From: Dehalococcoidia bacterium
Lineage (GTDB): Bacteria; Chloroflexota; Dehalococcoidia; Lucifugimonadales; CATOSD01
Direction of reading: 5' to 3'
Length of the DNA stretch: 64,000 nucleotides
NCBI GenBank assembly: GCA_965217705.1
Contig: CBDCJA010000002.1
Span: forward strand, 3,367,960-3,431,959
In this document: positions 1 through 64,000 of the stretch, piece by piece
Numbering within the stretch: position 1 is the first letter of the stretch
Layout of the letters: each line of letters begins with the position of its first letter
Notes under the pieces: generated by a model
The model's database searches: none
Told to the model about the DNA's origin: nothing
What the model saw: only the letters and a program-made list of their open reading frames with translations
Position numbers and translations under genes: made by a program

Positions 1-1092
1 GCGCTCGTGGCGCCAGCCGTAGCCCCGCACGCGGATCGGCTCGCCCGGGTAGGCCGCCGCGCCCGCGTGGGGGTGCTCGATGTCCTGGAAGAACTCCCTC
101 GACCGGAGTTGGCCGGATTCCAGCAGGTCCTCCACGTCCGCGACGTAGCCCGCGATGGTGCGCATGCCCTGAAGCGTGTGGTAGATCTCCTCCTTGGTCC
201 TGGTGGCGGCCCACTCGCCGACGATGGCCAGCACGTCCTGCTGGTGCTCGCGGCGAGCCTCCCGCGTGCTGAACGCGGGGTCGTCGGCCAGCTCGGGCAC
301 GCCCATCAGATCGCACACCCTGGCCCAGATGTCCTCCCTCACGCCGATCTCCAGGCCGGGGCTCACCCAGCCGTTGGTGGTGCGCACCAGGGCGCTCTCC
401 CTTCTCGCGGGGACGCGACCGAACTGGTGGTGGATGGAAGCATGAATCTGGGCAACCGTGATGGCCTCCATAGCCGACACGTCGACGTGCTGGCCCTCGC
501 CCGTGAAGTCGCGCGCATACAGGGCCAGCATCGCGCCGGAGAACGCCGCGACGCCGACGGCGTAGAGCACGACGCTGCCGCCTATCTTGAGCGGCTCGCG
601 TTCGGGCAGTCCGACGGTGTGCATGAGCGCGCCGATCGCCTGCGTCACGATGTCTGTGCCCTGGTAGTCGCGGTAGGGGCCGGACTGCCCGAACGGGGTG
701 ATGGACACGTACACCAGGCCGGGGTTGCGTGGGGCCAGCGCGTCGTAGCCCAGACCCAGGCCCGCCATGCGGCCCGGCGCGGCGCTCTCTATCAGCACGT
801 CGGAGGACGCAGCCAGACGGCGCAGCGCGTCGGCGCCCCGGTCGGAGTCCAGGTCCAGCGTCACGCTCTTCTTGCCGGTGTTGAGGTAGAGGTGGAGCGC
901 GCTGCCCTCCTGGTGCGGCACGTCGCCGAGGAAGGGGCCTTCCCGGCGGGATGCCTCGCCCACGCCCGGGCGCTCGACCTTGATGACCTCCGCGCCCATG
1001 CCGGCCAGCAGCTTGGCGCAGTACGGCCCGGACACGCCTTCGCTGAGGTCCAGGGCTGTGATGCCGCCGAGGAGGTGCTCGCCCATCTCCAT
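1..1092 (-). CDS. Family III CoA-transferase (CaiB/BaiF-like); the C-terminal end runs off the window
   Basis: Absent from the ORF track because no stop lies inside the window. My minus-strand translation from the ATG at 1092 reads MEMGEHLLGGITALDLSEGVSGPYCAKLLAGMGAEVIKVERPG..., a typical N-terminus for this family. The listed + ORF 7..1134 is its antisense shadow. Confidence 0.8.
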   Translation of the reverse strand, partial: MEMGEHLLGGITALDLSEGVSGPYCAKLLAGMGAEVIKVERPGVGEASRREGPFLGDVPHQEGSALHLYLNTGKKSVTLDLDSDRGADALRRLAASSDVLIESAAPGRMAGLGLGYDALAPRNPGLVYVSITPFGQSGPYRDYQGTDIVTQAIGALMHTVGLPEREPLKIGGSVVLYAVGVAAFSGAMLALYARDFTGEGQHVDVSAMEAITVAQIHASIHHQFGRVPARRESALVRTTNGWVSPGLEIGVREDIWARVCDLMGVPELADDPAFSTREARREHQQDVLAIVGEWAATRTKEEIYHTLQGMRTIAGYVADVEDLLESGQLRSREFFQDIEHPHAGAAAYPGEPIRVRGYGWRHER

Positions 1093-1120
1093 GCGATTCG
1101 CCGTCTTCCGTTCGCCGCGC

Positions 1121-1987
1121 CTATCGTCCGGTGAAGGCGGGTCGGCGCTTCTCGACGAACGCGCGCACGCCCTCCTTGTGGTCCTCGGTACGGCGGCTGA
1201 TCTCCTGCGCCGGGCCGGCCAGCCGCAGGCTCTGCTCCAGGTCGATGTAGAGCGATTTCTGCACCAGCTTCTTGATGAGCGCCATGGAGTAGGTCGGGCC
1301 GTCGGCTATGCGCTGGGCCATATCCATGGTGGTCTCCATCAGCTCGTCGTGGGACACCACCTTGCTCGCCAGGCCGAGCCGCAGGGCCTCCGCAGAGTCG
1401 AGCACGTCGCCGGTGTACTGCATCAGGAAGGTGTTGCCCAGGCCGACCATGCGGGGAAGCTGCCAGCAGGAGCCGTCGGCGGGAATCAGCCCGCGCCGGA
1501 TGAACGTCTCAGAGAGCCGGGCGTTCTCCGACAGCAGCCGTATGTCGCAGGACAGCGCGATGCCGAGGCCAAGCCCCATGGCGTAGCCGTTCACGGCGGC
1601 GATGGACGGCTTCTGCAGGTCGTGCAGCCTGAGCGGCAGGAAGCGGACGTTCTCCGCGCCCTCTTCCTCGGACGGCTCGTCCTGGCTCGCCCACTGGTGC
1701 TCGAGGTACTCCCAGGCGGTCTTGTCCGTCGGTATGGGCTCCTCGGCGACCTTGCTGCGCTCCTGCACGGACTGGTCCATGCGCTTGACGTTGGCGCCGG
1801 AGCAGAAGGACGGGTCGCGGCCCGTGAGCACCACGGCCCGCAGGTTGGGGTCCGCCTCCAGCCGGTCGAGCTCGGCGTTGATTTCGGTGGACATTTCCGA
1901 GCCGATGGCGTTCCTGGTCGTCGGGTCGTCCATGGTGATGACCATCACGTTGCCAACGTCGGCAACCTCGATGTAGTCGTGCGGCAT
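1121..1987 (-). CDS. Enoyl-CoA hydratase/isomerase (crotonase) family protein
   Basis: MPHDYIEVADVGNVMVITMDDPTTRNAIG...VVLTGRDPSFCSGANV...AAVNGYAMGLGLGIALSCDIR is a crotonase-fold signature. I chose the internal ATG at 1987 over the maximal ORF start at 2125. Confidence 0.9.
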   Translation of the reverse strand: MPHDYIEVADVGNVMVITMDDPTTRNAIGSEMSTEINAELDRLEADPNLRAVVLTGRDPSFCSGANVKRMDQSVQERSKVAEEPIPTDKTAWEYLEHQWASQDEPSEEEGAENVRFLPLRLHDLQKPSIAAVNGYAMGLGLGIALSCDIRLLSENARLSETFIRRGLIPADGSCWQLPRMVGLGNTFLMQYTGDVLDSAEALRLGLASKVVSHDELMETTMDMAQRIADGPTYSMALIKKLVQKSLYIDLEQSLRLAGPAQEISRRTEDHKEGVRAFVEKRRPAFTGR

Positions 1988-2112
1988 AGTTTCCCCCTGG
2001 TGTGGAATCGGGCAGTGTCGGATGGGTAGCGATAACGTGAATGTGAGAATAGCGTTGAGGCTATGGGCTGTCAACTTGGGGGGCGGCACGTTCCGTTTAC
2101 CCGCCGAGCCCA

Positions 2113-2562
2113 ATGGTGCTACCATCTTGTTTGCGAAGGAGCCTCTGGTCAGTCCCTAACCGGCCCATTCTGGCTGCGTCTCGACATGGGCGACTGGAGG
2201 AGGGGAGACGCGAAAGGAGTTACAAAGTGCTTCACTGTACACCAACTTGCGAATATTCCACGGACGACCAGGGAAAGCAACACTTACGACGGGTTCGGAT
2301 CAAGATTTGGGACGACAGGGAGTACTTCGATCCCGCGGCTGTCCGTCGTCACGAGGAATATGAAGACATTGAGGAGGCTATCGAGCGGCTGGTTGAATTC
2401 GGCGACGAGCCAAGTTTCGACGCGAAATCTAGAATCAGTTCATCGATGCTTGCAAACCTGCTAATGAGATACAAGCGAACTGGTATCTTGCGTTCGGCAG
2501 AGGATCCCCCGAAAGTGGATCTTAAGGCAGCGTTCGATAGGCTGGCAAGGTCAAATATTTGA
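2113..2562 (+). CDS. Hypothetical protein in an AT-richer patch; start uncertain (a GTG near 2227 is possible)
   Basis: An ORF with ordinary, not Arg/Gly/Pro-skewed, composition. No motif recognised. Confidence 0.3.
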   Translation: MVLPSCLRRSLWSVPNRPILAASRHGRLEEGRRERSYKVLHCTPTCEYSTDDQGKQHLRRVRIKIWDDREYFDPAAVRRHEEYEDIEEAIERLVEFGDEPSFDAKSRISSSMLANLLMRYKRTGILRSAEDPPKVDLKAAFDRLARSNI

Positions 2563-2876
2563 TAGGCAAAGAGAGTGTGTCGGACACAGATAGACAGTTC
2601 CTTGTCGTGCGTGCTGCAACCACCGATGGCGGTGCCACCGACCACATCTACAGTCTGCGCGACGCCGCAAGCGCACCGGGAGAGACAAATGTCGACCTCG
2701 TCCTGGCCCACATCTGGGACGCTTTCACAGGGACAACGCCGTTCTTGAGGCTTGCGAATCCGGATGTCCTATACAATCCCGAACATGTAGTGCGAGTGGC
2801 CTTAGAAGTCATGTCAATTGAAGAGTCGGCAGAAGAATCTGAAGAAAGAGGACCGATTGGCTTCCGACCGCCATAA
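2559..2876 (+). CDS. Hypothetical acidic-tailed protein
   Basis: The ORF overlaps the upstream stop by 4 nt and has ordinary composition. No motif recognised. Confidence 0.3.
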   Translation: MIGKESVSDTDRQFLVVRAATTDGGATDHIYSLRDAASAPGETNVDLVLAHIWDAFTGTTPFLRLANPDVLYNPEHVVRVALEVMSIEESAEESEERGPIGFRPP

Positions 2877-2913
2877 GCGCCAGGCGCCCAGCCGCCACTT
2901 CCCCCAGCTCCGC

Positions 2914-5900
2914 CTACCCGCCCGCCAGCATCCGGCTTACCGCGTCCTCGACGGCGCGGCCCTCGTCGGACTCGCGCAGCCACGCCCGCAGCTCGCGGCG
3001 CACGATGGTGACGCCCACGCCGTCGCCGCGCTCCTCGCGCAGCGCCGCCAGCCGCGCACTCGCGCCTACCGCGGCCGCGGCCCCCGCCGCCGCGATGTCC
3101 GCGTGTAGCTCGTGCGATGCGTCGAACTCCGGTATCGGCAGCTTCCACAGGTGTTTTTGCAGGTCTCGCGCGCCGAACTGTCCCCTTGACATCAAGGGGT
3201 TTACGGCTGTCTCCAGCGCCACACTATTGATGATTGCGAGCAGGTAGTTGGCTTCGTGGACGTCCTTGCAGACAACCCAAAAGAGCTTGTAGTCGATAAC
3301 TGCTTGATCATTTTGAACGAGTGTAGCTGTAGGTCGGCCGGCCGACACGTACACTATTCTTGTTGGTCGCGTGCCCGAGTCACGTTGCCACATAAACTGC
3401 GACGTCAGCTTGCCCATGTAGTCGAGTTGCCCCACCAAGTCCAGCTTGTTGGCGCGGCCCTTCTTCTCCTCCCAGAGGCTGTTGACGGTCTGCCAGCGTC
3501 CGCGCATCCGGCGCTCCAATCCGGCCAGCGACACGCCGCCTGGTTCGCCAACTTGAACCGGTATGGCAGAGTCGCCCTGCTTGAGCGGCAACAGCGCCTT
3601 GAGCGGCTCAAGTGTCACGTAGGGAGCGACGGTCTCGCCGAGGTGGACGCTAAAGAGGTGGGTCTCCTCCACGGTCTGGCCGGTGATTGCTGTAAGGTCC
3701 AGGTTCTTCCAGGGCGCTTTGTCCTGGCTGCCCCGGCGGGGGTTGACGGTTGAGGTCCGCACCGCCTGCATGATGGCGGGGTTGTCGGTCTCGTTGACGA
3801 AGAACAGCGCCCGCGGAACAATGGTCGCGCCCTGGCGTGAGAGAGCGGCATAAGGCGAATCGCCCGTTACGCCCGTGTCGGTGATGGCCGCCGCGTCGCG
3901 CCGCACGTCCGCGGCGCCGGCGGCGCCGCGCCAGCGCTCCACCGAATCTGCAAGCGGCCTGGGGGCGGCCTCCGGCGGCATCCGCTCTGCGAACACGACC
4001 GAGGCCGGCACTGGGAAGAAGGTGTTGGGTTCCAGCCGTTCGAGGTCCCACGCCGCCTTTATGGTGAAGTCCGCCATTATGCCGGTGCCACTTCTGCCCG
4101 CTCGCCAGCGTCCGGAGCGCCACTTGGAGTACTGGCCGGCTTGGAGCGCGCTGTGGGGCATAACGAACCCGATTTTGCCGCCCTCACCGAGGTAGAGGTC
4201 CACGCTACGGGTGAAGAACAGCCCGGCCACGTCCTGGTGGGTGGCGTAGCGTCCGCCGGCCCAGATGCCGTAGCGGTCGCGGCTCAGCCGCTGCAGCTCG
4301 GTGCGCAGCACGTCCGCCGTCTGGTTGTAGTTGATCCAGGGCGGGTTGCCTATCACCACGTCCACCTTTTCGCGGGACAGCGCCACCGGGCGCACCATAT
4401 TGCGAGCGTAGTAGGCCCACACGTGGTCGCGGCCGCGGTCGTGGAGTTGCTTCAGGACGCCGATCGTCCTGCCCAGGGTCTCGCGCTCGGCGGGGTCGGT
4501 CACGTGGTTGTCGTCCAGGGCGAGTTGGGGGTCGTCCCCCTCCACGACGTAGAAGGAGACGTCCGCCATGAGCGCGTCGAAGCTCTCGGCGCGCTCGACC
4601 AGGCTGACCGGAAACACGAGCTCGGCGTGCTCCTCCTCCCTGGTCTGGATGGTTATCTCGTTCTCGTCCAGCAGGTCTCCGCTGCGGATGCGAAGCTGTA
4701 GGGCGTCGCCCAGGTAGACGGGGATGGACAGCGAGGCCTCGACCTGCGCGCTGGAGGCGGCGTCGATGGCGGGCCGGGCGGCCAGGGTCCAGGCGGTGCG
4801 GGCGAGCTGCACCGCCGCGGGGTGAACGTCGATGCCGGTCACGGCGTCGCGCAGCCGGTCCAGTATGCGCCAGGGGTCCCAGTTCGCCTCGCGCGCGGCG
4901 TCCACGAAGTGGGACACCGCCTCGGCCAGGAACGTGCCTGAGCCGCATGCGGGGTCGAGCACGCGCTGCTCGAGCGGCCTGTCCACCAGCTCGCGCGCCA
5001 TCGTCCGGGCCAGCCAGGCGGGGGTGTAGTACTCGCCGAGCTGCCGGCGCTCCTCCGGCGGTATTACCGTGACGTAGAGGGTGGAGGCCGTGTCCGGGGG
5101 CGCGCCGGTCCAGTTGAAGCGCGCCACGCGGCGGGCCAGCGTGCGCAGCATCGGATTGGCGCCGACCTCGTTGGGCCAGCTGAAGAAGTCCGATTCCAGC
5201 ACGCCGCGCAGTCCGGTCGAGTTGTAGAACTCCCTGCCGTCGAGCAGGTCGGCGGGGTCGGTCTCGGCGAGCCGCCGGATGTCGATGCCGAACGAGGCTT
5301 GCACCACCATGCTCAGGATGGCGCACAGGTAGGTGTGGCGAACGAACAGGTCGTCGATCGTCTCGTCACGGCCCGCGCCGGCGACCTCGCCGAGGGCCGT
5401 GCGCAGAAGCTGGCGCCACAGGTCCCGCTTGACCCGGATGGTGTCGAGGGAGGCGTGCCGCCTGTACAGCGTGGAGAGGGCGGCGAGGTCGCGCTGGTGG
5501 GGCGGGCTGTCCGGCCCGAAGTAGCGGGCCAGCCCCTTGGCGTCGGGCGCGACGTTGTCCAGCGAGAACAGGGCGTAGTCGCGCAGCCACTCGTAGAGAG
5601 GCAGCCACCCGGCCGGGTCGTCGAGCGTGAAGTAGTAGGGCGGCGCGAGCTGCGGGTCGGGGGCGCCGGGCCAGCGCAGCAGCCAGTGCCTGCCGTCGGT
5701 GAGCACGCCCATGCGCACCTTGCTCTGCCTGGCCGACTCCTCCAGGTAGCCGTCGAGCTGGCGGACGTACTCCGGGTCCGGGGCGGTCCTGCCGGGCGCG
5801 ATTCGGCGCTTGACCTCGATGAAGGTGTCCAGGGCGGTCAGGTCGACGGCCCGGCTGGAGCCGTGAGCCGGCGGGTTCTCCTCGACTATCTGGTTGCTGG

Positions 5901-6039
5901 CGGCAAGCTCGGTGGTGGTGAGGAAGGCGCGCACCGCGGTGGTGATGTTAGCTTCGGGTTCGCCGTTGTCATGGCGCCGCAGCACCTCTCGCGCCGCCTC
6001 TTGGTGCATGGGATGGTCGATGTCGATGTGGGTAGTCAC
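2914..6039 (-). CDS. Single-chain Type IIG/IIL restriction-modification enzyme: N-terminal PD-(D/E)xK nuclease, gamma-class N6-adenine methyltransferase and a C-terminal target-recognition region
   Basis: Nuclease-like motif AVDLTALDTFIEVKRR near the N-terminus; AdoMet motif VLDPACGSGTFL; catalytic motif VVIGNPPWINY. The maximal ORF extends to 6090; the GTG at 6039 or the ATG at 6012 are alternative starts. Confidence 0.8.
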   Translation of the reverse strand: MTTHIDIDHPMHQEAAREVLRRHDNGEPEANITTAVRAFLTTTELAASNQIVEENPPAHGSSRAVDLTALDTFIEVKRRIAPGRTAPDPEYVRQLDGYLEESARQSKVRMGVLTDGRHWLLRWPGAPDPQLAPPYYFTLDDPAGWLPLYEWLRDYALFSLDNVAPDAKGLARYFGPDSPPHQRDLAALSTLYRRHASLDTIRVKRDLWRQLLRTALGEVAGAGRDETIDDLFVRHTYLCAILSMVVQASFGIDIRRLAETDPADLLDGREFYNSTGLRGVLESDFFSWPNEVGANPMLRTLARRVARFNWTGAPPDTASTLYVTVIPPEERRQLGEYYTPAWLARTMARELVDRPLEQRVLDPACGSGTFLAEAVSHFVDAAREANWDPWRILDRLRDAVTGIDVHPAAVQLARTAWTLAARPAIDAASSAQVEASLSIPVYLGDALQLRIRSGDLLDENEITIQTREEEHAELVFPVSLVERAESFDALMADVSFYVVEGDDPQLALDDNHVTDPAERETLGRTIGVLKQLHDRGRDHVWAYYARNMVRPVALSREKVDVVIGNPPWINYNQTADVLRTELQRLSRDRYGIWAGGRYATHQDVAGLFFTRSVDLYLGEGGKIGFVMPHSALQAGQYSKWRSGRWRAGRSGTGIMADFTIKAAWDLERLEPNTFFPVPASVVFAERMPPEAAPRPLADSVERWRGAAGAADVRRDAAAITDTGVTGDSPYAALSRQGATIVPRALFFVNETDNPAIMQAVRTSTVNPRRGSQDKAPWKNLDLTAITGQTVEETHLFSVHLGETVAPYVTLEPLKALLPLKQGDSAIPVQVGEPGGVSLAGLERRMRGRWQTVNSLWEEKKGRANKLDLVGQLDYMGKLTSQFMWQRDSGTRPTRIVYVSAGRPTATLVQNDQAVIDYKLFWVVCKDVHEANYLLAIINSVALETAVNPLMSRGQFGARDLQKHLWKLPIPEFDASHELHADIAAAGAAAAVGASARLAALREERGDGVGVTIVRRELRAWLRESDEGRAVEDAVSRMLAGG

Positions 6040-6127
6040 GTTCGCGCCCGGCTTTCCGCATGAGTGAGCTAGGCGGGCATTGTATCGCAATGCTGGCCCG
6101 CGCGGGGGCGAGGGTGAATCCCCGACC

Positions 6128-6499
6128 CTATCGGTTGGCGCGTATGGCTACGCGGCCCCCGCGTTCGACGTCGATGGTGAGGTTGTGTCCGTCCAGCAAG
6201 GCCATACCGATGAGGGGCGTAACGCCGGTGATGTCGGCGTCGATGTTTCTCGGCCGTCCATCCCAGAGCGCCGAGACGTTATGGACGTCAAAGTTCGCCT
6301 GCTCGCCGTTGGCCAAGAATGCGTAGCCTACGGTGGCAAAGGGAAGCTCCAACTCGGCTACCAGAGACTGCGGCAAGGTCAAGAAGCCGTTGTAGCCGGT
6401 GTCCACTACGGCTTGGATTTCTCGCGTCTGCCCGGCCGGGCCATGTATGGGGAGGGTCACCACTGCTTCATGCCTGGCATTGACCCGTCCCTCGATCAA
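6128..6499 (-). CDS. Retropepsin-like (clan AA) aspartic protease
   Basis: AVVDTGYNGFLTLP contains the DTG catalytic motif. The 123-aa size is typical of bacterial and archaeal mini-retropepsins. Confidence 0.75.
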   Translation of the reverse strand: MIEGRVNARHEAVVTLPIHGPAGQTREIQAVVDTGYNGFLTLPQSLVAELELPFATVGYAFLANGEQANFDVHNVSALWDGRPRNIDADITGVTPLIGMALLDGHNLTIDVERGGRVAIRANR

Positions 6500-6813
6500 T
6501 CGGTCCTCCGCAGGGAGCCGGCCCCAAAGCTGCGCAGTGCGCGGTATCCGACCTTCTCGGCCAGCACGTTGACAGCTTCCGGGCGCTTCGCGCGCAGGCG
6601 CTCTGATGCCGCTGCGGCGTTTTCGCCCAAAGCCCAGAGGCCGGTGTCCACATCTATGGCAACAATCTCGCCGACATGGTCGGACTCGACGAGGCGGCGG
6701 ATGTCGCGGTCATACATCTCCTTGCCCAGGCGCACCGTTTCGTCGCGCGGCAGTCGCTCAGGCATGGGGACGTCGCTACCATACATGGACGTAGTGGCTT
6801 TCGCGTTTCTCAT
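6496..6813 (-). CDS. Small partner protein upstream of the retropepsin-like protease
   Basis: A GGGAGGA Shine-Dalgarno lies upstream of the ATG at 6813. There is a 4-nt overlap with the protease gene. No catalytic motif recognised. Confidence 0.55.
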   Translation of the reverse strand: MRNAKATTSMYGSDVPMPERLPRDETVRLGKEMYDRDIRRLVESDHVGEIVAIDVDTGLWALGENAAAASERLRAKRPEAVNVLAEKVGYRALRSFGAGSLRRTD

Positions 6814-6922
6814 GATGCGTCCTCCCTGTCCGGCGCACGCCCGCATTGGTGTCAGCCTACCATTTCTCGGAGGAACGGGGCAACGGCAGAGGCTCTGCCC
6901 TTACACCACGCCCTCACCCTAA

Positions 6923-6944
6923 CCCTCTCCCTCGAGGGAGAGGG
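6923..6944. repeat. 22-nt perfect palindrome CCCTCTCCCTCGAGGGAGAGGG (REP-like hairpin) just downstream of the comM stop
   Basis: Read directly from the sequence. It sits between the protease pair and the comM remnant. Confidence 0.6.
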
Positions 6945-6976
6945 GATATGTGGAGCCCCTGTTGGCCCGCCTGCCG

Positions 6977-7489
6977 CTACGCCGCCTGCTCGGCGGGGCG
7001 GTACTGGAGCGCTTCGGCGAGGTGCGGTGACTCGACGTTCTCGGCGCCGCCGAGGTCGGCGATGGTCCTGCCCAGCTTGAGCACGCGGTGGTATGCCCTT
7101 GCAGACAGGTGCAGCCTGCTGGTCGCCATGCGCAGCAGGCCGGCGGCCGTGTCGTCCACCTTGCAGTATTCCCACACCTCGACAGGCCCCATCTCGGCGT
7201 TAGTGATCAGCCCCGTGCCCTCGAAACGCCTGGCCTGCACCAGGCGCGCCGCCTCGATCCGGTCGCGCGTCCGGGCCGAGGTGTCCGTGCCGGACGGCAT
7301 GGTGAGCTTCTCGTACTCCACCCTGGGCACCTCGACGAAAAGGTCGATCCTGTCCATCAGAGGCCCGCTGATCCGCTTGGCGTAGCGGGTGACCTGGCTG
7401 GGGGAGCAGACGCACTGCTTGCCCGGGTCTCCGGCGAACCCGCAGGGACAGGGGTTCATGGCCGCCACGAGCATGAAGTTGGCGGTGGG
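6977..7489 (-). pseudogene. comM: 3' fragment of comM/yifB (Mg-chelatase-like AAA+ protein), cut off by element insertion
   Basis: (PTAN)FMLVAAMNPCPCG...ISGPLMDRIDLFVEVP...SARAYHRVLKLGRTIADL...HLAEALQYR matches the C-terminal third of ComM. An in-frame TGA lies immediately upstream, and no N-terminal AAA+ part is present. Confidence 0.85.
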
Positions 7490-9060
7490 TCAATTGCAGC
7501 CAATTTCTGACTCCCGATGGTCAAAGTTATTTGGACGCAGTTGTCGCGATCGATTGTCACACTGTCTACAATGAGTCGCAACGCATCCTTGCGCTTCTGC
7601 GGGCTTAGTTCCTCAAGGCTGCTGCTTACCGTACTGGCCCACTGTCCAACTTTCCGCATGAGGAGTCGCTTCTCAGCGACAACGGATTGCATAGCGCGAT
7701 ATCCTTCCAGTCTGGTCTGGTAATGATTCAGTCGCTGGGTAATGAACTTTCGCTGTCGATCAAGTTGGTTCTCGGTAATCTTGCCCGAGACGAACAGCCT
7801 TATGGCCCTATCTTCCTCCAACTGAACGTTCCGCATCTCAAGCTCAGCCTTAGCGACTTCCTCAGCCAAGTGGGTATCATCCTGAGCGTGCATCGCGCCG
7901 ATGCCAACCGCTATAACTTCGGGGTTCTGAACAACCTTCTTGACCTCAGCCCAGACCAAGTCTTCCAGCCGTTCCGCTCTTATGAAGGGGTGCGCTCGGC
8001 AGCGGAACAGACGCTTCTGCATTCCGTAACACTGATAGTAGCGCCGGGGAGGGTCTAAATCGTAGTAATATACCTTTCCGTTGCGCCTTACCGTATTCTG
8101 CCTTGTTGCCCGTCCTCCCATAAGCATCCCACACTCTACGCACCGCACAAGATGCTGCAACATATAGAATACCTTAGTGTTCCGCTTGGCTCGGCTCTTT
8201 CTAAGCTTCTTGATGTCTTGCACCTTGTCCCAAGTCTCCTTAGCCACGAGCGGCGGGAATGGGACTTCTATCCAGGTATCCTTTGGCTGATCGTATATCA
8301 TCCTGCCTTCTTCAGTCGTAACCTGGCGGGTCCTGCCGTACCACCAAGTACCCTTGTAGGCCTCATTCCGCAAAATGCGATGGACATGCGACTCATGCCA
8401 TCGCTTGCTGCCGGGCCTTCCCGTCGGAACCTCGTCATCAATCAGGTGGCGGACAATCAACGGGATTCCGATCCCTTCGTGCGCATACTGATTGTAGATG
8501 CGTTGCACGATCGCTGCCTCAGCTTCTAATATGGCGGGCTTGCCGTCATCTCCGATTCGGTATCCGTATGGAATTCCATTGGACGGTATGCGGCCCTGCT
8601 TTGCCGAGCCGCGCTTGCCCATGGAAGCACGCTCGCGGAAGTTGTCGAGCTCGATCTTGCCGATGGCCGCCATGAGTCCGAAGGTCTTCATGTCGATGGA
8701 GTCCATGACGGCTTCGAGATTGATCTGGTGGGCCTCGATGACCTCCATGAGGACGGCGGCGGGGTACATGCCCCGGCTGAGGCGGTCGGACTTCCAGCAG
8801 ACGATGGTGTCGAAGCGTCCTTCCCTGGCGTCGGCGAGCATTCTCTGGAATTCTGGGCGCTTCTTGGACCAGCCCTTGCCCACCTCCTTGTAGCGGGCGA
8901 CGATAGTCAAGCCTCTGCGTTCGCAGTAGGACTCCATTTCGGCCACCTGCTCTACGATGGAGGTCTTCTCCTCCGTGTCCTGGCTCTGGTCTGACACACG
9001 GGCGTAGATGGCCGCTCGGTTCGCTTCTTTCCTCTTACTTCTCAACTTGACCTCCGGCAT
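7456..9060 (-). CDS. Large serine recombinase (integrase of the element)
   Basis: AAIYARVSDQSQD holds the resolvase-type catalytic serine. Also present are FDTIVCWKSDRLSRG, a recombinase domain, the zinc-ribbon CVECGMLMGG...YYQCYG and a coiled-coil tail. A GAGGGGG SD precedes the ATG at 9060. The gene is AT-richer than its surroundings. Confidence 0.9.
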   Translation of the reverse strand: MPEVKLRSKRKEANRAAIYARVSDQSQDTEEKTSIVEQVAEMESYCERRGLTIVARYKEVGKGWSKKRPEFQRMLADAREGRFDTIVCWKSDRLSRGMYPAAVLMEVIEAHQINLEAVMDSIDMKTFGLMAAIGKIELDNFRERASMGKRGSAKQGRIPSNGIPYGYRIGDDGKPAILEAEAAIVQRIYNQYAHEGIGIPLIVRHLIDDEVPTGRPGSKRWHESHVHRILRNEAYKGTWWYGRTRQVTTEEGRMIYDQPKDTWIEVPFPPLVAKETWDKVQDIKKLRKSRAKRNTKVFYMLQHLVRCVECGMLMGGRATRQNTVRRNGKVYYYDLDPPRRYYQCYGMQKRLFRCRAHPFIRAERLEDLVWAEVKKVVQNPEVIAVGIGAMHAQDDTHLAEEVAKAELEMRNVQLEEDRAIRLFVSGKITENQLDRQRKFITQRLNHYQTRLEGYRAMQSVVAEKRLLMRKVGQWASTVSSSLEELSPQKRKDALRLIVDSVTIDRDNCVQITLTIGSQKLAAIDPPPTSCSWRP

Positions 9061-9540
9061 ATGCTGCCCCCTCTCTCGAAAACAAAAGACCCACCTCCTG
9101 TCGGGAGCGGGCCTGCGAGTGGTACAATAGGTCCGCACTGCCTGGTCCCTCCAGGTGGCGCCACGGCCCGGGGTGTTGTCAGCACCGCCGGGTCAACTTT
9201 CGTTCCAATGATACCGTGATTGGCGGGTTGGCGTCAAAGAGAAGCGTCTGCTGGTGGGCACGCCCGACTTGGAGCGCGAGCGGCTGTTCATGATGTCGAA
9301 CGACGCGCCTTCGTCGGGATGATACTACACATCCAGGAGGACCTCGAGCTTTGCGCCACGGTGGTTGACCTACACTGTGGGAATGTCTGTCAAAGACAGT
9401 TGGCCGACCCGTCGACCTACATGAAGATTCTGTGAAAGAGTCACCTGAGGTGAAGGCTGCTTCCCGACACGCAAAGGAACGAGTTAGGCTTCATCACCAG
9501 GCCTGCTGCTAGTAAGTGTTGCGGCGTTCAGCGCTCTCTT

Positions 9541-9762
9541 TCAGTCTTCAAGTTGCCTCTCGCATTCGCTGGCAAACCCTTGGTCTCCGGTGGGCGGCGG
9601 GGCCTGACGTTGCGCGGCCGCTTGTTCGAGCAGCAAGGTGAAGAGGCGGCGCAGCCGGTCCTGGGCGTCCGGTGCGGGGTTGCAGTTGATCGCCACCACG
9701 CGGAGCTCGCCAGGGGCTCTGTCGCCAATGTTCGATTCTGGTCGGCTCTTGGCTTCTCTCAA
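9541..9762 (-). CDS. Hypothetical small protein (weak call)
   Basis: An ORF only, with moderately ordinary composition (…RVVAINCNPAPDAQDRLRRLFTLLLEQ…). Confidence 0.2.
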   Translation of the reverse strand: MREAKSRPESNIGDRAPGELRVVAINCNPAPDAQDRLRRLFTLLLEQAAAQRQAPPPTGDQGFASECERQLED

Positions 9763-9867
9763 GTCGCTGCTCTCGTCTCGTACTCGTTGCGTTCAACACC
9801 GAAGGCGAAGGCGGTACCCACGGCGGCCAACGCCGTTCCTGCTGTCAGTGTGGGTGGTGGACGCGCC

Positions 9868-9935
9868 GAGCGTTATCCCCTGGAAGGGACAGCACGGATG
9901 TAGTGGCCTTGAGGGGACTACGCGGATGTAATCCC
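9868..9935 (+). promoter_or_regulatory. Phased-box element: GGGAC-AGCACGGATG and GGGGAC-TACGCGGATG, 28 bp apart, upstream of the ATPase gene
   Basis: About 65 bp are alignable with 30166..30233 in the same orientation. Confidence 0.5.
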
Positions 9936-10063
9936 CGGAGGTCTGTCATGTGTGCAGGATTGGTGGAAGCCGGGCGTTGTCCTTTCATCGAGCGGAGAGT
10001 TACCTTTCATTCTGCCGTATAGATATCTTGCAAACTGCCGATATCTGAAGTTACAATCAGCCG

Positions 10064-11368
10064 ATGACCGAGAACGCACTCTACACGCGTTTCGCGGAAC
10101 GGCGTCTGACCGAAGCACTGGAGGACTCGCCGGTCGCGCTGATTCACGGCCCGCGCCAGTGCGGCAAGACCACTCTCGCCCTGATGGCCTGCGCGCCGGA
10201 GCGCCTGACTTCGGGAGGCCGTCCTGTTCGCGAGCCGGCCGCCGACTCTCCGAGCCATGCGTACCTCACCTTCGACGATGCGGTAACGAGGGAAAGCGCA
10301 GAGGCCGATCCGATGGGCTTTGTCGCCGACCTTCCCGAGCGAGTCATCCTGGACGAGGTGCAGCGGGTCCCCGGGCTCTTTGCGGCGCTGAAGTTGGAGG
10401 TGGACCGGCGGCGGGCGCCGGGCCGATTCCTCCTGACGGGTTCGAGCAACGTTCTCCTGACCCCGGCGCTGTCGGACTCGCTGGCGGGGCGGATGGAAAC
10501 GGTGCGGCTGCATCCGCTGGCGCAGTGCGAACTCCGGGGATCCTCGATTCCGACCGGCTTCCTCGACGTCCTGTTCGGAGGCGGGTTCGAGGTGCGACGG
10601 ACGGATAGACTGGGGCGCAATCTCAGCGAGCGGATCGCATCGGGGGGATATCCGGCGGCTCTGACGCGGCCCGCCGGCCGCCGGCGGGCCAACTGGTACC
10701 GCAACTACATTGACGCCCAGGTGCTCCGGGACGTACGCGACCTCTCCCGAATCCGCTCTCTCGACGTGTTGCCGAGGCTGATGTCGCTTGCCGCCGCCAA
10801 CACGGCTACTCTGTTCAACTTATCAGACCTGGCCGCGCCCTTTGAGCTCAGCCGCCCCACGATCCGCGAATACGTCACCCTGCTTGAGCAGGTGTTCTTG
10901 CTGGAGGAGTTGCCGTCCTGGCACAGCAACCGCTTGAGCCGCCTTGTGAAGAGACCGAAGCTCCACGTGGGCGACACCGGTCTGGCCTGCGCGCTGCTCG
11001 GAGTGGACGCCGACGGTCTCTGGGCGGACCGGACGCTGCTGGGGCGTTTGCTGGAGACGTTCGTATTCCTGGAGCTCCAGCGGCAGGCGAGCTGGCACGA
11101 CGCTCTCATGTCGTTCTTCCACTTCCGTGACAGGGACGGCGTCGAGGTGGACGTCGTCATAGGGCGGGGCGCTCAGGCTCTGGCGGGAGTGGAGGTCAAG
11201 GCCGGTGCGACGGTCACGGCATCGGACTTTCGAGGGCTGCGTAAGCTCAGGGATGCGGCAGGCGACAGGTTCGCCGGGGGAGTGGTGCTCTACGACGGCG
11301 AGACGAGCGCCGGCTTCGGAGACCGGCTCTACGCGGTGCCCATACGAGCCCTCTGGGAGACGCCGTGA
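10064..11368 (+). CDS. AAA+ ATPase with a DUF4143-type C-terminal domain
   Basis: P-loop HGPRQCGKTTLA and Walker B VILDEVQ. The length and C-terminal region are typical of this family. Confidence 0.8.
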   Translation: MTENALYTRFAERRLTEALEDSPVALIHGPRQCGKTTLALMACAPERLTSGGRPVREPAADSPSHAYLTFDDAVTRESAEADPMGFVADLPERVILDEVQRVPGLFAALKLEVDRRRAPGRFLLTGSSNVLLTPALSDSLAGRMETVRLHPLAQCELRGSSIPTGFLDVLFGGGFEVRRTDRLGRNLSERIASGGYPAALTRPAGRRRANWYRNYIDAQVLRDVRDLSRIRSLDVLPRLMSLAAANTATLFNLSDLAAPFELSRPTIREYVTLLEQVFLLEELPSWHSNRLSRLVKRPKLHVGDTGLACALLGVDADGLWADRTLLGRLLETFVFLELQRQASWHDALMSFFHFRDRDGVEVDVVIGRGAQALAGVEVKAGATVTASDFRGLRKLRDAAGDRFAGGVVLYDGETSAGFGDRLYAVPIRALWETP

Positions 11369-11389
11369 ACAATGGTCTTTCGAGAGCGG

Positions 11390-11674
11390 TTACGGAGCCG
11401 TCCCTGATTGGGGCTGCTGCCGCGGCCTCACCCTTGGAAGCAGGTGACCCAGGCCCATGCTGTCTGCGAGGTCCTGGAGTGCGAGCAGGTGGTGCATGTT
11501 GGGCTGGACGCCTCGCCGCCAGCGCCACAGGTTGACTACGCTGGTGCCGAGACGGCGGGCGATCTCGGCCCACGTCAGCCCGGAGGCTTTCTTGAAGCTT
11601 TCAAGAGCATCGGCGAAGTCGCCGGTCAGGACGTAGGTCGTCTTCTTGGTGCGTTTGACGCGCTTGCGGGGCAT
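11390..11674 (-). CDS. Small HTH protein, type A (paralog of 60128..60463)
   Basis: SGLTWAEIARRLGTSVVNLWRWRRG aligns with SGLPWAEIARRLGTYPYTVWRWYRG. Confidence 0.65.
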   Translation of the reverse strand: MPRKRVKRTKKTTYVLTGDFADALESFKKASGLTWAEIARRLGTSVVNLWRWRRGVQPNMHHLLALQDLADSMGLGHLLPRVRPRQQPQSGTAP

Positions 11675-11678
11675 TTGG

Positions 11679-12029
11679 TCAGTCCTCCTTGAGGGGGTCC
11701 AGGAAGTCGTCTCCCAACAGGATGTCTAGACCTCCCGGTATCCACGGGGCGAGACGAACCAGGGCGTGGTAGGCTCCCCCGCAAGGCTTCGTTCCCTGCG
11801 TCCACCGCAGGACCTGCTTGGGCTCGACTCCCAGCAACTCGGAGAGCTCCTCGAAGGTGAGGTCTGCGGCCTCCTTCAGTCGGACGAGCCGTTGCGGGAA
11901 GTCGTCGGGCAGTTCGCCGTCCCCGTGGGGCACGAGGCGCCCGTCGATGACGGGGTCTCCGGCGTAGATGGACAGGCGGGGAGAGCTATGAGCTATCGTC
12001 GTCTTCGTGTCGCAGCTCGAATAGTTCAT
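11679..12029 (-). CDS. Small HTH protein, type B (paralog of 40059..40325); start uncertain
   Basis: DFPQRLVRLKEAADLTFEELSELLGVEPKQVLRWTQGTKP aligns with DYPERLERLIELVGLTREEFAERLGVGIDRVTAWREGTIP. Confidence 0.55.
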   Translation of the reverse strand: MNYSSCDTKTTIAHSSPRLSIYAGDPVIDGRLVPHGDGELPDDFPQRLVRLKEAADLTFEELSELLGVEPKQVLRWTQGTKPCGGAYHALVRLAPWIPGGLDILLGDDFLDPLKED

Positions 12030-12225
12030 CGAAATCCTCCACTCCCAGGACTCTCTGCATACGCCGTCGGATGCGCCCCGAGGGTGCGCGACCCTCGTTG
12101 ACCAGCGTGGACAGGTAGCCCCGGCTGATGCCCGTCTCGCGAGCCAGCCAGTTCTGGGAGCGGCCGAGCAGTTCCAGGCGATCCCAGAGGGCCTTTGTCT
12201 TGAGCAGGACGACGTTGCGTTTCAT
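11986..12225 (-). CDS. XRE-family HTH transcriptional regulator
   Basis: RSQNWLARETGISRGYLSTLVNEGRAPS is an HTH motif. Confidence 0.7.
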   Translation of the reverse strand: MKRNVVLLKTKALWDRLELLGRSQNWLARETGISRGYLSTLVNEGRAPSGRIRRRMQRVLGVEDFDELFELRHEDDDSS

Positions 12226-12368
12226 GGCGGTCGGGGTCTCCTGTATACTAAGTGTCGCTTATGGTACAGTGTAATCACAAAGCAGATGGCATGTCAAGAA
12301 CGGATGTGCTATTATTCTAAGTCGTGATTATCCTCTCGTATGAGCGCTAGACAGGAGCGATCCAACCC

Positions 12369-12737
12369 ATGACCGAAGACCGGGGCTACCGCTGGAAGAG
12401 CATCGGCGCTCGCATCAAGGAGGCGAGGCAAAAGGTCGGCCTCACCCAGAAGCGGGTGAGCGAGCTGGTCGGGGTCAGCCCCCACGCCGTCTGGTCCTGG
12501 GAGGCGGGGAAGATGAAGCCCACCCCGGAGCATCTGCTGGAGCTTGCATACCAGTGCGAGACCAGCACCGACTGGCTGCTGGGGAGGGATGTGGTGGAGG
12601 CGGAGATACTGAAGGAGGCGGACGTCTCCTTCCGCAACGCAATAGAGGGATTGCCCATGGAGGACCTGGAGTCGATCATGGAGTTCATCCGATTCGTGCG
12701 GGAGCAGCGGAGAAGGAGGGACCGGGCTGAGAGATGA
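12369..12737 (+). CDS. XRE-family HTH regulator, partner of the ImmA/IrrE-like protein
   Basis: IKEARQKVGLTQKRVSELVGVSPHAVWSWEAGKMKP. There is a 4-nt overlap with the downstream gene. Confidence 0.85.
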   Translation: MTEDRGYRWKSIGARIKEARQKVGLTQKRVSELVGVSPHAVWSWEAGKMKPTPEHLLELAYQCETSTDWLLGRDVVEAEILKEADVSFRNAIEGLPMEDLESIMEFIRFVREQRRRRDRAER

Positions 12738-13237
12738 ACCGTGCACAGCGGAAGGCCGCGGCGCTCCGGCGGAAGCTGGGGCTTCATGGCCGCGTTGACG
12801 CCGAGTCCGTGGCCGGCATCCTGGGATTGGAGGTGGTTGCGTGGCCGATGCGCGTACAGCAGGAGATGCAGATGGGCCTGTTCATCGGCGTGGCGGAGCG
12901 CCTGGACGCTCGCTGGCGACGCTGGGTGATAGCCCACGCCATCGGGCACCGGCTGCTACACAGCGGCAACCACCTGTGGATACGCGGCCACACGAGCCTT
13001 AACAGTCTGTTCGAGCGGGAGGCGGAGGACTTCGCCCGTGCCCTGCTGACGGACTTGGACGAGGTGATGGAGGAGGGGCTGAGCGAGGTGTGGGAGGTGG
13101 CGGAGCACTTCGGGGTGCCGGAGGAGATGGTGTGGCTTCAGTCGCCGCTCCTAAGTGGAGTGAACGCCAGTGCTGCACGGTTATGGGAAAAGGAAGGCAA
13201 CGCACAAGGAGGAAGGGGCAGAAGGGAGCCAAAATAA
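12734..13237 (+). CDS. ImmA/IrrE-family metallopeptidase-like protein with a degenerate zinc motif
   Basis: VIAHAIGHRLLH stands where HExxH is expected, giving HAxxH. A downstream EREAEDFARALL motif is present. Confidence 0.75.
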   Translation: MNRAQRKAAALRRKLGLHGRVDAESVAGILGLEVVAWPMRVQQEMQMGLFIGVAERLDARWRRWVIAHAIGHRLLHSGNHLWIRGHTSLNSLFEREAEDFARALLTDLDEVMEEGLSEVWEVAEHFGVPEEMVWLQSPLLSGVNASAARLWEKEGNAQGGRGRREPK

Positions 13238-13286
13238 GATACTCGAATATGGATCTGCAGATCGAAAGCGAGTACGCCTCTGCGGC

Positions 13287-13643
13287 TCATCGTTTCAAGT
13301 ATCTCAACAAGCTGAATCCGCAGTTCACGCGATCAACTAGCCTCTTTTTGCCACCGAAAGAAACCTTCCTTGCTCGTAGCAACTGAGTGCCCTTGCTGCT
13401 CATGCTACCGCTGTACGCCAACAGCGGGTACCAATTCAGTTCAGACGGAGAATCGACTAGAGTCGCTGCAAGATCCAATCCACCCTGAATTTGGCGGATC
13501 GCGTCAGGCACCTTAACGCTCCTGCCACCCTTCAGTTCGACAGAACAAACGACTTCCTTGTCCCGCGATGTGAAAATCAAACGATCACAGAGCTTCCCAT
13601 TCGTCCCATGCTGCTGCTGGTGCTTGTCTCCGTGAATCGTCAC
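13287..13643 (-). CDS. Hypothetical AT-richer small protein, possibly a PD-(D/E)xK fold
   Basis: CDRLIF...VCSVELKGG resembles a D...E-x-K motif. The IS630 end plus its TA duplication abuts the GTG start, leaving no SD between them. Confidence 0.4.
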   Translation of the reverse strand: MTIHGDKHQQQHGTNGKLCDRLIFTSRDKEVVCSVELKGGRSVKVPDAIRQIQGGLDLAATLVDSPSELNWYPLLAYSGSMSSKGTQLLRARKVSFGGKKRLVDRVNCGFSLLRYLKR

Positions 13644-13658
13644 TAGTACCTAGTCAAC

Positions 13659-14330
13659 TTAATTATTGGAGGGATAGAGTCGGTGCAGTTTAGTGCGAGC
13701 ATCCTGGATCGAGAAGCGCCAGTCGATGCTGGCACGATCCGTATTGCGTTCTTCTTGGAGTGCATGGACACGCCGCCTCAGGACAGTCTCATCAGGAACA
13801 CGCCGCCTCAGACAGCCGCGGCTGAACACGCTGAGCTCGATTTCGGCCATAGCCTGCCCCGTACCTGATACGGGGTTGAGCCAGCTTCCATGCTTGGGAG
13901 TGTAGTGGAACCGCAAACGTCTGGCGATGCGTCTGGCTTCGTCAGGCACAAAAGCCACATACAGGGACCCGAGTCTATGAGTGTTGAGGTTGTCGAGGAC
14001 AACCCGGACCGTGTCGGCTTCTGGATAGGCTTCGCCGACAAGCCACTTCATCTGGTGTGCAAAGTCCTGTCGTGTCCGCCGTTCCGTGATGGCCACGTGT
14101 CGGTAACCCGCAAGGGGTTCGATGAACATGAACAGGTTGCGTGTTCCCTGTCGTCGATACTCGGTGTCGTATCTCTCGGGCTGGCCGGGTCGTGCCGCAG
14201 TGGGTTCGCGCACGTCCGCCAACAGTTGAGTAGAGGACTCGTCGAAGCACACCACGGGCTGTTTGGGATCATGCGGTTCGTGGTACACGTCCAGTACCTC
14301 CTCCATGGAAGCAACGAAGTCGGCGCTCAC
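13659..14330 (-). CDS. IS630 transposase DDE part, orfB, reached from orfA by a -1 shift on A7
   Basis: A -1 shift after LKK gives NELKPWQKKEWCIPE..., then VVCFDES, VLDNLNTH and SWLN-[PVSGTGQA]-MAEIE. Confidence 0.85.
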   Translation of the reverse strand: MSADFVASMEEVLDVYHEPHDPKQPVVCFDESSTQLLADVREPTAARPGQPERYDTEYRRQGTRNLFMFIEPLAGYRHVAITERRTRQDFAHQMKWLVGEAYPEADTVRVVLDNLNTHRLGSLYVAFVPDEARRIARRLRFHYTPKHGSWLNPVSGTGQAMAEIELSVFSRGCLRRRVPDETVLRRRVHALQEERNTDRASIDWRFSIQDARTKLHRLYPSNN

Positions 14331-14812
14331 CTCCGGAATGCACCACTCTTTCTTCTGCCATGGCTTGAGTTCGTTTTTTTCAGACGTTTGCGAATGCCCT
14401 CGTGTGATATGGAGTCCACCAGACCCAGTTCCACAGCCTTGTCTGACAGCAGTCTCAACGTCCAGTGGTCGTGCCCGTCAGGTGCGCTGCTGCAAGCCAG
14501 GGCGATCAGGAGTGCCTCACCTTTCTCGTCCAGCTTGGGAGGTCTGCCAGGACGAGGCCGATCCACCACTGCGCCCTGTAGTCCTGCTTCGCAAAAGCGC
14601 CTTTTGATACGGTATACAGTACCTGGAGACACGTCCAGCGCCTCGGCTATCCGATGCACAGTCCAGCCGTCGTCAGCCTTCAGTAAGATCCGCGCCCTGG
14701 CAACCTCTCGTACGGAACTCGTGCCCCCTCGGACGAACTTCTGCAAAGACTCCCGCGCACCATCTGTCAGTTGGACCACATACTTCTCTCGACTCATTTC
14801 AGCACCCTCCAT
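14327..14812 (-). CDS. IS630 transposase N-terminal (HTH) part, orfA
   Basis: MSREKYVVQLTD...WTVHRIAEALDVSPGTVYRIKRRF. The ORF ends shortly after the A7 run at 14374-14380. Confidence 0.85.
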   Translation of the reverse strand: MEGAEMSREKYVVQLTDGARESLQKFVRGGTSSVREVARARILLKADDGWTVHRIAEALDVSPGTVYRIKRRFCEAGLQGAVVDRPRPGRPPKLDEKGEALLIALACSSAPDGHDHWTLRLLSDKAVELGLVDSISHEGIRKRLKKTNSSHGRRKSGAFRR

Positions 14813-14932
14813 ATGAAAGCGAGTTCATCAGAGTGCACCAGTTCTTATATTCATACAAAACTAGGTTGACTAGGTACTAGTGTTGTCCGTAGTTAGGGTG
14901 GTTTTCATCGCAAGTGGGGCTCCTCTAACTAA

Positions 14933-14978
14933 GGAACCGCAGGATAGTTGGTAGCTGACCTGCGGTTCCGCCTTTTCT
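14933..14978 (+). terminator. Hairpin GGAACCGCAGG/CCTGCGGTTCC followed by GCCTTTTCT
   Basis: An 11-bp perfect stem with a 15-nt loop and a T-rich tail, read directly. Confidence 0.35.
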
Positions 14979-15166
14979 ATGCCGGTTGGCTATGTGCCAA
15001 AGGCGTCCCTCCTCCGGTTTGCTTCCCTTAGTTACTCACGCATCGCCACGATACGCAACGCATATGAGCAGGAGCAACTGGTGAGTTTGCCTAGTTTTGG
15101 CTGAAAAGGGCGGGTTTGGGGCGTGTTCTCAGACGAGTAAAGAGGAGCTGGGGTTGCTAAGTGGGA

Positions 15167-15409
15167 TTAGCCTTTGCCGCGCCGGTTGCGGGCGCACTCC
15201 GCGCACTTCGCGGGCACGCGGCCAGTTGTGGCTGTGGAGAAGTCCTGCCCGCACAGCGCGCATCGAACAGAGGTTGGGCGTTGGCCGGCGTAGCCGTTAC
15301 GTCGGCGGTTCTGGCACAGGCGGCAGCGCGCCGGTAGACGGCCCAAAGGCTTGGTGTGAACCGAGCGGCCGCAAGCGCGGCACGGGATTGACGAAGGACG
15401 ACGGCGCAC
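15167..15409 (-). CDS. Small duplicated zinc-ribbon protein (two CxxC...CxxC units)
   Basis: IPCRACG...GRLPARCRLC and VRCALCG...GRVPAKCAEC. GTG start with GGTGAT upstream. Confidence 0.35.
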   Translation of the reverse strand: MRRRPSSIPCRACGRSVHTKPLGRLPARCRLCQNRRRNGYAGQRPTSVRCALCGQDFSTATTGRVPAKCAECARNRRGKG

Positions 15410-15621
15410 TTGACATCACCATAACGAGGTGTAATGAGCGCCCTCGCCGTAAACGACGAGGGCGCTCAAATTAGGAGGGGGCATAATGCGCTTCCCAGCA
15501 CACTACGCGAGGTTAGTTCTTGTAAGCCCAGCCCGTCAAGGCGGTTTGGGGTGTTTACGCGCGAGGATTTTGCATCGAGCGGAGTGGGTGGTAGGACGCC
15601 CGTCGTTTTGCATAACTCTTG

Positions 15622-15886
15622 TATACAGTACCTGGAGACACGTCCAGCGCCTCGGCTATCCGATGCACAGTCCAGCCGTCGTCAGCCTTCAGTAAGATCC
15701 GCGCCCTGGCAACCTCTCGTACGGAACTCGTGCCCCCTCGGACGAACTTCTGCAAAGACTCCCGCGCACCATCTGTCAGTTGGACCACATACTTCTCTCG
15801 ACTCATTTCAGCACCCTCCATATGAAAGCGAGTTCATTAGAGTGTACCAGTTCTTATATTCATACAAAATTAGGTTGACTAGGTAC
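15622..15886 (-). mobile_element. Truncated second IS630 copy: transposase 5' end and one IR only
   Basis: Near-identical to 14612..14877, including the IR GTTGACTAGGTAC at 15874-15886 and the flanking TA. Homology stops abruptly near 15622. Confidence 0.85.
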
Positions 15887-16002
15887 TAGGTCAGATCTGT
15901 CGAGACCTTGCAAGTTGATTTTGCAGGAGCGCTCCTGATAGGAATCGGTGAGACAGCAATTGCTATGTAGGCTGCGAATCTCTTCAGCAATTCTCTTCAC
16001 GT

Positions 16003-17553
16003 TCACTTGATGCGAATCCGTTGCAACGCTATGGCCTCATCATAGACGAGTTCAATCTCGCGGGCGAACTCATCCTCGTCAATCCCTGTCTCAGGGTCGA
16101 TCTCCAAGGGACTGATCACGCTGCCGCCTAGAGCTTGGTCGTAGTGGAACAGAAATGCGCCAATCTGCTTTTGCTGTAGACAGTCTTGAGTCTGGAATTC
16201 ATGCGCTCTAATCCAACGATTGCTTGCGTGGCTCAGGCGCAACAGGTTGTTTATCTGGGCGACGAACATATCGCTGTGGGTCGTCACAATCACTCTTATT
16301 CCCGCATTAACCAGTCTGGCGATGCCGCGGGCCATCTGCCTTTGGGCGCCAGGATGCAGGTGGGATTCGGGTTCCTCCAGAATTACGAGGTCCTCTTCGG
16401 TTACCAGATACTTTAGGAATAGCATTAGAGGAGCCAGTTCCGATACCATCGAAGAAGTATGTTCAAGCGTGAATCTACCAGGCGACGGTTCGATTCCAGT
16501 CTGTTCATACACAATCTCGGGGTAAGGCAAGCCATCTGAATCGTCCAAATCGATTCTACCTCTCAAGACTTCATCCTCAATGAAATTGATTGCGCCATCC
16601 AAATCGGCCTGCCGGGAACGTCTTCTCATGCGTTTGTCTAGCCCAATTATATGGCTTAGGAACTCGGTTGTTATCCCAGGCAAGGTTGGAATGTTGACCG
16701 GCTCTAGCCCTATACGCCTCGATTGCCGCACCAAAGACGCCGCCAACACTTTGTGGCCCTGAGCAATACCGGAACGGGCCGCTGGCAAATAAAAGACCTG
16801 AAGTGGAAGTCCGACAAAGGTCTGTTCAATCGCTGATACCACAAGCGAGTAAAGTGACTGGCGAAGCAATTCTCTCTCGTGTTCATCGTCAAGTACGCCT
16901 ACGGCGGCAAGCTCTTCAAACATGTAAGTCGGCACAGAGAACTGGGAGATCTCAAACTCCGGTACGGATCCGAGCCTGTCCATCAACTCGATGTTTAGAT
17001 GCAACTTTGGCTCGTCCTGACGTATGCTAAGCAGCGGTTTCATCCGTGCTTTTCCTCTTCGCACAAATCCTGAAGCTTCGCCGTAGGTCTGGCGCAATCG
17101 CTCGATAACATCGTCGCCAAATGAACTCAAGAGTTGCACGACTGATTGCGCAACATGCTCCTGCACTCTGCCAGGCAAGTCAGAAATCGTGATTTGGCAC
17201 GACTCCAATGCCTCTACGTCTTGCGCCCTTATCCACTCTCCGTAGGCCTCGACTACTTTTGGGGAATCCTGTGTACTATGCCTACTCCATCCAAAACCGA
17301 AGAGCCTACCGACTGCCCGCCGCTGGCGTCCAGCAAGACTTGCAGTTCGCAAGTATGGAGCTAATTCATTGTAGTGTGAAGCTGTCATAAGAGCGTAAAT
17401 GGCAGCAGCCATGAACGACTTACCAGTATTGCTGCGCCCCATGAAGATCGTTAACGGTCGTAAGTCTACAGACCCCTCAACAATGGGCCCAAAGTCCTTG
17501 GCCGACACTGTCAACATAGTTTTCTCCATATTTTCACTTGTCAGGGAATCCAA
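16003..17553 (-). CDS. ABC/SMC-like AAA ATPase (AAA_15/AAA_21-type) in an AT-richer patch
   Basis: Walker A GRSNTGKSF, Walker B/D-loop LVILEEPESHLHP and H-loop VIVTTHSD. The start may be the internal MLTV at 17517. Confidence 0.8.
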   Translation of the reverse strand: MDSLTSENMEKTMLTVSAKDFGPIVEGSVDLRPLTIFMGRSNTGKSFMAAAIYALMTASHYNELAPYLRTASLAGRQRRAVGRLFGFGWSRHSTQDSPKVVEAYGEWIRAQDVEALESCQITISDLPGRVQEHVAQSVVQLLSSFGDDVIERLRQTYGEASGFVRRGKARMKPLLSIRQDEPKLHLNIELMDRLGSVPEFEISQFSVPTYMFEELAAVGVLDDEHERELLRQSLYSLVVSAIEQTFVGLPLQVFYLPAARSGIAQGHKVLAASLVRQSRRIGLEPVNIPTLPGITTEFLSHIIGLDKRMRRRSRQADLDGAINFIEDEVLRGRIDLDDSDGLPYPEIVYEQTGIEPSPGRFTLEHTSSMVSELAPLMLFLKYLVTEEDLVILEEPESHLHPGAQRQMARGIARLVNAGIRVIVTTHSDMFVAQINNLLRLSHASNRWIRAHEFQTQDCLQQKQIGAFLFHYDQALGGSVISPLEIDPETGIDEDEFAREIELVYDEAIALQRIRIK

Positions 17554-18031
17554 TGCTCAGGAGTCTCATCGCAACAGAGGCATTACATACTTCGCAAATT
17601 CAATGATAGTGGCACTCGCGACGTAACTCAAGATGGCGCATCACGCCATATCCACCGCCTAGGCAAATGAGAAGGCCTCCTTGGAGCCAGCGGCGAGAAT
17701 GACTGTCGCCGTTCAAGGGGAGTACACCGCGGCGGCTCAGATGCTGGGGGACGCTCGAGCCTACAACATCGAGAGCCTCGAAGCTCGTAGTATTCTGGAG
17801 AGTGTGCCCACCTCCCTAAGTCAGGGAGGCATCAGGGACGAGGAGGTGTAAGCTTGCACTAGTGAGGCCACCTCGCGCTGCTTCAACCACCGGCTGTTCA
17901 CGACCAGGGAGTGGGTGCAACCGCACCGGATAGCTCCTCACTGCGCGACTCCCTGAGGGCCGTCTCACGTCCTGAGAAGGTAGACTTCTCATGTGCACAG
18001 CCATTCATGTGACGGTGTGCCCTGGCTGCCA

Positions 18032-18814
18032 TCACCTTCTGACGATCCCCTGGGGGTCTCGCCGCGACGCATTCCGGTTGAGTGCGCGGTCGAGAATGGC
18101 GAACGCTTCACGGATGCCCATGTCCTCGGCGCCGGGTACGGGCTCCTCCTCCTGCATGAGCAGAGCGTGGGCGATGAGGTCGGCCATCTGTAGCAGGTAG
18201 TCGGAGTCTGAGCTTCGGAACGCGGGTCCGCCGATGACGCGCTCGAGGGGGATGTTCCTGGTCCTCTCCCCCTCTTCCCACAGCTCGTACCGGCTGGGCA
18301 CGGGGTTGAATATCCTCAGCCTGCGGTAGGCCCTTGTGACCATCTTTTCCCTGCTCTTGTCGAAGATGAGGAATGCGTGTCGGCTCGCCGCCTTGACCGA
18401 GGTGTTGACGCGGTTGAGCAGCCGGTCGAGGCTTGTCTGTTGGTAGGCCCTCACCTCCGCCTTGCGCAGACAGACGTTGATGACCTCGACGCCGCCGATG
18501 CGGATAGCGGCGTCCTCTATGCGGCGCAGCCCGCTGGTGAAGACCTCCGCCTTCTGTCGGGGTGAGAGTGGCTCGCTGGAACCGCCGTTGCGGGTCAGTA
18601 TTCCCATTCCCGCAAGCGGGGCCTGTCCCGTACCCGAAACGGGGTCGCGGGCTTGAAGCTCCCTGTCGGTTGGGACGGCGTTTCGGTCCTGAAGCTCCCT
18701 TCTCCACTCGCAGATGTCGCCGAACAGGTCGTTCCAGCGTTCGGCGTCCACGCCCAGGGCGGATCGGGCGTGGCGGCTGGGACCCTCGGACTCGCCGACG
18801 TAGTACAAGCGCAT
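18032..18814 (-). CDS. DUF3800-family protein
   Basis: MRLYYVGESE... and C-terminal SDSDYLLQMADLIAHAL are typical of DUF3800. A GGAGG SD lies upstream of the ATG at 18814. It is the last gene of the transfer operon. Confidence 0.75.
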   Translation of the reverse strand: MRLYYVGESEGPSRHARSALGVDAERWNDLFGDICEWRRELQDRNAVPTDRELQARDPVSGTGQAPLAGMGILTRNGGSSEPLSPRQKAEVFTSGLRRIEDAAIRIGGVEVINVCLRKAEVRAYQQTSLDRLLNRVNTSVKAASRHAFLIFDKSREKMVTRAYRRLRIFNPVPSRYELWEEGERTRNIPLERVIGGPAFRSSDSDYLLQMADLIAHALLMQEEEPVPGAEDMGIREAFAILDRALNRNASRRDPQGIVRR

Positions 18815-18819
18815 GATGA

Positions 18820-20490
18820 TCAACCTCCGTTGTTCTCCGAGTAGTCGGGCAGGGCGCGGACGGGCTTCCAGCCGCCGCCCGGGGCCATCCATGCCCGTCC
18901 GAGCGGCCCCTCACGCTCCAGCAATTCTTCGTGGGAGACCAGCAATGGGACCTCGACCCCCGCGCGGTCCATCTCCTCGCCCGCTACGTGCAGGAAGTGG
19001 GTGCCGGCCAGCTCGTCATCGAAGACCACGAGAACGGCGGGTTGCGCGCCGTGGTCGTCGGTGGGCCTGTGTGAGGAGTAGTAGCGCAGGTAGGGGGCGA
19101 GCCGCTGTGCCATCGTCGAAGGGCGCACGGCGCGGCGCTCCCACTCCAGGAAGAACGGCCACGTGTTAGGTCCCCGGCGCAGGATGCCGAAGGCGTCGGC
19201 GTGTACGGAGCGCAGCCCGTCCCGATGACGGAAGTGCCTGGCGGCCCGCATGGGAGGGTCGAGTTGCGCCAGGTCCCAACCCAGTGAGCGGGACTGCGTC
19301 GCCAGCGCCGCTATGAAGGCGTGGACGGCGTCGGTGTGGTCGAGATTCCTGAGGAGCTGGCGGCTTCTCCTGCCCGTGACGTTGCGCCACGCGAGAGGAG
19401 CGCGGGGGTCGCTGCGCGACGCGCTCCAACGCCTCTTCGCCGCGCCCACGGAGGCGCGGTCTCTCCGGGCCAGCAGCGCCAGCCCGCGGTCGGTGAGGGC
19501 GTGACGGCGGCGTCCCTCGAACAAGACGCGGGTCAAAAGCCCCAACCCCTCAAGGCGCATAACGAGCTGCGACGCCCGTGACCCGGACACACCCAGCAGA
19601 CCCGCCAGATGGCCCAGGGTTATCCAGGGCCAGTCGGCGAGCAGGTCGAGGGCGCGTTTTTCGGCGGGTTTCAGCACCGTGGGCAGCAACCAGTCGGGAG
19701 ACCGCCTCCGTGGACTTCCCGGGCCGATGGGTTGGGGCGGAGTAGACCTGGTCAACGGCCTCTCGACGGCCCACTCGCCGCGCCGCCTCGCATGGGACAG
19801 CGCCTCCGACAGGTCGAGGGTCACGGACGCCGAGGGTGTGCGCCATACGCGGGCACCGTCTTCAGCGAGCGCCGCATCTTTCTCCATGGCGAGGAAGGTG
19901 ACGGCGGGCGCTCCCGTCATCAGCCTGCGGGCGTAGCGAAGCCGGACCTCGTCGGGCGAGAGCATCAGGATGCAGCCGGGCTGCGGCCCCTCCCTGAGCC
20001 GCCAGAGCCGCTTGGCGAACCCCGTCCTGTCCGACGTGGGTCCCTGCCTGACGATTCCCAGCGTCCTCCCGTTGGGGAGCGCTACGGCGGCGTCCACGGG
20101 CAGGGCGCGGTACCAGCGGAATCGAATGGGATGGGCAATGTCCGAGATCGCGGAAGCGAGGCGGTAGATGACCGCCACGGCGTCGAGCCGCGCCATCAGA
20201 AGGCGTTGCCAGTGGGCGGACACGGGACGGCTTCGAAGCGGCTCGTCCGGGTCGACGCCCTCCTCCCGGGCCAGCACGTGCAATCCCCCGGCGGTCAGGC
20301 AATAGCGGCGGGTTGCCGCCGTCAGTTCGGAGGCGTGGAGCACGGAGGCCGCCAATCCCTCGCCCTCAAGGCTCTCGACGGCCCGGTAGACCGCGCCCCT
20401 CGACCAGCCGGAGACGGAGACCATCTCCAGCCGGTCGATGAGGGGCATGTCGGACAGCAGTCTCAGCGTGTCGGCTTCGACCGACCTCAT
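18820..20490 (-). CDS. Replication-relaxation (Replic_Relax)-like protein with winged-helix regions
   Basis: Two MarR-like wHTH stretches (GAVYRAVESLEGEGL and GSRASQLVMRLEGLGLL) and a C-terminal FFLEWERR motif. ATGA overlap with the upstream coupling ATPase gene. Confidence 0.65.
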   Translation of the reverse strand: MRSVEADTLRLLSDMPLIDRLEMVSVSGWSRGAVYRAVESLEGEGLAASVLHASELTAATRRYCLTAGGLHVLAREEGVDPDEPLRSRPVSAHWQRLLMARLDAVAVIYRLASAISDIAHPIRFRWYRALPVDAAVALPNGRTLGIVRQGPTSDRTGFAKRLWRLREGPQPGCILMLSPDEVRLRYARRLMTGAPAVTFLAMEKDAALAEDGARVWRTPSASVTLDLSEALSHARRRGEWAVERPLTRSTPPQPIGPGSPRRRSPDWLLPTVLKPAEKRALDLLADWPWITLGHLAGLLGVSGSRASQLVMRLEGLGLLTRVLFEGRRRHALTDRGLALLARRDRASVGAAKRRWSASRSDPRAPLAWRNVTGRRSRQLLRNLDHTDAVHAFIAALATQSRSLGWDLAQLDPPMRAARHFRHRDGLRSVHADAFGILRRGPNTWPFFLEWERRAVRPSTMAQRLAPYLRYYSSHRPTDDHGAQPAVLVVFDDELAGTHFLHVAGEEMDRAGVEVPLLVSHEELLEREGPLGRAWMAPGGGWKPVRALPDYSENNGG

Positions 20491-23156
20491 TCCTCACCCT
20501 CCGGTTGCCCGGCCCCCCCATCGCGCCTGTCGCGCCTGCTCCGCCGGTTGCGCCGCCTGTTGTCGGGGCCGCCCGCGCCGTTGCTCGGCGGCGGGTCGTC
20601 GACCTCCAGCCGCTCCATGCCCTCGAGGCTCGACCGGTACTCATCGACCCTCCTGAGGCCCTCGGCCTCACCCGCCGCGATCTCCTCGGCCGACAATGTG
20701 TATGAGGACGTGGCCTCGCGGATATGGGCGGCCCTCTCCGGGTCTCCCGGCTCCGGCTTGCGCACCATCATCGAGAACGCGGGCAACCGGTCGGTTCCGA
20801 CCGTGGCCCGGACGTAGCAGTGGTGCACCGCAAGCGAGGTGATGTCGTCCTCGGACACCCGGTCCCTGCCCAGCTCCCACACCAACGTCCTGGCGTCGGA
20901 CCCGGACACCTGGAAGACGGCGAGGCACCCGATGTTGGCGAGGACGGTGTCGCGCATGGTGGGAGAGAGGTCGTCCAGCTTGGCCAGGCTCTGGGTGGCG
21001 AGCACGAAGGACGCCCCGAACTTGCCGAGCTCAGATAGCATCGACTCGTAGTCCACGCCCGGCATCGACTGCATCTCGTCCACCACCACCAGCGCGCCGC
21101 GCCGGCGCTCCGGCGGCAGGCCGCCCTGCTCCCGTATCACGGCGTCCACGAGGTTGAGCAGCGACGCGCCCACCAGCGCCGCCACGTCCCGGCCCGCCGT
21201 GCCCTGGGCGGTGGAGACCAAGAGGATGCCGCCCTCCTGTATGGTCCTGCGTATGTCGATAGTCGAGCGGGGCTGGCCCAGGATGGCTCGCGCCCGCTTG
21301 GAGGAGGCGTAGTAGGAGAGACGGGTCTGCACCGGGGCCAGAGCGTCGGCCCGGTACTGGCGATGCCAGCTACCGAAGTCCCTGGCCCACCACTCCAGGA
21401 GGTAGGGGTCGGATACCCTCGACAGCACGCCGGCCCGGAACTTCTGGTCCGACAGCAGCCTGAGCCCGTCCAGGATGGTGTGCTGCTCGTCGTCGGCGGT
21501 GGAGGGGTGCCCGTTGGCCTCGTGAAGCGTCTTCACGGTCTGTTCGAGTATCGACTGCATCCTGGGGCCCCACTGCTGCCACAGACCCCTGGCGACGCGC
21601 ACCACGGAGTCTGCGGTGCGGTCGCGGTCGAAGAACACGCGGGTGTCCAGCAGGTTGATGCCGGGAGCCCCCCGCTCGTCGGCTAGGTCTATGAGGCGCA
21701 CCCGGTTCACCAGGGCGTCTGGCACGTGTTCGAGCAGGCCGCCCACCAAGTCGGCGTGGGGATCGACCACGACGATGGCGTCCGAGTCCCTGCCCTCGGC
21801 CTTCTCCCGCATCTTGTGCGTCACCAGGTGGTGCATGAGGGTGGACTTGCCCATGCGGGTGCGGGCGACGTAGAGGTGGTGGCGGCGGAGAAGGTCGGCC
21901 GCGAAGTGGACCGGCCTGGGTCTGCCCGCCGTGGTGTGGCCGACGTGGGCTCCGTCCCTGACTCCCCTGGCGGAGGGAATGAGCGCCCTGGCGCCGGACC
22001 GCTCCACAAGCGGGGTCTCGTCCTGGGCGCCCGGAGGATGCCACAGGGCGGCCGCCTCACGCACACCCATGACGCTTCGGCTGCCGAACAGCCCGGGACC
22101 GGAGGGATGCAGCGCCTCGGAGTCGGGCTCGACGGAACGCACTCCACCGACCCTGAAGCGCGCCCCCGCCGGGTTGTCGTAGTGGCGATATGCCGCCGCG
22201 ACGTGCTCCAGCAGCTCTTCGGCGCGCCTGGGACCCGCGCCGGCGGGCAGTACGGCCGTGACCTGTATCTCGCCGTCGAAGGCGATGCGGGAGACCTTTT
22301 CGCGTATGAGCAGAGGGTCGTAGACGCGCCTTCTCGCCTTCTTCCAGCGGTGCCATGCCCAGCCGCCGGCGGCCAGGGCTACGGCTATGCCCGCGCCCAG
22401 CAGCACCGCCTTCCACGTCTCTCCCGCCTGCACCCACAGGTAACCCTTCAGAGTCGCCAGCGCCGCCACCCCCAGCACGGCCATCGTCACGCCCTGGTTG
22501 CGGTCGGTGCGCATCCGGCTGGTCTCCGAGTCCTGGGGTGGTGTCGCCTGGCCCCCGTGGGCCTTCTCCATGTGGGGCTGCGACCAGTCGGGTCCCAGGG
22601 AGTCGAGCATCAACCTCGCCACGACGCGCTCCCCCTCGTTGAGGTCGGACAGCGCGCCCAGGATGGCGATGAGGGGGTCCGAGCCGGGGTCGAGCAGGTC
22701 GTCGTCACGGAATGTCCTTAAGGGCACGTACTCGGGGCCGCTCGTCCTGAGCGTCATGCGCCACGCCTGTTCGCCCTCGGCCAAGCGCAGGGGATCATCC
22801 TCCGGCGACACTTCCTGCAGCTGCGCCTGGGGGTAGTGGGCGGCGATCTGGCCTCGCACCACCTGGTCGTCCAGGCAGCGGGCCATCAGCGTCACGCCGT
22901 CCGCGTCCCCGGCCAGTTCCAGGGAGAAGGGTTCGGGGACTGCGATGGACTGGAGCATGTTCTCCACGCCCAGCATGGTCCGCTCCCCCGTCCTGGGCGG
23001 GGTCACCGCCAGCAACACCGGAGGTTTTGTGTCCTCGCTGTTAAACAGCCATCCAATCGGGTTCAGTTTCATGGTCTTGCTCCTCTCTGTGTCTGAGTCG
23101 TCACACGATTCGTGCTTTCGGCGCTCCGGTTCCTGTTGACAATCAAAGTCGTTCAT
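20487..23156 (-). CDS. Type IV secretion coupling protein-like ATPase (TraD/VirD4/FtsK-HerA class)
   Basis: Walker A ARTRMGKSTLM and Walker B ALVVVDEMQS, with two N-terminal TM segments. I chose the ATG at 23156 (GAGGAGGA SD) over the maximal ORF start at 23288. Confidence 0.8.
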   Translation of the reverse strand: MNDFDCQQEPERRKHESCDDSDTERSKTMKLNPIGWLFNSEDTKPPVLLAVTPPRTGERTMLGVENMLQSIAVPEPFSLELAGDADGVTLMARCLDDQVVRGQIAAHYPQAQLQEVSPEDDPLRLAEGEQAWRMTLRTSGPEYVPLRTFRDDDLLDPGSDPLIAILGALSDLNEGERVVARLMLDSLGPDWSQPHMEKAHGGQATPPQDSETSRMRTDRNQGVTMAVLGVAALATLKGYLWVQAGETWKAVLLGAGIAVALAAGGWAWHRWKKARRRVYDPLLIREKVSRIAFDGEIQVTAVLPAGAGPRRAEELLEHVAAAYRHYDNPAGARFRVGGVRSVEPDSEALHPSGPGLFGSRSVMGVREAAALWHPPGAQDETPLVERSGARALIPSARGVRDGAHVGHTTAGRPRPVHFAADLLRRHHLYVARTRMGKSTLMHHLVTHKMREKAEGRDSDAIVVVDPHADLVGGLLEHVPDALVNRVRLIDLADERGAPGINLLDTRVFFDRDRTADSVVRVARGLWQQWGPRMQSILEQTVKTLHEANGHPSTADDEQHTILDGLRLLSDQKFRAGVLSRVSDPYLLEWWARDFGSWHRQYRADALAPVQTRLSYYASSKRARAILGQPRSTIDIRRTIQEGGILLVSTAQGTAGRDVAALVGASLLNLVDAVIREQGGLPPERRRGALVVVDEMQSMPGVDYESMLSELGKFGASFVLATQSLAKLDDLSPTMRDTVLANIGCLAVFQVSGSDARTLVWELGRDRVSEDDITSLAVHHCYVRATVGTDRLPAFSMMVRKPEPGDPERAAHIREATSSYTLSAEEIAAGEAEGLRRVDEYRSSLEGMERLEVDDPPPSNGAGGPDNRRRNRRSRRDRRDGGAGQPEGEE

Positions 23157-23253
23157 CGATGTCCTCCTCACTTCTATCGATCTCTCCATGTCCCGACGCC
23201 ATTTCACTCGGCCGGTCCGTGGGCACCTCTGGCGTGATGACGTAGGGCAGGCC

Positions 23254-23664
23254 CTAATGCGACGGCAGATCGTTCCAGACCGTGCCACCGCTCGTGGCCA
23301 GCGTCAGGCACATGAGCCTGAACAGATCCCTCACGTCTTCATCCGACAGGCCCGCGAGTTCCGATGACTCGCCCGCTTGCTCCCACATCAGCCGCAGCCC
23401 GCTTGGACCGAACGATCCATACGCCTCACGGCAGTCGTCATAGAGTTCCGGGCTATAACTTGCAATGTGCCCGCTGCCCCACGAATGGCTCGGAGCTCCT
23501 GACGGCCCCTGTGGACCCGCTGGACCTTGAGGACCCACCGGTCCCAGTGGCCCTATCGGCCCAGGGGGACCCATCGGCCCCTGCAACCCTGCCTCGCCAC
23601 AACCTCCAATTAGCACTAGCGACAGGAGCGCCATCCCTGCCCAGATTCCAAATTGTGCTTTCAT
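23254..23664 (-). CDS. Lipoprotein with a collagen-like G-X-Y repeat
   Basis: Lipobox LVLIGGC followed by [33 protein letters not shown], about 10 G-X-Y triplets (nt 23494-23592). Confidence 0.65.
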
Positions 23665-23734
23665 GTTCCTTTCCTTCCTGACAAGTTATCCACATCGTCA
23701 CTGATTCCCTTGGGTCCCCTGGATGCGTGTCTTT

Positions 23735-25990
23735 CTACGCGTGCCCACCCGGTCTCCACTCGATCACCGCCGTCTCCTCCGGGGTGGCCTCGATGCGCAC
23801 CGGGAAGCGGTTGCCTCGCGCCAGCAGCAGCCCGTCCCCACGCGGGCACGACAGCAGCCACCGCTGCAGGTCCTGGGGCAGGTCGAAGGCGTCGCCAACG
23901 GTGCTTATGGCCGCGGCGTCCTGTTGGAGCAGCAGCTTGAATGCGGCGTTCTGAAGCAGGGCGCGGCCCGAGTGGCCGGTGATAGCGCGGGAGGAGTCTT
24001 CGGACAGCAGGTCCTGGACGTCCTGGGTAATGAACTGCAGCCCCAGCCGGTGCTTGCGGGCGCGCTTGGCCATGCTCACCATGAACGCCGCGCCCTCCGG
24101 GTGCTGCATGATCGACCACACCTCGTCCACGACCAGCAGCCGGGGCTTGGGGTCCTGTGCCGCCGCGGCCCACACGGTCTCGGTGCAGACCATCGCCGCC
24201 GCAGGGCGAAGCTCCGGCTCAAGCAGCCGCAGGTCGAAGACGGTGACCGGCGCCTCGTTGCCGAGCAGGTCGTCGCCCTCGTCCGAGAGCAGGTGGCGGA
24301 GGCTGCCGGTGGCGAAGGGCCGCAGCAGCAGAGCGAGACCGGCGTCGCCGTCCCGGTCGTTCCTGAGGTAGTCGTAAAAGTCCCTGAAGCCGGTGCGGTC
24401 CCTGGGTGTGGCGTAATAGCCCGCCAGTGCGTGGTCGAGGGCGGCCCTTCGCTCCGCGCTCAGCCGCTCTCCCACCATCACCTCGATGAGCCGTCTCAGG
24501 CTGCCGATGCGCTGGAGCAACTCCTCGGAGTCGCCCCGGTCTATGACGAAGGGGTTCATGCCCTGGCCGGGGACGCCGGGGGAGAGCACCCTGCCTCCGG
24601 CAGCCCTTGCCATGTCGGCGTACTCGCCCTCCGGGTCGATGACGTAGGCGGTCACGCCCCGGCACAGGCCCCTGAGCACGCCGAGCTTGGTGGCGAAGGA
24701 CTTTCCCGAGCCTGACCTCGCCAGCACGGCGGTGTTTGCGTTCAGGTGCGTGCCGTCCCACGGGTCGTAGACCACGGGGGAGCATGAGCGCACGTCGATG
24801 CCGTAGAGGGTGCCGGAGCGGGTGTCGAGGTCGGGCGGCGAGAAGGGAAAGAGCCTCGCGATGCTGGACGTGTCCAGGCTGCGCCACTCGGCCACGGCGT
24901 TCAGGGCCAGGGGCAGCGTGGACAGCAGCCCCTCGCGCTGCCGGAAGGCCAGGTCGTCCAGCTTGCCCAGGGTCGCGGCGAAGTGGCCCCTCGCACGCTG
25001 TGTCATCTCGGCGAGCGACGCCTCGTCCTTCGCGTACAGGGTCACCGACAGCGAGGCGTGGAAGAGCCTCTCCCGGCCCCGCTGCACCTCGTCGCGGAGC
25101 CGGGTCACGTCCTCCAGGGCTATCTCCGCCTCCGGCGACATGGTGCGGCCGCGCTTCAGCGACAGGCTCTGTGCGGACTCGAAGCGCACCTTCTGCCACT
25201 CCAGCGTCCTGGCCGCCTGCTCCGCCGGTATCGGCCCCAGGTGGACGGCCAGGTCCATGGGCGCTCCGGCGCTCATCAGCCCCTGCAGGAACCCGGGGGC
25301 CAGGGAGCGGGGCCAGCGGCCCAGGTGCAGCGATCGGATGAGGGTCTCTCCCACCCTGATGTGACGGCGGTGGATCGCCACCTCGACCCCTGTGTCCTCG
25401 TCGTACTCAGCCGGAGACCCGCCCAGGGCCGCCGCGACGAATAGCATCCGCAGTTGGCGTCCTCTGAGTCGGTGGACCGACAGCCCTGCCCTCGCCAGCA
25501 GGCCCCTGAGCTCGTCGATGCGTGCGTGCTCGCACACGGCGTAGAAGCGCCGGTCGAGTACGCCGTCTCGGGACTCGAGGTCGGTGAGGAGCCTGCGCAG
25601 AGACTCCGCCGCTGCTCTCGTCTGAGGGGGCAAGCTGTCGGGCTGGCTGTCCCGGAGGCTATCCCTCAGCCCGCCCAGGCGCGGGGGGTGCTGCCTGATT
25701 AGCAACTGGATGGGGAAGTCGAGAGCGTTGAGAGTCCCCGCGAAGGCTCCCAGCTTCGGCTCGTCGATCTCCAGGCCCATCACCTCGCAGACCCCGAGCT
25801 TCACGCCGTCCAGGCGCACCGGCCCGTCTTCCTCCAGGCGCCAGACCATGAAGAACAGCGGCAGGTCCGGCGGCGGCCTGGGAGCAGGGGACCTATTGGC
25901 TTCGACGGCCGAAGTGTCTTGCGGGGAGTTTGTCTCCTCTGGCGGTGTTGCTCCTCCGCGCCTCGTGTTCTTTCTGAAAAGCTTCTTCAA
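23735..25990 (-). CDS. VirB4/TraC-type conjugation ATPase
   Basis: Walker A ARSGSGKSFATK and Walker B RLLVVDEVWSIM. Size and operon position fit VirB4. Confidence 0.85.
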   Translation of the reverse strand: MKKLFRKNTRRGGATPPEETNSPQDTSAVEANRSPAPRPPPDLPLFFMVWRLEEDGPVRLDGVKLGVCEVMGLEIDEPKLGAFAGTLNALDFPIQLLIRQHPPRLGGLRDSLRDSQPDSLPPQTRAAAESLRRLLTDLESRDGVLDRRFYAVCEHARIDELRGLLARAGLSVHRLRGRQLRMLFVAAALGGSPAEYDEDTGVEVAIHRRHIRVGETLIRSLHLGRWPRSLAPGFLQGLMSAGAPMDLAVHLGPIPAEQAARTLEWQKVRFESAQSLSLKRGRTMSPEAEIALEDVTRLRDEVQRGRERLFHASLSVTLYAKDEASLAEMTQRARGHFAATLGKLDDLAFRQREGLLSTLPLALNAVAEWRSLDTSSIARLFPFSPPDLDTRSGTLYGIDVRSCSPVVYDPWDGTHLNANTAVLARSGSGKSFATKLGVLRGLCRGVTAYVIDPEGEYADMARAAGGRVLSPGVPGQGMNPFVIDRGDSEELLQRIGSLRRLIEVMVGERLSAERRAALDHALAGYYATPRDRTGFRDFYDYLRNDRDGDAGLALLLRPFATGSLRHLLSDEGDDLLGNEAPVTVFDLRLLEPELRPAAAMVCTETVWAAAAQDPKPRLLVVDEVWSIMQHPEGAAFMVSMAKRARKHRLGLQFITQDVQDLLSEDSSRAITGHSGRALLQNAAFKLLLQQDAAAISTVGDAFDLPQDLQRWLLSCPRGDGLLLARGNRFPVRIEATPEETAVIEWRPGGHA

Positions 25991-26009
25991 CGGTGTCTCC
26001 TCTACAGGT

Positions 26010-26321
26010 CTATGGTGTTGGGAACTCGACCAGGCCGCTTCGCAGCAGCGCTGCGACCGCCTTGGCCGAGAGCGCCAGCACGAGGCCGACGATAGCCAGC
26101 GCCACAGCGCTCTTGGCCCTGCCGCCCCCGCGCTCCTCGCCTCCCTCAGCCATCAGGACGAAGCCCGCCCACACGATGGCGAAGAAGCACAGGCCGGCGG
26201 CTGCGAACGACATCGCCGTGAGCGCCCGGTCGAAGGCGGCCAGCATCGCCTGCTCCTCCGGCGAGGCCCCCATGAGAACGAGGGCCACGCCGGCGAGAGG
26301 CAGCAGGATCACTCTTCGCAT
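26010..26321 (-). CDS. Small membrane protein (signal peptide plus two TM; VirB2/TrbC-like candidate)
   Basis: MRRVILLPLAGVALVLMG... The start overlaps the upstream stop (TGATG). It lies within the longer spurious ORF 26010..26591. Confidence 0.55.
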   Translation of the reverse strand: MRRVILLPLAGVALVLMGASPEEQAMLAAFDRALTAMSFAAAGLCFFAIVWAGFVLMAEGGEERGGGRAKSAVALAIVGLVLALSAKAVAALLRSGLVEFPTP

Positions 26322-28069
26322 CACTTGGGCGGCTCCCACCCCTGCGGGCTGCCCGCGGGCTCCTGCTCGCCCAGCTGCTCGGCGGGCTCGGGCTCCGGAA
26401 GAAAGAGCAACCGGAAGGGTGCGTCGGACCCCACGGCGGACTCCATGGCCAGGCTCTCGCGCCTGGTTCGGCCCACTGGCTCCCGCTCCACAACCTCGGC
26501 CTCGACGCGCTCGGGGTGTACGATGGTGAGCGTCACATCCCGGTCGATCCATTCCCCGGGCACCGACAGCGTGGCCGAGATGGTGTACCAACGGGTCGTG
26601 CCGTCGGGGTTGGCCACCTCGACCGTCTCGCTGACGGACTCACTTGTCCCGGGCCTGTACAGGCTCACCGTCTCGGTGCGCTTCTCGACCCGCTCAGGGT
26701 GGTGGGTCAACCTCACCAGCGGCGGTATGGCGATGCGCAGCGACGCCTCGAGGTCGGCCTCGATCGTCACTGAGTGGACAGCCTCGCCCGAACCCACGCC
26801 GAGCCGGAAGCGGGTCAGACCGTTGGGCACGAACGCGACGCTGGCCTCCGACTCCCCCGACGTGACGGATACGGTCCCCGTGATGGCCGTGACCTCCGCG
26901 TCCATGAGAGCGGTCTCTGTGACGCTCGCGTGTCCGGCCACGGTCTGTAGCTCGACCGGGTGCTCGACGTGGGAGACGCATTTCGACTCGACCGCGCCGC
27001 TGACCGTGCGGGGCGTCCAGCCAAGGGTGACCAGCCTCAGGTCGCACAGCTCGCCCTCGACCTCCGGCAGCGGGTAGGGGATCTTCTCGTGCGTGATCGT
27101 GACCGCCCCGGCCTGTCCAAGAGCCTGCCCCGTGCCTGATACGGGGGAGTCCACCCACGAGAAGGTGAAGGAGGGCATTGGCCCGTCCAGGGGCAGGGAG
27201 TAGTCGATGCGCTCCCCCTGGTCCAGGCTCGCTGAACCCCAGAACCGCGGCGAGCCGCCCTGCGGTCCGCCGAACGCCCGCACACGCAGGTCGATGTCCG
27301 TGGCGGCCCTGAGCGTGATCTGGGCGCGGTCGCCCGAGACGGTGAGCGCCTCGACGAACACCCTGCGTCCCTCCACTGGTTCTGCGAGCTCGAAGCCGAT
27401 CTCGTCCTCCCAGTACTTGTGGGCAAGCGCCGCCTGGGGTGCTGCCGCGACCGCCGCCACCAACACGGCTGCCGCGATTGCCAGGAGGCCCCTCGGGCGT
27501 TTCCCTCGTTGGGACTTTCGGACCTCGTCGCCGTTGATCTTGTCCATTTCGGGCGCGCCGCGCCCGCGCCTGCCGAGCCGGCCCCACGGGCCGAAGGGCC
27601 TTCTCCCATTCTGGCGCTCGGCCTCCACGCGCCGCTTCTTCCTGCGCAGCCTGCGCCGCGCCCTGCGCGCCACCAGTCGCACCCCGCGGAGACCCCGCCG
27701 AGCGCGGCGCGCCACAAGGCGCAACGGGCCTGGGCCGGCCTCCGTGGCCTGCGCCGTCGCGGGCGGCTCGCCCCGCACCAGCTGGGACACGGTCCCTGTG
27801 TGAAGCCGCGCCCCCAGCCGGTATCTCAGCAGGTCGGCGGCGACCAGCGGCAGCCGCCGCCCGCCAACCTTCCCAACGATCATCACAATGCCGGCGAGGG
27901 CGAACAGCGCCGCCAGCGCGATCCTCAACTCCGTGGGCCCGGGGACGTACCGGTACGCGCCGTAGGACAGCGCGCACACCGCCGTCACCGCCACTATCTG
28001 GGGGAACGTGAACCACAGCAGCACCCTGTCCTCTGCCTGCACGTGGGTCGGAACCTCGTGCTCTCTCAT
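26321..28069 (-). CDS. PrgI-like N-terminal membrane domain fused to a large extracytoplasmic beta-rich region
   Basis: AEDRVLLWFTFPQIVAVTAVCALSYGAY... resembles PrgI-family proteins found upstream of VirB4 in monoderm-type systems. Confidence 0.6.
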   Translation of the reverse strand: MREHEVPTHVQAEDRVLLWFTFPQIVAVTAVCALSYGAYRYVPGPTELRIALAALFALAGIVMIVGKVGGRRLPLVAADLLRYRLGARLHTGTVSQLVRGEPPATAQATEAGPGPLRLVARRARRGLRGVRLVARRARRRLRRKKRRVEAERQNGRRPFGPWGRLGRRGRGAPEMDKINGDEVRKSQRGKRPRGLLAIAAAVLVAAVAAAPQAALAHKYWEDEIGFELAEPVEGRRVFVEALTVSGDRAQITLRAATDIDLRVRAFGGPQGGSPRFWGSASLDQGERIDYSLPLDGPMPSFTFSWVDSPVSGTGQALGQAGAVTITHEKIPYPLPEVEGELCDLRLVTLGWTPRTVSGAVESKCVSHVEHPVELQTVAGHASVTETALMDAEVTAITGTVSVTSGESEASVAFVPNGLTRFRLGVGSGEAVHSVTIEADLEASLRIAIPPLVRLTHHPERVEKRTETVSLYRPGTSESVSETVEVANPDGTTRWYTISATLSVPGEWIDRDVTLTIVHPERVEAEVVEREPVGRTRRESLAMESAVGSDAPFRLLFLPEPEPAEQLGEQEPAGSPQGWEPPK

Positions 28070-28091
28070 GGCTATCCCTCCTTCCTCTCGA

Positions 28092-28442
28092 CTACTTGTC
28101 GCCGGCGTTCCCGGTGTTGCCGTTGCCGGGGCTGACGGCCGCTCCGCCCGTCTCCGGATCGGGAAGGTCGCCCACGTCCACCACCGGGTCCACCACCGCG
28201 TTCATCACCACCTCCACTACGCCGAAGGCCACCATCGCCAGGATGATGCCCGCGAGCGCCGTCATCATCGCGCTCTTGCCCCGTTCCATCTGGTGGGGCG
28301 CGCCCGACGCCGTCAGGTACAGGTAGGCGCCGTAGACGAAGAAGCCCACGCCCACGACCCCCACGATGCCGAGCAGGATGCCCACCAGGTTCGATATGGT
28401 CTGTGTCAGCTGTTCCATGTGTTTAGTCTCCTCTCTGTTCAC
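28092..28442 (-). CDS. Pilin-like (TrbC/VirB2-type) two-TM protein
   Basis: Two hydrophobic helices (LVGILLGIVGVVGVGFFVYGAYLYL and ALAGIILAMVAFGVVEVV) and a Gly/Asn-rich tail. Confidence 0.55.
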   Translation of the reverse strand: MNREETKHMEQLTQTISNLVGILLGIVGVVGVGFFVYGAYLYLTASGAPHQMERGKSAMMTALAGIILAMVAFGVVEVVMNAVVDPVVDVGDLPDPETGGAAVSPGNGNTGNAGDK

Positions 28443-28547
28443 CGGGGGCCTATCCGCCCGGTCTTCACTCCCGGTCGCTCGTCTCTTCGTGCCCGCTCTC
28501 TCATCTGCACATCGTTTCCACCTCCTGGGTCTGGGTGTTGGTCGTCG

Positions 28548-29510
28548 TTACTCTCCGCTGCTCCTTGGGGTACCGCCGCTGCCGCCCGCGGAAGGTGTGG
28601 CCAGCGATGCCGCGGACCTGATGCCGCCGCCGGCCGCGGAAATCCCCGCGCTCGCCGCGACGGCGTTGGCGCCCACGCCTGCGGGCCCTCCCGCGAGCAG
28701 CCCGACGGTCCTCACCGAGCGCATGAGCGTGCTCGGCAGGTTGAGGCCGAAGTAGAGCGTGGCAGGCCAGGAATCGAAGGTTCCCCCGTTGCCCAGCAGG
28801 GAAGGAACCCGCGTCGCCATGTAGACGAACGCAACCGACATGAGCAGCTTCCAGACCAGGTCCTGCGAGGACTCGAATGCGGCTATCTCCGCGATTTCGT
28901 TCAGGAACGCGAACGCCAGCGCCAGCGCGATCAGCTGGATCGCCTGCTGGAACACGGTCGTCATGAACAGGCGCAGCCACTGCCGGCCCCAGTTCGCCGT
29001 GTGGGGCAGTATCCACAGCCCGAGGGCGATGGGAGCCAGCGCCAGCAGGATGTCGATCAGCGCCAGCCTGAGCACCATCTGCACGATCACGTACAGCACG
29101 AAGAAGCCGTAGACCACGTAGAGGACGGCAAGGAGCAGCGCCATGCCCACGCTCCCGGCCCGCGTCGCCGTCATCAGCGTGTCCTGGGTCGATCTCAGCA
29201 GGTCTCCGGCGGTGATGCCGAGGGACGCCGCGACGAACCCGGACACCGCGTCCGCAACGTCGATGACCAGCGCGCACCACCAAAGGGAAGACGCCGCGGC
29301 CACCAACCCCAGCACCAGTCGCGGTACAATCTCGCGCCATCCCGCCTGGGGCCTGCCCAGGTGCTCGGACACGATCAGGTTCAGGCCCATCCAGCCTAGG
29401 ATGACCGCAAGGGCGCCTGAGGCTATGGCCCAGACGACCGTCCAGGCCTGCTGCACCATGGGATGGCCGTAGGTGAGGTCGGGGGGAGTGCCGGTGATGA
29501 TGTCTTCCAC
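28548..29510 (-). CDS. VirB6/TrbL-like polytopic membrane protein
   Basis: At least six predicted TM helices, a Gly/Ala/Ser-rich C-terminus, and a position inside the T4SS operon. Confidence 0.6.
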   Translation of the reverse strand: MEDIITGTPPDLTYGHPMVQQAWTVVWAIASGALAVILGWMGLNLIVSEHLGRPQAGWREIVPRLVLGLVAAASSLWWCALVIDVADAVSGFVAASLGITAGDLLRSTQDTLMTATRAGSVGMALLLAVLYVVYGFFVLYVIVQMVLRLALIDILLALAPIALGLWILPHTANWGRQWLRLFMTTVFQQAIQLIALALAFAFLNEIAEIAAFESSQDLVWKLLMSVAFVYMATRVPSLLGNGGTFDSWPATLYFGLNLPSTLMRSVRTVGLLAGGPAGVGANAVAASAGISAAGGGIRSAASLATPSAGGSGGTPRSSGE

Positions 29511-29519
29511 GTCCTACCC

Positions 29520-30098
29520 TCACCGGCAGTTGGCGGCGTCCGCGCCGGACGCGCGTTCCACTACGCCGCACAGCGTCCCGTGGACGCCCTCGATCACCCA
29601 GCCGGCGAATGCCCTCGCCCAGCGCGCCGGGTTGAGCGCCGAGAGGATCCTGTCCCAGATGCCCGTCGGCTCGTACACCGGTATGAGGGAGTGGAAGGTG
29701 CCCTTCGCGCCGTCCTGTGCCCCTGCCACCATCACGAGCAGGTAGGCCCGGCCGGGGACGAGCTCGGGCTGGCCGTCGAGAGCGGGATACTCCCACGAGT
29801 ACTCCCAGCCGTCGCTGACCCTCTTCTCTCCGCCCCTGACTGCGTACATGGCGCTAAGCCAGTCGCCGGTGTCCGCGTCGCGGACTGCGTAGAAGAGGTT
29901 GGTGATCCTGCGGTCGAACACCGGGCGGGCTACGAACTCGCCGCCCTTCTTGCGCTCGACGAAGTCGCGGTCTGCGTTGACCAGCACGACTTCGGCGCCT
30001 TGGGCCAGGACGATCCCGCCGGACGTGATCGCCATGAGCGCCGCAAAGAGCAGCGCCGCGGCCAGGGGTATCAGACGGACGGTCGATTGGGTTCCCAC
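29520..30098 (-). CDS. Secreted protein, first gene of the transfer operon
   Basis: Signal peptide TVRLIPLAAALLFAALMAITSGGIVLAQG. GAGGAGG SD 8 nt upstream of the GTG at 30098. Confidence 0.5.
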   Translation of the reverse strand: MGTQSTVRLIPLAAALLFAALMAITSGGIVLAQGAEVVLVNADRDFVERKKGGEFVARPVFDRRITNLFYAVRDADTGDWLSAMYAVRGGEKRVSDGWEYSWEYPALDGQPELVPGRAYLLVMVAGAQDGAKGTFHSLIPVYEPTGIWDRILSALNPARWARAFAGWVIEGVHGTLCGVVERASGADAANCR

Positions 30099-30165
30099 GT
30101 CTTCGCCTCCTCGTCAATGGGGTCGTGATGCCTGCCATCGAGTCTGGGGAGTCGAGAAGCGGAGC

Positions 30166-30250
30166 GTCATCCCCCGGAGGGCACTACACGGGTGTGGTGG
30201 TCTTGAGGGGACTACACGGATGAAGTCCCCTCTGAGGGATTACACGGCGA
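30166..30250 (+). promoter_or_regulatory. Three phased boxes GGG-N-A(C/T)TACACGG (TACACGG at 30184, 30213 and 30241) in the divergent control region
   Basis: Spacing is 28-29 bp. About 65 bp are alignable with 9868..9935. Confidence 0.55.
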
Positions 30251-30496
30251 GGGGCCGCCGTGATGTCATGGGGCTGTACAGGGAAACGGGTCTGTGTGCA
30301 AGTTGTACACCGGGCGGATTTCATAGCTGGGACAGCCGGGAAAGGCCCCCTACAGGACGTAAACAGCGAACACTTTCTGTCAAGTGCCGGTTCCACGCCG
30401 TGTGCACATCGGCCTAGCTGAGATGTACATGTCGTACACCGCCGAAATCGGGAAGTGTGTACGGGAGTGGTACATGTTGCAGAGGAGGCGCAGACG

Positions 30497-31372
30497 ATGA
30501 AGCCGGATGAACAGACGGTGGCTGACGGAGGCGCCGAGGATGAGTTGCACCATGACCGGCTCATGGCGCTGCTGCACGAACTCGTGCGGAATCACGGCGG
30601 TCGCAGGGGTGCTGCGACGGTGCTGGGAATCGACCGGCGGACCGTGGCCGCGTGCATGGACGGGAGAGGTATGTCCTGGCGGATGAGGGAGGCGCTGGAG
30701 CGGGCGCTTCAAGACGGGGCGGGCCCGGCCGCCGCACGGCAGCTGGAGCGCAACGAGGCGCTGAAGCAGCGGGTGGACGCGCTGGAGAGGGAGGTTCGCA
30801 GCGGCATGGACGCCGTCAGGGGTGAGATCGAAGCCCTGCGGGAGGAACATTCCCGGGCGCTGTGCCGGTTGGAGCGGCGGTCGTTGGCGTGCGGGCAGGC
30901 CCCGCAAGAGTCCCCGGTGCCGGATGAAGCTTCCAGCGCGGCCGGACAGTGGCCGGAGAAAGCCCTGCCGGCAACCCGGCCGGCGGCGGCCGTGCTCCTG
31001 AAGCGGCTGTATCCCGAGCTGGTGACGAAGGAGCCCGCGCCCGACGACGAGGAGGTGTACGGCGAGGCGTGGCCGCTCGTCGAGGCGTGGCGCAGGCTGT
31101 GGCAGACCCACTCCGCCGGGGGCAGGGGCCTTCAGTGGCTGGAGGCAGAGGAGCACGTCCGGGAGCTGGAGGTTGCCATGCTGGAGGAGCACGGGCTGAC
31201 GCTGCCGCCGGAGACTGTGCCGCTGACGGGCCTGTGGCGAAGCACGCAGCTGAACTGGCGCAGGGAGACCCTCAGGGACGTCCGGAGGGCGGTGGCCTGG
31301 CGACGGTTGGTGAGGCGTATCCTGACGCTGGGTATGTGGGGGAGAAAGGCGAGTTTCAAGGGGCGCGCTTAG
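30497..31372 (+). CDS. HTH plus coiled-coil protein, module copy 1 (paralog of 63111..63929)
   Basis: HHDRLMALLHELVRNHGGRRGAATVLGIDRRTV... and the C-terminal WPLVEAWRRLW...LEEHGLTLPPETVPL align with the paralog. GAGGAGG SD before the ATG at 30497. Confidence 0.7.
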   Translation: MKPDEQTVADGGAEDELHHDRLMALLHELVRNHGGRRGAATVLGIDRRTVAACMDGRGMSWRMREALERALQDGAGPAAARQLERNEALKQRVDALEREVRSGMDAVRGEIEALREEHSRALCRLERRSLACGQAPQESPVPDEASSAAGQWPEKALPATRPAAAVLLKRLYPELVTKEPAPDDEEVYGEAWPLVEAWRRLWQTHSAGGRGLQWLEAEEHVRELEVAMLEEHGLTLPPETVPLTGLWRSTQLNWRRETLRDVRRAVAWRRLVRRILTLGMWGRKASFKGRA

Positions 31373-32068
31373 GGTTTTGTGGAACTGTACAGAACACTTT
31401 GGGCGGTGACGCCCCGAAACCCTTCCATCCGCACGTGCGTTCGGCGATAATCGAGCCAGTTTCAGGCTTTTCCAGCTGTTTCCCGCCCAGAAACCTGGAG
31501 GGTTCTCCGTCCCCCGAACCCGGGACCGGCTACACAGGATCGAGCACCGCGCTCTCCGAACAGCCGCCCAGGGGACCAAGCCGAAGGGATCGAGCATCGC
31601 GCTCTCCCGACGACCGCCCCGGAGGGACACATTCGCAGCGGCCCAGGCGCTTCCCGCTTCGGCCCCTCGGACACCATCGTAGCGAGTACGGTGTAGACTC
31701 TGTTCGGAGTGCGTCCCGCGCCCCGACCGATTTCCCACGTTTGCTGCACAACCGTCACGCGGTTGGGTCGCAGTTTCAATACATGCCGGCCTGCGATGAC
31801 GTCGTAGGTCTGCGTCGCTCTCTCACCGCGCCGTCCTGTGGTCGGTCTTCAGGTCGGTCGAATTTCCCTCACAGCAGCTTTCCCATGTCGATTCTCCTCG
31901 AGTTGACCCTGGACCCAGCTGCGTCTTCTTCACCCCGGTGTCTCCTGCGTTCGAATCGTCTCCGGATCGCGGGCGGCGGCGGCGTTCGGACACATGGATG
32001 CACGGAGACCAACGGCGAGCAAAGGAGATCACTAAGGCCGGACACAGACTGACGAAGGAGGACGGGAC

Positions 32069-32356
32069 ATGACGGAACGGTACACGGGGCCGAGCGCGCT
32101 CAGGATCGCCAACCTGCTGCCGCACCGAGTGAGCCACGACAAAGGCTGGTTCTGGACGGCGACAGCGATCTGTCACGGCAGCAAGTCGGACGGGCTGTCG
32201 TTCAGGCAGAGGCCGGACGGCGAGGAAATCGACGTGTGCTGCCGCACCGGGGGCTGCTCCCGTGGCATGGTAACTACGCACCCGGAGACCGCCGTCGGGC
32301 TGCCCATCTGGACGGCATATGAGCCGGTGGACGACGCGGCGAACAAGGCACCGTAG
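32069..32356 (+). CDS. Small protein with a primase-type (CHC2-like) zinc-finger pattern
   Basis: CHGSKSDGLSFRQRPDGEEIDVCCRTGGC. GAAGGAGG SD upstream. Confidence 0.45.
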   Translation: MTERYTGPSALRIANLLPHRVSHDKGWFWTATAICHGSKSDGLSFRQRPDGEEIDVCCRTGGCSRGMVTTHPETAVGLPIWTAYEPVDDAANKAP

Positions 32357-32559
32357 AAACGGCCGTGGTGGAAGCGCAAGCGGGTCTTGGTGGCCGGCGT
32401 GAGGGCCCTTGTCACTGCGGGGCCGCCGCTGACCCTCGCCGTGGATATCTTCTTCCCACACCACATCGGGCTGCTGCTCCTGCGGCGGTTCATGCCCCGG
32501 CGTTCTGTAAGGCGACGCTGGCGGCCCCGGGCCGTCAACAACCCATTCCCAACACTCAA

Positions 32560-32595
32560 GGGCCGTCTCCATCCGGGGACGGCCCTTCTTCTTTG
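32560..32595 (+). terminator. Intrinsic-terminator-like hairpin GGGCCGTC/GACGGCCC followed by TTCTTCTTT
   Basis: Read directly. It is followed by a second hairpin (GCCCGC-AGG-GCGGGC), an SD and an ATGACGACGGCAA start. Confidence 0.5.
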
Positions 32596-32646
32596 CCCGC
32601 AGGCGGGCGCAATCGGCAAGTCAACACAACACAGAAGGAGGTCGTG

Positions 32647-33114
32647 ATGACGACGGCAATGGTAGTAGCGGGCAATCGAACGGTGGACAACGTAGCGCGG
32701 CCCAGGCGCAGCCTGGAGGAGCTGGTCGACCGGCTCATGGACGCGCTGTTCGCTGCTAACACAGCGGGGGAGGAGCGGAGCGCGACGCGGACGATCCACG
32801 AGGCGCGGCGGCTCAGGCAGGCTGGGGACGTGGACGGGGCGCTTGCAGTGCTGGCCGAACTGGACATGTCGAGGGTGGAACAGCACGAGGCCAGGTGGGC
32901 CTTCACCGAGTGGCGGAACTTGGTCCAGAGGCAGTCCGGTGGATACGGAGTGCTGCTTTACAGCCAGGGCACGGGGAGGGCCGCAGCCCTGGTTCCCACC
33001 GGCGACGGGACGCTTGAGGTCGTTGCTGTCCTGGGGATGCGCTGGCGGCCCGGGGAGGCCTTCTCGACCCGCAGCCTGCGTGGGCTCAGGCCCTTGGAGA
33101 AGACTTGCCCTTGA
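32647..33114 (+). CDS. Hypothetical protein (MTTAMVVAGN...)
   Basis: GAAGGAGG SD and ordinary composition. The listed ORF 32365..33114 has a spurious N-terminal extension. Confidence 0.5.
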   Translation: MTTAMVVAGNRTVDNVARPRRSLEELVDRLMDALFAANTAGEERSATRTIHEARRLRQAGDVDGALAVLAELDMSRVEQHEARWAFTEWRNLVQRQSGGYGVLLYSQGTGRAAALVPTGDGTLEVVAVLGMRWRPGEAFSTRSLRGLRPLEKTCP

Positions 33115-33586
33115 CCCTGTCCTCGTCACCCTCCCGGATGACTTCTGCGGCGCGGCCGAGGGCTTGCTGGGAGCCGGATGGCGGTCCCGGGTTTGTTCAC
33201 CGGGTTCGGTGACGTCGTCGGCGCGTCTAGCAGGGGATTGCAGGCTCGGCCACGCCGCCTCCTTGCACCTGCTCGCACGGGCCGGGCGCTCCGCCAGGTA
33301 GGAGTCCGCCGCCCAACCCATCATGGCGGAGCCTGCACGCTCCGCCCCTTGCTTGCGGGACCTGACCCCGTCTCACACATCCCTCATTCACCGGCCGGAG
33401 CCTGCCCCCAATCCAGAGCAAGGGAGTAGCTCCGCCCGATTCACGACGGAGCCGGCCCCGGCTTGATTCGGAGGCTTGCCCCACACGCGGCGTCCCACAT
33501 TGGAATGCCGCACACCAGCTATCGGCCACGGCAACAAGGCCACACAACCCACGGAGACAGTCCCGGCCACCGGGACACGAGATCGA

Positions 33587-33625
33587 GCGGGACTGTCTCC
33601 ATCGGGGGGCCGTCCCGCTTTTTCA
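33587..33625 (+). terminator. Hairpin GCGGGAC/GTCCCGC followed by TTTTTC, immediately before the SD and start of the 4xHTH gene
   Basis: Read directly. The layout matches 32560..32660. Confidence 0.45.
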
Positions 33626-33642
33626 TTACAGGAGGAAGCGAC

Positions 33643-34758
33643 ATGACGACGGCAACGATGGCAAACGGGACCCAGGCGACGGAGACGGCAGCACGGGAGA
33701 CCGAGCTGAGGGCCGCGGCGCGGCGGCGTGGGCTGACCATGAAGGAGCTCGCGGCCCTGATGGGAGTGTCCGCGGGCTACCTGTCGCAGGTTTCGACGGG
33801 GCGCAGGCCGTGGACGCAGACGATGCGGGACAAGGCCATGGCGGTGCTGGGAGAGGTCCCCGGCCAGGGAATGGTCTACCGCCAGACCAGCGTCGTGACC
33901 GGTGAGAGCAGCTTCATCCGGGAGCGCGCCCGTGAGCTGGGCATGACCATGCGGGACCTGGCCGACCGCGCCGGGGTGTCCTACAGCTACATGACCCAGG
34001 CGGCCCGGGGCCGCAAGAGCATGGGCGTGAGGGTCCAGGCCAGGATCGAGTCCGCTCTGCGGGCCCCGGCGAAGGTCGCTTCCGCTGCGTGCCCTGACCG
34101 CCCACAGAGCGTGGCGACCGCAGAGAGCAGCTTCATCAGGGAGCGTGCCCGCGCACTGGGCATGACCATGCGGGAGCTTGCCGATCGCGCGGGGGTATCC
34201 TACGGCTACCTGTCGCGGGTGTCCCGCGGCCACCGGAGCATGGGGGTGAAGGTCCAGGCAAGGGTCGAGGCGGCGCTTGAGGCGCCGGCGAAGATCGCGC
34301 CCGCGCAGCCCGCCAGTGTCGATCCCCAGGTGCTGTGGGACCGGATGAACGCCCACGGCATCAGCCAGAACGAGGCCGCCCGGCGCGCCGGCATCAGCTC
34401 ATCCCACCTCTCCCAGATCATGAACGGCAAGGCCAGCCCGTCTGCGGTCGTCCTCAGGGAGCTGCACGGTGTGCTGTTCAGGAGGACGAAGGCGGAGGAG
34501 CGGGTGATGCCCGTCGAGCTTAAGGTGCTGGGCTGGCGGAAGGGCGAGCGGAGCGGGACGGTGGTGCACGGCGCTCGCGGGAGGGACGGCACGGCCAGGG
34601 GCGGGGCCGTTCGGATCGGAGGCCGGGTGCCCTGGGGGGCGAAGGCGGAGTACGCCTACCGAGCGGGTTACGACGGCTCGGGCCGGCTGGCGATGACGCC
34701 CGTCCTGGCGCCCGGCTACTCCGCCATGCTGACTCAGCCGGAAGCGGGAGCCGCGTAG
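33643..34758 (+). CDS. Protein with four tandem XRE-type HTH domains plus a C-terminal domain, copy 1
   Basis: Four repeats of the pattern G(L/M)TM(K/R)(E/D)LA...GVS..Y(L/M)S(Q/R)...G. AGGAGG SD before the ATG at 33643. Paralog of 60785..61888. Confidence 0.8.
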   Translation: MTTATMANGTQATETAARETELRAAARRRGLTMKELAALMGVSAGYLSQVSTGRRPWTQTMRDKAMAVLGEVPGQGMVYRQTSVVTGESSFIRERARELGMTMRDLADRAGVSYSYMTQAARGRKSMGVRVQARIESALRAPAKVASAACPDRPQSVATAESSFIRERARALGMTMRELADRAGVSYGYLSRVSRGHRSMGVKVQARVEAALEAPAKIAPAQPASVDPQVLWDRMNAHGISQNEAARRAGISSSHLSQIMNGKASPSAVVLRELHGVLFRRTKAEERVMPVELKVLGWRKGERSGTVVHGARGRDGTARGGAVRIGGRVPWGAKAEYAYRAGYDGSGRLAMTPVLAPGYSAMLTQPEAGAA

Positions 34759-34960
34759 ACGTACCGCCGCCGCGCCTCCGCGGACACACCGCACGATATA
34801 CGGCTCGCACCGGGCCGCGGACGCAGGTCCCGCCCCCGGCGGACTCTGCGCCAAATCAAGCATACGCCGTGGGCGTTGCCGGTACGCGGACCCCCCGGTG
34901 GGGTGCAGTCCGGGTACCGGCTTCGTCCTCCGGCTGACAACGAAGGGAGGATTACACGAC

Positions 34961-35186
34961 ATGAACCTCGGAGACTTCATCGACAGGTTCAAGGACTCCA
35001 TAGCGCAGCGGGTGGTCGAGTCCTACCCGCCGCTGTACAGGCGTTCGGAGAACGGTGGGAAGCTGCCCCGCCTGCTCCGCAGGCCCCTGGGGGCGCAGGC
35101 CGACGCCATCAGGGGCGCCGCTCTTTCGCTGGCGGCACACCGGGGCACGACGGTGGTGGGAGAGATGGGCACCGGCAAGACCTTCA
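34961..35186 (+). CDS. SNF2/DEAD-like helicase, exon 1, ending inside the Walker A region
   Basis: MNLGDFIDRF...TVVGEMGTGKTF then GTGCG (the intron 5' end). GGGAGGA SD upstream. Confidence 0.8.
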
Positions 35187-35661
35187 GTGCGCCGCGTAAC
35201 GCGGCATAGGATACCCGGCTCAGTCGGGAAGAACTCGGAGAAAGTTCTTGGGCCAACCGACCCACCTCGAAGCGAAAGCCTAGGGGGAAAGCAGCATGTC
35301 GGTAAAGCGGCTACAGTCCCAAAGCGTTGTAGGACTGGTTCCGCAAGGCCCGCGCGATACGGTGAAAGCTTGATTGCCTGAACCCCAGTTCCCAGTTGGT
35401 GTTCTTGCCACCCGCCGGTAGAACGCTTGTAACCCGGCGCCACTCATTGCCTCGGTACGATGAAGGTACCAATGCAACTCCGATGAGTGGACGATGACCG
35501 ATGCGGTCTATTCAAGGGAACGAACGGGGCACCTACAGTCGCGCTAGAACGTCCTATGTCAACGGAACGCGGGATGGCCTACGGGGGGAGACCCCTATGG
35601 TCACGGAGTCCTCATAGTAGCCCGAGCCGGGGAAAGCCCGGCACATGGCGAAGGAGGACAG

Positions 35662-37470
35662 GTGTCAACGACGAACAAACACAGAGAGGTATGCAGAATG
35701 CAAAACGCCGAAACTGTACTGAACGTCATACGCGAACGCGGAGAACGAGGATTGCCGCTGGAGAACATCTATCGGCTGCTGTACAACCGGAACCTTTACC
35801 TGCGGGCCTACGGGCGTATCTACTCAAATCAGGGGGCTACGACCAAAGGCGTCACCGCAGAGACCATGGACGGTATGTCACTGGCGAAAATCGACCGCAT
35901 CATCGAAGCCCTGCGCTACGAGCGGTTCCGATGGACGCCGGTGCGACGGGTCCACATTCCCAAGCCTAACGGCAAGACCCGCGCCTTGGGCATACCAACG
36001 GGGCCGGACAAGCTGCTGCAAGAGGTCATCCGGATGATTCTGGAAGCCTACTACGAGCCGCAGTTTTCCGACCGCTCCCACGGCTTTCGGCCTAACCGGG
36101 GGTGCCACACCGCCCTAGGCAACGTGACCACCCACTGGACCGGTGTCCGCTGGTTCGCCGAGGGAGACATCAAAGGGTGCTTCGACAACATCGACCACGA
36201 TGTCCTGTTGTCGGTGCTCGGCGAGAAGCTCCACGACAACCGATTCCTACGCCTGCTCAAGTACCTACTGAAGGCAGGTTACATCGAGGATTGGAAGTAT
36301 GGCCGCACGCTGAGCGGGACACCGCAAGGCGGCATCGTCAGCCCAATCCTCGCCAACGTTTACCTAGACCGGTTGGACAAGTTTGTCGAGAACGTGCTGA
36401 TACCAGCCCACACCCGTGGCTCAGACCGGAGAGACAACCGCGAGTACACACGTTTGCTGAACCAAGCGGCCCGCCAGAGGAAGCGGGGGAACCACGCCGA
36501 GGCACTGCAACTGCGCAAGCAAATGCAACAACTGCCGTCACGTGACCCCTACGACCCCGGCTACCGCCGGTTACGGTACGTGCGCTATGCGGACGACTTC
36601 GTGCTGGGTTTCATCGGGCCAAAGGTCGAAGCCCAACAGGTGAAAGAGTCCTTGGAGACGTTCCTGCGCGACACACTCAAGCTGGAGCTATCCAGGGAGA
36701 AAACTCTCATAACCCACGCCACCAGCCAGGCGGCGCGGTTCCTCGGCTACGAACTCGTGAACCAACAGGCCAACGACCAGTTTGACCGCAATGGTCGGCG
36801 CAGGGTCAACGGCCAAATCGGATTGCGGGTTCCCGCCAACGTCATCGAACAACACTGCCAAGCCTACATGCGCAAAGGCAAACCGGCACACCGCAGTTAC
36901 CTACTCCACGATGAAGATTTCTCCATCATGGCACAGTACCAGTCGGAGTTCCGGGGCGTCGTCAACTACTACCTTCTGGCCTACAACGTCTCCTATTTCG
37001 GGCGACTGCAATCGGTCATGGAGATGTCTTTGGCACGGACCCTTGCGGCAAAGCACAAGTCCACCGCACGGAAGATGCGACGCCAGTACAAGAGCGTCGT
37101 GGAAACCGAGCACGGGCCGCGTGCCTGTCTCAAGGTCGTCAAGCAGCAGGACAACGGCAAACGCCCTAAAGTGGCGTACTTCGGTGGCATACCCCTGAAA
37201 CGGCAACGGCAGGCAGTTCTCATAGACCAACAGCCTCAACGGTACAGGGCTGGCCGCAACGAGCTTATCAAACGGCTCGAAGCGGACGAGTGCGAGATGT
37301 GCGGGTCGGCAGTGGACGTAGAAGTTCACCACATCCGCGCACTTCGCGACCTGAACGTGAAAGGCCAACGGGAAAAGCTCAAGTGGGTTCAAATCATGGC
37401 GGCGCGAAAACGCAAGACCCTCGCGGTCTGCCGGACGTGTCACATGAACATCCACCACGGGCGAAAGTAA
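35662..37470 (+). CDS. Group II intron-encoded protein: reverse transcriptase, maturase and HNH endonuclease
   Basis: RT motifs (GIPTGPDKLLQ, FAEGDIKGCFDNIDH, GTPQGGIVSPILAN, RYADDFVLG), an X domain, and C-terminal CEMCGS...VHHI...CRTCHMNIHHG. The ATG at 35691 or 35698 are alternative starts. Confidence 0.9.
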   Translation: MSTTNKHREVCRMQNAETVLNVIRERGERGLPLENIYRLLYNRNLYLRAYGRIYSNQGATTKGVTAETMDGMSLAKIDRIIEALRYERFRWTPVRRVHIPKPNGKTRALGIPTGPDKLLQEVIRMILEAYYEPQFSDRSHGFRPNRGCHTALGNVTTHWTGVRWFAEGDIKGCFDNIDHDVLLSVLGEKLHDNRFLRLLKYLLKAGYIEDWKYGRTLSGTPQGGIVSPILANVYLDRLDKFVENVLIPAHTRGSDRRDNREYTRLLNQAARQRKRGNHAEALQLRKQMQQLPSRDPYDPGYRRLRYVRYADDFVLGFIGPKVEAQQVKESLETFLRDTLKLELSREKTLITHATSQAARFLGYELVNQQANDQFDRNGRRRVNGQIGLRVPANVIEQHCQAYMRKGKPAHRSYLLHDEDFSIMAQYQSEFRGVVNYYLLAYNVSYFGRLQSVMEMSLARTLAAKHKSTARKMRRQYKSVVETEHGPRACLKVVKQQDNGKRPKVAYFGGIPLKRQRQAVLIDQQPQRYRAGRNELIKRLEADECEMCGSAVDVEVHHIRALRDLNVKGQREKLKWVQIMAARKRKTLAVCRTCHMNIHHGRK

Positions 37471-37590
37471 TCCGCACAAGCAGAAGTAGGTAGTGTCAGC
37501 ACTCCAATCGAATACGATTCTTCGCCGCCACTTCCTTCATGGCATGGTAAAATCACAGCCACCACCGATCCAGTTGAGAGGAGGCTGACC

Positions 37591-38298
37591 GTGCCTAACC
37601 CACGTGGGATCATACTAGGGTTCGACCCCGGCGGTCGGGGCAAATTCGGTTGGAGCGTATGCGAAACGACGGGTGGTCAATTGCTCTCACCCGCACTTAC
37701 CGGCTTGGCCAACGACGCCTGGCACGCCATGGACCAGGTGCAAAAGGCTCTGCCAGATAACCTACCCGTCCTTGCCGCGGGCATTGATGCCCCGCTGTTC
37801 TGGAGTAAGACGGGAGACCGAACAGTTGACATCGTGCTCCGACAGGCGTTGAGGGACACTAAGTTCCCTGCGTCCAAGTTGGGAGGTACGGTTCAGACTA
37901 CAAATAGCTTACAGGGGGCATGCGTCGTACAGGGACTGTTGTTGGCTAAGTACCTCAGCGAAACCCGCTGGGGCTTGACAATAACGGAGTCCCACCCCAG
38001 GGCTTTGTGCCACCTGCTCCATCACATGGGGCAACAGGACATGATAAAGCGCCTAACGGCAGGATTGGCTGACTATTCCCAGTACGCCACCCGCTGCTTG
38101 TGCGGATGCGAAGAGGCCGAAAAGCCCCCAGCAAACTTGGCAGACCATAAACGGGACGCCATACTATCCGCAATTTCAGCATGGGCGGCCACTTCCCAAC
38201 CCCTGACCGCATGGCAAAACCTCTACGATGAGAACAAGGATCCTCATCGAATCATGCCTTTTGATATACCCATCAGCTACTGGATGCCAATCCCGTAA
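37591..38298 (+). CDS. DUF429-like / RNase H-fold predicted nuclease, encoded inside the intron between the IEP (intron-encoded protein) gene and domain V
   Basis: GAGAGGAGG SD 8 nt before the GTG. Motifs ILGFDPGG, AAGIDAPLFW, ITESHPRA and HKRDAILSAISAWAA follow the D / D / E-x-H-P / D pattern I associate with DUF429. Confidence 0.65.
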   Translation: MPNPRGIILGFDPGGRGKFGWSVCETTGGQLLSPALTGLANDAWHAMDQVQKALPDNLPVLAAGIDAPLFWSKTGDRTVDIVLRQALRDTKFPASKLGGTVQTTNSLQGACVVQGLLLAKYLSETRWGLTITESHPRALCHLLHHMGQQDMIKRLTAGLADYSQYATRCLCGCEEAEKPPANLADHKRDAILSAISAWAATSQPLTAWQNLYDENKDPHRIMPFDIPISYWMPIP

Positions 38299-38404
38299 GC
38301 ACCCCACGTTGCTAGGCCAACCCGCCTACTGCGCAGCACAAATTCACGTGGCATCCTTCGATGCTGCGCTTCATCCCCCACTACCTACACATAACGACAC
38401 TGGA

Positions 38405-38438
38405 GAGCCGGATGCGGTGAAAGCCGCACGTCCGGTTC
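38405..38438 (+). ncRNA. Group II intron domain V
   Basis: GAGCCGGATGCGGTGAAAGCCGCACGTCCGGTTC is a 34-nt hairpin with the canonical GAGC...GTTC ends and a GAAA loop. Confidence 0.85.
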
Positions 38439-38501
38439 GGAGGGGGGCCGACGGAAAAGTGCTCCGGTAACACGGGGTAACTCGCCGGCGGCCTACCCTA
38501 C

Positions 38502-40132
38502 TCGGCGCGGCCGCGGCGTACATGGCTGGATTCAGGCGGGTTCTCGTGCTCTGCCCGCCGCATCTCGTGGCCAAGTGGAAAAGAGAGGTGGAGATGACGG
38601 TGCCCGGCGCCCGCGCCGCCGTGGTCGAGTCCGTCACCGACCTGGAGCGGCTCAGGTTCTCCATAGGCCCAGGCCCGCTGTTCGCGGTGATGAGTCGGGA
38701 GAAGGCCAAGCTGTCCTACCGCTGGAAGGCCGCCGTCATCCAGCGGTGGGCTGTATCCAGTGGTGGGCTCGTCAGGATGGAGGAGACGGGGGAGCCCTTC
38801 CGGGTCCCCTGCTGTCCGGATTGCACGGCCCAAGTCGTGGACAGGGACGGCATTCCGCTCACGGAGAAGGACCTGAACCGCCGCAAGCACACCTGCGCCG
38901 CCTGCGACGCCCCCCTGTGGCAGGCCGACAGGTCCGGGCCGAAACGCTATCCTCTCGCCGACTACGTCAAGCACCACATGCGGGGCTTCTTCGACCTGCT
39001 GATCGGGGACGAAGTTCACGAGTTCAAGGGGCGCGGCTCGGCCCAGGGCATCGCCGCGGGCATCCTCGCCGACGCCTGCGGCAGGTCCCTCAGCCTGACC
39101 GGGACCCTCTTGGGCGGCTATGCGAGCACCATTTTCCATCTGCTCTACAGGTTCAGCCCGGAGATCAGGACGGAGTTCGGGCGCTCGGAAGAGCGCCGCT
39201 GGATACAGCGGTACGGCTTCGAGGAGGTCACCGTCGGCAAGCCCGACGACGACGCGGTGGAGGACGGCAGGTACAGCCGCAGGCGCAAGTACCGCAAGAC
39301 GGTCAGGGAGAGGCCGGGCCTCGTGCCCAGCGCGCTCTTCCACATCATCGGGAACACGGTGTTCCTGCGGCTCTCCGACGTGGCCTCGGGCCTCCCCGAA
39401 TACACCGAGCAGGTGATGCTGTCCTCGATGGACGCGGAGGAGGACGCCACGGGCTACTCCCAGCGCAGCGCCTACAACCACGTGTTCGACGAACTGCGCA
39501 AGGAGCTGGCGGAGGCCCTCAAGTCCGGCTCCAAGCGGCTGCTCGCCACCTACCTGCAAACATTGTTGGCCTACCCGGACGGCTGCACCAGGGGGGAGAC
39601 GGTCTTCGACCCCAGGACGGGCGACGTCATCGTTCAGGTGCCGCCCCTGTCCGAAGAGAATCTCTACCCCAAGGAAAAAGCCCTGGTGGACCTGGTGGCC
39701 GCCGAGCGGCTTGAGGGAAGGCGCGTGCTAGTCTACGTCACCCACACGGGCACCAGGGACGTGACGGGGCGTATGGATGACATCCTCACCCGGCACGGGT
39801 TCCGGGTGGCGGTGATGAAGGCCAACGCGGTGGCCCCAAACCGCAGGGAGAAGTGGGTGGCCGACAAGGTGAAGCACGGCATAGACGTGCTCATCTGCCA
39901 CCCGCGGTTGGTGCAGACCGGCCTCGACCTGATCGACTTCCCAACCATCGTCTGGGACGAGGTAGAGTTCTCCGTCTTCCAATCGACACAAAAAAGTACG
40001 GTTCTCATGGGCGGTCGAATTGGATGCTACCGGAGTCGAATAGGTGCGGCTCCGGTCGCTACTCCGCACCCTCGGCGGCCTCTGGAAGCATCACTTCTAT
40101 GCCGCCGGGAACAGAATAGGCCAGCCGCATGA
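38502..40132 (+). CDS. SNF2/DEAD-like helicase, exon 2; the C-terminus appears truncated or replaced after about 39975
   Basis: VLVLCPPHLVAKWKRE, a zinc-ribbon insert CPDCT...CAACD, DEVHEFKG, and motifs IV-V (VLVYVTH, VLICHPRLVQTGLDL). No motif VI (Q..GR..R.GQ) follows. The last ~50 codons are AT-richer, unrelated sequence. Confidence 0.75.
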
Positions 40133-40325
40133 TGTGCCAGACCTCCCCGCCAGTCGGGATCGTCCCCTCACGCCATGCCGTCACGCGGTCGATCCCGACG
40201 CCGAGGCGCTCCGCGAACTCCTCCCTTGTCAGCCCTACGAGCTCTATGAGCCTCTCCAGCCGCTCTGGATAGTCCTTCGGGAAGAGCTCCCGGTAAGAGC
40301 CCTCTGTCCGCTCACGTGAGTCCAT
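40059..40325 (-). CDS. Small HTH protein, type B (paralog of 11679..12029)
   Basis: See the alignment under 11679..12029. Confidence 0.6.
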   Translation of the reverse strand: MDSRERTEGSYRELFPKDYPERLERLIELVGLTREEFAERLGVGIDRVTAWREGTIPTGGEVWHIMRLAYSVPGGIEVMLPEAAEGAE

Positions 40326-40570
40326 AGTCCCACCTCCTCCTTCTGTGGACCCGTATCAGGCCCTCATTCGGCAGCGTCCCCAAGACCCTCCGAAACCCGC
40401 ATGGCCTATTTTACCAGTAACGGCATGGCTGCCGCCGTTCGCCGTTCCGCCATCCTGCCGGTACTTTCAACTGCTTGGGATCACCCCCTCGTAGGAGGCC
40501 CCCTCCTCCGGATAGAAGACTTTACGAACGGTGTGTTCTCCGCAGCCACAGCCCACACGATGTGGGGACT

Positions 40571-41737
40571 TCAGTCCAGCGGGAGCGGCAGCCGTATCCA
40601 CAGCGGCAGGTGGTCGCTCACCTTGTGCTCGAACCGAGGCACGAGGGCGGACCTCTCTCTGGACGACAGATCCCTGTACGGACGGCCCAGCAGGGCCTCG
40701 CTGAACAGGTCGCCGAACTCGAACACCCCGTAGTCCGGCCCTCTGGCCTCGGTGCCCATTACCGCATTGTCCATGTAGGTCGGCAGACGCGAATCCCGGT
40801 TGAACAGGCCAATCTGGTCGAAGGTCTCCGTAAGCCGCGCGTTGGTGCGGAAGATGTCATCCCGGCCCGGATGCACGTCCAGGAAGGGGAAGTTGACGTT
40901 GGCCCCATCCAACTCCCCGTTCAGCGACTTGATTCGCTCCTCTATCCGCCCCCGGTCCCTGGCGGGATTGTCGTAGTCCAGGTTGAGGTCGCCCAGCAGC
41001 ATGAAATTCGGGTAGTAGGCATGGCTCTGGGTCCTGAACCGGCTCATGATCCAGTCGACCAGGGCATTGAACTCCTGGCGCCGGTCGTCGATGTAGTTCC
41101 CGAAGTACAGGTGGGCGTTGACGGCCATGAGCTCATACGGCCGGGTGCCGGGATGCCCGGGTATACGGAACGCCACGCAGAAAGGCTGGCGTATGAAGGA
41201 CAGGAAGACGCTCAGCTTGAGCCTCGGCTTGGTCTTGCGCCTTCCCGACCGGTAGTCCGCAAGCCTCTTCGAGTAAGGTCCCAGGTCGTCGACAAACGCC
41301 TCGTAGTTGCCGGCGATGGAGTCGATGACCTTGGTCCGGTCGTAGGTGACGTCGCTGGCGACCTCCATCCGTTCCACCGTATTCCAGCGGTAGATGAATC
41401 CGAGCCGCTCACCCAGTCCCGGCTCGCCGGGGAACACCCCCGTCTGGTCCGAGACCACCATGCTGAACTCCGGCCCAAGCAGGGACATCAACCGCCGCAG
41501 GCCGCTGAGGTCGTCCATTATCTCCTGAACGGCCAGCAGGTCGAAGCTGCGGCAGACATCGGCCAGGAACTCCCAGGTGTCGGAATTGCGGCTCCGGGAA
41601 GATCCCAACTTTCGTATGTTGAAGGACCCCAGGAGCACCGAGCCGTACTCCCTCTGCGGCAGACCGTACCGCCGTGGGTCTTCGTCCAGTCGAGCCCTGA
41701 TCAGTTTCCAGTCGGCTGATGTGAATTGCCTGGCCAT
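40571..41737 (-). CDS. Endonuclease/exonuclease/phosphatase (EEP, DNase I-like) family protein
   Basis: LLAVQEI, AVNAHLYFG, LLGDLNLD and the terminal KVSDHLPLW are EEP catalytic motifs. No signal peptide is evident. The ATG at 41737 has a GGAGGA SD; the maximal ORF extends to 41749. Confidence 0.85.
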   Translation of the reverse strand: MARQFTSADWKLIRARLDEDPRRYGLPQREYGSVLLGSFNIRKLGSSRSRNSDTWEFLADVCRSFDLLAVQEIMDDLSGLRRLMSLLGPEFSMVVSDQTGVFPGEPGLGERLGFIYRWNTVERMEVASDVTYDRTKVIDSIAGNYEAFVDDLGPYSKRLADYRSGRRKTKPRLKLSVFLSFIRQPFCVAFRIPGHPGTRPYELMAVNAHLYFGNYIDDRRQEFNALVDWIMSRFRTQSHAYYPNFMLLGDLNLDYDNPARDRGRIEERIKSLNGELDGANVNFPFLDVHPGRDDIFRTNARLTETFDQIGLFNRDSRLPTYMDNAVMGTEARGPDYGVFEFGDLFSEALLGRPYRDLSSRERSALVPRFEHKVSDHLPLWIRLPLPLD

Positions 41738-41754
41738 GCTGTCCTCCATTCAAG

Positions 41755-44181
41755 TCAAGATGAGTCGTCAGCGCCGTCATCGTATGGTGTGTCCTCGTGC
41801 GGGGTTGTGATGTCCTCCCCCTTCTCCATCCGGTAGCCGACGCGAGGCACGGCGAAGATGAAGGCCGGGTTGGACGCGTCCTCGCCCAGCTTGCGGCGCA
41901 GCCTCTTGACGATATTCCTCACCGGCCCGGAGTCTTCGCCCTTGTCCGGTCCCCAGACCCGTTGCAGCAGACGCTCGTGGGTCAGGGCCCGCCCCGCGTT
42001 GACCGAAAGCTCGACCAGCATCCGGTACTCGATGTCGGTGAGCTCCACGGGGTTTCCGGCCACCGTCACCCTGCGCTGGGCATAGTCGACGGTCAGGTCT
42101 CCCCGCACGTAGGGCGCGGAGGGCTGAGCCAGCTCGGGCGCCGCACGCTTGCGCAGGGCCGCCCGGATCCGGGCCGCAAGCTCCGTCGCCGAGAAGGGCT
42201 TGACCACGTAGTCGGCCGCTCCCATGTCGAAGGCCCGCGCCACGACCTCCTCCTGGCCGTTGACGGAGAGGAAGATGACCGGCACGTCGGAGACTTCCCG
42301 GATGTCCTTCATCAGCTCCATGCCGTCGCTGCCCGGCAGCATCATGTCCAGCAGCACCAGGCGGGGCGCTTCCTCCGCCATGAGCCGGGAGACCTCCTCC
42401 GGGTCTCCGGTCACGACGGGCGTGTAGCCCGCCTTCGTGAGGGCGTCCCGCACGTACCGGAGCGTCTGCGGGTCATCGTCCACGCAGAGAATACGGGGCC
42501 GCTCCCTGGTCTTCGTCCTGCGCCGGCGTGACGGCGGAGGGGGAAGGGTGACGGTCTCCTCCACCGCCGGAACGGTGAAGGTGAACCGGCTTCCCAGGCC
42601 AAGCCCGTCGCTCTCGGCCCGGATGCGGCCGCCGTGGGCCTCCACGATGCCCTTGCAGATGGCGAGTCCCAAGCCCGACCCGGCGATCGCCCGTCCCCGC
42701 TCCTCGCCGTCGAGCTGGGAGAACTTGCGGAACAGGTGCGGCAGCCGCTCGGCGGGCACGCCCACGCCGTCGTCCGCCACCGAGAAGGCGACGTGAACGC
42801 CATCCAGCACTGCGGCCACCCGGATGGGGGACAACTCGTTCGAGTGGTGGGCCGCGTTGGAGAGCAGGTTGCCCAGCGCTTGGACGATGCGCCGCCGGTC
42901 CGCCATGACCCGGGGCAGGTACGGCGGCAGGTCGATGACCAGGTTGCTCCTTCCGCCCCCGCTCTGGAACCTGCTCCTGGCCTCGTCCACCAGGACGGCC
43001 GCATCCACGGGTTCGGGGGAGACCGGCAGGGCGCCCGTCTCGATGCGGGCCACGTCCAGCAGGTCGCCTATCAGGTAGCGCATGTTCTCGGACTGGTCGC
43101 GGATGATCCTGAAGAACTGCGTCATCTCGGCAGAGTCCAGGTCGGAGGCGGACTCCAGAAGGGTATCCACCGATCCCTTGACGGCGGCCAGGGGCGTCCT
43201 CAGCTCGTGGCTCACCATGCCCAGGAACTCGGCCCGCAGCCGCTCCAGTTCCTCCATCGGCGTCATGTCCTGCATGGTCACGACCACCGACTCGACCTCG
43301 CCCTCCTCGGAGAAGATGGGCGTGGCGTTGATCAGGGTGGTGACGCTCTGCCCGCCGGGGGCCTGGAGGACGATCTCCTCGGCCCGCACCGTCTCCCCCG
43401 TGCGCAGCCCTTGGGCCAGGGGGAACTCCACCAGGGAGACCTCCCGACCGTCGAACCGCCGGAAGGTCAGCACCTCCAGCAGCTGCTCCGCCGAGCCGCC
43501 GGGCGCGCAAAGGTCGTTGACGATCCGCCTGGCCTCCCGGTTGACCGACGTCACGCCGCCCGTCTTGGCGTCGAACACCAAGACGCCCACAGGTGTGGTG
43601 TTCACCAGGGTCTCCAGGTCGGTCCTGGCCCGCTGCTCCTCCCGGTGCCTGCGGGCGTTGGCGATGACCAGCGCCGCCTGGGAGGCGAACATCACCAGGG
43701 TCGCCTCGTCCTCGGGGGTGAACTCCAGCTCCTTCTCGCCGACGTAGAAGGCCCCGACGCTCTCCCCCAGGTGGCGGATGGGCGCGGCCAGGAAGGGAAG
43801 GGGCGAGCTCACCGCCATCGGCGGGAGGAACTCGGGCAGGCCCAACTCCCTGATGTAACTGTGGAAGTCCCGCAGCCGCAGCGGTTCACTGATGCTGCTC
43901 AGGTACTCGAAGAACAGCATCCCGTCGGGAAATTCGGCGAACTGCCGGCTCTCCTCGGGAGTCAGCCCGGAGTAGACAAAGTCCTGTATCCGCCCCGATT
44001 CGTCCAGGAGGGTGATGACGCCGTAGCGCGCCCCAGTCAGCGAGCAGGCTGAGTCCAGCACCCTCTGGAGCACCGTCTCGAAGTCGAGGCTCTCGTTGAT
44101 GCGCAGGCTGGCCTCGCTCAGCCTGGAGAGGCGGGCGCGCAGGGCCTCGTTCTCCCGCTCAAGCTCCCCGGCGTCCCTCAT
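41755..44181 (-). CDS. Single-polypeptide GAF-PAS sensor histidine kinase fused to a receiver and an OmpR-type DNA-binding domain
   Basis: H-box FLGMVSHELRTPL; N and G boxes LGNLLSNAAHH, DDGVGV and GSGLGLAI; receiver ILCVDDDP...LLDMMLPG...VVKPF; winged helix LTDIEYRMLVEL...VRNIVKRLRRKL...VPRVGYRM. Confidence 0.9.
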   Translation of the reverse strand: MRDAGELERENEALRARLSRLSEASLRINESLDFETVLQRVLDSACSLTGARYGVITLLDESGRIQDFVYSGLTPEESRQFAEFPDGMLFFEYLSSISEPLRLRDFHSYIRELGLPEFLPPMAVSSPLPFLAAPIRHLGESVGAFYVGEKELEFTPEDEATLVMFASQAALVIANARRHREEQRARTDLETLVNTTPVGVLVFDAKTGGVTSVNREARRIVNDLCAPGGSAEQLLEVLTFRRFDGREVSLVEFPLAQGLRTGETVRAEEIVLQAPGGQSVTTLINATPIFSEEGEVESVVVTMQDMTPMEELERLRAEFLGMVSHELRTPLAAVKGSVDTLLESASDLDSAEMTQFFRIIRDQSENMRYLIGDLLDVARIETGALPVSPEPVDAAVLVDEARSRFQSGGGRSNLVIDLPPYLPRVMADRRRIVQALGNLLSNAAHHSNELSPIRVAAVLDGVHVAFSVADDGVGVPAERLPHLFRKFSQLDGEERGRAIAGSGLGLAICKGIVEAHGGRIRAESDGLGLGSRFTFTVPAVEETVTLPPPPSRRRRTKTRERPRILCVDDDPQTLRYVRDALTKAGYTPVVTGDPEEVSRLMAEEAPRLVLLDMMLPGSDGMELMKDIREVSDVPVIFLSVNGQEEVVARAFDMGAADYVVKPFSATELAARIRAALRKRAAPELAQPSAPYVRGDLTVDYAQRRVTVAGNPVELTDIEYRMLVELSVNAGRALTHERLLQRVWGPDKGEDSGPVRNIVKRLRRKLGEDASNPAFIFAVPRVGYRMEKGEDITTPHEDTPYDDGADDSS

Positions 44182-44391
44182 CCTCTCGACCTCCGTTCAG
44201 GCATGGACGGCCCGCGGTTCCCCTGGTCCCGCACGGCCCGGCGCGCCCATTATAGGGGTGGTGTGCGCATTACACAATTCAAATTGGTCCCAGATTGATG
44301 GCAAATGTGCATAGATTACACTGACTTTCCACGGCTTTCTCCGTCATACTTGTGGGAACTTTGCCCCATCGTACGGCGGGGAGGATTTAAC

Positions 44392-44517
44392 GTGGGATTC
44401 GACAGGCCGATAGACGGAGTGGAGAAACTGGTCGCACCGACCACGTTCGAGACTGCCTTCTGCTGCCTAACTAGCACAGACGTCCCCCCCCCCCCCCCGA
44501 TTTTCCCTCTCCTCTAG
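44392..44517 (+). CDS. Candidate 41-codon upstream ORF containing the C15 tract (speculative)
   Basis: GGGGAGGA SD 6 nt before the GTG at 44392. It translates VGFDRPIDGVEKLVAPTTFETAFCCLTSTDVPPPPPIFPLL*. Confidence 0.25.
   Translation: MGFDRPIDGVEKLVAPTTFETAFCCLTSTDVPPPPPIFPLL
44484..44498 (+). repeat. Homopolymeric C15 tract
   Basis: Counted directly: 7 + 8 C across 44484-44498, about 270 nt upstream of the giant gene start. Confidence 0.95.
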
Positions 44518-44766
44518 CACCCTCGCCGCCTCCGGCTCATACCGGCAGGCCCGATTCTCTCCCATCGCCGCTCCCTCTGAGCGCGCGCCCGAAGCCTTCA
44601 GTGTCCTCGAAGGACGCCTTGCGGCGGGCTTCGCACGTCCCGCACTCACCCGGAACAGCCTTCAACCATGCAACGCCACACGCCCTCCGCGCCGCTATCG
44701 GCTGACGCCTGCGGAGCGGACGGGCTGGCGTCCCATACCCCCGCACAAGCACAAGGAGGACTCATC

Positions 44767-47700
44767 ATGACTAACATCAATAGACGACGATTCCCTATCC
44801 TGCTGGCCTCCGCCCTGGCGCTGCTCGCCATCCTCGGCGCGCTCCTCCTGCCCATCACGGCCCAGGCGCAGACCGTGACCACCCTGGTCAGCAATATCGG
44901 GCAGACCACCAACGCATTTGCACTCCTCGATGTGCTTGACGGGGACCAGGCGCTTTCAATCACCACCGGAGGCACCACAAGCGACAGCCACACCATCGAG
45001 AGCCTCGAAATCAAAGTAGACGAGTACGAGCGGGTTGGGAGCACGGGCACGGTCAGCCTCTACTCGGATAACTCCGGGGTTCCGGGCTCGAGCATCTTCA
45101 CGTTCACGAACCCGACCGGCGGTATCGTATCCGAGTCGGTCAACACCTTCACCGCCCCCGACAACACCACGCTGACGGGCGGAACGACCTACCACATCGT
45201 GGTTTCCGGGGAGGCCCCTGCGGGTGCCACCGGCCCCAACTTTGATTTGGAGGTAACCACCTCGAATGACCAGGACGACGCGGGGGAAGACGACTGGGAG
45301 ATCGGAGACTCCGGGCACTCGCTGTCTGGTACTACGTGGAGCAGTTCGACCTATGTCATGCAGATCCGCGTCAACGGCAGCGCGGTGGGCGGCGAGACGC
45401 CGACGCTCTCGACGGACGCGACGCTGAGCGGGCTGTCGCTGGGCACGGGGGTGACGCTGAGCCCGGCCTTCGCCTCGGGCACGGACACCTACACTGCGTC
45501 GGTCGCCAACAGCGTCGACGAGGTGACGGTGACGCCGACGACGAACCACGCCAGCGCGACGGTCGAGATTCTAGACACGGACGACAACGAGCTCAACGAC
45601 TCGGACGACGTGGAGGACGACTTCCAGGTGGCGCTGGAGGTGGGCGACACCGTCATCAAGGTGAAGGTGACGGCCGAGGACGGCACCTCGACGCAGACCT
45701 ACACGGTGACCGTGACGCGGGCGGCGGAGATGACGCCGGACGATTCCGGCAACGTCTCCGAGGGCGACACCGACCTGCCCGGCGACACCACCACCACCGG
45801 CAAGGTGGAAGTGGGCGGCTCGGTCACGGGCAAGATCAGAAACCTCAACGACAAGGACTGGTTCGCGGTGGAGCTGGAGGCGGGCAAGCGATACCAGATC
45901 GACATGGAGGGAGCGGACACCGGCCGCGGTACCCTTACACACCCGCGTGTGAGTGGGATTTACGATGCGGCGGCGAATGCGATTGCAAACACAGCTAACA
46001 ACGGCGGCGGTGTGGGCAACAACGCCCGGGTGATCTACACGCCGGACGCGGCCGGAACCTATTACGTAGAGGCGTACTTCCAAACGGGAGAACTTAACCG
46101 CACCTACACGCTGTCGGTGATCCTGCTGGGCGCGAACGGCGCCTCGGAGGCCGACACGGACTTTCCCGCCACCACCGCCACCACCGGCCGGGTCGAGGTC
46201 GGCTCCAAGGTCGAGGCCTCGGTCACGGGCAACATTGAAAGCGCAACAGATGAGGACTGGTTCCGCGTCGACTTGGAGGCGGGCAAGACCTACCAGATCG
46301 ACATGAAGGGCGAATATGGCGGCGGCGGCACCTTGGAAGACCCTTATCTGAACAATATCCGCGACTCATCCAGCAACGAGATTGAGGGCACATTTAATGA
46401 CGACATCGACCCCGACAATAACCTCAACAGCCAGATAACCTTCACGCCGACCGCGGGCGGCACGTACTACCTGCTTGTCGGTGCCGCGTCCAGCACCACA
46501 GGCACCTACACGCTGTCGGTGCGTGAGATCCCGCCGTCCTGCACGCTGAACACGGGCGACGTCTGGTGCGGCGTGGTGACGGTGGGGGAGTATAAGTCTG
46601 GTGGGATTACCTTTGCCTATGGGTTCGTGGATGCCACAACCGATACAGGTGCCCTGTCCGACACGACGTTCGACGTCAGTCCGAATTCCTACACGATAGA
46701 CCGGGCTAGCGTGGGAGTGAGTGGGCTTGCCGGCCAGCTGATTTTCAGCCTGACCAGCGCCCTTACCGAACCGGACCGGGCCAAGCTGGTCCTGCATGTC
46801 GACGGCAGCAGTGGCTCGTTCGCGTTCGACGGTGTCACTCCAACTGCTAGCTTTGGCTACCGATGGGCCATGTCCGGCTTGGACTGGTCCTCGGAGACGT
46901 CCGTGACGCTGCGGCTGCGGGACACCCCGCCGCTCTCGACGGACGCGACGCTGAGCGGGCTGTCGCTGGGCACGGGGGTGACGCTGAGCCCGGCCTTCGC
47001 CTCGGGCACGGACACCTACACGGCGTCGGTCGCCAACAGCGTCGACGAGGTGACGGTGACGCCGACGACGAACCACGCCAGCGCGACGGTCGAGATTCTA
47101 GACACGGACGACAACGAGCTCGACGACGCGGACGACGTGGAGGACGACTTCCAGGTGGCGCTGTCGGTGGGCGACACCGTCATCAAGGTGAAGGTGACGG
47201 CCGAGGACGGCACCTCGACGCAGACCTACACGGTGACCGTGACGCGGGCGGCGGATATGACGCCCGACGATCCCCCGGACGATTCCGGCAACGTCTCCGA
47301 AGGCGACACCGACCTGCCCGGCGACACCACCACCACCGGCAAGGTGGAAGTGGGCGGCTCGGTGACAGGCACAATCGCGGACACTATTGATGACCTTTCT
47401 AGTGGCGACAGCTTCAAGGTCGATCTGGAAGCCGGCAAGCGATACCAGATCGACGTGGAGGGCGCGCCCACCGGACGCGGCACGCTGCCGGACCCGTGGC
47501 TGGCCAGCATCGTCGACCCTGACGGCAACCAGGTTCAAGGTGCGGGGGACAACGACAGCGGCGTGGGCCTCAACGCCCGGTTGATCCTCACGCCGACGGA
47601 GGACGGCGCCCATGACGTCAACGTGCGCGCCTACTTCGTACCCAGCGCCCAACCGGGCACCTACACGCTGTCGGTGATCCTGCTGGGCGCGAACGGCGCC

Positions 47701-50700
47701 TCGGAGGCCGACACGGACTTTCCCACCACCACCGCCACCACCGGCCGGGTCGACGTCGGGGCCTCGGTCACGGGCAACATCGGCGCCGTAGATGAAGAGG
47801 ACTGGTTCCGCGTCGACTTGGAGGCGGGCAAGATTTACCAGATCGACCTGGAGGGTTTGCCGACCGGCCGCGGCACCTTGGGAGACCCTTGGCTGGACAA
47901 CATCCGCGACTCATCCGGCACCGAGATTCTCGCCACCTCCAATGACGACATCGACGGGGACAATTTCAACAGCCAGATAACCTTCACGCCGACCGCGGCC
48001 GGCGCCTACTACCTGGTAGCAGCCGGGAATGGCGTTGCAGGCACCTACACGCTGTCGGTGCGTGACATCACGACGCCGTCCTGCACGCTGAACACGGGCG
48101 ACGTCTGGTGCGGCGTGGTGACGGTGGGGATGTTCACGTTGGACGGGACGAGCTATCTCGGTTACCTGGACGGTACGGGCGGCGGCGGCATGCTGTCGGA
48201 CAACGATTTCGATTTCACGGACACCGAACTGGACTCCAAGAGCCATACGATCACCGGCGTCCTGCTCGCTTCCGGGACGTTGAGTCTGATTTTCGAGGAC
48301 TCTCAGGACGAAGATGACAAGCCGGTTCTGGACACCTGGGACCTCCAGGTCGGCACCGACACGTTCGCGCTCGACGACGACGACGTCACCCAATTGCCGA
48401 CCGGCGGCTACCAGTGGACCGGCACCGGTCTGAGCTGGTCTGTGGGGGACACCGTCACGCTGCGGCTGCGGGGCGAGACCGGGCCGCCGTCGGTCGCCAA
48501 CGTGGCGGTCACGTCGATGCCGTTGCTGACCTCGTCGGGCGGATCGGAGCAGGACACCTACGGTGCGGGCGACGAGATCGAGTTCACGGTGACCTTCAGC
48601 CAGGTGGTCGTGGTCACGGGCGATCCGCAGTTCGGGTTCAGCCTGAGCGGGGCGCGCCAGGCCGACTACCGCTCGGGCAGCGGCAGCACGGCGCTGAAGT
48701 TCGTGTACACCGTGCAGTCCTCCGACTCGGACGACGACGGGATCTGGATCGGCAACCACAACTCCAACACCAAGTCGCTGCAGCTCGACGCCAACGACGA
48801 GATCACGAGCCCCGGGGGCATCGACGCCAATCTGGAACACGACCAGAAGCAGGTGCAGGCCGGTCACAAGGTGGACGGGTCGCTGTCGTCGAAGCCGACG
48901 CTCAGCATCGCGGACGCCGCGGCGGCCGAGGGCGACGACCTGTCGTTCACGGTGACGCTGTCGGCGGCGGCGGCGGCGGACGTGACGGCGACCTGGACGG
49001 CCTCGATCGAGACCGGCGACACGGCGGTCGCGGCGGACCTCGGAACGACGAGGACGGGGACGGTGACCGTCTCGATGGGTAACACGACGGGGACGATCAC
49101 GGTGGCGACCGTGGAGGACAGCACGGTCGAGGTGAACGAGACGTTCACGGTGACGCTGTCGGGCGTGTCGTCGAACGCGCAGCTGTCGTCGACCGCCGCG
49201 ACGGCCCAGGGCACGATCAACAACGACGACCTGGCGACGCTCTCGACGGACGCGACGCTGAGCGGGCTGTCGCTGGGCACGGGGGTGACGCTGAGCCCGG
49301 CCTTCGCCTCGGGCACGGACACCTACACGGCGTCGGTCGCCAACAGCGTCGACGAGGTGACGGTGACGCAGACGACGAACCACGCCAGCGCGACGGTCGA
49401 GATTCTAGACACGGACAACCTCGCGCTGACGGACGCGGACAGTACGGAGGACGGTTTCCAGGTCGCGCTGTCGGTGGGCTCGACCCAATTGGGCGTACTA
49501 GTGACGGCCGAGGACGGCACCACCACGAAGTTTTACACGGTGACCGTGACGCGCGACGACTTTCCCGCCGACACCACCACCACCGGCAAGGTCGACGTCG
49601 GCGGCTCGGTCACGGGCAACATCACCAGCGCATCGGATAGAGACTGGTTCCGCGTCGATCTGAAGAAGGACAAGCGATACCAGATCGACCTGGAGGGCGC
49701 GGGCACCAACCGGGGCACCCTGACAGACCCGACTCTCAACGCGATGCGCGATGCATCGAGCAATTCGATCTCGGGCACGGGGAACTCTGACAGCGGCGTG
49801 GGGATCAACGCCCGGACGATCTTCACGGCGCTCGCGGACGGCGCTCACTACGTAGTCGCCGCAGGGAACGGTGCGACGGGCACCTACACGCTGTCGGTGA
49901 TCGTGCTGGGCGCGAACGGCGCCTCGGAGGCGGACTTCGACTTTCCCGCCACCACCGCCACCTCCGGCCGCGTCGAGGTCGGGGCCTCGGCCACGGGCAA
50001 CATTAAAAACTTGGATGACGCTTATGACTGGTTCCGCGTCGATCTGGAGGCGGGCAAGACTTACCAGTATGACCTGGAGGGCGTGGATACCAGCCGCGGC
50101 ATGCTGGACGATCCGTACCTGGGGCTCTTCGACGGGTCCGGAACCTCCCTTTTCGACGACGACGACGACGGCACGGGCTTAAACAGCCGGATTACCCACA
50201 CACCTGCGACCGGCGGCACCTACTACCTGGGGGCGGCCCGTGCCGGCACCTCTGCCGGCACCTACACGCTGTCGGTGCGTGACATCACGCTGCCGACGCT
50301 GAGCGTCGCGGATGCCTCGGACGCCGAGAACGATGGGGAAGTGGAGTTCACGGTGACGCTGTCGGAAGCGGCCGCGACGGCCGTGACGGCGACCTGGACG
50401 GCGACGATCGAGACCGGCGACACGGCGGTCGCGGCGGACCTCGGGACGACGACGACGGGGACGGTGACCGTCGCGATCGGCGACACGATGGGAACGTTCG
50501 AGGTGCCGGTGGTGAACGACGCCACCGACGAGGGCGACGAGACCTTCACGGTGACGCTGTCGAACGTGTCGTCGAACGCGAAGCTGGAGACGGACCCGAC
50601 CGCGAAGGGAACCATCGAGGACGACGACGCGACGCTGCCGACGCTCAGCATCGCGGACGCCGCGGCGACCGAGGGCAGCAACGTGAGTTTCGCGGTGACG

Positions 50701-53700
50701 CTGTCGGCGGCGGCGGCGGCGGACGTGACGGCGACCTGGACGGCCTCGATCGAGACCGACGACACGGCGGTCGCGGCGGACCTCGGGGCGACGAAGACGG
50801 GGACGGTGACCGTCGCGATCGGCGACACGGACGCGACAATCACGGTGGCGACGGCGCCGGACACCACGGTCGAGGTGAACGAGACGTTCACGGTGACGCT
50901 GTCGGGCGTGTCGTCGAACGCGCAGCTGTCGTCGACCGCCGCGACGGCCCAGGGCACGATCAACAACGACGACCTGGCGACGGTGAGCGTCGCCGACGCC
51001 GAGGGCGACGAGGACGACGGCGTGGAGTTCACGCTGACGCTGTCGGCGGCGGCTCCGGCGGACGTGACCGTGGACTGGACGGCGTCGATCGAAAGCGGCG
51101 ACTCGGCGAGTACGGCGGATCTCGCGACGACGAAGACGGGGACGGTGACGATCACGAAGGGCGACACGACGAAGAAGTTCACGGTGCCGGTGAACGACGA
51201 CAGCACGGACGAGCCCGACCAGACCTTCACGGTGACGCTGTCGAACCCGACCCCGACGAGCCTCGCGCAACTGGCGGCGGACCCGACGGCCGAGGGCACG
51301 ATCGACGACGACGACGACCCGCCGACGATCAGCGTCGTGGACATGACGGTGATCGAGGGCGATCTGAACCCCGACAATGTCCCGACGTTTAATAACAATC
51401 CCGGCTTCCCGTGGACGGTGATGCTTTCGGAGGCGAGCGAGAAGCGGGTGCGGTACCGCAGCCGGCAAGTGGTGGACGGCACGGCGACGGACGCGGACCT
51501 GAAGGTAACCGTCGCTTTCTCCGGACGTCCTTCTATACAGGCAGGCCTTACGTCCGTAGTTCGTGGTGTGAACAACATCGTCAACGACGCCTTGGACGAG
51601 GACGACGAGACCTTCACGATCGAGGTCTATGACCTCGAAAACGCGACGGCGGGGGCGACGCGCTCGACCATCACCATCGTCGACGACGACCCGACGCCGA
51701 CGGTGACGGTGGCGGACGCGGCGGCGACCGAGGGCGACAAGGTGGAGTTCGTGGTGACGCTGTCGGCGGTGAGCGGACGCGACGTGGACGTGGACTACGC
51801 GACGTCGGTGGCGACCGGAGACGACGCCGTCTCGGACACGGACTTCACGGCGGCGAGCGGCACGCTGACCATCGCGGCGGCGGACAGTACCGCCACCGGG
51901 ACGATCGAGGTCCAGACGACGGAGGACGACGCGAGCGAGAGCGCCGAGACCTTCACGCTGACGATTTCAAGCCCGGATAACGCGACGCTGACCACGGACA
52001 CCACCGCGACGGGCACGATCAACAACCGGGCGACGACGGCGGCCGAGCCGACGACGTTCGCGGCGGCGGTGGGCGACGAGGAGGTCGTGCTGTCGTGGGA
52101 CGCGCCGGTTTCCGCTTCGGGCGTGACGCGCCACGAGTACCAGTACAAGGAGGGGACCGGGGCCTACAAGGGCTGGGTGCAGATCGCCAACAGCGGCGTG
52201 GACGGGGCGAACGAGGCCGGCTTCACGGTGACGGGCCTCACCAACGAGGTCCTCCACACCTTCCAGCTCCGCGCGGTGAACGCCCAGGGCGAGAGCACCG
52301 CGGCCGAGGCGGACGCGGTGACGCCGACGCCGGGCATCTGCGACCGGACGGCGAAGATCCAGGAGGTGATCCTGGCCGAGCTCGCGGACGTCAGCGAGTG
52401 CGCGGCGGTGACCGTGGCCGACCTGGCGTCGATCACGACGTTCGGGCTGAGCGCGCTCGGCACGTTCAACCAGGGGATCACCTCGCTCCAGGCGGGCGAT
52501 TTCGCGGGGCTGACGGCGCTGACGCAACTTAACCTGAGTCAAAACCAGCTCACGACGCTGCCCGAGGGGATCTTCTCCGGCCTGACCGCGGTTGAGGGAA
52601 TCAGCATGGAACAAAACCAGCTGACGGCGCTGCCCGAGGGGATGTTCGCGGGGCTTCCAAATCTGACATTGATCCTATTGACGGGTAACAGTCTCACCGC
52701 CATCCCGCCCCGGGCGTTCGCCGGCCTGACGGGGCTAACAAACATCAGTCTGGGCCTTAACGATCTGACTGCCCTGCCCGCCGGGCTGTTCACCGACCTG
52801 ACGACGCTGGAAAACATCAGTCTGGCCGATAACGACCTGACTGCCCTGCCGGCCGGGGTGTTCTCGGGCCTGACGGTGCTGGATACTCTCTATCTGGGTG
52901 GAAACGAATTGAGTTCGCTCGACGCCGGGGTGTTCTCCGGCCTGACGTCGCTGGAGCGCCTCGAACTGGATCGCAACGACCTGAGTTCGCTCCCCGCCGG
53001 GGTGTTCTCCGGCTTGGCGGCGTTGACACGCCTCAATCTGGACGACAACGATCTGAGTTCGCTCCCCGACGGCCTGCTCTCCGGCCTGACGGGGCTGACA
53101 CGGCTCCAGCTGTTCGACAACCCCAACTCCGGCGATACGCTGGCGCTGACCGTGACGGTGGAGAAGTTCGGGACCGACCAGGCGCGGGCGAAGGTGCTGG
53201 CGGGGGCGCCGTTCGCGGTGAACTTCACGGCGACGGTGGTGAACGGTTCGCTCCCGACGGGCGTCACGAAGCTTGCCGTGGCGGCGGGCTCGGTGGAGGG
53301 CACGGCGGTCACCGTGACCCGCACGTCCGGGACGATGGCGGCGGTGACGGTGGACATCGACCTGACCACCCAGCCGACCCTGCCCGAGTTCCACAGGGGC
53401 TACGAGTTCGTGAAGGCGACCTCGGGCCTGCCGGCGGAGATCCTGCCGGACACCAGGGGCCCCCAGAATTTCACCGCCAAGCCGGGCGACGGGCAGGCCG
53501 TGCTGTCGTGGACCGCGCCGGCGTCGGGTTCCGGCGTGACGAAACACCAGTACCGCCAGAAGGAGGGGACCGGGAGCTATCCCGCGAACTGGACTGACAT
53601 CCCCAACAGCGCGGAGGGCGAGGCGAACGAGGACGGCTACACGGTGCCGGGCCTCACCAACGAGACGGTATACACCTTCGAGCTCAAGCGGTTCGTCGGC

Positions 53701-56700
53701 ACGACCGAGAGCGCGACGGCGGAGTCGAACGCGGTGACGCCGACGCCCGGCATCTGCGACCGCACGCAGCAGGTGCAGGACGGCATCCTGGCCGGGCTCG
53801 CGGACGTCAGCGACTGCGCGGCGGTGACCGTCGCCGACCTGGAGAGTTTCACGGCCTCCCTGGAGTTTGCGGGTGAGGACATCGCGTCGCTGAAGTCGGG
53901 CGACTTCGCGGGGCTGTCGAACCTGGATGTCCTGGAACTTTCCAGAAACACCTTCACCACGCTTCCCGCGAACGTGTTCTCCGGCCTGACGTCGCTGACA
54001 AGCCTGAAGGTGTCAAACGGCGAGCTGAGTTCGATCGACGCCCGGGCGTTCTCCGGGCTAACGGCGCTGGAAGTACTCAAACTGGATACCAACGACCTGG
54101 ATTCGCTCCCCGGGACCGTGTTCTCCGGTCTGACGACGCTGATAACCCTCGAGCTGAACGGTAACGACCTGGCCTCGCTTCCCGGGACCGTGTTCAATGG
54201 CCTGTCGGCGCTGCATACTCTTCATCTGCAGAGCAACGATCTGGAAACGCTCCCCGCCGGGCTGTTCTCCGGCCTGTCGGCGCTGTCAACCCTCACACTG
54301 GCCGATAACGATCTGACTGCGATCCCCGCCCAGGTGTTCTCCGGCCTGTCGGCGCTGGAAATCCTCAATCTGAGCGACAACGACCTGAACTCGCTCGACG
54401 CCGGGGTGTTCTCCGGCCTGAGCAATCTGCGATCCCTGTCGCTGCGAAACAACCAACTGAGTGCGCTCCCCGACGGGCTGTTCTCCGGCCTAACGGCGCT
54501 GACTGGTCTCAATCTGAGCGACAACACCACCAACCCCATGCCGCTCACGGTGACGGTGGAGAAGTTCGGGACCGACCAGGCGCGGGCGAAGGTGCTCGCG
54601 GGGGCGCCGTTCGCGGTGGAGTTCACGGCGACGGTGGTGGACGGTTCGCTCCCGACGGGCGTCACGAAGCTTGCCGTGGCGAAGGGCTCGGCGGAGGGCA
54701 CGGCGGTCACCGTGACCCGCACGACCGGGACGATGGAGGCGGTGACGGTGGACATCGACCTGAGCACCCAGCCGTCCCTGCCCGACAAGCACGAGGGCTA
54801 CACCTTCGCCCGGGCCTCGGACCTGCCGGCGGAAATCCTGCCGGCGGAGGCGTCGCTGGAGCCGCCGACCGGCCTCAGCGCCACGCCCGGCGACCGGCTG
54901 GCGGTTCTCACCTGGACCCCGCCGGCGTCGGATTCGGGCTTCACGCGCCACCAGTACCGCTACGGGACGGACGGAGACTTCGTGGACTGGACGGATATCC
55001 CCGACAGCGGGCCGGGCGAAGCGAACGGGTCGCGGTACACGGTGACGGGGCTCGACAACGCGGTTGAGTACAGCTTCGAGCTGCGCGCGCGGGACGCGGG
55101 CGCCGGTAGGAGCCACGCGGCGACGGTGGCGGTGACGCCGGAGGGTCCGCCGCGGATCCTCTCGGTCGAGGTGACCTCGGTTCCGGTCCTGGACAACGAG
55201 ACCACCTACGGCGCGGGCGAGGAGGTCGATATCTCGGTGACCTTCGACCAGCCGGTGGTGGTCGAGGGCGCCCCGCAGCTCGTGCTCGACGTGGACGGAT
55301 CGCGCCTGGCGGAGTACCACGAGGGCAGCGGCAGCAACACGCTGGTGTTCGCCTACGTGGTGACGGAGAGCGACCGAGATACCGACGGCGTCTCGGTCGG
55401 CGACAACGCGCTCCGGCTGGACGGCGGCGACGTCATCCGCAACGGCGCGGGCGACAACGCCGAGCTGCCCCACGACGGGCCGGGCCAGCAGTCCGGCCAC
55501 CGGGTGGACGGCGAGCGGCGGGCTGGCGTGCACGATCACGGCGAGTTCACCCACTCGCATTCGCATTTCAGGCAACAGTATCCCGAGCACACGCACGAGG
55601 GCCACGAGCACGCCGACGATGCCAACGGCCACAAGCGCCGGCCCGGGACGCACGTGCACCACGCGCAGGAGGAGCCGAATGCGTCAATCTCCGGCGGCCC
55701 CGACGTCAGGACGCACGACGGGGTAGAGCACATTCACCGGTGCTTCGACCTGAAACCCTCGTGCAACCAGGGCGACGACTACGCCGAGCGGGGCGACGAG
55801 CTGGGGCTGCCGATCGAGGTGACCCATTCCCACGAGCACTCCGAGCCGGGCCACCGCTTCGACTGGCGGGCGTTCTTCGAGGAAGGCGGGTCCGGCGCGA
55901 CGGTGTCGGTGGCGGACGCGGTGGCGATGCGAGGCGAGGGCCGCACGCTGGACTTCGAGGTGAGCCTGGAGCCGGCGGTGGCGTTCGCGGTGCGGGTGGA
56001 CTACGCGACGGTGGACGGCACGGCGACCGCGGGCGAGGACTACCTGGGGACGTCGGGCGTGCTGGAGATCCCGCCCGGGCAGACGCGCGCGACGGTGTCG
56101 GTGCGGATGCCGGCGGACGGGCCGGGGGACGGCCCGGAACTGTTCGAACTGAGGCTGAGCTCCGCCACGGCGGCGACGGTGGCGGACGGCGAGGCGACGG
56201 GCACGATCCTGACGCCGGGGCCGTCGACGCCGCCGGTGATCGAGAGGATCGCGGTGGCCTCGACGCCGCGGCTGAGCTCGGACGGCAACACGAACAGGGA
56301 CACCTACGGCGAGGGTGAGACGATCCGCATCGAGGTGCGGTTCGACCAGCCGGTGGTGGTGGTGGGCGACCCGACGTTCGCGCTCGAGGTGGGTGACCCG
56401 TGCGAGTCGGTGTGCGAGGCCGACTACGAGTCGGGGAGCGGCGCGGACACGCTGGTGTTCGCGTACCTGGTGCTGGAGGTCGACGTCGACCGCAACGGCA
56501 TCGCGATCCGCGGCAACCCGATCGAGGTGGTGCTCGGCGACAGCATCCGCAACGCGGCGGGCCAGGAGGCGCGCCTTTCCTCCAAGGGGAAGGGCACGCA
56601 GCGCAACCACAAGGTGGACGGGTCGCGGTCGGCGGCGGCGCACCTGTCGGTGGCGAACGCCGAGGCGCGCGAGGCCGACGGCGAGATGACGTTCACCGTG

Positions 56701-59700
56701 CGTCTGGAACCGCACGGGCTGGGCATCGTGACGGTCGACTACGCGACGCGCGACGGCTCGGCGCGGGCGGGCGAGGACTACACGGAGACGGGCGGCAGGC
56801 TGAGGTTCAATTCGCTGGAGACGGAGCGGACGGTGACGGTGCCGATCACGGACGACACCGAGCCGGACGACGGCGAGACGTTCACGCTTACGCTGTCGAA
56901 CCCGGACGGCGCGCAGCTCAGGGACGGCGACGGCGAGGCCACGGGCACGATCCACAACAGCGAGCCGCAGGAGGCGCTGACGGCGTCCTTCGAGGACGTG
57001 CCGGCGGCACACGACGGCGCCGCGTTCCGGTTCCGGGTGGCGTTCAGCGAGGACATCGGCATCAGCTTCCAGGCGCTGCGCGAGGACGCGTTCGCGGTGA
57101 CGAACGGGCGGATCACGGACGGGGTGCCCGTGGACGACCGCCGCGACCTGTTCGATATGACGCTGGAGCCGGACGGCGACGGCGACGTGGCGGTCACGCT
57201 TGAGGCGGACCGCGACTGCGCGGAGTCCGGGGCGATCTGCACGAAGGGCGAGCCGCAGCGGCGGCTGACGACCACGGTGTCGGCGATGGTGGCCGGCCCG
57301 GACGGCGCGGCGAACGCCCCGGCCACGGGCGCGCCGGCCATCATCGGCACGGTCCAGGTGGGCGAGACGCTGACGGCGGACACCTCTGGCATCGCCGACG
57401 CCAACGGACTGACCAACGTTTCTTACAACTACCAATGGCTTGCCGACGACGCGGACATCGCCGGCGCCACCGGCTACAGATACACCCTGGCCGATAGCGA
57501 CGAGGGCAGGACCATCAGGGTAAGGGTGACCTTCACCGACGACGCGGGCAACGAGGAGTCGCTGACCAGCGCACCCACGGAGCCGGTGTTGGAGGAGCCG
57601 GTGTTTGGGGACGGCCCGCCGGGAGCGCCGCGCAACCTCACCGTCACCGCCGGAGACCAGGAGGTCACCCTGTCCTGGGAGCCGCCAGCCGACAACGGCA
57701 ACGCGCCCGCGACGAGATACCGCATCGAGTGGAGGATAGACGGCAAGGACTACAAAAAGGGGCATTGGGGCCCATCGGGAGAGACTACCTATACGAAGAC
57801 CGACCTGGCCAATGGAGTGAAGTACATCTTCCGGGTAAAGGCCGAGAACGGCAACGGCAACAGCTACGGACCATACGGACCGGCCTCCGAGGAGGTGAGC
57901 GCCACTCCCACGTCCGGCTTGGCGGTGGACCTGGGCACGCCGGTGCTGTCGAACACGAAGACCCTGCATCACGGCATGGTGCAGCTGGACTGGGAGGACG
58001 TAGAGGACGCCGGTTGGTATGTAGTCCAGTACTACCATGTCAAAGGTGGGGAGTGGCTGGACCTGCCCGCCGCCGGAGTGGACATCGCGTTCCACGGTTC
58101 GAGCGCGGTGGTGAGCAACGTGCATGGGCTCTCGTGGCTGAGGGTTCGAGCGATGAGCTGTGCGGGAGAATCGGAGTGGTCGCAGATCGAGGAGTTGTAC
58201 GGGACCAATGCATCGGACTGGGAGGGAGTGCCCGTACCCGAGGTGGCGGAGGGCGACGAGATCGAGCCATGCCCCGTGGTCCTGGGCACGCCGGTGCTTT
58301 CGAACACGGAGACCCTGCATCACGGCATGGTGAGGCTGGACTGGGAGGACATTGAGGACGCCGGTTGGTACGTGGTCCAGTACTACCACGCCAAAGGTGG
58401 GGAGTGGTTGGACCTGCCCGCCGAGGGAGTGGACATCGCGTTCCACGGTTCGAGCGCGGTGGTGAGCAACCTGCATGGGCTCTCGTGGCTGAGGGTTCGA
58501 GCGATGAGCTGTGCAGGAGCATCGGAGTGGTCGCAGATCGAGGAGTTGTACGGGACCAATGCATCGGACTGGGAGGGCGTGCCCGTACCGGAGGTGGCGG
58601 AGGGCGACGAGATCGAACCGTGCTCCGAAGACGGTGACACGACGGACAACAGTCCGGCGACTGGAGCGCCCACAATCAGCGGGACGGCGCAGGTGGGCGA
58701 GACGCTGTCGGCGGACAAGTCAGGAATCGCCGACGCCGACGGCCTAACGAACGCCACCCACAGATACCAGTGGCTTGCGGACGACGCTGCAATCGCGGGC
58801 GCTACCGGCTCGACCTACACCCTGGCGGACACCGACGAGGGCAAGGCCATCACGGTGCAGGTGAGCTTCACCGACGACGCGGGCAATGATGAGACTCTGA
58901 CCAGTGAGGCCACGGACGCAGTGGCGGCAGCGCCTGCTGCCAACAACCCAGCCACCGGCGCTCCCACGATCAGTGGCACGGCCCAGGTGGGCGAGACGCT
59001 GACGGCGGACAGGTCGGGGATCGCCGACGCCGACGGGCTTAGCAACGTCCAGTACGAGTACCAGTGGCTTGCCGACGACACAGCGATTCAGGGCGCCACG
59101 GACGCCACCCACACCCTGGCGAACACCGACGAGGGCAAGGCCATCAAGGTGCAGGTGAGCTTCACCGACGACGCGGGCAATAATGAGGCGCTGACCAGTG
59201 CGGCTACGGGCGCGGTGTCGGCGGCGGAACCTACGGAGCCGCCCGCCAGACCCACCGGCCTCTCGGCCACGGCGTCGCACGACTCTGTGACCCTCACGTG
59301 GGACGACCCCGGCGACGACTCCATCACCGGCTACGTGATCCTGCGGCGCGTCCGCGTGAACAATACCGGGGGCGACTTCAGTGAACTGGTGGCGGACACG
59401 GGCACAGCGGCGACCACCTACACCGACGACACGGTGGCTGCCGGCACCACTTACACCTACCGGATCAAGGCCATCAACGGGGCCGGAACGAGTGAACGCT
59501 CGCGCTGGTTCCACATCGACACTCCGGCAGCGCCCGTACCCGATAAGCCCACGGGCTTGTCCGCCACGGCGTCCCACGACTCGGTGACCCTCACCTGGGA
59601 AGACCCCGGCGACGATAGCATCACCGGCTACGTGATCCTGCGGCGCCTCCGCTACGACGACCCCTCGGGCCACTTCGATGAGCTGGTGGCGGACACGGGC

Positions 59701-59835
59701 ACGGCGGCGACCACGTACACCGACGATACGGTAAAGGCCAACACTCACTATACCTACCGGATCAAGGCCATCAGCGGGGCCGGGGTGAGCGAGCGTTCCC
59801 GCTGGTTCCACATCCAGACCCAGGAGGCCCCGTAG
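44767..59835 (+). CDS. Giant (5,022 aa) secreted mosaic surface/adhesin-like protein
   Basis: AAGGAGGA SD. Signal peptide MTNINRRRFPILLASALALLAILGALLLPITAQA. By eye: cadherin-like beta-sandwich repeats, pre-peptidase C-terminal (PPC)-type repeats, Calx-beta repeats, FN3 domains, two leucine-rich-repeat blocks, a His-rich segment, and YQWL...GAT..Y.L...D.G-type beta repeats. The listed ORF starts 33 codons earlier, at 44668. Confidence 0.9.
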   Translation: MTNINRRRFPILLASALALLAILGALLLPITAQAQTVTTLVSNIGQTTNAFALLDVLDGDQALSITTGGTTSDSHTIESLEIKVDEYERVGSTGTVSLYSDNSGVPGSSIFTFTNPTGGIVSESVNTFTAPDNTTLTGGTTYHIVVSGEAPAGATGPNFDLEVTTSNDQDDAGEDDWEIGDSGHSLSGTTWSSSTYVMQIRVNGSAVGGETPTLSTDATLSGLSLGTGVTLSPAFASGTDTYTASVANSVDEVTVTPTTNHASATVEILDTDDNELNDSDDVEDDFQVALEVGDTVIKVKVTAEDGTSTQTYTVTVTRAAEMTPDDSGNVSEGDTDLPGDTTTTGKVEVGGSVTGKIRNLNDKDWFAVELEAGKRYQIDMEGADTGRGTLTHPRVSGIYDAAANAIANTANNGGGVGNNARVIYTPDAAGTYYVEAYFQTGELNRTYTLSVILLGANGASEADTDFPATTATTGRVEVGSKVEASVTGNIESATDEDWFRVDLEAGKTYQIDMKGEYGGGGTLEDPYLNNIRDSSSNEIEGTFNDDIDPDNNLNSQITFTPTAGGTYYLLVGAASSTTGTYTLSVREIPPSCTLNTGDVWCGVVTVGEYKSGGITFAYGFVDATTDTGALSDTTFDVSPNSYTIDRASVGVSGLAGQLIFSLTSALTEPDRAKLVLHVDGSSGSFAFDGVTPTASFGYRWAMSGLDWSSETSVTLRLRDTPPLSTDATLSGLSLGTGVTLSPAFASGTDTYTASVANSVDEVTVTPTTNHASATVEILDTDDNELDDADDVEDDFQVALSVGDTVIKVKVTAEDGTSTQTYTVTVTRAADMTPDDPPDDSGNVSEGDTDLPGDTTTTGKVEVGGSVTGTIADTIDDLSSGDSFKVDLEAGKRYQIDVEGAPTGRGTLPDPWLASIVDPDGNQVQGAGDNDSGVGLNARLILTPTEDGAHDVNVRAYFVPSAQPGTYTLSVILLGANGASEADTDFPTTTATTGRVDVGASVTGNIGAVDEEDWFRVDLEAGKIYQIDLEGLPTGRGTLGDPWLDNIRDSSGTEILATSNDDIDGDNFNSQITFTPTAAGAYYLVAAGNGVAGTYTLSVRDITTPSCTLNTGDVWCGVVTVGMFTLDGTSYLGYLDGTGGGGMLSDNDFDFTDTELDSKSHTITGVLLASGTLSLIFEDSQDEDDKPVLDTWDLQVGTDTFALDDDDVTQLPTGGYQWTGTGLSWSVGDTVTLRLRGETGPPSVANVAVTSMPLLTSSGGSEQDTYGAGDEIEFTVTFSQVVVVTGDPQFGFSLSGARQADYRSGSGSTALKFVYTVQSSDSDDDGIWIGNHNSNTKSLQLDANDEITSPGGIDANLEHDQKQVQAGHKVDGSLSSKPTLSIADAAAAEGDDLSFTVTLSAAAAADVTATWTASIETGDTAVAADLGTTRTGTVTVSMGNTTGTITVATVEDSTVEVNETFTVTLSGVSSNAQLSSTAATAQGTINNDDLATLSTDATLSGLSLGTGVTLSPAFASGTDTYTASVANSVDEVTVTQTTNHASATVEILDTDNLALTDADSTEDGFQVALSVGSTQLGVLVTAEDGTTTKFYTVTVTRDDFPADTTTTGKVDVGGSVTGNITSASDRDWFRVDLKKDKRYQIDLEGAGTNRGTLTDPTLNAMRDASSNSISGTGNSDSGVGINARTIFTALADGAHYVVAAGNGATGTYTLSVIVLGANGASEADFDFPATTATSGRVEVGASATGNIKNLDDAYDWFRVDLEAGKTYQYDLEGVDTSRGMLDDPYLGLFDGSGTSLFDDDDDGTGLNSRITHTPATGGTYYLGAARAGTSAGTYTLSVRDITLPTLSVADASDAENDGEVEFTVTLSEAAATAVTATWTATIETGDTAVAADLGTTTTGTVTVAIGDTMGTFEVPVVNDATDEGDETFTVTLSNVSSNAKLETDPTAKGTIEDDDATLPTLSIADAAATEGSNVSFAVTLSAAAAADVTATWTASIETDDTAVAADLGATKTGTVTVAIGDTDATITVATAPDTTVEVNETFTVTLSGVSSNAQLSSTAATAQGTINNDDLATVSVADAEGDEDDGVEFTLTLSAAAPADVTVDWTASIESGDSASTADLATTKTGTVTITKGDTTKKFTVPVNDDSTDEPDQTFTVTLSNPTPTSLAQLAADPTAEGTIDDDDDPPTISVVDMTVIEGDLNPDNVPTFNNNPGFPWTVMLSEASEKRVRYRSRQVVDGTATDADLKVTVAFSGRPSIQAGLTSVVRGVNNIVNDALDEDDETFTIEVYDLENATAGATRSTITIVDDDPTPTVTVADAAATEGDKVEFVVTLSAVSGRDVDVDYATSVATGDDAVSDTDFTAASGTLTIAAADSTATGTIEVQTTEDDASESAETFTLTISSPDNATLTTDTTATGTINNRATTAAEPTTFAAAVGDEEVVLSWDAPVSASGVTRHEYQYKEGTGAYKGWVQIANSGVDGANEAGFTVTGLTNEVLHTFQLRAVNAQGESTAAEADAVTPTPGICDRTAKIQEVILAELADVSECAAVTVADLASITTFGLSALGTFNQGITSLQAGDFAGLTALTQLNLSQNQLTTLPEGIFSGLTAVEGISMEQNQLTALPEGMFAGLPNLTLILLTGNSLTAIPPRAFAGLTGLTNISLGLNDLTALPAGLFTDLTTLENISLADNDLTALPAGVFSGLTVLDTLYLGGNELSSLDAGVFSGLTSLERLELDRNDLSSLPAGVFSGLAALTRLNLDDNDLSSLPDGLLSGLTGLTRLQLFDNPNSGDTLALTVTVEKFGTDQARAKVLAGAPFAVNFTATVVNGSLPTGVTKLAVAAGSVEGTAVTVTRTSGTMAAVTVDIDLTTQPTLPEFHRGYEFVKATSGLPAEILPDTRGPQNFTAKPGDGQAVLSWTAPASGSGVTKHQYRQKEGTGSYPANWTDIPNSAEGEANEDGYTVPGLTNETVYTFELKRFVGTTESATAESNAVTPTPGICDRTQQVQDGILAGLADVSDCAAVTVADLESFTASLEFAGEDIASLKSGDFAGLSNLDVLELSRNTFTTLPANVFSGLTSLTSLKVSNGELSSIDARAFSGLTALEVLKLDTNDLDSLPGTVFSGLTTLITLELNGNDLASLPGTVFNGLSALHTLHLQSNDLETLPAGLFSGLSALSTLTLADNDLTAIPAQVFSGLSALEILNLSDNDLNSLDAGVFSGLSNLRSLSLRNNQLSALPDGLFSGLTALTGLNLSDNTTNPMPLTVTVEKFGTDQARAKVLAGAPFAVEFTATVVDGSLPTGVTKLAVAKGSAEGTAVTVTRTTGTMEAVTVDIDLSTQPSLPDKHEGYTFARASDLPAEILPAEASLEPPTGLSATPGDRLAVLTWTPPASDSGFTRHQYRYGTDGDFVDWTDIPDSGPGEANGSRYTVTGLDNAVEYSFELRARDAGAGRSHAATVAVTPEGPPRILSVEVTSVPVLDNETTYGAGEEVDISVTFDQPVVVEGAPQLVLDVDGSRLAEYHEGSGSNTLVFAYVVTESDRDTDGVSVGDNALRLDGGDVIRNGAGDNAELPHDGPGQQSGHRVDGERRAGVHDHGEFTHSHSHFRQQYPEHTHEGHEHADDANGHKRRPGTHVHHAQEEPNASISGGPDVRTHDGVEHIHRCFDLKPSCNQGDDYAERGDELGLPIEVTHSHEHSEPGHRFDWRAFFEEGGSGATVSVADAVAMRGEGRTLDFEVSLEPAVAFAVRVDYATVDGTATAGEDYLGTSGVLEIPPGQTRATVSVRMPADGPGDGPELFELRLSSATAATVADGEATGTILTPGPSTPPVIERIAVASTPRLSSDGNTNRDTYGEGETIRIEVRFDQPVVVVGDPTFALEVGDPCESVCEADYESGSGADTLVFAYLVLEVDVDRNGIAIRGNPIEVVLGDSIRNAAGQEARLSSKGKGTQRNHKVDGSRSAAAHLSVANAEAREADGEMTFTVRLEPHGLGIVTVDYATRDGSARAGEDYTETGGRLRFNSLETERTVTVPITDDTEPDDGETFTLTLSNPDGAQLRDGDGEATGTIHNSEPQEALTASFEDVPAAHDGAAFRFRVAFSEDIGISFQALREDAFAVTNGRITDGVPVDDRRDLFDMTLEPDGDGDVAVTLEADRDCAESGAICTKGEPQRRLTTTVSAMVAGPDGAANAPATGAPAIIGTVQVGETLTADTSGIADANGLTNVSYNYQWLADDADIAGATGYRYTLADSDEGRTIRVRVTFTDDAGNEESLTSAPTEPVLEEPVFGDGPPGAPRNLTVTAGDQEVTLSWEPPADNGNAPATRYRIEWRIDGKDYKKGHWGPSGETTYTKTDLANGVKYIFRVKAENGNGNSYGPYGPASEEVSATPTSGLAVDLGTPVLSNTKTLHHGMVQLDWEDVEDAGWYVVQYYHVKGGEWLDLPAAGVDIAFHGSSAVVSNVHGLSWLRVRAMSCAGESEWSQIEELYGTNASDWEGVPVPEVAEGDEIEPCPVVLGTPVLSNTETLHHGMVRLDWEDIEDAGWYVVQYYHAKGGEWLDLPAEGVDIAFHGSSAVVSNLHGLSWLRVRAMSCAGASEWSQIEELYGTNASDWEGVPVPEVAEGDEIEPCSEDGDTTDNSPATGAPTISGTAQVGETLSADKSGIADADGLTNATHRYQWLADDAAIAGATGSTYTLADTDEGKAITVQVSFTDDAGNDETLTSEATDAVAAAPAANNPATGAPTISGTAQVGETLTADRSGIADADGLSNVQYEYQWLADDTAIQGATDATHTLANTDEGKAIKVQVSFTDDAGNNEALTSAATGAVSAAEPTEPPARPTGLSATASHDSVTLTWDDPGDDSITGYVILRRVRVNNTGGDFSELVADTGTAATTYTDDTVAAGTTYTYRIKAINGAGTSERSRWFHIDTPAAPVPDKPTGLSATASHDSVTLTWEDPGDDSITGYVILRRLRYDDPSGHFDELVADTGTAATTYTDDTVKANTHYTYRIKAISGAGVSERSRWFHIQTQEAP
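45406..45719 (+). repeat. Near-identical ~315-nt intragenic repeat (cadherin-like unit), copy 1 of 3; the others are at 46933-47248 and 49240-49553
   Basis: CTCTCGACGGACGCGACGCTGAGCGGGCTGTCGCTGGGCACGGGGGTGACGCTGAGCCCGGCCTTCGCCTCGGGCACGGACACCTACAC... recurs almost base for base. Confidence 0.9.
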
Positions 59836-60127
59836 CAGGTATCGAGGACTGCGAAGGCGAGGGAGCCATCGGCACGAGCGACGGCAGAAAGTTGTCCGAC
59901 GAGTTGGCGCCGACCGTCAGCGGTCCGGGCCGGTAGAGGGCAACGGAAAAAGGCCGCACACATGTGTGAAGCTGGGGAGGCCGCCACAGCCCTTGGGCAA
60001 GCAGGGCAGCGGCCTCCCCGAAGGCTCCGGGTTGGACCGACTGCGGGCGCTTGCGCTCCGCACACCGTCCGGCCCGGACGTCGGCGGTTGGAGGGAGATT
60101 GCAGCCGTCCTGCGGAAGGACCGGACA

Positions 60128-60463
60128 ATGCCGAGAGAGCCAGTTGACCACGGCAGAATAGTCTACGTCGTGCCTCCCGACTTCCCGGAGCGACTGGAGC
60201 TGCTCCAGGAGGAGTCGGGGCTGCCGTGGGCGGAGATCGCTCGCCGTCTCGGGACCTATCCCTACACCGTATGGCGTTGGTATAGAGGCCGAGCGCGGCC
60301 CCATTTCCGGCACCAGATGGCGCTGCTGGACCTGGCCGACGAACTGGGACTCGCCCACCTGCTGACCGCGTGGACCCTCCCGGACGAAGCGCGGCGCGAG
60401 AAGCCCGCCAAAGACGTCCCGCCCGGGTGCGAGAGTCCTGGGAGGAAAGCCGCGCGTCGGTGA
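60128..60463 (+). CDS. Small HTH protein, type A (paralog of 11390..11674)
   Basis: MPREPVDHGRIVYVVPPDFPERLELLQEESGLPWAEIARRLGTYPYTVWRWYRG. GGAAGGA lies upstream of the ATG at 60128. Confidence 0.6.
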   Translation: MPREPVDHGRIVYVVPPDFPERLELLQEESGLPWAEIARRLGTYPYTVWRWYRGRARPHFRHQMALLDLADELGLAHLLTAWTLPDEARREKPAKDVPPGCESPGRKAARR

Positions 60464-60784
60464 GGCGGCCGCCACCGCAGGGGCTGAAACGCAACGAGGG
60501 CGGCGTACGCGGACGACGCCGCGGCGCGCATGGCGATGGGCTGCTCCCGCGAGGGGCAGGTGGAGCACGGAGGCGGCCGGGCGCTGAATCGGCGGCGCGG
60601 CCGCGCCGCCGCCCGCACGTGAGCGTCGAGCTTGCGCCCCCGCCTGCCCTGCTCCGATGATTTCGGGCAACAAAAAAAGCCCGCACACATGGGAAGCCGG
60701 GGGAGGCCGTCGTCGATACGGCGACAACCTCCCCCCTTGAGTAACGGCCCGGCGGTACTACGCCGGGCCGTCGCCTGTGCCTCG

Positions 60785-61888
60785 CTAGGCGGCGGCCATC
60801 TCCGGCTGCTTCAGCATGGCGGAGTAGCCCCTCTCGACGACGTGGGTCACCGACAACCGGCCATGACCGTCGTACCCCGCGCGGTAGGCGAACTCCGCCT
60901 TCGCGCCCCAGGGCACGTGGCCGCCGACCCGGACGGCGGGGCCTCCAGACCTGCCGCGGCGCCCCGGCCCGCCCGCGCCGTGCACCACCATCCCGCTCCG
61001 CTCGCCCTTCCGCCAGCCCAGCACCTTCACCTCGGCGGGCATGACCCGCTCCGCCTTCGTCGGCTGGAACAGGACACCGTGCAGCCCCTTCAGCACGCCC
61101 GCCGACGGGGAGGACTTGCCGTTCATGATCTGGGAGAGGTACGAGGAGCTGATGCCCGCTCGCCGGGCGGTCTCGTTCTGGCTGAAGCCGTGAGCGTCCA
61201 TCCGGTCCCACATCGCCTCCCGGTCGATGCTGGCGGGCTGCGCGGGAGCGATCTTCACCGGGGCCTCCAGCGCCGACGCGACCCTGGCCTGGACCTTCAC
61301 GCCCATGTTGCTATGACCCCGTGCCACCATTGACATGTAGCCGTAGGAGACGCCCACGCGGTCGGCCAGGTCCCGCAGGTTCATGCCCAGCTCCCTGGCC
61401 CGCTCCCGGATGTAGCTGCTCTCCCCGGCCACGACGACGCCTTGGCGGTGGGCGCACGTGGCGGGCGCGACCTTCGCCGGACCGTGCAACGCCGACTCGA
61501 CCCTGGTCTGGACCTTCACGCCCATGTTCTGGCGGCCACGGGCAACCTGGGTCATGTAGCTGTAGGAGACGCCCACCTCATCGGCCAGGTCCTTCATGGT
61601 CATGCCCAACGTGCGGGCGCGCTCCCGGATGAAGCTGCTCTCGCCGGTCACGACGCCGCCCTGGCGGTAGACGATGCCCTGGCCGGGGACTTCTCCCAGG
61701 ACCGCCGCGACCTTCTCCCGCATCTTGGGCGTCCACGGACTGCCCCCGTTGGCGATCCGCGACAGGTAACTCGCGCCCACGCCCATCAGGGCCGCGAGTT
61801 CCTTCATGGTGAGCCCGCGCCGCCTGGCCGCAGCCCTGAGCTCGCTCTCCGCCGTCCTCGTTCCGGTTGCCATCGTTGCCGTCGTCAT
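60785..61888 (-). CDS. Protein with four tandem XRE-type HTH domains, copy 2
   Basis: MTTATMATGTRTAESELRAAARRRGLTMKELAALMGVGASYLSRIANG... is colinear with 33643..34758. Confidence 0.8.
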   Translation of the reverse strand: MTTATMATGTRTAESELRAAARRRGLTMKELAALMGVGASYLSRIANGGSPWTPKMREKVAAVLGEVPGQGIVYRQGGVVTGESSFIRERARTLGMTMKDLADEVGVSYSYMTQVARGRQNMGVKVQTRVESALHGPAKVAPATCAHRQGVVVAGESSYIRERARELGMNLRDLADRVGVSYGYMSMVARGHSNMGVKVQARVASALEAPVKIAPAQPASIDREAMWDRMDAHGFSQNETARRAGISSSYLSQIMNGKSSPSAGVLKGLHGVLFQPTKAERVMPAEVKVLGWRKGERSGMVVHGAGGPGRRGRSGGPAVRVGGHVPWGAKAEFAYRAGYDGHGRLSVTHVVERGYSAMLKQPEMAAA

Positions 61889-62180
61889 CGGTCCGTCCTC
61901 CTTCTGTTGTGTTGTGTTGCCTTTGGCCTGCGCCCGCTTGCGGGCAAAGAAGAAGGGCCGCCCCCGGCGAACGAGGACGACCCTTGTGAATGGGGATGTG
62001 TTGTGAGAACCGGAGGCCCCGCCGTCAGCGGCGATGGACCTCGTTGACGTGCATAGACGCCTCCTTTCAGTTGTTGACCCGTGCAGGCATCCGTGGCGCG
62101 GGTACTTCGTGATGGGGTTGACGCTGGACGCACTCCGCCCACGGTCGGATGCCGGACGCGAGAGACGGAGTGGGAGTGAG

Positions 62181-62480
62181 AGAAGACGCAGCCCGGCCCA
62201 GGGTGATTCGCCGGGAAATCGACTGCCGGGGAGCTGCTACGGGGGAAGCGACCGTCCTACGACTTCATCGCAGGACGGCGCAGGTGAAGAAGGCGCGGCT
62301 CGCCCAGGGTGCGTAGCGTCAGAGTTGGGGGAAGCTGCGAGAGGTGAAGCGGCCGGCCCACGACGTGGCCGCAGACCGACGCATGACAGAAGACGCAGCT
62401 CGGCCCAGGGTGAACAACGTCAGTGGGAGAACTGCGAGACGTGAAGCGGCCAGCCTGCTTTCAACGGCAGACCGGCGCAT
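62181..62480. repeat. Three tandem ~102-105-bp non-coding repeats
   Basis: AGAAGACGCAGCYCGGCCCAGGGTGA-type heads at 62181, 62286 (degenerate) and 62388, each followed by CTGCGAGA(G/C)GTGAAGCGGCC-like tails. Confidence 0.6.
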
Positions 62481-62612
62481 GTCGAAGCTGCGGCCCGGCT
62501 GCGTGTCAGCCGTGCCGCGGGCATGAGGAGTCGGCGGAGCGACAGACGCACTCCGACCGACTTGTGGAGGACGAAGCACAAGGCGCGCTCCGTCCCAGTT
62601 GTCCAGCGGCGA

Positions 62613-62930
62613 GAGCGATCGACTCCCAACGCCAGCCCTGAGTCCAACGAATGGAGCGATCAACTCCGATTCGCCAGACCAATGCCCAGCGAGTGAAGCG
62701 ATCAACCCCAACCGGCAGACTGGTTCCCAACGGCAGGAGCGATCAACTCCAATCGCTGAACGGGTGTCCAGCGGGCGAAGGGCTTATCACTCCAACCGCC
62801 GGACTGGACCGAGGACGGAGAGCTACGTCAAATCCGTCGTTTCGATCCGTGCTGCCTGCGAAGGACCAACGTCAACTCCGCTTCAGCAGCATTCCCTCGT
62901 GGGCAACCGGGGGAGAGCGAATCATCCTCC
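62613..62930. repeat. Iteron-like array: about 8 direct copies of AGCGATCAACTCC-like boxes with 41-47 bp phasing
   Basis: Boxes start near 62614, 62655, 62697, 62738, 62781, 62824, 62868 and 62915. The spacers are not conserved. Confidence 0.6.
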
Positions 62931-63110
62931 AGTCGGACCCGTGCAACAGGGATCGCGCACCCAGGTTTCTATGGTCGGAAACCTTGGTCAAAAGCCAAAC
63001 AGTGCAGTCATTGTCGCCGTTCCCGGCGCCGCAAAAGAGGGCCTGCAAGACCCCCCCGGCAGATTGCCGCCAAATCGTTCACTAAAGTTCACAACGAACC
63101 CGCCGCCCGG

Positions 63111-63929
63111 CTACCGCCACAGCAGACCGAGGGTCAGACGCCGCAGAAGCTCCCGCTTGCGCCGCGCTCTCCGCGTGTCGTAGAGCGCGGTCCTGCGCCA
63201 GCTGGTCTGCTCGTCCCGCTCGAAGCCCCGCAGCGGGTACGTCTCCGGGGGCAGCGTCATGCCGTGCTCTTCGAGCAGAGCCAGCTCCACCGTCAACAGC
63301 CGCTCCTGGGTCGCCAGCCACTCAAGGCCCCCGCCCCGGTTGGGGTGCGCGGCCTTCAACTCCCGCCACTCGACGATGAGGGGCCAGGCGTTCCCGAACA
63401 CGTCCGCGTCGTCGTCGGCAGGCTCGATGGTCACCAGGTCGGGAAACTCCCGCCTGACCGGGGACCCCCGCTTCGCCTGCGCTCCAGCTCCCGGCGCGGC
63501 CCCGTCCCGAGCGGCCCGGCCCGACTCCAGCTGCGCCAGCCGCCGCCCCATCTGGGCCTGCTCGTCCCCCAGCGCCTTCACGTCGCCCCGGACCGCCGAG
63601 AGGCCCTTGCTCGTGTCCCTGCCCAGCGCGTCCACCCGGCCCTCGACCTCCGTCACCCGCCCATCGAGGCTGTCGTTGCGCTCCCTCTGCTCGGCCGCCG
63701 GCGAGCCCTCCCCCTCCAGAAGCGCCTTCTCCAACACGCTGCGCATCCGCCTGGACAGCCTGCCCCGCTCCATGCTGGCGGTGAGGGTCTTGTAGTCCAC
63801 CCCCAACAGCTGCGTCGCCTTCATCACTCCCTTGTCCCGCACCAGCTCGTTCAGCAGCGCCATCAGCCGCATGTGCTGCATGTCCTGGACGCTCCTGCTC
63901 TTCTCGAACACCGGCTTTCCCGTATTCAT
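63111..63929 (-). CDS. HTH plus coiled-coil protein, module copy 2
   Basis: HMRLMALLNELVRDKGVMKATQLLGVDYKTL... and WPLIVEWRELK...LEEHGMTLPPETYPL are colinear with 30497..31372. Confidence 0.7.
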   Translation of the reverse strand: MNTGKPVFEKSRSVQDMQHMRLMALLNELVRDKGVMKATQLLGVDYKTLTASMERGRLSRRMRSVLEKALLEGEGSPAAEQRERNDSLDGRVTEVEGRVDALGRDTSKGLSAVRGDVKALGDEQAQMGRRLAQLESGRAARDGAAPGAGAQAKRGSPVRREFPDLVTIEPADDDADVFGNAWPLIVEWRELKAAHPNRGGGLEWLATQERLLTVELALLEEHGMTLPPETYPLRGFERDEQTSWRRTALYDTRRARRKRELLRRLTLGLLWR

Positions 63930-64000
63930 CGGTCACTCCTCCTCTCTCAAGGCCTCCAAGTTTCCAACGGGGCCAGTCCAAGTCCAGTCCTGCCTCCAGA

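Follow-up and report, generated by a model that had tools for sequence, protein, structure and literature searches.

A 24-nucleotide hairpin inserted in frame in three unrelated genes is probably a very small mobile repeat

Analysing a stretch of 64,000 nucleotides (the window), we found that the same 24-mer lies within three unrelated minus-strand genes and that in all three hosts it is an insertion and not ancestral sequence. Each 24-mer is probably a copy of a very small non-autonomous repeat, similar to REP sequences and small dispersed repeats (SDRs) and moved in trans; that the element is a mobile mini-hairpin repeat we consider highly probable. Its insertions have exact boundaries and no target duplication, and it belongs to a family with a compensated hairpin and a target motif, whose members reuse sites and nest in other repeats.

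Three copies and their host genes

The copies and their hosts are arranged in the window as follows:

13642..14880 (-) IS630-family insertion sequence of ~1.24 kb, with orfA and orfB; host of copy 1
14327-14812 (-) IS630 orfA, HTH
13659-14330 (-) IS630 orfB, DDE_3; carries copy 1
13851..13874 (-) element copy 1, + strand text AGCCTGCCCCGTACCTGATACGGG, coding strand CCCGTATCAGGTACGGGGCAGGCT; intact hairpin; in IS630 orfB
18032..18814 (-) DUF3800 gene, host of copy 2; 260 aa from the start used by ortholog P0241
18620..18643 (-) element copy 2, CCCGTTTCGGGTACGGGACAGGCC; decayed, 4 mismatches; in the DUF3800 gene between (Q/H)A(R/C)D and (P/L)LAG
26321..28069 (-) gene of a 582-aa membrane protein of a conjugative T4SS cluster, weak PrgI match; host of copy 3
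27122..27145 (-) element copy 3, CCCGTATCAGGCACGGGGCAGGCT; one stem mismatch; in the 582-aa T4SS-associated protein between SWVDS and LGQAG

The long ORF around the DUF3800 gene spans 18032-18892 on the minus strand, and the host gene of copy 3 is flanked by a T4SS pilin gene and a VirB4/TraC ATPase gene. The window setting of the three copies is a Chloroflexota mobile-element region. A sequence-only reading made earlier had reported the three copies at these positions, and they are there, copy 3 with one mismatch and copy 2 with four relative to copy 1. Their excess over chance, which that reading had left to be checked, is borne out: 0 matches are expected at ≤3 mismatches in 100 dinucleotide-preserving shuffles of the window, and the 64,000 nt hold no further copy even at 7 mismatches. 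Also as reported, each copy forms eight codons read as P-V-S-G-T-G-Q-A in the frame of its long minus-strand ORF. The suggested hairpin, CCCCGTA-loop-TACGGGG, holds for copy 1 (DNA, -7.6 kcal/mol; z -3.3 and -4.5), whereas that of copy 3 is weakened by an A.C mismatch and that of copy 2 has decayed.

Comparison with close and distant orthologs revealed exactly eight extra residues in all three hosts, in agreement with the earlier view that the segment was inserted. For IS630 the empty site is available as DNA: an IS copy 96% identical in DNA (L001) reads CTCAAC|ATGGCC where the window reads CTCAAC[24 nt]ATGGCC, the single gap in the alignment being exactly the 24 nt, and between the window and this empty site there is no target-site duplication. 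The insert-bearing IS was also found in a different genomic context (L252), 98.8% identical and with 0 gaps. The insert does split the SWLN/MAEIE block of the transposase, as had been noticed, just upstream of an invariant glutamate, and the Pfam DDE_3 match ends at this position; the predicted structure of the DDE domain with its insert (mean pLDDT 56, residues 147-181 <50) was too poor for placing the insert. Exactly the eight residues of copy 3 are absent from 118/120 orthologs of the T4SS protein, and a 97%-identical relative (L128) carries a perfect-hairpin version (GGT).

Exactly the eight residues of copy 2 are absent from 109/121 aligned DUF3800 sequences (empty site in L126, GAT|CTG). 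The sequence-only reading had named same-position residues in orthologs as a sign of ancestry; most orthologs lack them, but ~10% of the aligned DUF3800 sequences (12/121) carry a same-site insert, and the insertion is therefore either older or recurrent. The nearest empty relatives of the DUF3800 inserts are 91-96% identical and the nearest filled ones only 75-89%, and old copies have decayed with the frame still open (TVSATGQA, PVSAKGQA, PGTRTGQA). At SWLN^MAEIE, an 8-aa insert is present in 33/121 IS630 homologs, belonging to at least five lineages and carrying differing element variants, and a whole insert-bearing lineage of IS630 is widely distributed. The same site in IS630 is also used by a second 24-nt family, CCTGTCCTGAGCnnnGyCGAAGGG, unrelated to the first.

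The element family and its target site

In the family unit, a G+C-rich stem of 6-7 bp encloses the loop TCRRG (5 nt) and is followed on the 3' side by the 7-nt tail GCAGGCT. Scans restricted to this kind of pattern gave at least 117 loci in genomes and at least 120 in metagenomes, and >260 copies among the matches listed. The hosts among these matches are mostly Dehalococcoidia/Chloroflexota genomes; Proteobacteria, Desulfobacterota, Bacteroidota and other phyla are also represented, the hosts listed including Pseudoxanthomonas isolates and MAGs of Syntrophaceae, Nitrosomonadales, Saprospiraceae, Brocadiaceae, Paceibacterota and others, with a Gastranaerophilales MAG as the only cyanobacterial one. 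Searching a plasmid database added plasmids of Sinorhizobium and Palleronia; in plasmids of cultured bacteria the element is rare, its sole annotated match being a transposase fragment. It is found in short-read and long-read assemblies as well as in cultured isolates.

The stem varies in a compensated manner (CCCGTA/TACGGG, CCCGGA/TCCGGG, CCCGCA/TGCGGG, CCCGTG/CACGGG, CCCTG/CAGGG). Paired stem cells amount to 90.6% compared with 77.4±1.3 in shuffles and at most 60% in slid controls, and double-change cells number 36 compared with 13.5±2.8 expected (0/500 shuffles). Neither the window, at the gathering threshold, nor eight copy-rich loci, at E≤0.1, gave an Rfam match on the element. We found no description of it in the searchable literature, in which the 24-mer and its commonest variant, searched as strings, returned no paper and keywords only general REP, MITE and SDR work.

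The target logo of 112 non-redundant sites shows C at -1 (91%), C at +1 (71%) and T at +2 (71%), a flank preference of C^(C/T)T; genic sites resemble RAC^NTG. Among the matches listed, the boundaries are base-identical at >200 unrelated sites. Microhomology at the junctions does not exceed 1-2 nt, and neither sequence resembling the tail (GCAGGCT) nor its complement is enriched in the flanks; target recognition via pairing with the tail or via homology to it was therefore rejected. One frequently used site occurs empty in the window:

6911..6944 (+) unoccupied example of a frequently used site, CCCTCACC^CTAACCCTCTCCC-tcga-GGGAGAGGG

At ~20 loci in other genomes this site is filled as CCCTCACC[element]CTAACCCTCTCCC. 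Copies also lie inside CGTC-type REP hairpins, other repeats and their own relatives (L012, L028, L037, L109). Insertion into hairpin loops is striking by eye, but with 25% vs 20% at control C^YT sites (non-redundant flanks) it is not significant, and obligatory loop targeting was rejected; many REP-plus-element composites may therefore have spread as units, and such units were apparently amplified as blocks.

Outside the window, 200/217 non-redundant copies are not confidently genic, and most are intergenic. The 17 confidently genic ones comprise 7 in antisense phase 0, 5 in sense phase 0 and 5 in other frames (read as PRIKYGAG, PYQVRGRL, SLPRT[RG]YG and RACPVLDTG), 8 being sense and 9 antisense by orientation; genic copies use every stop-free frame, and two copies put a TGA into the host frame. 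A shared orientation and frame, earlier taken for a property of the element, is thus not one, and the occurrence of antisense copies and other frames rules out transcription-coupled or frame-specific insertion.

Among the matches listed, none of 269 copies has a second copy in inverted orientation within 150 nt, whereas 8 have a direct partner; on contig CBDCTY010000002.1 the orientations are mixed. Across ~1.3 Mb of loci there is no HUH/RAYT-like gene or other recurrent enzyme gene near the copies. A RAYT-like NPVRAGLV-type motif is absent from the 8-kb windows around them, and clustering of 2979 nearby ORFs yielded no element-associated enzyme family within 2 kb; together the motif search and the clustering argue against a linked transposase in the sampled loci. 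An IS630 excision footprint or a MITE is ruled out as well, given that the target is not TA and that terminal inverted repeats and duplication are absent.

Possible routes of movement

For movement in trans, the best analogy is an enzyme of the HUH/Y1 type, as in the IS200/IS605-RAYT group, which would recognise the folded single strand; we propose this tentatively. Such an enzyme would cut and rejoin single-stranded DNA seamlessly. The element inserts as an exact 24-nt unit without target duplication, and the cut follows a C and in most cases precedes (C/T)T. A unit of 24 nt, divisible by three, leaves the reading frame intact in every case; in high-GC genomes the C preceding the insertion tends to occupy a third codon position, so that insertions favour codon boundaries. 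In sense orientation at such a boundary the element reads PVS(S/G)TGQA, a stop-free, small and polar octapeptide. The antisense phase-0 reading with the common loops contains TGA, including both window copies with a TCAGG loop (1 and 3); the TCGGG loop of copy 2 gives no stop there. The shared frame and orientation of the three window copies are therefore explained by target preference and purifying selection against stops. Several observations stand against the mechanism: the flanking motif is too short to account for the repeated use of identical sites, and the element has no GTAG/CGTC tag, never forms an inverted doublet and has no RAYT gene nearby in the sampled loci.

A different route would be RNA-mediated: a transcript of the hairpin, as a small RNA, would enter new sites through reverse transcription or reverse splicing, as Elhai et al. 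reportedly proposed in 2008 for the 21-27 nt cyanobacterial SDRs. The element fits the SDR description in its size, its compensated hairpin, its nesting and its stem variants compatible with G.U pairs, and the window contains group II intron sequence (only domains V/VI detected, at 38403-38501); full group II introns encode reverse transcriptase. We nevertheless regard this route as unlikely, given that sense and antisense genic copies are about equal, that copies are mostly intergenic, that no reverse transcriptase recurs near them and that nothing here shows an RNA intermediate. Slightly less likely again is spread with no dedicated enzyme: hairpins could prompt template switching while DNA is replicated or repaired, or gene conversion could act between repeats, the same-site pattern in IS630 and DUF3800 then reflecting recombination between alleles of mobile elements. 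IS copies and ICE genes recombine frequently, allele exchange or precise loss could give that pattern, and the REP-plus-element composites appear block-amplified; yet template switching or conversion is hard to reconcile with identical boundaries at so many unrelated sites, minimal microhomology and flanks lacking tail-like sequence, and allele exchange does not explain why one IS630 site holds differing variants and even the second 24-nt family.

The coding frame would be irrelevant if the insert never reached the protein, being excised at the mRNA level or skipped by the ribosome during translation; GC-rich mobile inserts in yeast mitochondria, termed 'byp', offer a parallel. A harmless insert of this kind would suit an IS630 that carries it in at least two genomic contexts, and in a widespread lineage, only a few residues from the invariant glutamate. 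The flanking codons (AAC...ATG, TCC...CTT, GAC...CCG) provide no matching take-off and landing sites, however, the old copies decay with the frame open as expected if translated, and IS copies can also be mobilised in trans, making removal or bypass very improbable. The ~10% of DUF3800 sequences sharing the motif at one position might also suggest an ancestral or convergent functional peptide, but exactly 24 nt or 8 aa are missing in near-identical and distant orthologs and copies are mostly non-coding; an assembly artefact, for its part, is at odds with compensated variation across both assembly types and isolates. Empty orthologs, non-coding copies and isolates refute these explanations, to which we give practically no weight.

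Relation to known small repeats

The mobile mini-hairpin favoured here has much in common with REP sequences: a compact G+C-rich stem-loop (24 nt, within the 20-40 nt of such palindromes) is flanked on one side by a conserved unpaired tag or tail, subfamilies are distinguished by compensated stem changes, and the location is mostly intergenic, with occasional in-frame copies in real genes (tRNA synthetase, helicase, transposases). REPs presumably move as inverted doublets (BIME/REPIN), with a single-copy RAYT (Y1 HUH) gene flanked by the repeats in the same genome, whereas the copies described here are singletons with no RAYT gene seen nearby in the sampled loci, often sit inside CGTC-type REPs rather than being one, and keep the same sequence type across several phyla. 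REPs are defined by a conserved unpaired GTAG or CGTC tag (Di Nocera et al. 2013, PMC3733652); in the element this part is GCAGGCT at the 3' end, or AGCCTGC at the 5' end of the complementary strand. Single-stranded hairpins are the substrates of IS200/IS605 and RAYT enzymes, which leave no duplication, and TnpA_REP of E. coli requires only C^T at its cut site (Ton-Hoang et al. 2012, PMC3333891; PMC6006769), which the simple C^T-like cut preference and absent duplication of the element recall. With IS200/IS605 members (IS608, ISDra2) it shares seamless insertion 3' of a short target without duplication, probably recognition of a subterminal hairpin, and possibly precise excision, a process that would also account for the patchy occupancy of identical sites; those have two hairpin ends and TnpA (+/- TnpB), unlike this single 24-nt hairpin with no linked transposase gene in the sampled loci.

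The parallel drawn earlier with Rickettsia palindromic elements (RPEs) is apt, in that these too are palindromic repeats tolerated in frame in unrelated genes and absent from orthologs. Classic RPE-1 is 100-150 bp long and RPEs are confined to Rickettsia, whereas the element has 24 nt, another tag and mainly Chloroflexota and environmental bacteria as hosts. The small size is less of a distinction than that reading supposed, small REP-type elements inside genes being already known, including the short RPE-4 and RPE-6, which are CGTC-type REPs (PMC3733652). MITEs are likewise non-autonomous, multi-copy and sometimes in frame within genes; they have terminal inverted repeats, target-site duplications and generally >100 bp, none of which applies here. 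SDR1-8, said to have been proposed by Elhai et al. in 2008 as the smallest mobile elements, resemble the element in their 21-27 nt unit, their hairpin with compensatory changes and their nesting inside other repeats and own copies, and differ, by description only, from its clean empty/filled pairs, defined target motif and in-frame genic copies. SDRs are known only from Nostocaceae (PMC5861425).

The way in which single REP-like hairpins move has yet to be settled: inverted doublets and a RAYT enzyme are required by the accepted model, and to our knowledge the only elements of 21-27 nt claimed so far are confined to one cyanobacterial lineage. The family offers base-exact filled and empty sites, a defined target motif, recurrent hot spots and a cross-phylum distribution, which make the question testable, as well as recent activity in long-read Chloroflexota genomes. 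More speculatively, these hairpins could be currently active and among the smallest known, moved seamlessly by a widely distributed single-strand machinery that also handles the second 24-nt family and writes eight-codon cassettes into genes across several phyla. In predicted proteins the inserts show up as 8-residue indels and unusual peptides (PVSSTGQA, PRIKYGAG, PYQVRGRL, SLPRTRYG, ACPVLDTG), and such insert-derived peptides litter the predicted proteomes of environmental bacteria, where they can mislead alignment, domain calling and gene prediction.

Three copies in the window and their empty sites

The three 24-mers claimed by the sequence-only reading were confirmed. The copies at 13851-13874 and 27122-27145 were recovered with at most 3 mismatches (0 expected from shuffles), the copy at 18620-18643, with 4 mismatches, was added at a 7-mismatch tolerance, and no other credible match was found in the window. 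As that reading had stated, the hosts are long minus-strand ORFs and the element is read in the host frame as PVSGTGQA in all three.

Element copies in the window and their hosts
13851-13874, minus strand: copy 1, in an IS630-type transposase orfB (Pfam DDE_3), with an HTH orfA upstream
18620-18643, minus strand: copy 2, in a DUF3800 gene (Pfam DUF3800)
27122-27145, minus strand: copy 3, in a T4SS protein gene (sub-threshold Pfam PrgI match)

In L128, a 97%-identical relative, the gene of the copy 3 host protein lies between those of a T4SS pilin and a VirB4/TraC ATPase; a VirD4-like coupling protein and a relaxase-type protein are encoded next. These neighbours argue that the region, part of a Chloroflexota genome, is an integrative conjugative element; among the matches listed, the nearest genome matches and the named orthologs are Dehalococcoidia/Chloroflexota MAGs.

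Other features of the window
15621-15889: second, partial copy (269 nt, 99% identity) of the IS630 5' end (14612-14880), holding the first 67 codons of orfA, ~1 kb away from the full copy
38403-38501, plus strand: group II intron domains V/VI (Rfam, 67.5 bits); in the stretch adjoining this match the window is ~550 nt longer than L128 (37476-38396 vs L128 205-574)
45400-59800: very large coding region, repetitive within itself, whose many direct repeats have diverged and are spaced 72 to ~1500 nt apart; it resembles the gene of a giant repeat-domain surface protein and is unrelated to the element

Comparison with orthologs bore out the view that all three copies are insertions, the eight residues (24 nt) being absent from relatives. 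P0002, a 98% identical IS630 homolog, is without exactly these residues; at its locus (L001) the empty site reads GGA AGC TGG CTC AAC^ATG GCC (caret, insertion point), the filled site in the window reads CTC AAC [CCC GTA TCA GGT ACG GGG CAG GCT] ATG GCC, and the two IS copies align at 96% identity over 1.2 kb with a single 24-nt gap. The boundaries of copy 1 are fixed and not shiftable, and zero target bases are duplicated. The eight residues are missing from 118 of 120 orthologs of the T4SS protein (SWEDT^LGQAG), the insert being present only in the window and its near-twin P0121. HACD^LLAGRG is uninterrupted in 109 of 121 aligned DUF3800 sequences, and in the other 12 this position is occupied by residues resembling PVSGTGQA, some of them decayed (TVSATGQA, PVSAKGQA, PGTRTGQA).

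The claim that the core folds as a hairpin held for copy 1, which folds well; the stem of copy 3 is weakened by an A.C mismatch, and copy 2 folds no longer. The state of the hairpins agrees with how old the copies appear to be: copy 1 is younger than the split from its empty relative (96-98% identity), copy 3 also occurs in a 97% relative whose stem is still perfect, and copy 2 belongs to a lineage having the insert in common at 88% protein identity.

A family of hairpins with complementary stems

Searching a species-representative genome collection with the pattern CCCGNNTCNNGNACGGGNCAGGC returned at least 117 loci, and the free positions were nearly uniform among the matches listed (CCCGTATC[A/G]AGTACGGGGCAGGCT). 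Hosts among these matches were mostly Dehalococcoidia/Chloroflexota MAGs, many of them long-read assemblies, besides two Pseudoxanthomonas isolates, Syntrophaceae/Smithella, Thermodesulfobacteriota, Nitrosomonadales, Methylococcales, Saprospiraceae, Chitinophagaceae, Brocadiaceae, Paceibacterota and Entotheonella. Among the Chloroflexota carriers with complete long-read sequences are OY761144.1, OZ240223.1 and the 3.33-Mb contig CBDCTY010000002.1. A metagenome scan with a looser pattern, in which three stem pairs were freed, revealed a superfamily with differing yet complementary stems: CCCGGA/TCCGGG was commonest among the metagenome matches listed, CCCGTA/TACGGG is the window type, and CCCGCA/TGCGGG, CCCGTG/CACGGG, CCCTG/CAGGG and CCCCGA/TCGGGG also occurred. 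In 53 distinct sequences 90.6% of cells were paired versus 77.4±1.3 in shuffles, double-sided stem changes numbered 36 versus 13.5±2.8 in shuffles (0/500), and slid controls were at most 60% paired. The excess of paired cells together with the double-sided changes indicates that the hairpin is selected. The family scans were confined to set patterns, and since the search pattern itself fixed TC..G in the loop and GGGGCAGGCT as the tail, their conservation is only partly informative.

Nostocaceae carry SDRs, nested, hairpin-forming units of 21-27 nt, from which the element differs in lying almost wholly outside cyanobacteria; one Gastranaerophilales MAG was the only match near that phylum among the matches listed. 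In-frame REP-type repeats are known as intragenic GTAG/CGTC REPs, and Rickettsia in-frame repeats as RPE-4/6 (CGTC REPs) and RPE-1 (PMC3733652). Unlike REPs, the element has neither the REP tag nor the doublet arrangement. Its sequence strings led to no paper in the searchable literature.

Target sites, recurrently occupied sites and proposed mobilisation

Among the matches listed, most copies lie outside genes and many lie inside other small repeats. The latter include CGTC-type REP hairpins (CGTC-ATTCCCGC-loop-GCGGGAAT-CCA; Di Nocera et al. 2013, PMC3733652), hit in both orientations; a CCCTCACC^CTAACCCTCTCCC hairpin element, in which CACC and CTAA flank the 24-nt element in ~20 other genomes (matches listed); AAAACCGGTATCCAC^TTTTCGGGATCATGC, recurrent in the metagenome sample; and relatives of the element itself (L012, L028, L037, L109). 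Some composite repeats have probably multiplied as units. The window holds one such repeat without the insert:

6911-6944, plus strand: empty copy of the CCCTCACC-CTAACCCTCTCCC-tcga-GGGAGAGGG hairpin repeat

Over 112 non-redundant sites the flanks had C at -1 in 91%, C at +1 in 71% and T at +2 in 71%, and genic sites resemble RAC^NTG (e.g. GAC^CTG, AAC^ATG, AAC^TTG, GAC^GTG). Insertion into predicted hairpin loops was not enriched once redundant flanks were removed, nor were the flanks enriched in tail-like or tail-complementary sequence.

Of 121 IS630 homologs, 33 have an insert of 8 aa at SWLN^MAEIE. The element family accounts for 28 of the 33 (PVSGTGQA, PVSSTGQA, PASSTGQA, PESSTGQA, PAPSTGQA, PVSSTGRA) and an unrelated second 24-nt family, CCTGTCCTGAGCnnnGyCGAAGGG, read PVLSxxEG, for 5; its copies at this site include L251:715-738 and L003 ~636-658, the latter 23 nt long and so shifting the frame of the transposase. 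Several filled IS630 and DUF3800 sequences have their closest relatives among the empty sequences, not among the filled ones, which argues that the SWLN^MAEIE site is repeatedly hit, or that inserts are precisely lost, or both. Further IS630 sites are VLDN^LNTH (L020) and MEDVLD^LYAEP (L002). L252 carries the window IS with its insert at 98.8% identity, gapless, in a different genomic context, which indicates that the insert-bearing IS has moved, through its own transposase or in trans.

Insertion is seamless and unit-length, into a minimal, pyrimidine-rich target, and no linked enzyme gene was found near copies at the recovered loci. The element may have spread through RNA, as has reportedly been proposed for cyanobacterial SDRs, or by template switching without an enzyme. 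The closest mechanistic precedent is Y1 HUH single-strand transposition. Elements of the IS608 type integrate 3' of a tetranucleotide, leave no duplication and are excised precisely. In E. coli, TnpA_REP binds REP hairpins that bear the tag, and it cuts ssDNA wherever C^T is nearby (PMC3333891; PMC6006769). On this precedent we tentatively propose, as possible rather than probable, that the folded 24-nt strand would be mobilised in trans by a Y1 HUH-type enzyme, the GCAGGCT tail acting as the equivalent of the REP tag.

Frame and orientation within genes

Gene calls were home-made, by a codon-usage score on the flanks with the element removed, and 17 of 217 non-redundant well-formed copies among the matches listed were confidently genic. 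The sequence-only reading had noted a common frame and orientation in the three window copies; this does not extend to the family, in which other frames and antisense copies were found among these 17.

Readings of the 17 genic copies
Antisense phase 0: 7 copies, SLPRT[R/G]YG, TGA in frame in two
Sense phase 0: 5 copies, PVSSTGQA
Antisense phase 2: 2 copies, RACPVLDTG
Sense phase 1: 2 copies, PRIKYGAG
Sense phase 2: 1 copy, PYQVRGRL

Orientation showed no bias. Phase 0 was over-represented (12/17), which is explained by cutting after C, a base that in high-GC genomes is favoured at the third position of codons. TCAAG and TCAGG loops place TGA in the antisense phase-0 reading, so that the TCAGG-loop survivors, copies 1 and 3, are sense; the TCGGG loop of copy 2 gives no antisense stop. 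At two loci (L059:6516-6539 and L114:1982-2005) an antisense phase-0 copy with a TCAAG loop puts TGA in the codon-score gene frame, and the host genes appear to be truncated by these insertions.

By eye, the genic hosts include a valyl-tRNA synthetase (L024), a UvrD/RecB-like helicase (L030), a hybrid histidine kinase (L026), a primase-like protein (L077) and IS4-, IS66- and IS630-type transposases. The synthetase (L024:3754-3777, Pseudoxanthomonas MAG) holds the element and other repeat-like residues, LAGEGARRACPVPDTGADGG, and the helicase (L030:1436-1459, Syntrophaceae) several REP-like inserts and the element as PRIKYGAG; both hosts echo the REP excess reported in tRNA synthetase and DNA repair genes (PMC3733652). 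In the Dehalococcoidia MAGs CBDCTY and CBDHCU (L007, L065, L089, L115), proteins of one family, 420-530 aa long, have a C-terminal half made almost wholly of translated mini-repeats (VIPA..., SLPRTRYG, PVLSTVEG, PELVEG, SPLTGEGWGEG), and mini-elements seem to pile up in real genes as low-complexity linkers. The second 24-nt family also forms tandem 24-nt arrays within ORFs, at L065:5414-5560 and on the minus strand of L115 at ~5512-5560.

Follow-up and report, generated by a model that had tools for sequence, protein, structure and literature searches.

In the window, the 64,000-nt stretch of Dehalococcoidia DNA analysed here, the two inverted modules are best explained as regulatory cores that belong to two distinct members of a large and undescribed family of conjugative elements. 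The arrangement probably represents two separate members of a multi-copy Dehalococcoidia integrative conjugative element (ICE) family lying tail to tail, with the module as the family's regulatory core. Each module carries a non-coding leader, 0.7 to 1.2 kb long, that is conserved, structured and transcribed. Element 1 would start at about 7.5 kb, where a serine recombinase adjoins a split comM gene, and extend across a minus-strand type IV secretion (T4SS) operon and module 1 as far as the intron-split helicase at about 40 kb. Element 2 would come in from past 64 kb and take in module 2, a small HTH gene, a giant adhesin and finally, at about 41.8 kb, a histidine kinase. The features are as follows.

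6977-7474, comM-like Mg-chelatase C-terminal fragment abutting the recombinase (Pfam: last part of Mg_chelatase and Mg_chelatase_C only)
7456-9138, minus, large serine recombinase, head of element 1 (Pfam Resolvase, Recombinase, Zn_ribbon_recom)
18032-30113, minus, element 1 transfer operon (Pfam)
18820-20493, minus, Replic_Relax relaxase (Pfam)
20487-23303, minus, VirD4-like (Pfam)
23735-26152, minus, VirB4-like (Pfam)
Between the VirB4-like gene and the pilin, minus, 582-aa protein of the operon
28092-28442, minus, T4SS pilin (Pfam)
28548-29510, minus, VirB6/TrbL (Pfam)
Listed after VirB6/TrbL, minus, 192-aa protein of the operon
30131-30496, divergent control region with boxes, conserved motif and short boxes (sequence)
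30497-31372, plus, HTH/coiled-coil gene, module 1
31373-32068, plus, conserved non-coding leader, module 1 (kept in 34 type-A loci)
32069-32356, plus, 95-aa gene with a good Shine-Dalgarno (SD) sequence, type-A modules only
32533-32646, plus, leader/attenuator block of module 1 with terminator-like site, homologous to 62004-61876
32647-33114, plus, 155-aa gene, function unassigned, type-A modules only and conserved in type-A loci
33643-34758, plus, 4xHTH gene, module 1 (Pfam, BLASTP, terminator scan)
34961-40132, plus, element 1 helicase gene resembling SNF2-type helicases (PHROG DNA helicase match)
34961-35186, plus, helicase exon 1
35187-38501, plus, group II intron (Rfam Intron_gpII match at 38403-38501)
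38502-40132, plus, helicase exon 2
40059-40325, minus, small HTH gene, paralog of 59966-60463
40571-41749, minus, endonuclease/exonuclease/phosphatase-like gene (weak Pfam match), in the zone where the elements meet
41755-44181, minus, hybrid histidine kinase/response regulator, element 2 tail (Pfam)
44668-59835, plus, 5055-aa repetitive surface protein, accessory gene of element 2 (Pfam cadherin-like, PPC, Calx-beta, LRR, fn3)
59966-60463, plus, small HTH gene of element 2, convergent with the 4xHTH gene (Pfam HTH_23)
60785-61888, minus, 4xHTH gene, module 2 (Pfam, BLASTP)
61889-63110, minus, conserved structured transcribed non-coding leader, module 2 (1.2 kb)
61985-61953, terminator-like/anti-SD hairpin, module 2 leader (terminator scan)
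62054-62025, mini-ORF MHVNEVHRR, module 2 leader
62245-62456, 101-nt repeats, module 2 leader (units 62166-62299 and 62372-62491)
62600-62756, 41-nt repeats, module 2 leader
63111-63929, minus, HTH/coiled-coil gene, module 2 (homology to module 1 copy and relatives; AF2 model)

The inverted pair described in the original prediction is real, and every feature listed there was recovered at the same coordinates. The 4xHTH genes lie 26,026 nt apart and align at 80% over 1137 nt (blastn, E=0), their products being 74% identical over 355 aa (BLASTP); the HTH/coiled-coil proteins are 42% identical (E=5e-56). The prediction had been set beforehand to fall if inverted similarity was confined to these gene pairs. 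Several non-coding blocks also match (32538-32659 with 62004-61876, 78%, E=2e-22; 31823-31936 with 62287-62173, 73%, E=4e-6; 31902-31929 with 62415-62388, 89%), so it stands. The example given originally (31795-31940 with 62181-62280) coincides with a covariance-model match at 31809-31945. Pfam detects 3-4 HTH_3 stretches in each 4xHTH protein, and across the family a 73-aa tandem repeat gives four to seven HTH domains per chain plus a C-terminal domain. In the AF2 model, the HTH/coiled-coil protein has an HTH bundle at its N terminus and a helix of 59 residues; the module 1 protein matched no Pfam, NCBIfam or PHROG family, and its ATG start at 30497, with a good SD, is preferable to GTG 30455.

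The 26 kb between the modules had been read as bracketed cargo. It consists instead of the distal regions of both elements, each collinear with relatives, and this division into two syntenic tails favours the option of two related elements, with the second transfer operon very probably past 64 kb. They lie tail to tail with the transfer operons outside, not head to head as proposed. Positions 34758-39960 are collinear with 32 type-A loci. The helicase intron encodes a protein with RT, maturase and HNH domains (Pfam), and DNA contigs show the intron-less helicase joint. The small HTH gene at 40059-40325 occupies the same post-helicase position as in element 1 relatives. On the other side, L081 and L027, both with a full T4SS operon upstream, match 64000-57591 at 86-89% identity. 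The small HTH gene at 59966-60463 holds the same position in about 40 loci, and the C-terminal part of the surface protein is kept beside it in about 20. The order of small HTH gene, adhesin, conserved spacer (44438-44811) and kinase is that of L005, L006, L014, L021, L032 and L039, the kinase being collinear with these six relatives of module 2. In L069, helicase, small HTH gene and kinase lie on the same strands as in element 1, so the kinase could belong to either element. No counterpart of the gene at 40571-41749 was found in the 80 loci searched for that stretch (L001-L080), and one DNA contig bridges 40380 to 41815 without it. The border between the elements would fall somewhere in about 39.96-41.8 kb. 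The window stops 70 nt upstream of the second HTH/coiled-coil gene, and the second transfer operon is therefore placed from relatives; homology of module 2 to relatives that bear a T4SS operon reaches the window edge at 64000.

An unlikely alternative is a nested insertion, in which the serine recombinase of element 2 placed that element inside the element 1 helicase gene; the rest of element 1, first the 3′ portion of the helicase and then the 5′ portion of comM, would in that case lie beyond element 2. The spliced helicase ORF has 618 aa compared with about 800 aa in relatives, and its homology to them ends at 39960, about 215 codons short. The replacing sequence encodes EFSVFQSTQKSTVLMGGRIG, which is similar to the C-terminal region of an L019 ORF for a serine recombinase. 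The 3′ end of the family's recombinase gene abuts its target, as at comM, and the orientation of element 2 fits. The comM 5′ part, the right end of element 1, was not found within the window, so both modules have the same recombinase on one side and an end out of view on the other. However, L025 and L033 share the truncation and junction and then continue into unrelated DNA (IS elements; adhesin on the other strand), and hence the break seems older than this pairing. Nor was an orphan helicase 3′ fragment beside a recombinase found in 84 loci.

The reading as two separate elements agrees with the distribution of the family. Homologs number >2000 for the 4xHTH protein and >1700 for the HTH/coiled-coil protein, all unnamed, and no described conjugative-element family in Dehalococcoidia was found in the literature searched. 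The 4xHTH gene has 115 relatives in GTDB genomes; the best 80 of these are all in Dehalococcoidia MAGs, and up to 5 of the 80 share one genome. Each of 84 related loci examined in Dehalococcoidia genomes is centred on one module, in most cases divergent from VirB4/pilin/VirB6 genes in the same operon order and in some from a serine recombinase instead. The family is mosaic, module types and tails combining variously. The modules in the window derive, as judged from their sequences, from separate lineages. For the HTH/coiled-coil protein, the module 2 copy shares 96% identity with P0121/L081 and 95% with L041, and the module 1 copy shares 74-75% with L025/L033; 4xHTH-1 is 92% identical to P0006 as against 74% to 4xHTH-2.

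These relationships make it very improbable that the window holds one composite element in which a long inverted duplication of the regulatory module lets recombination invert the 26-kb segment. The inverted geometry, the 1.1 kb at 80% identity and the presence of only one element end in the window would suit such an element. Yet both copies have much nearer relatives in other genomes than they have in each other, so that the original framing of the modules as paralogs, in the sense of a duplication inside one element, is not supported, and they are of two structural types, module 1 having the 95-aa and 155-aa genes and module 2 neither. None of 80 GTDB loci has a second, convergent module within 60 kb (contig coordinates). 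Inversion through the repeats is unlikely because their longest exact match is 37 bp, and no invertase or other recombinase gene adjoins them. Shufflons and phase-variable promoters likewise have inverted repeats flanking a block with a surface-protein gene, but the repeats here are whole diverged genes and the arrangement is not kept in relatives.

Several related ICEs can accrete side by side at hotspots, as in SXT/R391 tandem arrays and ICESt3-type accretion. The elements in the window share with known ICEs a recombinase at one end adjoining a split target gene, genes for relaxase, coupling protein, VirB4, VirB6 and pilin, and a regulatory module with variable accessory genes. They differ in their host class, the Dehalococcoidia, in the large serine recombinase of element 1, in the tail-to-tail orientation of the pair as opposed to a direct tandem array, and in their two main regulatory proteins, which match no named ICE regulator. 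T4SS-bearing integrative conjugative elements and their accretion at hotspots have been reviewed (PMC5812530). The element 1 control region has three direct repeats (GAGGGnACTACACGG) at 30166-30250 with 28-nt spacing (30178-30250), a conserved motif (CCCCCTACAGGACGTAAACAGCGAACACTTT) and, before the HTH/coiled-coil gene, four TGTACA-type short boxes. The box region has a 77% direct copy near the recombinase gene (9838-9936/30131-30230), and box types vary between sub-lineages.

The original prediction that the conserved non-coding DNA has a function is upheld, and RNA is the best-supported form. Among 37 copies from different genomes, mean identity is 85% in the leader versus 75% in the adjacent gene, and the leader is roughly as conserved as the best-conserved coding gene; no conserved ORF was found in these copies and no Rfam match for the leader. 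It folds much better than shuffled controls do, with z about -13, compared with -1.5 for a coding control. The high similarity of the copies (85%) keeps covariation modest, and its counts carry no phylogenetic correction. The GU:AC ratio is 223:82, and the strand bias of the G-U substitutions is not seen in the coding control. Among unstranded assembled metatranscriptome contigs of related copies from other samples, contigs of 600-900 nt cover the leader at 7-53x, whereas most of the neighbouring 4xHTH coding sequence has 0-5x, depth being a poor measure of expression. The module 2 leader includes the hairpin GCCCGCAAGCGGGC, the U-tract of the hairpin at its end is complementary to the next SD, and its 41-nt and 101-nt repeats vary in copy number. 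It may act as a 5′ leader alone rather than as a standalone RNA.

Module 1 has one copy of the repeated RNA unit. A covariance model trained solely on relatives of module 2 matches it at 31809-31945 (47 bits, E=9e-8), besides 62166-62299 (138 bits) and 62372-62491 (60 bits) in module 2, and RNA contigs cover 31516-31675. The attenuator-type block, which precedes the 4xHTH gene in module 2, stands before the 155-aa gene in module 1 (32538-32659). It consists, in order, of a hairpin (32558-32587), the invariant CUUCUUCUUU, a hairpin (GCCCGCAGGCGGGC), CAACACAACA and the SD, and its stem covaries in a 61-copy alignment. The first 94 codons of the ORF at 32365-33114 are a junk frame, the real start lying 3′ of the leader; the resulting 155-aa protein begins MTTA, as 4xHTH does. 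The 95-aa gene is 49-77% identical in type-A loci (tblastn). A second terminator-like hairpin of module 1 (33603-33617) precedes its 4xHTH gene.

We think it unlikely that the region acts as DNA, whether as oriT, an iteron-type origin or partition site, an operator array for the HTH proteins or a leading-region single-strand promoter. Tandem repeats of variable number would fit such a role, as would the DNA-binding proteins encoded on either side, and single-stranded DNA in transfer, in which G-T pairs are permissible, would fold into many of the hairpins too. Against this are the RNA contigs and the terminator-like end with its anti-SD U-tract; the count of HTH domains (4 to 7) does not rise and fall with that of the 41-nt repeats, and the region spans 1.1 kb. 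Origins of transfer are typically a few hundred bp. It is hardly plausible that the similarity is functionless and due to co-resident copies having recently recombined or undergone gene conversion, as multiple copies per genome and the mosaic family might permit, given ORF-free conservation between genomes at the level of the best-conserved gene and a fold excess and G-U bias that the coding control lacks.

Transcription attenuation in a leader, and SD masking, occur in mobile elements; upstream of tet(M) in Tn916, for example, lie a leader peptide and terminators. The leader described here is comparable in that its short ORF carries a strong SD and a GC-rich hairpin with a U-rich tract comes after it, immediately before the regulated gene, but it is about 1.1 kb long, is built of hairpin units of variable number and is more conserved than the upstream gene. 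OLE, GOLLD and ROOL are large ornate bacterial non-coding RNAs, the latter two carried by mobile elements or phages (PMC12286853, PMC9723947). Like them, the leader is ORF-free, with conserved structure over several hundred to a thousand nucleotides, but its structure is built from repeats and is not one ornate fold, with modest covariation support. The 4xHTH protein has TrbA as its best NCBIfam match (score 82.5, below the family cut-off of 96); it resembles the TrbA/KorA-type XRE repressors of IncP plasmids in its HTH_3 repeats and in the position of its gene beside the transfer operon, and differs in having four to seven HTH domains per chain and a C-terminal domain.

We propose that the module is an operon, divergent from the transfer genes, of three parts. 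The first would encode a fast-evolving HTH/coiled-coil DNA-binding protein. The second would be a 0.7-1.2 kb structured leader RNA of repeated hairpin units, ending in a GC-rich hairpin and the invariant CUUCUUCUUU that could terminate transcription or mask the next Shine-Dalgarno sequence, which suggests control by attenuation. The third would encode the conserved protein, in which 4 to 7 XRE-type HTH domains follow one another in tandem and which is probably a repressor of transfer. The adjacency of two such elements is ordinary, but the leader in each module fits no known RNA family.

Comparison of the window with itself recovered both gene pairs of the original prediction in inverted orientation. 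The multi-HTH genes (33643-34758, + strand; 60785-61888, - strand) are 80% identical over 1137 nt and their products 74% identical over 355 residues; Pfam recognizes three or four HTH_3 stretches in each protein. The HTH/coiled-coil genes (30497-31372, + strand; 63111-63929, - strand) share 42% identity (E = 5e-56). The similarity does not stop at the gene pairs. Inverted matches also connect 32538-32659 with 62004-61876 (78%, E = 2e-22), 31823-31936 with 62287-62173 (73%) and 31902-31929 with 62415-62388, and the observation of inverted modules therefore stands. Two small genes that had been overlooked (32069-32356 and 32647-33114) are extra to module 1. Block 32538-32659 is a leader; it lies directly before the multi-HTH gene in module 2 and before a 155-aa gene in module 1.

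Module 1 belongs to element 1, which spans approximately 7.5-40 kb from recombinase to helicase and carries the following features:

7456-9138: large serine recombinase gene, its 3' end overlapping a comM-like fragment with the C-terminal domains only
Left of module 1, minus strand: transfer operon encoding a Replic_Relax relaxase, a VirD4-like coupling protein, a VirB4-like ATPase, a type IV secretion system (T4SS) pilin and VirB6/TrbL

Scores for the transfer proteins exceed the family cut-offs (Replic_Relax, 31.2 bits against 25.3; TrwB_AAD_bind, 29.9 against 20.5; P-loop_TraG/TraC, 47.1 against 25.8), and the pilin and TrbL/VirB6 are found there too. A site-specific recombinase at an element end, beside a disrupted target, typifies integrative conjugative elements, and element 1 has this arrangement. 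The T4SS operon, together with a serine recombinase overlapping a partial comM, identifies element 1 as a predicted integrative conjugative element inserted in comM. Its left end is the only element end visible in the window, and the 5' part of comM is absent from these 64 kb. Between the recombinase gene and the next gene, 9838-9936 is a 77% direct copy of the box region 30131-30230 (transfer/regulator promoter). Element 1 also contains defence-type genes, PDC-S01 (a DUF4143 ATPase, E = 4e-157) and a PD-T4-4_A-like ATPase (E = 3e-41), and a type IIG restriction-modification enzyme lies immediately outside it; the coordinates listed for the defence-type set are 10064-11368, 16003-17553 and 2914-6090. 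The low-GC stretch at 12-18 kb holds a 269-nt direct repeat (14612-14880 and 15621-15889, 99% identity, ~740 nt between).

The helicase gene of element 1 (34961-40132) is split within its Walker-A codons (GTGKT|F) by a group II intron at 35187-38501. The intron protein (35662-37470) has RT, maturase and HNH domains (Pfam RVT_1, Intron_maturas2 and HNH). The assignment draws on the RT/maturase protein, domain V (67.5 bits in Rfam) and an exact intron-less joint, from 35184 to 38502, in DNA contigs of other copies; the spliced helicase ORF is continuous over 618 aa. Within the intron, a 920-nt insert (37477-38395) separates the gene of the intron protein from domain V and carries a 235-aa ORF that matches DUF429 weakly. 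Neither the intron's other copies in the same runs nor any related locus contains this insert.

The two modules are far closer to copies in other Dehalococcoidia genomes than to each other. The HTH/coiled-coil protein of module 2 is 96% and 95% identical to those of related loci L081 and L041, that of module 1 is 74-75% identical to those of L025 and L033, and the multi-HTH protein of module 1 matches the homolog P0006 at 92%, compared with 74% between the window copies. Relative to the 42% shared by the HTH/coiled-coil partners, these values favour separate lineages, as judged from sequence relationships. The 26 kb between the modules had been viewed as one bracketed cargo unit; it falls instead into two parts, each collinear with different relatives. 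The stretch 34758-39960 is collinear with 32 loci of structural type A (defined below). The sequence from 64000 back to 57591 matches L081 and L027 at 86-89% identity, and in each of these two loci a complete transfer operon lies on the far side. The order of small HTH gene, adhesin, spacer (44438-44811) and histidine kinase is common to six type-B relatives, and homology ends at the histidine kinase stop codon. A small HTH gene is present as four paralogs across both elements (11435-11689, -; 11715-11957, -; 40059-40325, -; 59966-60463, +), which account for an additional inverted repeat (11543-11636/60163-60256).

Pairing of this kind is not a family-wide trait: none of 80 GTDB loci has a convergent module partner within 60 kb (by contig coordinates), and family copies side by side in other orientations exist. 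From the separate lineages, the split of the 26 kb, the lack of a family-wide pairing and the quality of the repeats as recombination substrates (see below), we conclude that the window most plausibly holds two related elements. The first alternative of the original prediction is thereby retained in its main part, with the arrangement corrected from head to head to tail to tail and the second transfer operon predicted to lie beyond 64 kb.

It is possible that element 2 was instead nested in element 1 by insertion into the helicase gene. Homology of the helicase to its relatives is lost at 39960, and the peptide that replaces its end resembles the C-terminal part of the L019 recombinase ORF. 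The same break, however, occurs in two relatives (L025 and L033) with different DNA downstream, and no orphan helicase 3' fragment beside a recombinase was found in 84 loci. At the break (39960-40110) the helicase is ~215 codons short and fused to sequence encoding EFSVFQSTQKSTVLMGGRIG; the junction is common to L025 (13037-13096) and L033 (13022-13101) and resembles the serine-recombinase C-terminal part in L019 (3168-3242). This junction could be the scar of an old site-specific recombination event. The helicase is followed by the small HTH gene at 40325-40059 (minus strand), as in type-A relatives. The junction zone also holds an endonuclease/exonuclease/phosphatase-like gene (40571-41749) that is missing from all 80 related loci searched for that stretch, and one DNA contig joins 40380 straight to 41815 without it.

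The remaining alternative, one element whose long inverted duplication inverts the cargo, is considered unlikely: the copies are nearer to copies in other genomes than to each other, and the repeats would be poor substrates for homologous recombination because they are 80% identical, with a longest exact match of 37 bp, and lack the near-identity of invertible segments. (The repeats are 26 kb apart, and runs matching the window comprise short assembled contigs, mostly from multi-copy relatives at depths in the thousands.) Mobile elements of one family often accumulate next to each other, which explains the inverted geometry of the two elements without an inversion switch and makes the pair an ordinary outcome.

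The two elements belong to a large family. More than 2000 homologs of the multi-HTH protein and more than 1700 of the HTH/coiled-coil protein were retrieved, none of them named. A scan of one genome per GTDB species gave 115 loci; the best 80 are all from Dehalococcoidia MAGs, with up to five from one genome, and the sequencing runs matching the window include metatranscriptomes labelled sponge metagenome. Gene order is constant across 84 loci: transfer genes (in some loci a serine recombinase in their place) on one strand, then the divergent HTH/coiled-coil gene, a long non-coding stretch and the multi-HTH gene. In type A, 2.1-2.6 kb separate the latter two genes and include genes for 95-aa and 155-aa proteins; an ~800-aa helicase resembling SNF2-type helicases usually follows. 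In type B the interval is 1.05-1.26 kb with no gene inside, and the genes that usually follow are a small HTH gene in convergent orientation and one for a large adhesin. Module 1 is type A and module 2 type B. On OZ240206.1 (L018, L015 and L007), three family copies lie on one chromosome within a span of 72 kb, two of which meet at their recombinase genes, and in several loci one recombinase gene is truncated through another element's insertion. The plasmid database gave no match to the 4xHTH protein. A phage origin was dropped, as viral contigs give generic HTH matches only (33-38%). The literature yielded no account of conjugative elements in Dehalococcoidia, nor of the leader RNA, and the family seems undescribed.

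The leader was analyzed in 37 type-B copies. No ORF of at least 60 codons is open in 80% of them over a run longer than ~160 nt, and the ORF "p85" (61885-62142) and the first 94 codons of ORF 32365-33114 were rejected as genes, being junk frames over conserved leader. Mean pairwise identity is 85% for the leader, 75% for the HTH/coiled-coil CDS and 88% for the multi-HTH CDS. The RNAalifold consensus energy of the leader is -609 kcal/mol against -447 ± 12 in column-shuffled alignments (z ~ -13), whereas the multi-HTH alignment from the same loci, a coding control, gives -663 against -650 ± 9 (z ~ -1.5). Of the cells in the predicted structure, 95.4% are paired. Changes on both sides affect 94 cells, compared with 48 ± 7 in shuffles (0 of 500 reach 94), and a further count gives 19 against 5.9 ± 2.1, both statistics ignoring phylogeny. 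For helices predicted on both strands, the ratio of G-U to A-C cells is 223:82 (coding control, 57:43; base composition predicts 1.2:1), an excess suggestive of sense-strand pairing.

Every type-A or type-B locus searched contains one to three sense-strand hits to a covariance model of a single 135-nt leader unit, built from type-B relatives; those in the window are at 31809-31945, 62166-62299 and 62372-62491. Across 50 distinct sequences, the central hairpin of the unit shows 98.6% pairing and CG-to-UA exchanges, and about one-third of unit copies have an extra hairpin inserted at one point. Metatranscriptome contigs of related copies (600-900 nt, unstranded) span 61907-62987 at a depth of 7-53, falling to 0-5 across most of the multi-HTH CDS; module 1 has a like pattern at 31516-31675. 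At the Rfam gathering score the window passes only Intron_gpII (38403-38501) and the leader nothing; the best hit in 61700-63200 is CC2171 (24.9 bits, gathering score 75). The leader therefore combines the general hallmarks of a structured non-coding RNA: no conserved ORF, folding above background, compensatory changes and RNA-contig cover, albeit unstranded. The suggestion that the non-coding DNA is functional, for example as an RNA, is supported by the 37-copy comparison, and a new structured RNA is a credible interpretation. More speculatively, and on balance doubtfully, this 0.7-1.2 kb region might represent a new class of large structured RNA with a variable number of hairpin units, specific to these abundant conjugative elements of sponge-associated Dehalococcoidia and more than a passive leader, e.g., a sensor or timer of multi-HTH repressor synthesis and hence of transfer. 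The motif CAGnGAACACTTTG (30364-30377), which all sub-lineages conserve ahead of the HTH/coiled-coil gene, occurs again at 31388-31401, 16 nt past the stop codon of that gene; this second copy might act as an additional promoter or operator for the leader.

The final 130 nt of the leader are almost invariant in 61 copies of both types. In order, they comprise a mini-ORF (MHVNEVHRR) whose SD is strong, a GC-rich hairpin that covaries, CUUCUUCUUU, another hairpin, a CAACACAACA tract and the next gene's SD. CUUCUUCUUU can be read as a terminator tail and is also complementary to the following AAGGAGG. Terminator-like sites in the window are as follows:

61985-61953, - strand: GC-rich stem-loop and U-rich tract
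32558-32587, + strand: GC-rich stem-loop and U-rich tract
33603-33617, + strand: GC-rich stem-loop and U-rich tract

These three candidate sites have the sequence features of an intrinsic terminator or attenuator upstream of a regulated ORF, and the stem covaries in the 61 copies.

The HTH/coiled-coil protein has no Pfam, NCBIfam or PHROG family, and a profile search against the PDB returned coiled-coil noise only. The AlphaFold model of the module 2 protein (pLDDT 68) consists of an N-terminal helix bundle, one long helix of 59 residues, a disordered linker and a C-terminal domain of three helices; Foldseek found nothing at E < 1 with this model, and a weak XRE/cII/Cro likeness of the N-terminal domain. 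The best family match of the multi-HTH protein is TrbA (NCBIfam NF010465; 82.5 bits summed over three repeats, below the cut-off of 96), and it is predicted to work like an XRE repressor rather than as a TrbA equivalog. It has four to seven HTH domains by way of a 73-aa tandem repeat. Lengths of 371, 445, 518 and 591 aa correspond to 2 to 5 copies of the repeat (L082, L083 and L084; genes from 6001 onward), and the three identical copies in L083 indicate recent expansion. A proposed relation between the number of HTH domains and 41-nt leader repeats was not supported (4, 6 and 7 domains with 3.8 or 3.2, 2.8 and 0 detectable repeats).

From its position, domains and structure, the module is proposed to be the control operon of the element. 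The short boxes ahead of the HTH/coiled-coil gene, which differ by sub-lineage (TGTACA-type in the window; ATGACAT, TGCCA, TTGCA or TGGACA elsewhere), are probably binding sites for the variable protein that this gene encodes. Three boxes with 28-nt spacing (30178-30250) recur at 9838-9936 beside the recombinase gene, which suggests joint control of transfer and excision. Transcription would run on into the long structured leader, where most transcripts would stop at, or be translationally masked by, the terminal hairpin, so that the multi-HTH protein, the presumed conserved part of the control system, would be made only upon read-through or unmasking.

Element 2 (~41.8 kb to beyond 64 kb) encodes a 5055-aa protein (44668-59835) with cadherin-like, PPC, Calx-beta, LRR and fn3 repeats; its gene has numerous internal DNA repeats, identical at up to 94%. 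In ~20 relatives, homologous adhesin genes of widely differing length (2112 aa in L081, 14009-20347) occupy the same place, suggesting that proteins of the host-interaction type travel on these elements. The giant LRR/fibronectin/cadherin surface proteins among the family's accessory genes are of a kind believed to act in the interaction of sponge symbionts with their host. If conjugative elements carry such proteins, they could spread by this route. As a pair, the inverted modules are ordinary; their importance lies in the family they expose, with thousands of unannotated conjugative-element copies in Dehalococcoidia. The regulatory core of this family includes two protein families without annotation, and its long, conserved, structured and transcribed leader, without an Rfam match, makes RNA-based control of conjugation a concrete possibility.

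Follow-up and report, generated by a model that had tools for sequence, protein, structure and literature searches.

The prevailing view of group II introns is of minimal retroelements, each consisting of one ribozyme and one protein. In retroviruses, LTR retrotransposons and some non-LTR retrotransposons, an RNase H-fold enzyme is carried by an element that reverse transcribes its RNA, as a domain of the RNase H1 type fused to the reverse transcriptase (RT). Among the natural variants of group II introns reviewed by Zimmerly and Semper (PMC4424553), no form has a second, unrelated gene beside the intron-encoded protein (IEP). Besides the retroviruses and retrotransposons, the closest described systems are of four kinds. 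First, engineered targetrons (Ll.LtrB and EcI5) hold a foreign gene of up to ~1 kb in domain IV of an IEP-dependent retromobile intron, and their activity is affected by how the insert is structured at its base (PMC3898094). Second, group II introns of fungal mitochondrial rRNA and of Thiomargarita namibiensis contain a non-RT nuclease gene, of the LAGLIDADG type, which replaces the RT (PMC4424553). Third, ORF-less bacterial introns are served in trans by related IEPs (PMC4424553). Finally, the DUF429 family has been predicted to have an RNase H-like fold with conserved acidic residues, and its genes were judged unlikely to move (PMC3985635).

The window analysed herein, a 64,000-nt stretch of a Dehalococcoidia bacterium contig, contains a ResIII-type helicase gene that hosts a group II intron (35187-38501), and the intron holds a gene for a DUF429-like protein beside that for its IEP. 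Unlike the targetrons, which are laboratory constructs, the cargo here is natural, recurrent, under purifying selection and drawn from one protein family, and it adjoins a resident IEP and is closed by an evolved, covarying stem. Unlike in the LAGLIDADG introns, the nuclease-fold gene sits beside an intact RT, maturase and endonuclease (with the exception of locus L006), and its predicted fold is RNase H-like. L006 itself resembles the ORF-less introns, as it lacks an IEP and comes from a metagenome that holds full-length relatives, but it is not devoid of ORFs, the DUF429-like gene being the one that remains. In contrast to the RNase H of retroviruses and of LTR and some non-LTR elements, the cargo is a separate gene, encoding a predicted nuclease of a RuvC/YqgF-like clade. 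Its sequence relationship to DUF429 proteins, such as RnhD (MSMEG_5849) of Mycobacterium smegmatis, is distant; the window protein is single-domain, without a RelA/SpoT or NUDIX partner, and this branch, unlike the family as described, rides a retroelement. Our literature search found no earlier report of an RNase H-fold nuclease gene as natural group II intron cargo, in line with a preliminary description of this locus, which had been aware of none.

Intron boundaries and the cargo insert

The intron is 3315 nt long (5' GTGCG to CCCTAC 3'; all features given herein lie on the + strand), and its DNA is 84-97% identical to that of copies in five other loci (L001, L009, L026, L088 and L089). The 5' exon (34941-35186), of a ResIII/SNF2-like helicase, ends in a Walker A motif (...GEMGTGKTF) and holds IBS1 (CTTCA) at 35182-35186; the 3' exon spans 38502-40132, and the spliced protein matches Pfam ResIII. 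Within domain I, a GGTAC/GTACC hairpin presents the EBS1-bearing loop GATGAAG (35459-35465), of which TGAAG (35461-35465) pairs with IBS1. EBS1 and IBS1 covary across six copies, being TGAAG/CTTCA in the window and L088, and CGTCT/GGACG, CGTCG/CGACG, TGACG/CGTCA and GTGGG/CCCAC in the others. Joining the exons regains the in-frame reading ...GTGKTF-IGAAAAYMAGFRRVLVLCPP, and the frame is kept only with 38501/38502 as the 3' junction. The boundaries first read for the intron are thus upheld by agreement between EBS1-IBS1 pairing and exon joining.

At the 3' end, Rfam Intron_gpII (RF00029, domains V-VI) matches 38403-38501 (E 4e-11), its 67.5 bits being well above the gathering score of 40. Domain V (34 nt, 38405-38438) has an AGC triad, a GAAA loop and an AC bulge, with 14/14 pairs in a separate domain V scan, and domain VI and the 3' AY follow; the segment from the end of domain V to the intron 3' end (38439-38501, by the Rfam alignment) is >93% identical in L015, L026 and L029. 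A further match, to Rfam group-II-D1D4-1 (35577-35656), is weak (23.9 bits, below threshold). The IEP (35662-37470) combines an RT, in which YADD is present, a maturase and an HNH endonuclease. Its Pfam matches all exceed the cut-offs (RVT_1, 1.4e-30; Intron_maturas2, 4e-12; AI2M-like_HNH, 9e-14), while that to NCBIfam TIGR04416 (E 2.8e-82, 276.7 bits) falls just under the 300-bit cut-off. The in-frame junction and the copies at several cognate sites are indirect signs of splicing and retrohoming, and the group II intron at 35187-38501, complete with RT, maturase and HNH domains, appears intact and retromobile.

Between the IEP stop (37470) and domain V lie 934 nt (37471-38404), compared with ~9-35 nt in nine passenger-less relatives, seven of which are more distant and have 15-35 nt there; the ~930-nt extra segment noticed previously in place of a short normal one is therefore real. 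Its boundaries were defined by comparison with the closest cargo-less introns, L088 and L089, from both of which it is absent. So delimited, the cargo insert comprises 905 nt (37485-38389) in the 3' part of domain IV, starting 14 nt past the IEP stop and ending 15 nt ahead of domain V. At the cargo-less junction of L089, ...GCAGA adjoins CATAAACCACTG-GAGAGCC; in the window, ...GCAGA is followed by the insert, which runs from A GTAGGTAGTG to CACTACCTAC A, and then by CATAACGACACTG-GAGAGCC. We considered L089 as an occupant of the same insertion site as the window and rejected this, exon comparison placing it at a different site in the same gene with rearranged exons, and it is usable solely as a cargo-less junction reference. 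Measured against passenger-less introns, the extra segment is by these alignments a genuine insertion, and we regard the anatomy of the cargo-bearing intron as close to certain.

The closing stem and the signals around the cargo gene

A perfect 10-bp inverted repeat, with its 5' arm GTAGGTAGTG at 37486-37495 and its 3' arm CACTACCTAC at 38379-38388, coincides with both ends of the insert; the preliminary description had noted that it brackets the extra segment and could close this off as a stem. Perfect 10-mer inverted repeats are not rare by themselves, with ~6 expected by chance per 3.5 kb according to our estimate, and this one counts as significant because of its exact position at the insert ends and its covariation. 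The arms are still complementary in L026 (GTAGGTAA/TTACCTAC) and in L015 (CCGTCGAT/ATCGACGG), and the predicted pair probability, 0.95-1.00 in the window, is ~1 for all of five introns, which between them have three versions of the arms. In a covariation test, for which the arms of four distinct sequences were registered by hand, 87.5% of cells were paired, both sides had changed in 7/10 pairs, and none of 500 shuffles scored as high. The proposal of a closing stem thus gains from relatives as well as from folding, and the pattern argues that a covarying long-range stem shuts the base of the module, which, closed in this way, would form a separate arm off domain IV. MFE folding of a mini-intron gave no credible basal domain IV helix, and none is assigned here.

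Upstream of the cargo gene, an extended -10-like box (TGGTAAAAT, 37545-37553), which we infer to be a candidate promoter, recurs in most copies and stands at a similar distance as TGATAAAAT in L001, TGGTACAAT in L009, TAGTACAAT in L026, TCGTACAAT in L029 and TGGTATACT in L170. A consensus promoter and terminator scan, which needs a -35 hexamer, left this box uncalled and found no plus-strand terminator. A strong Shine-Dalgarno element (GAGAGGAGG, 37576-37584) precedes the GTG start by 6 nt, and a GGAGG-type element is kept upstream of the cargo ORF in relatives. On the 3' side of the ORF, a 9-bp hairpin with a 4-nt loop (CGTGGCATC-CTTC-GATGCTGCG, 38347-38368, with arms at 38347-38355 and 38360-38368) carries compensatory changes in three pairs (RNAalifold, 10 copies) and has pair probabilities of 0.91-0.98. 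It takes the place of an 8-bp hairpin (GCGCAGCA/TGCTGCGC) put forward previously, the arms of which lie at 38331-38338 and 38362-38369, rather than starting from 38326, and which was dropped as unconserved and with a pair probability of 0.01. Separately, 37470-37483 and 38094-38107 show a 14-nt complementarity, for which no pairing is predicted and which is not conserved in L009.

The cargo protein and its distribution

The 235-codon cargo ORF (37591-38298) is present as first described, together with its ribosome-binding signal. Its product has 481 and 472 homologous clusters, placing it in a rare family of ~470 clusters, in which D12, E133, H135 and D189 are invariant and D66 is kept in at least 90%; all five residues occur in 13/13 copies checked. 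The dN/dS of the ORF is 0.16-0.29 (about 0.2), matching that of the IEP (0.21-0.32). These homologues and this coding signal, on which the earlier reading of the ORF as a gene had hinged, indicate that it is a real gene under purifying selection.

The assignment to DUF429 held in part. The four peptide motifs on which it was based are present in the translation, and the profile-HMM search gave a match at the level of the family, with 42/55 members matching DUF429 (PF04250) at E <= 0.01 (best 1.7e-8), but the window protein itself (E 0.0031, 17.7 bits) is below the 23-bit gathering threshold. Because the window protein is sub-threshold while most of its relatives match, we refer to a divergent DUF429-like branch. 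The AlphaFold model has a pLDDT of 92.5, and its Foldseek matches, though weak (best E 0.012-0.045, TM <= 0.4), are to RNase H-like-fold proteins only; there was no match at E <= 0.001 among PDB and viral structures. The profile matches and the model together identify the cargo protein as DUF429-like with a predicted RNase H fold, and as a predicted nuclease. An hhalign comparison with E. coli RuvC gave an alignment limited to the first N-terminal beta-hairpin (E 5e-4, probability 32%), and by its motifs the protein resembles the RuvC/YqgF type within this fold rather than RNase H1; since the similarity is to RuvC, its substrate could be DNA. A PDB sequence search with the family profile returned no meaningful match, PADLOC and PHROGs gave zero matches, and NCBIfam had nothing for the cargo ORF. 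Neither a transposase family nor a known homing endonuclease family (LAGLIDADG, GIY-YIG, HNH, His-Cys or PD-(D/E)xK) was found for it in Pfam or NCBIfam, the HNH domain of the locus being that of the IEP.

Related introns were found both with and without the passenger, and the architecture is a recurring one in a Dehalococcoidia intron lineage, not a one-off. Cargo-bearing introns also occur in L001, L009, L015 and L026, and the cargo occupies the same intron position at at least four genomic insertion sites, with each EBS1 matching its own 5' exon, so the gene has travelled along with a mobile intron. Throughout the lineage, the cargo proteins belong to one family (43-87% identity). The gene is also kept in the IEP-less L006 and in truncated intron remnants (L008, L029, L172 and L007), it is intact in free-standing copies (L004, L170 and L171), and free-standing copies are found inside the intron clade. 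Neither of the two loci sampled by way of the IEP (L088 and L089) has the cargo, and there are >120 IEP clusters at >=78% identity versus ~20 close cargo-ORF clusters; being missing from the majority of the introns sampled in the lineage, the cargo is dispensable. In the wider family, ~150/160 loci have no RT or domain V nearby, and a scan of JGI metagenomes found distant free-standing relatives only, which indicates that the cargo gene was captured from the cell. The histories of the IEP and the cargo ORF are incongruent: between the window and L001, dS is 0.46 for the cargo ORF and 0.18 for the IEP, and between the window and L026, the IEP is 76% identical and the cargo ORF 51%. The taxonomic distribution of the family is patchy, and a unit of promoter, ORF and short tail is also found in unrelated, mobile-element-rich contexts (L170, L171 and L004).

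A possible role in retrohoming and its alternatives

The IEP lacks an RNase H step, which E. coli RnhA supplies for Ll.LtrB. Deleting rnhA in E. coli lowers the retrohoming of Ll.LtrB to 11-15% (PMC3636086), and the one studied DUF429 protein, M. smegmatis RnhD, has RNase H activity in vitro in its full-length form (PMC5224475; PMC4429107). Given that cargo above ~1 kb strongly cuts targetron mobility (PMC3898094), the keeping of a 905-nt cargo implies a benefit. Because a single cargo family persists despite its internal divergence, and is retained although engineered cargo is costly, we think that the protein serves the intron. By analogy, our best guess, a tentative one, is an accessory nuclease in late retrohoming steps, with a role in retromobility. 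The cargo protein could clear the RNA/cDNA hybrid of intron RNA, supplying the RNase H activity missing from the IEP; alternatively, it could cut the branched DNA intermediate. An intron with a stem-closed cargo module and an accessory retrohoming nuclease is, as a whole, the explanation that we favor, with somewhat less than even confidence. A nuclease acting in trans would help cargo-less introns too, which would weaken selection for linkage. Intact cargo ORFs in dead intron remnants and in free-standing copies are compatible not only with a benefit to the intron but also with one to the cell or to the gene itself.

Foremost among the alternatives is a passenger without a role in the intron, that is, a cellular gene of which a copy reached domain IV with its own promoter, through RT template switching or recombination, for instance, and was either kept as a host-beneficial extra or mobile nucleic-acid-processing enzyme, or tolerated and rendered harmless by the closing stem. 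Such an origin, which we consider unlikely but well within reason, accommodates the overwhelmingly free-standing family, the promoter-like and Shine-Dalgarno signals of the cargo, its intact ORF in IEP-less or truncated introns and in free-standing copies inside the intron clade, and its lack in most introns of the lineage. However, random capture should give assorted genes, whereas every cargo of the lineage comes from one family even at up to 57% protein difference; further, its dN/dS is as low as that of the IEP, and engineered cargo costs mobility, yet at least four cognate sites are occupied.

LAGLIDADG genes spread in group I introns, and in some group II introns, by cutting sites that lack them and being copied during repair. 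A selfish nuclease cassette of that kind, in which the RuvC-like protein cuts cargo-less introns or other sites and repair spreads the module, would account for the identical insertion point in divergent introns with incongruent IEP and cargo-ORF histories, for the compact unit in mobile-element-rich contexts and for the patchy taxonomic distribution. We nevertheless judge it improbable: the incongruence would arise just as readily if multicopy introns recombined or underwent template switching, and we know of no homing endonuclease family with this fold. In addition, DUF429 gene contexts were judged conserved, and the family unlikely to be mobile, by Majorek et al. (PMC3985635).

Far less probable still is the chance landing in the intron of an insertion sequence, for which the 905-bp size, the 10-bp terminal inverted repeats and a single small ORF of RNase H-like fold with acidic residues (a DDE-like transposase) would fit the generic layout. 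We rejected this reading, as the junction lacks a target-site duplication, the repeat-bounded unit occurs at one intron position only and nowhere else among 183 loci, free-standing copies lack the repeats (homology stopping ~29 nt past the stop codon), the L015 arms are completely different yet complementary, as those of an RNA stem would be, and the protein matches no transposase family. Mis-annotation, with the intron ending before the ORF or the ORF being a chance frame, has the sub-threshold Pfam score as its single point in favor and is rejected as having next to no likelihood, given hundreds of homologues under purifying selection, exon joining in frame at one junction only, and domains V-VI downstream of the cargo ORF in eight independent loci, which also upholds the domain V and 3' splice site assignment. 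A twintron was rejected too, a single domain V being found within 35100-38600, even at E <= 1.

Taken furthest, this Dehalococcoidia lineage would be the first in which a group II intron has an RNase H-fold nuclease of its own, one that acts on retrohoming intermediates and frees the element from its dependence on host RNase H; we think this possible but rather doubtful. If so, it would be a counterpart to the RNase H gains made separately by LTR and non-LTR retroelements, and by retroviruses, and would reveal how, in nature, group II introns can come by new protein functions. The locus also makes it possible to test whether a retroelement has gained an RNase H-fold activity in the form of a separate gene, and it gives a first biological entry point to a DUF429-like branch that had not been characterised. 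The closing stem is an evolved means of insulating ~0.9 kb of cargo in domain IV and is of direct use for targetron design. More broadly, these introns show that natural group II introns can acquire and move cellular genes, and can thereby act as gene-transfer vehicles.

Architecture of the cargo-bearing intron

The window contains one group II intron, delimited by a GTGCG 5′ end at 35187 (read from the sequence) and by an Rfam Intron_gpII match to domains V-VI (38403-38501, 67.5 bits). With 35186 joined directly to 38502, the reading frame is open again (...GEMGTGKTF followed by IGAAAAYMAGFRRVLVLCPPHLVAKWKRE), and motif I is brought together with motif Ia of a helicase of the ResIII type. RVT_1, Intron_maturas2 and AI2M-like HNH domains and a YADD motif are found in the intron-encoded protein (IEP, 35662-37470). 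Its stop codon is separated from domain V (38405) by 934 nt, a segment rightly regarded as unusual in the preliminary description: the gap is only 9 and 28 nt in L088 and L089, two cargo-less introns, and about 15-35 nt in seven more distant relatives on viral contigs, or about 9-35 nt across these nine. The segment holds the 235-codon frame claimed earlier, ORF2 (37591-38298), with a GTG start and, 6 nt 5′ of it, the Shine-Dalgarno sequence GAGAGGAGG. The G+C content of the intron with its cargo is 55-60%, against 68-72% in flanking host DNA and a window mean of 65.5%. Another IEP (P0363), 81% identical, lies on the same 3.43-Mb contig, so the genome probably carries several intron copies.

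Close relatives of the IEP span more than 120 protein clusters at at least 78% identity; the two looked up at the locus level, L088 and L089, are about 91% and 88% identical to the window IEP. Alignment of the L089 junction (...TAATCCGCAAACGCAGA^CATAAACCACTG-GAGAGCC) with that of the window (...TAATCCGCACAAGCAGA[A-GTAGGTAGTG ... CACTACCTAC-A]CATAACGACACTG-GAGAGCC) shows the insert in the window to be discrete, 905 nt long, at 37485-38389. The perfect 10-bp inverted repeat described earlier (37486-37495 / 38379-38388) is real and occupies exactly both insert ends; a perfect 10-mer repeat alone is not significant in 3.5 kb, and it is this position that makes it meaningful.

The proposal that the repeat closes the segment as a stem was borne out. 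In partition-function folds of the whole 870-940-nt segment from five cargo-bearing introns (window, L001, L009, L026 and L015), the insert ends pair with a probability of 0.77-1.00 per pair. The arms are GTAGGTAGTG/CACTACCTAC in the window group, GTAGGTAA/TTACCTAC in L026, with a G-C to A-U change, and an unrelated pair at the equivalent position, CCGTCGAT/ATCGACGG, in L015. In a covariation count over four distinct sequences, with arms registered by hand, 87.5% of cells were paired and both sides had changed in 7/10 pairs, a level of pairing reached in 0/500 shuffles (slid controls, 25-57%); with the small sample and manual register as reservations, this signal matches the prediction for an RNA stem. 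The 5′ arm also provides the IEP stop codon (TAG) in L001, L009 and L015. The domain IV cargo arm is insulated by this stem.

Several features were observed around the host gene. Immediately 5′ of the helicase gene that houses the intron lies a gene (33463-34758, plus strand) whose 431-aa product contains four HTH_3 domains in tandem, a gene order that recurs in L001. At its end, near 40000-40132, the helicase ORF has an unusual tail of low complexity. Beyond it, on the minus strand, are two ORFs, one HTH-like (88 aa, 40059-40325) and one of the Exo_endo_phos family (392 aa, 40571-41749); G+C falls to about 62% around 39990-41749, and this helicase 3′ region could represent a truncated end of the host gene or a further insertion. 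The cargo-less L089 intron (2428-4990) is preceded by a 5′ exon equivalent to helicase codons about 1-12 (window about 34977-34996) and followed by a 3′ exon that matches the same helicase at about aa 250 (KGRGSAQGIAAGILAD), an arrangement suggestive of a deletion between two copies of the intron inside one gene.

The ORF2 protein and its expression signals

Searches with ORF2 gave 481 homologous clusters (90%-identity database) and 472 representatives (50%-identity library); the family is rare but genuine. The translation contains all four peptide motifs quoted in the preliminary description. D12, E133, H135 and D189 do not vary across a 55-member alignment, and D66 is kept in at least 90%, these conserved residues falling within the motifs GFDPGG, GIDAP, TExHP and RDA. 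The link to DUF429 suggested earlier is seen in 42/55 relatives, which match the Pfam family at E <= 0.01, but the match of the window protein itself is sub-threshold (17.7 bits, E 0.003); the protein represents a divergent DUF429 branch.

The AlphaFold model is confident (pLDDT 92.5, pTM 0.91). A Foldseek search with it returned no close structure, and the weak top matches all have an RNase H-like fold (terminase nucleases, RuvC, Tex/YqgF, RNase H and the Hsp70 NBD). In a profile comparison using reference sequences entered by hand rather than taken from a database, the N-terminal beta-hairpin aligned with E. coli RuvC (IILGIDPG; E 5e-4) and no similarity to RNase HI was found; the resemblance to RuvC agrees with the placement of DUF429 in the RuvC/YqgF/terminase clade by Majorek et al. 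(PMC3985635). The dN/dS of ORF2 copies (0.16-0.29) is in the same range as that of the IEP (0.21-0.32), all 13 copies examined retain the five acidic/histidine residues, and ORF2 is under purifying selection.

The cargo gene appears to have its own expression signals. A ribosome-binding site of the GGAGG type is kept among copies, and a -10-like box, TGGTAAAAT (37545-37553), a candidate promoter that a simple consensus promoter scan did not call, recurs in most copies at a similar distance (TGATAAAAT, TGGTACAAT, TAGTACAAT, TCGTACAAT and TGGTATACT). Further, RNAalifold on ten copies identified a hairpin 3′ of ORF2 (38347-38355 / 38360-38368) that has a 9-bp stem and a 4-nt loop, compensatory changes in three pairs and a pair probability of 0.91-0.98. 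No further Rfam family matched the insert, even at E <= 1.

The 8-bp hairpin previously placed after the ORF was rejected: it lies at coordinates other than those first given (38331-38338 / 38362-38369), competes with the conserved hairpin, is itself unconserved and has a probability of 0.01. A perfect 14-nt complementarity (about 0.02 expected by chance; pairing not predicted) links 37470-37483 (ATCCGCACAAGCAG, just after the IEP stop and kept in cargo-less introns too) with 38094-38107 inside ORF2, which encodes R-C-L-C-G-C and is shared without change by the free-standing L004/L005; the complementarity may be fortuitous or a relic of the capture. In L026, a 21-nt tandem duplication (TAGTACAATCCACACACTCCA x2, 4432-4500) in the ORF2 leader includes the -10-like box, and an unrelated second reverse transcriptase (8047-8907), 33% identical to the IEP, lies 3 kb downstream.

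Distribution, mobility and history

About 160 loci of the ORF2 family were sampled from GTDB genomes and JGI metagenomes, the GTDB loci falling mostly in Dehalococcoidia and other Chloroflexota, an indication of the host of the window. At most of them a reverse transcriptase or domain V is absent nearby; the family is thus basically free-standing and the intron copy a capture. Intron-borne ORF2 is found in a subset of Dehalococcoidia copies, and the proposed search for relatives yielded introns both with the passenger (L001, L009, L026, L015 and L006) and without it (L088 and L089). A full intron occupies the same helicase site as in the window in L001 (IEP 92%, ORF2 85% identity to the window) and different sites in L009a (79%, 85%), L026 (76-77%, 43-51%) and L015 (59%, 50%), while L006 has a 1.44-kb intergenic intron without IEP (5489-6927) whose sole ORF is ORF2 (72%). 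ORF2 is also kept in remnants that have lost the 5′ part and retain domains V-VI (L029 and L172/L173), in which domain V is damaged (L008), or that are cut at domain V (L007/L010).

In every full-length cargo-bearing copy, the EBS1 loop complements its own 5′ exon (TGAAG/CTTCA, CGTCG/CGACG, TGACG/CGTCA and GTGGG/CCCAC). Cargo-less copies match their own exons too (CGTCT/GGACG in L089; TGAAG/CTTCA, the window pair, in L088), and EBS1 of L006 had no match to its own 5′ flank. Such matching at distinct targets reads as a signature of real retromobility and suggests that the intron moved while bearing its cargo, the two being mobile together.

Intron-borne ORF2 forms two Dehalococcoidia clades, each with a few nested free-standing copies (neighbour-joining, no support values). 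Both clades share the -10 region and the 3′ non-coding portion of the module (CTAGG..., hairpin, ACCTAC arm). The histories of IEP and ORF2 conflict: dS between window and L001 is 0.46 for ORF2 and 0.18 for the IEP, and between window and L026 the IEP is 76% but ORF2 51% identical. Read most simply, ORF2 was captured once, long ago, after which multicopy introns exchanged modules, the cargo was lost repeatedly and the gene now and then survived in dead remnants; more than one capture of ORF2 is also possible.

Two further settings were observed. One Dehalococcoidia MAG has two introns of the lineage separated by 2.3 kb (L009, 2093-5413 and 7677-9705); the first bears cargo and the second, partial at the locus end, is the ortholog of the window intron, with the same 5′ exon. 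Free-standing or remnant ORF2 copies at L171 (594-5226) and L172 (4501-9349) lie amid defence- and mobile-element-rich genes, one adjoining IS fragments and a Gabija-like pair of OLD-TOPRIM ATPase and UvrD helicase, the other adjoining a TnpB gene and a gene for a Hen1-like methyltransferase.

Possible roles of the cargo protein

Group II variants in a 2015 review comprise En-minus, degenerate-IEP, LAGLIDADG-only, ORF-less, twintron and altered-splice-site forms; none of those listed combines the IEP with another, unrelated gene (PMC4424553). In line with the earlier statement that no such intron was known, a full-text literature search, of incomplete coverage, found no description of one with such cargo. 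The closest analogues are engineered cargo-carrying targetrons, group II introns bearing LAGLIDADG and the RNase H domains of eukaryotic retroelements.

We tentatively favour a role for the ORF2 protein as a predicted accessory nuclease on retrohoming intermediates. To our knowledge, group II reverse transcriptases lack an RNase H domain. Retrohoming of Ll.LtrB passes via a branched DNA intermediate and drops to 11-15% without E. coli RNase H1 (PMC3636086), and the sole studied DUF429 protein, M. smegmatis RnhD, had RNase H activity in vitro in its full-length form (PMC5224475). Together, these points favour the accessory nuclease; against it, the cargo is absent from most sampled introns of the lineage, ORF2 persists in dead remnants and free-standing copies, and its fold resembles RuvC-type rather than RNase H1-type enzymes. 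ORF2 could instead be a passenger, beneficial to the host or neutral, which we consider possible if doubtful. That it is a selfish, homing-endonuclease-like cassette spreading among intron copies seems unlikely. An insertion sequence is a highly improbable account of the insert, and mis-annotation of the intron or ORF2 can practically be dismissed.

Two considerations point to a protein that serves the intron: all cargoes in the lineage belong to one family despite deep divergence, and the cargo has been kept though its size of about 0.9 kb nears that at which engineered introns lose mobility (PMC3898094). As an accessory nuclease, the ORF2 protein would serve the intron by acting on its retrohoming intermediates.
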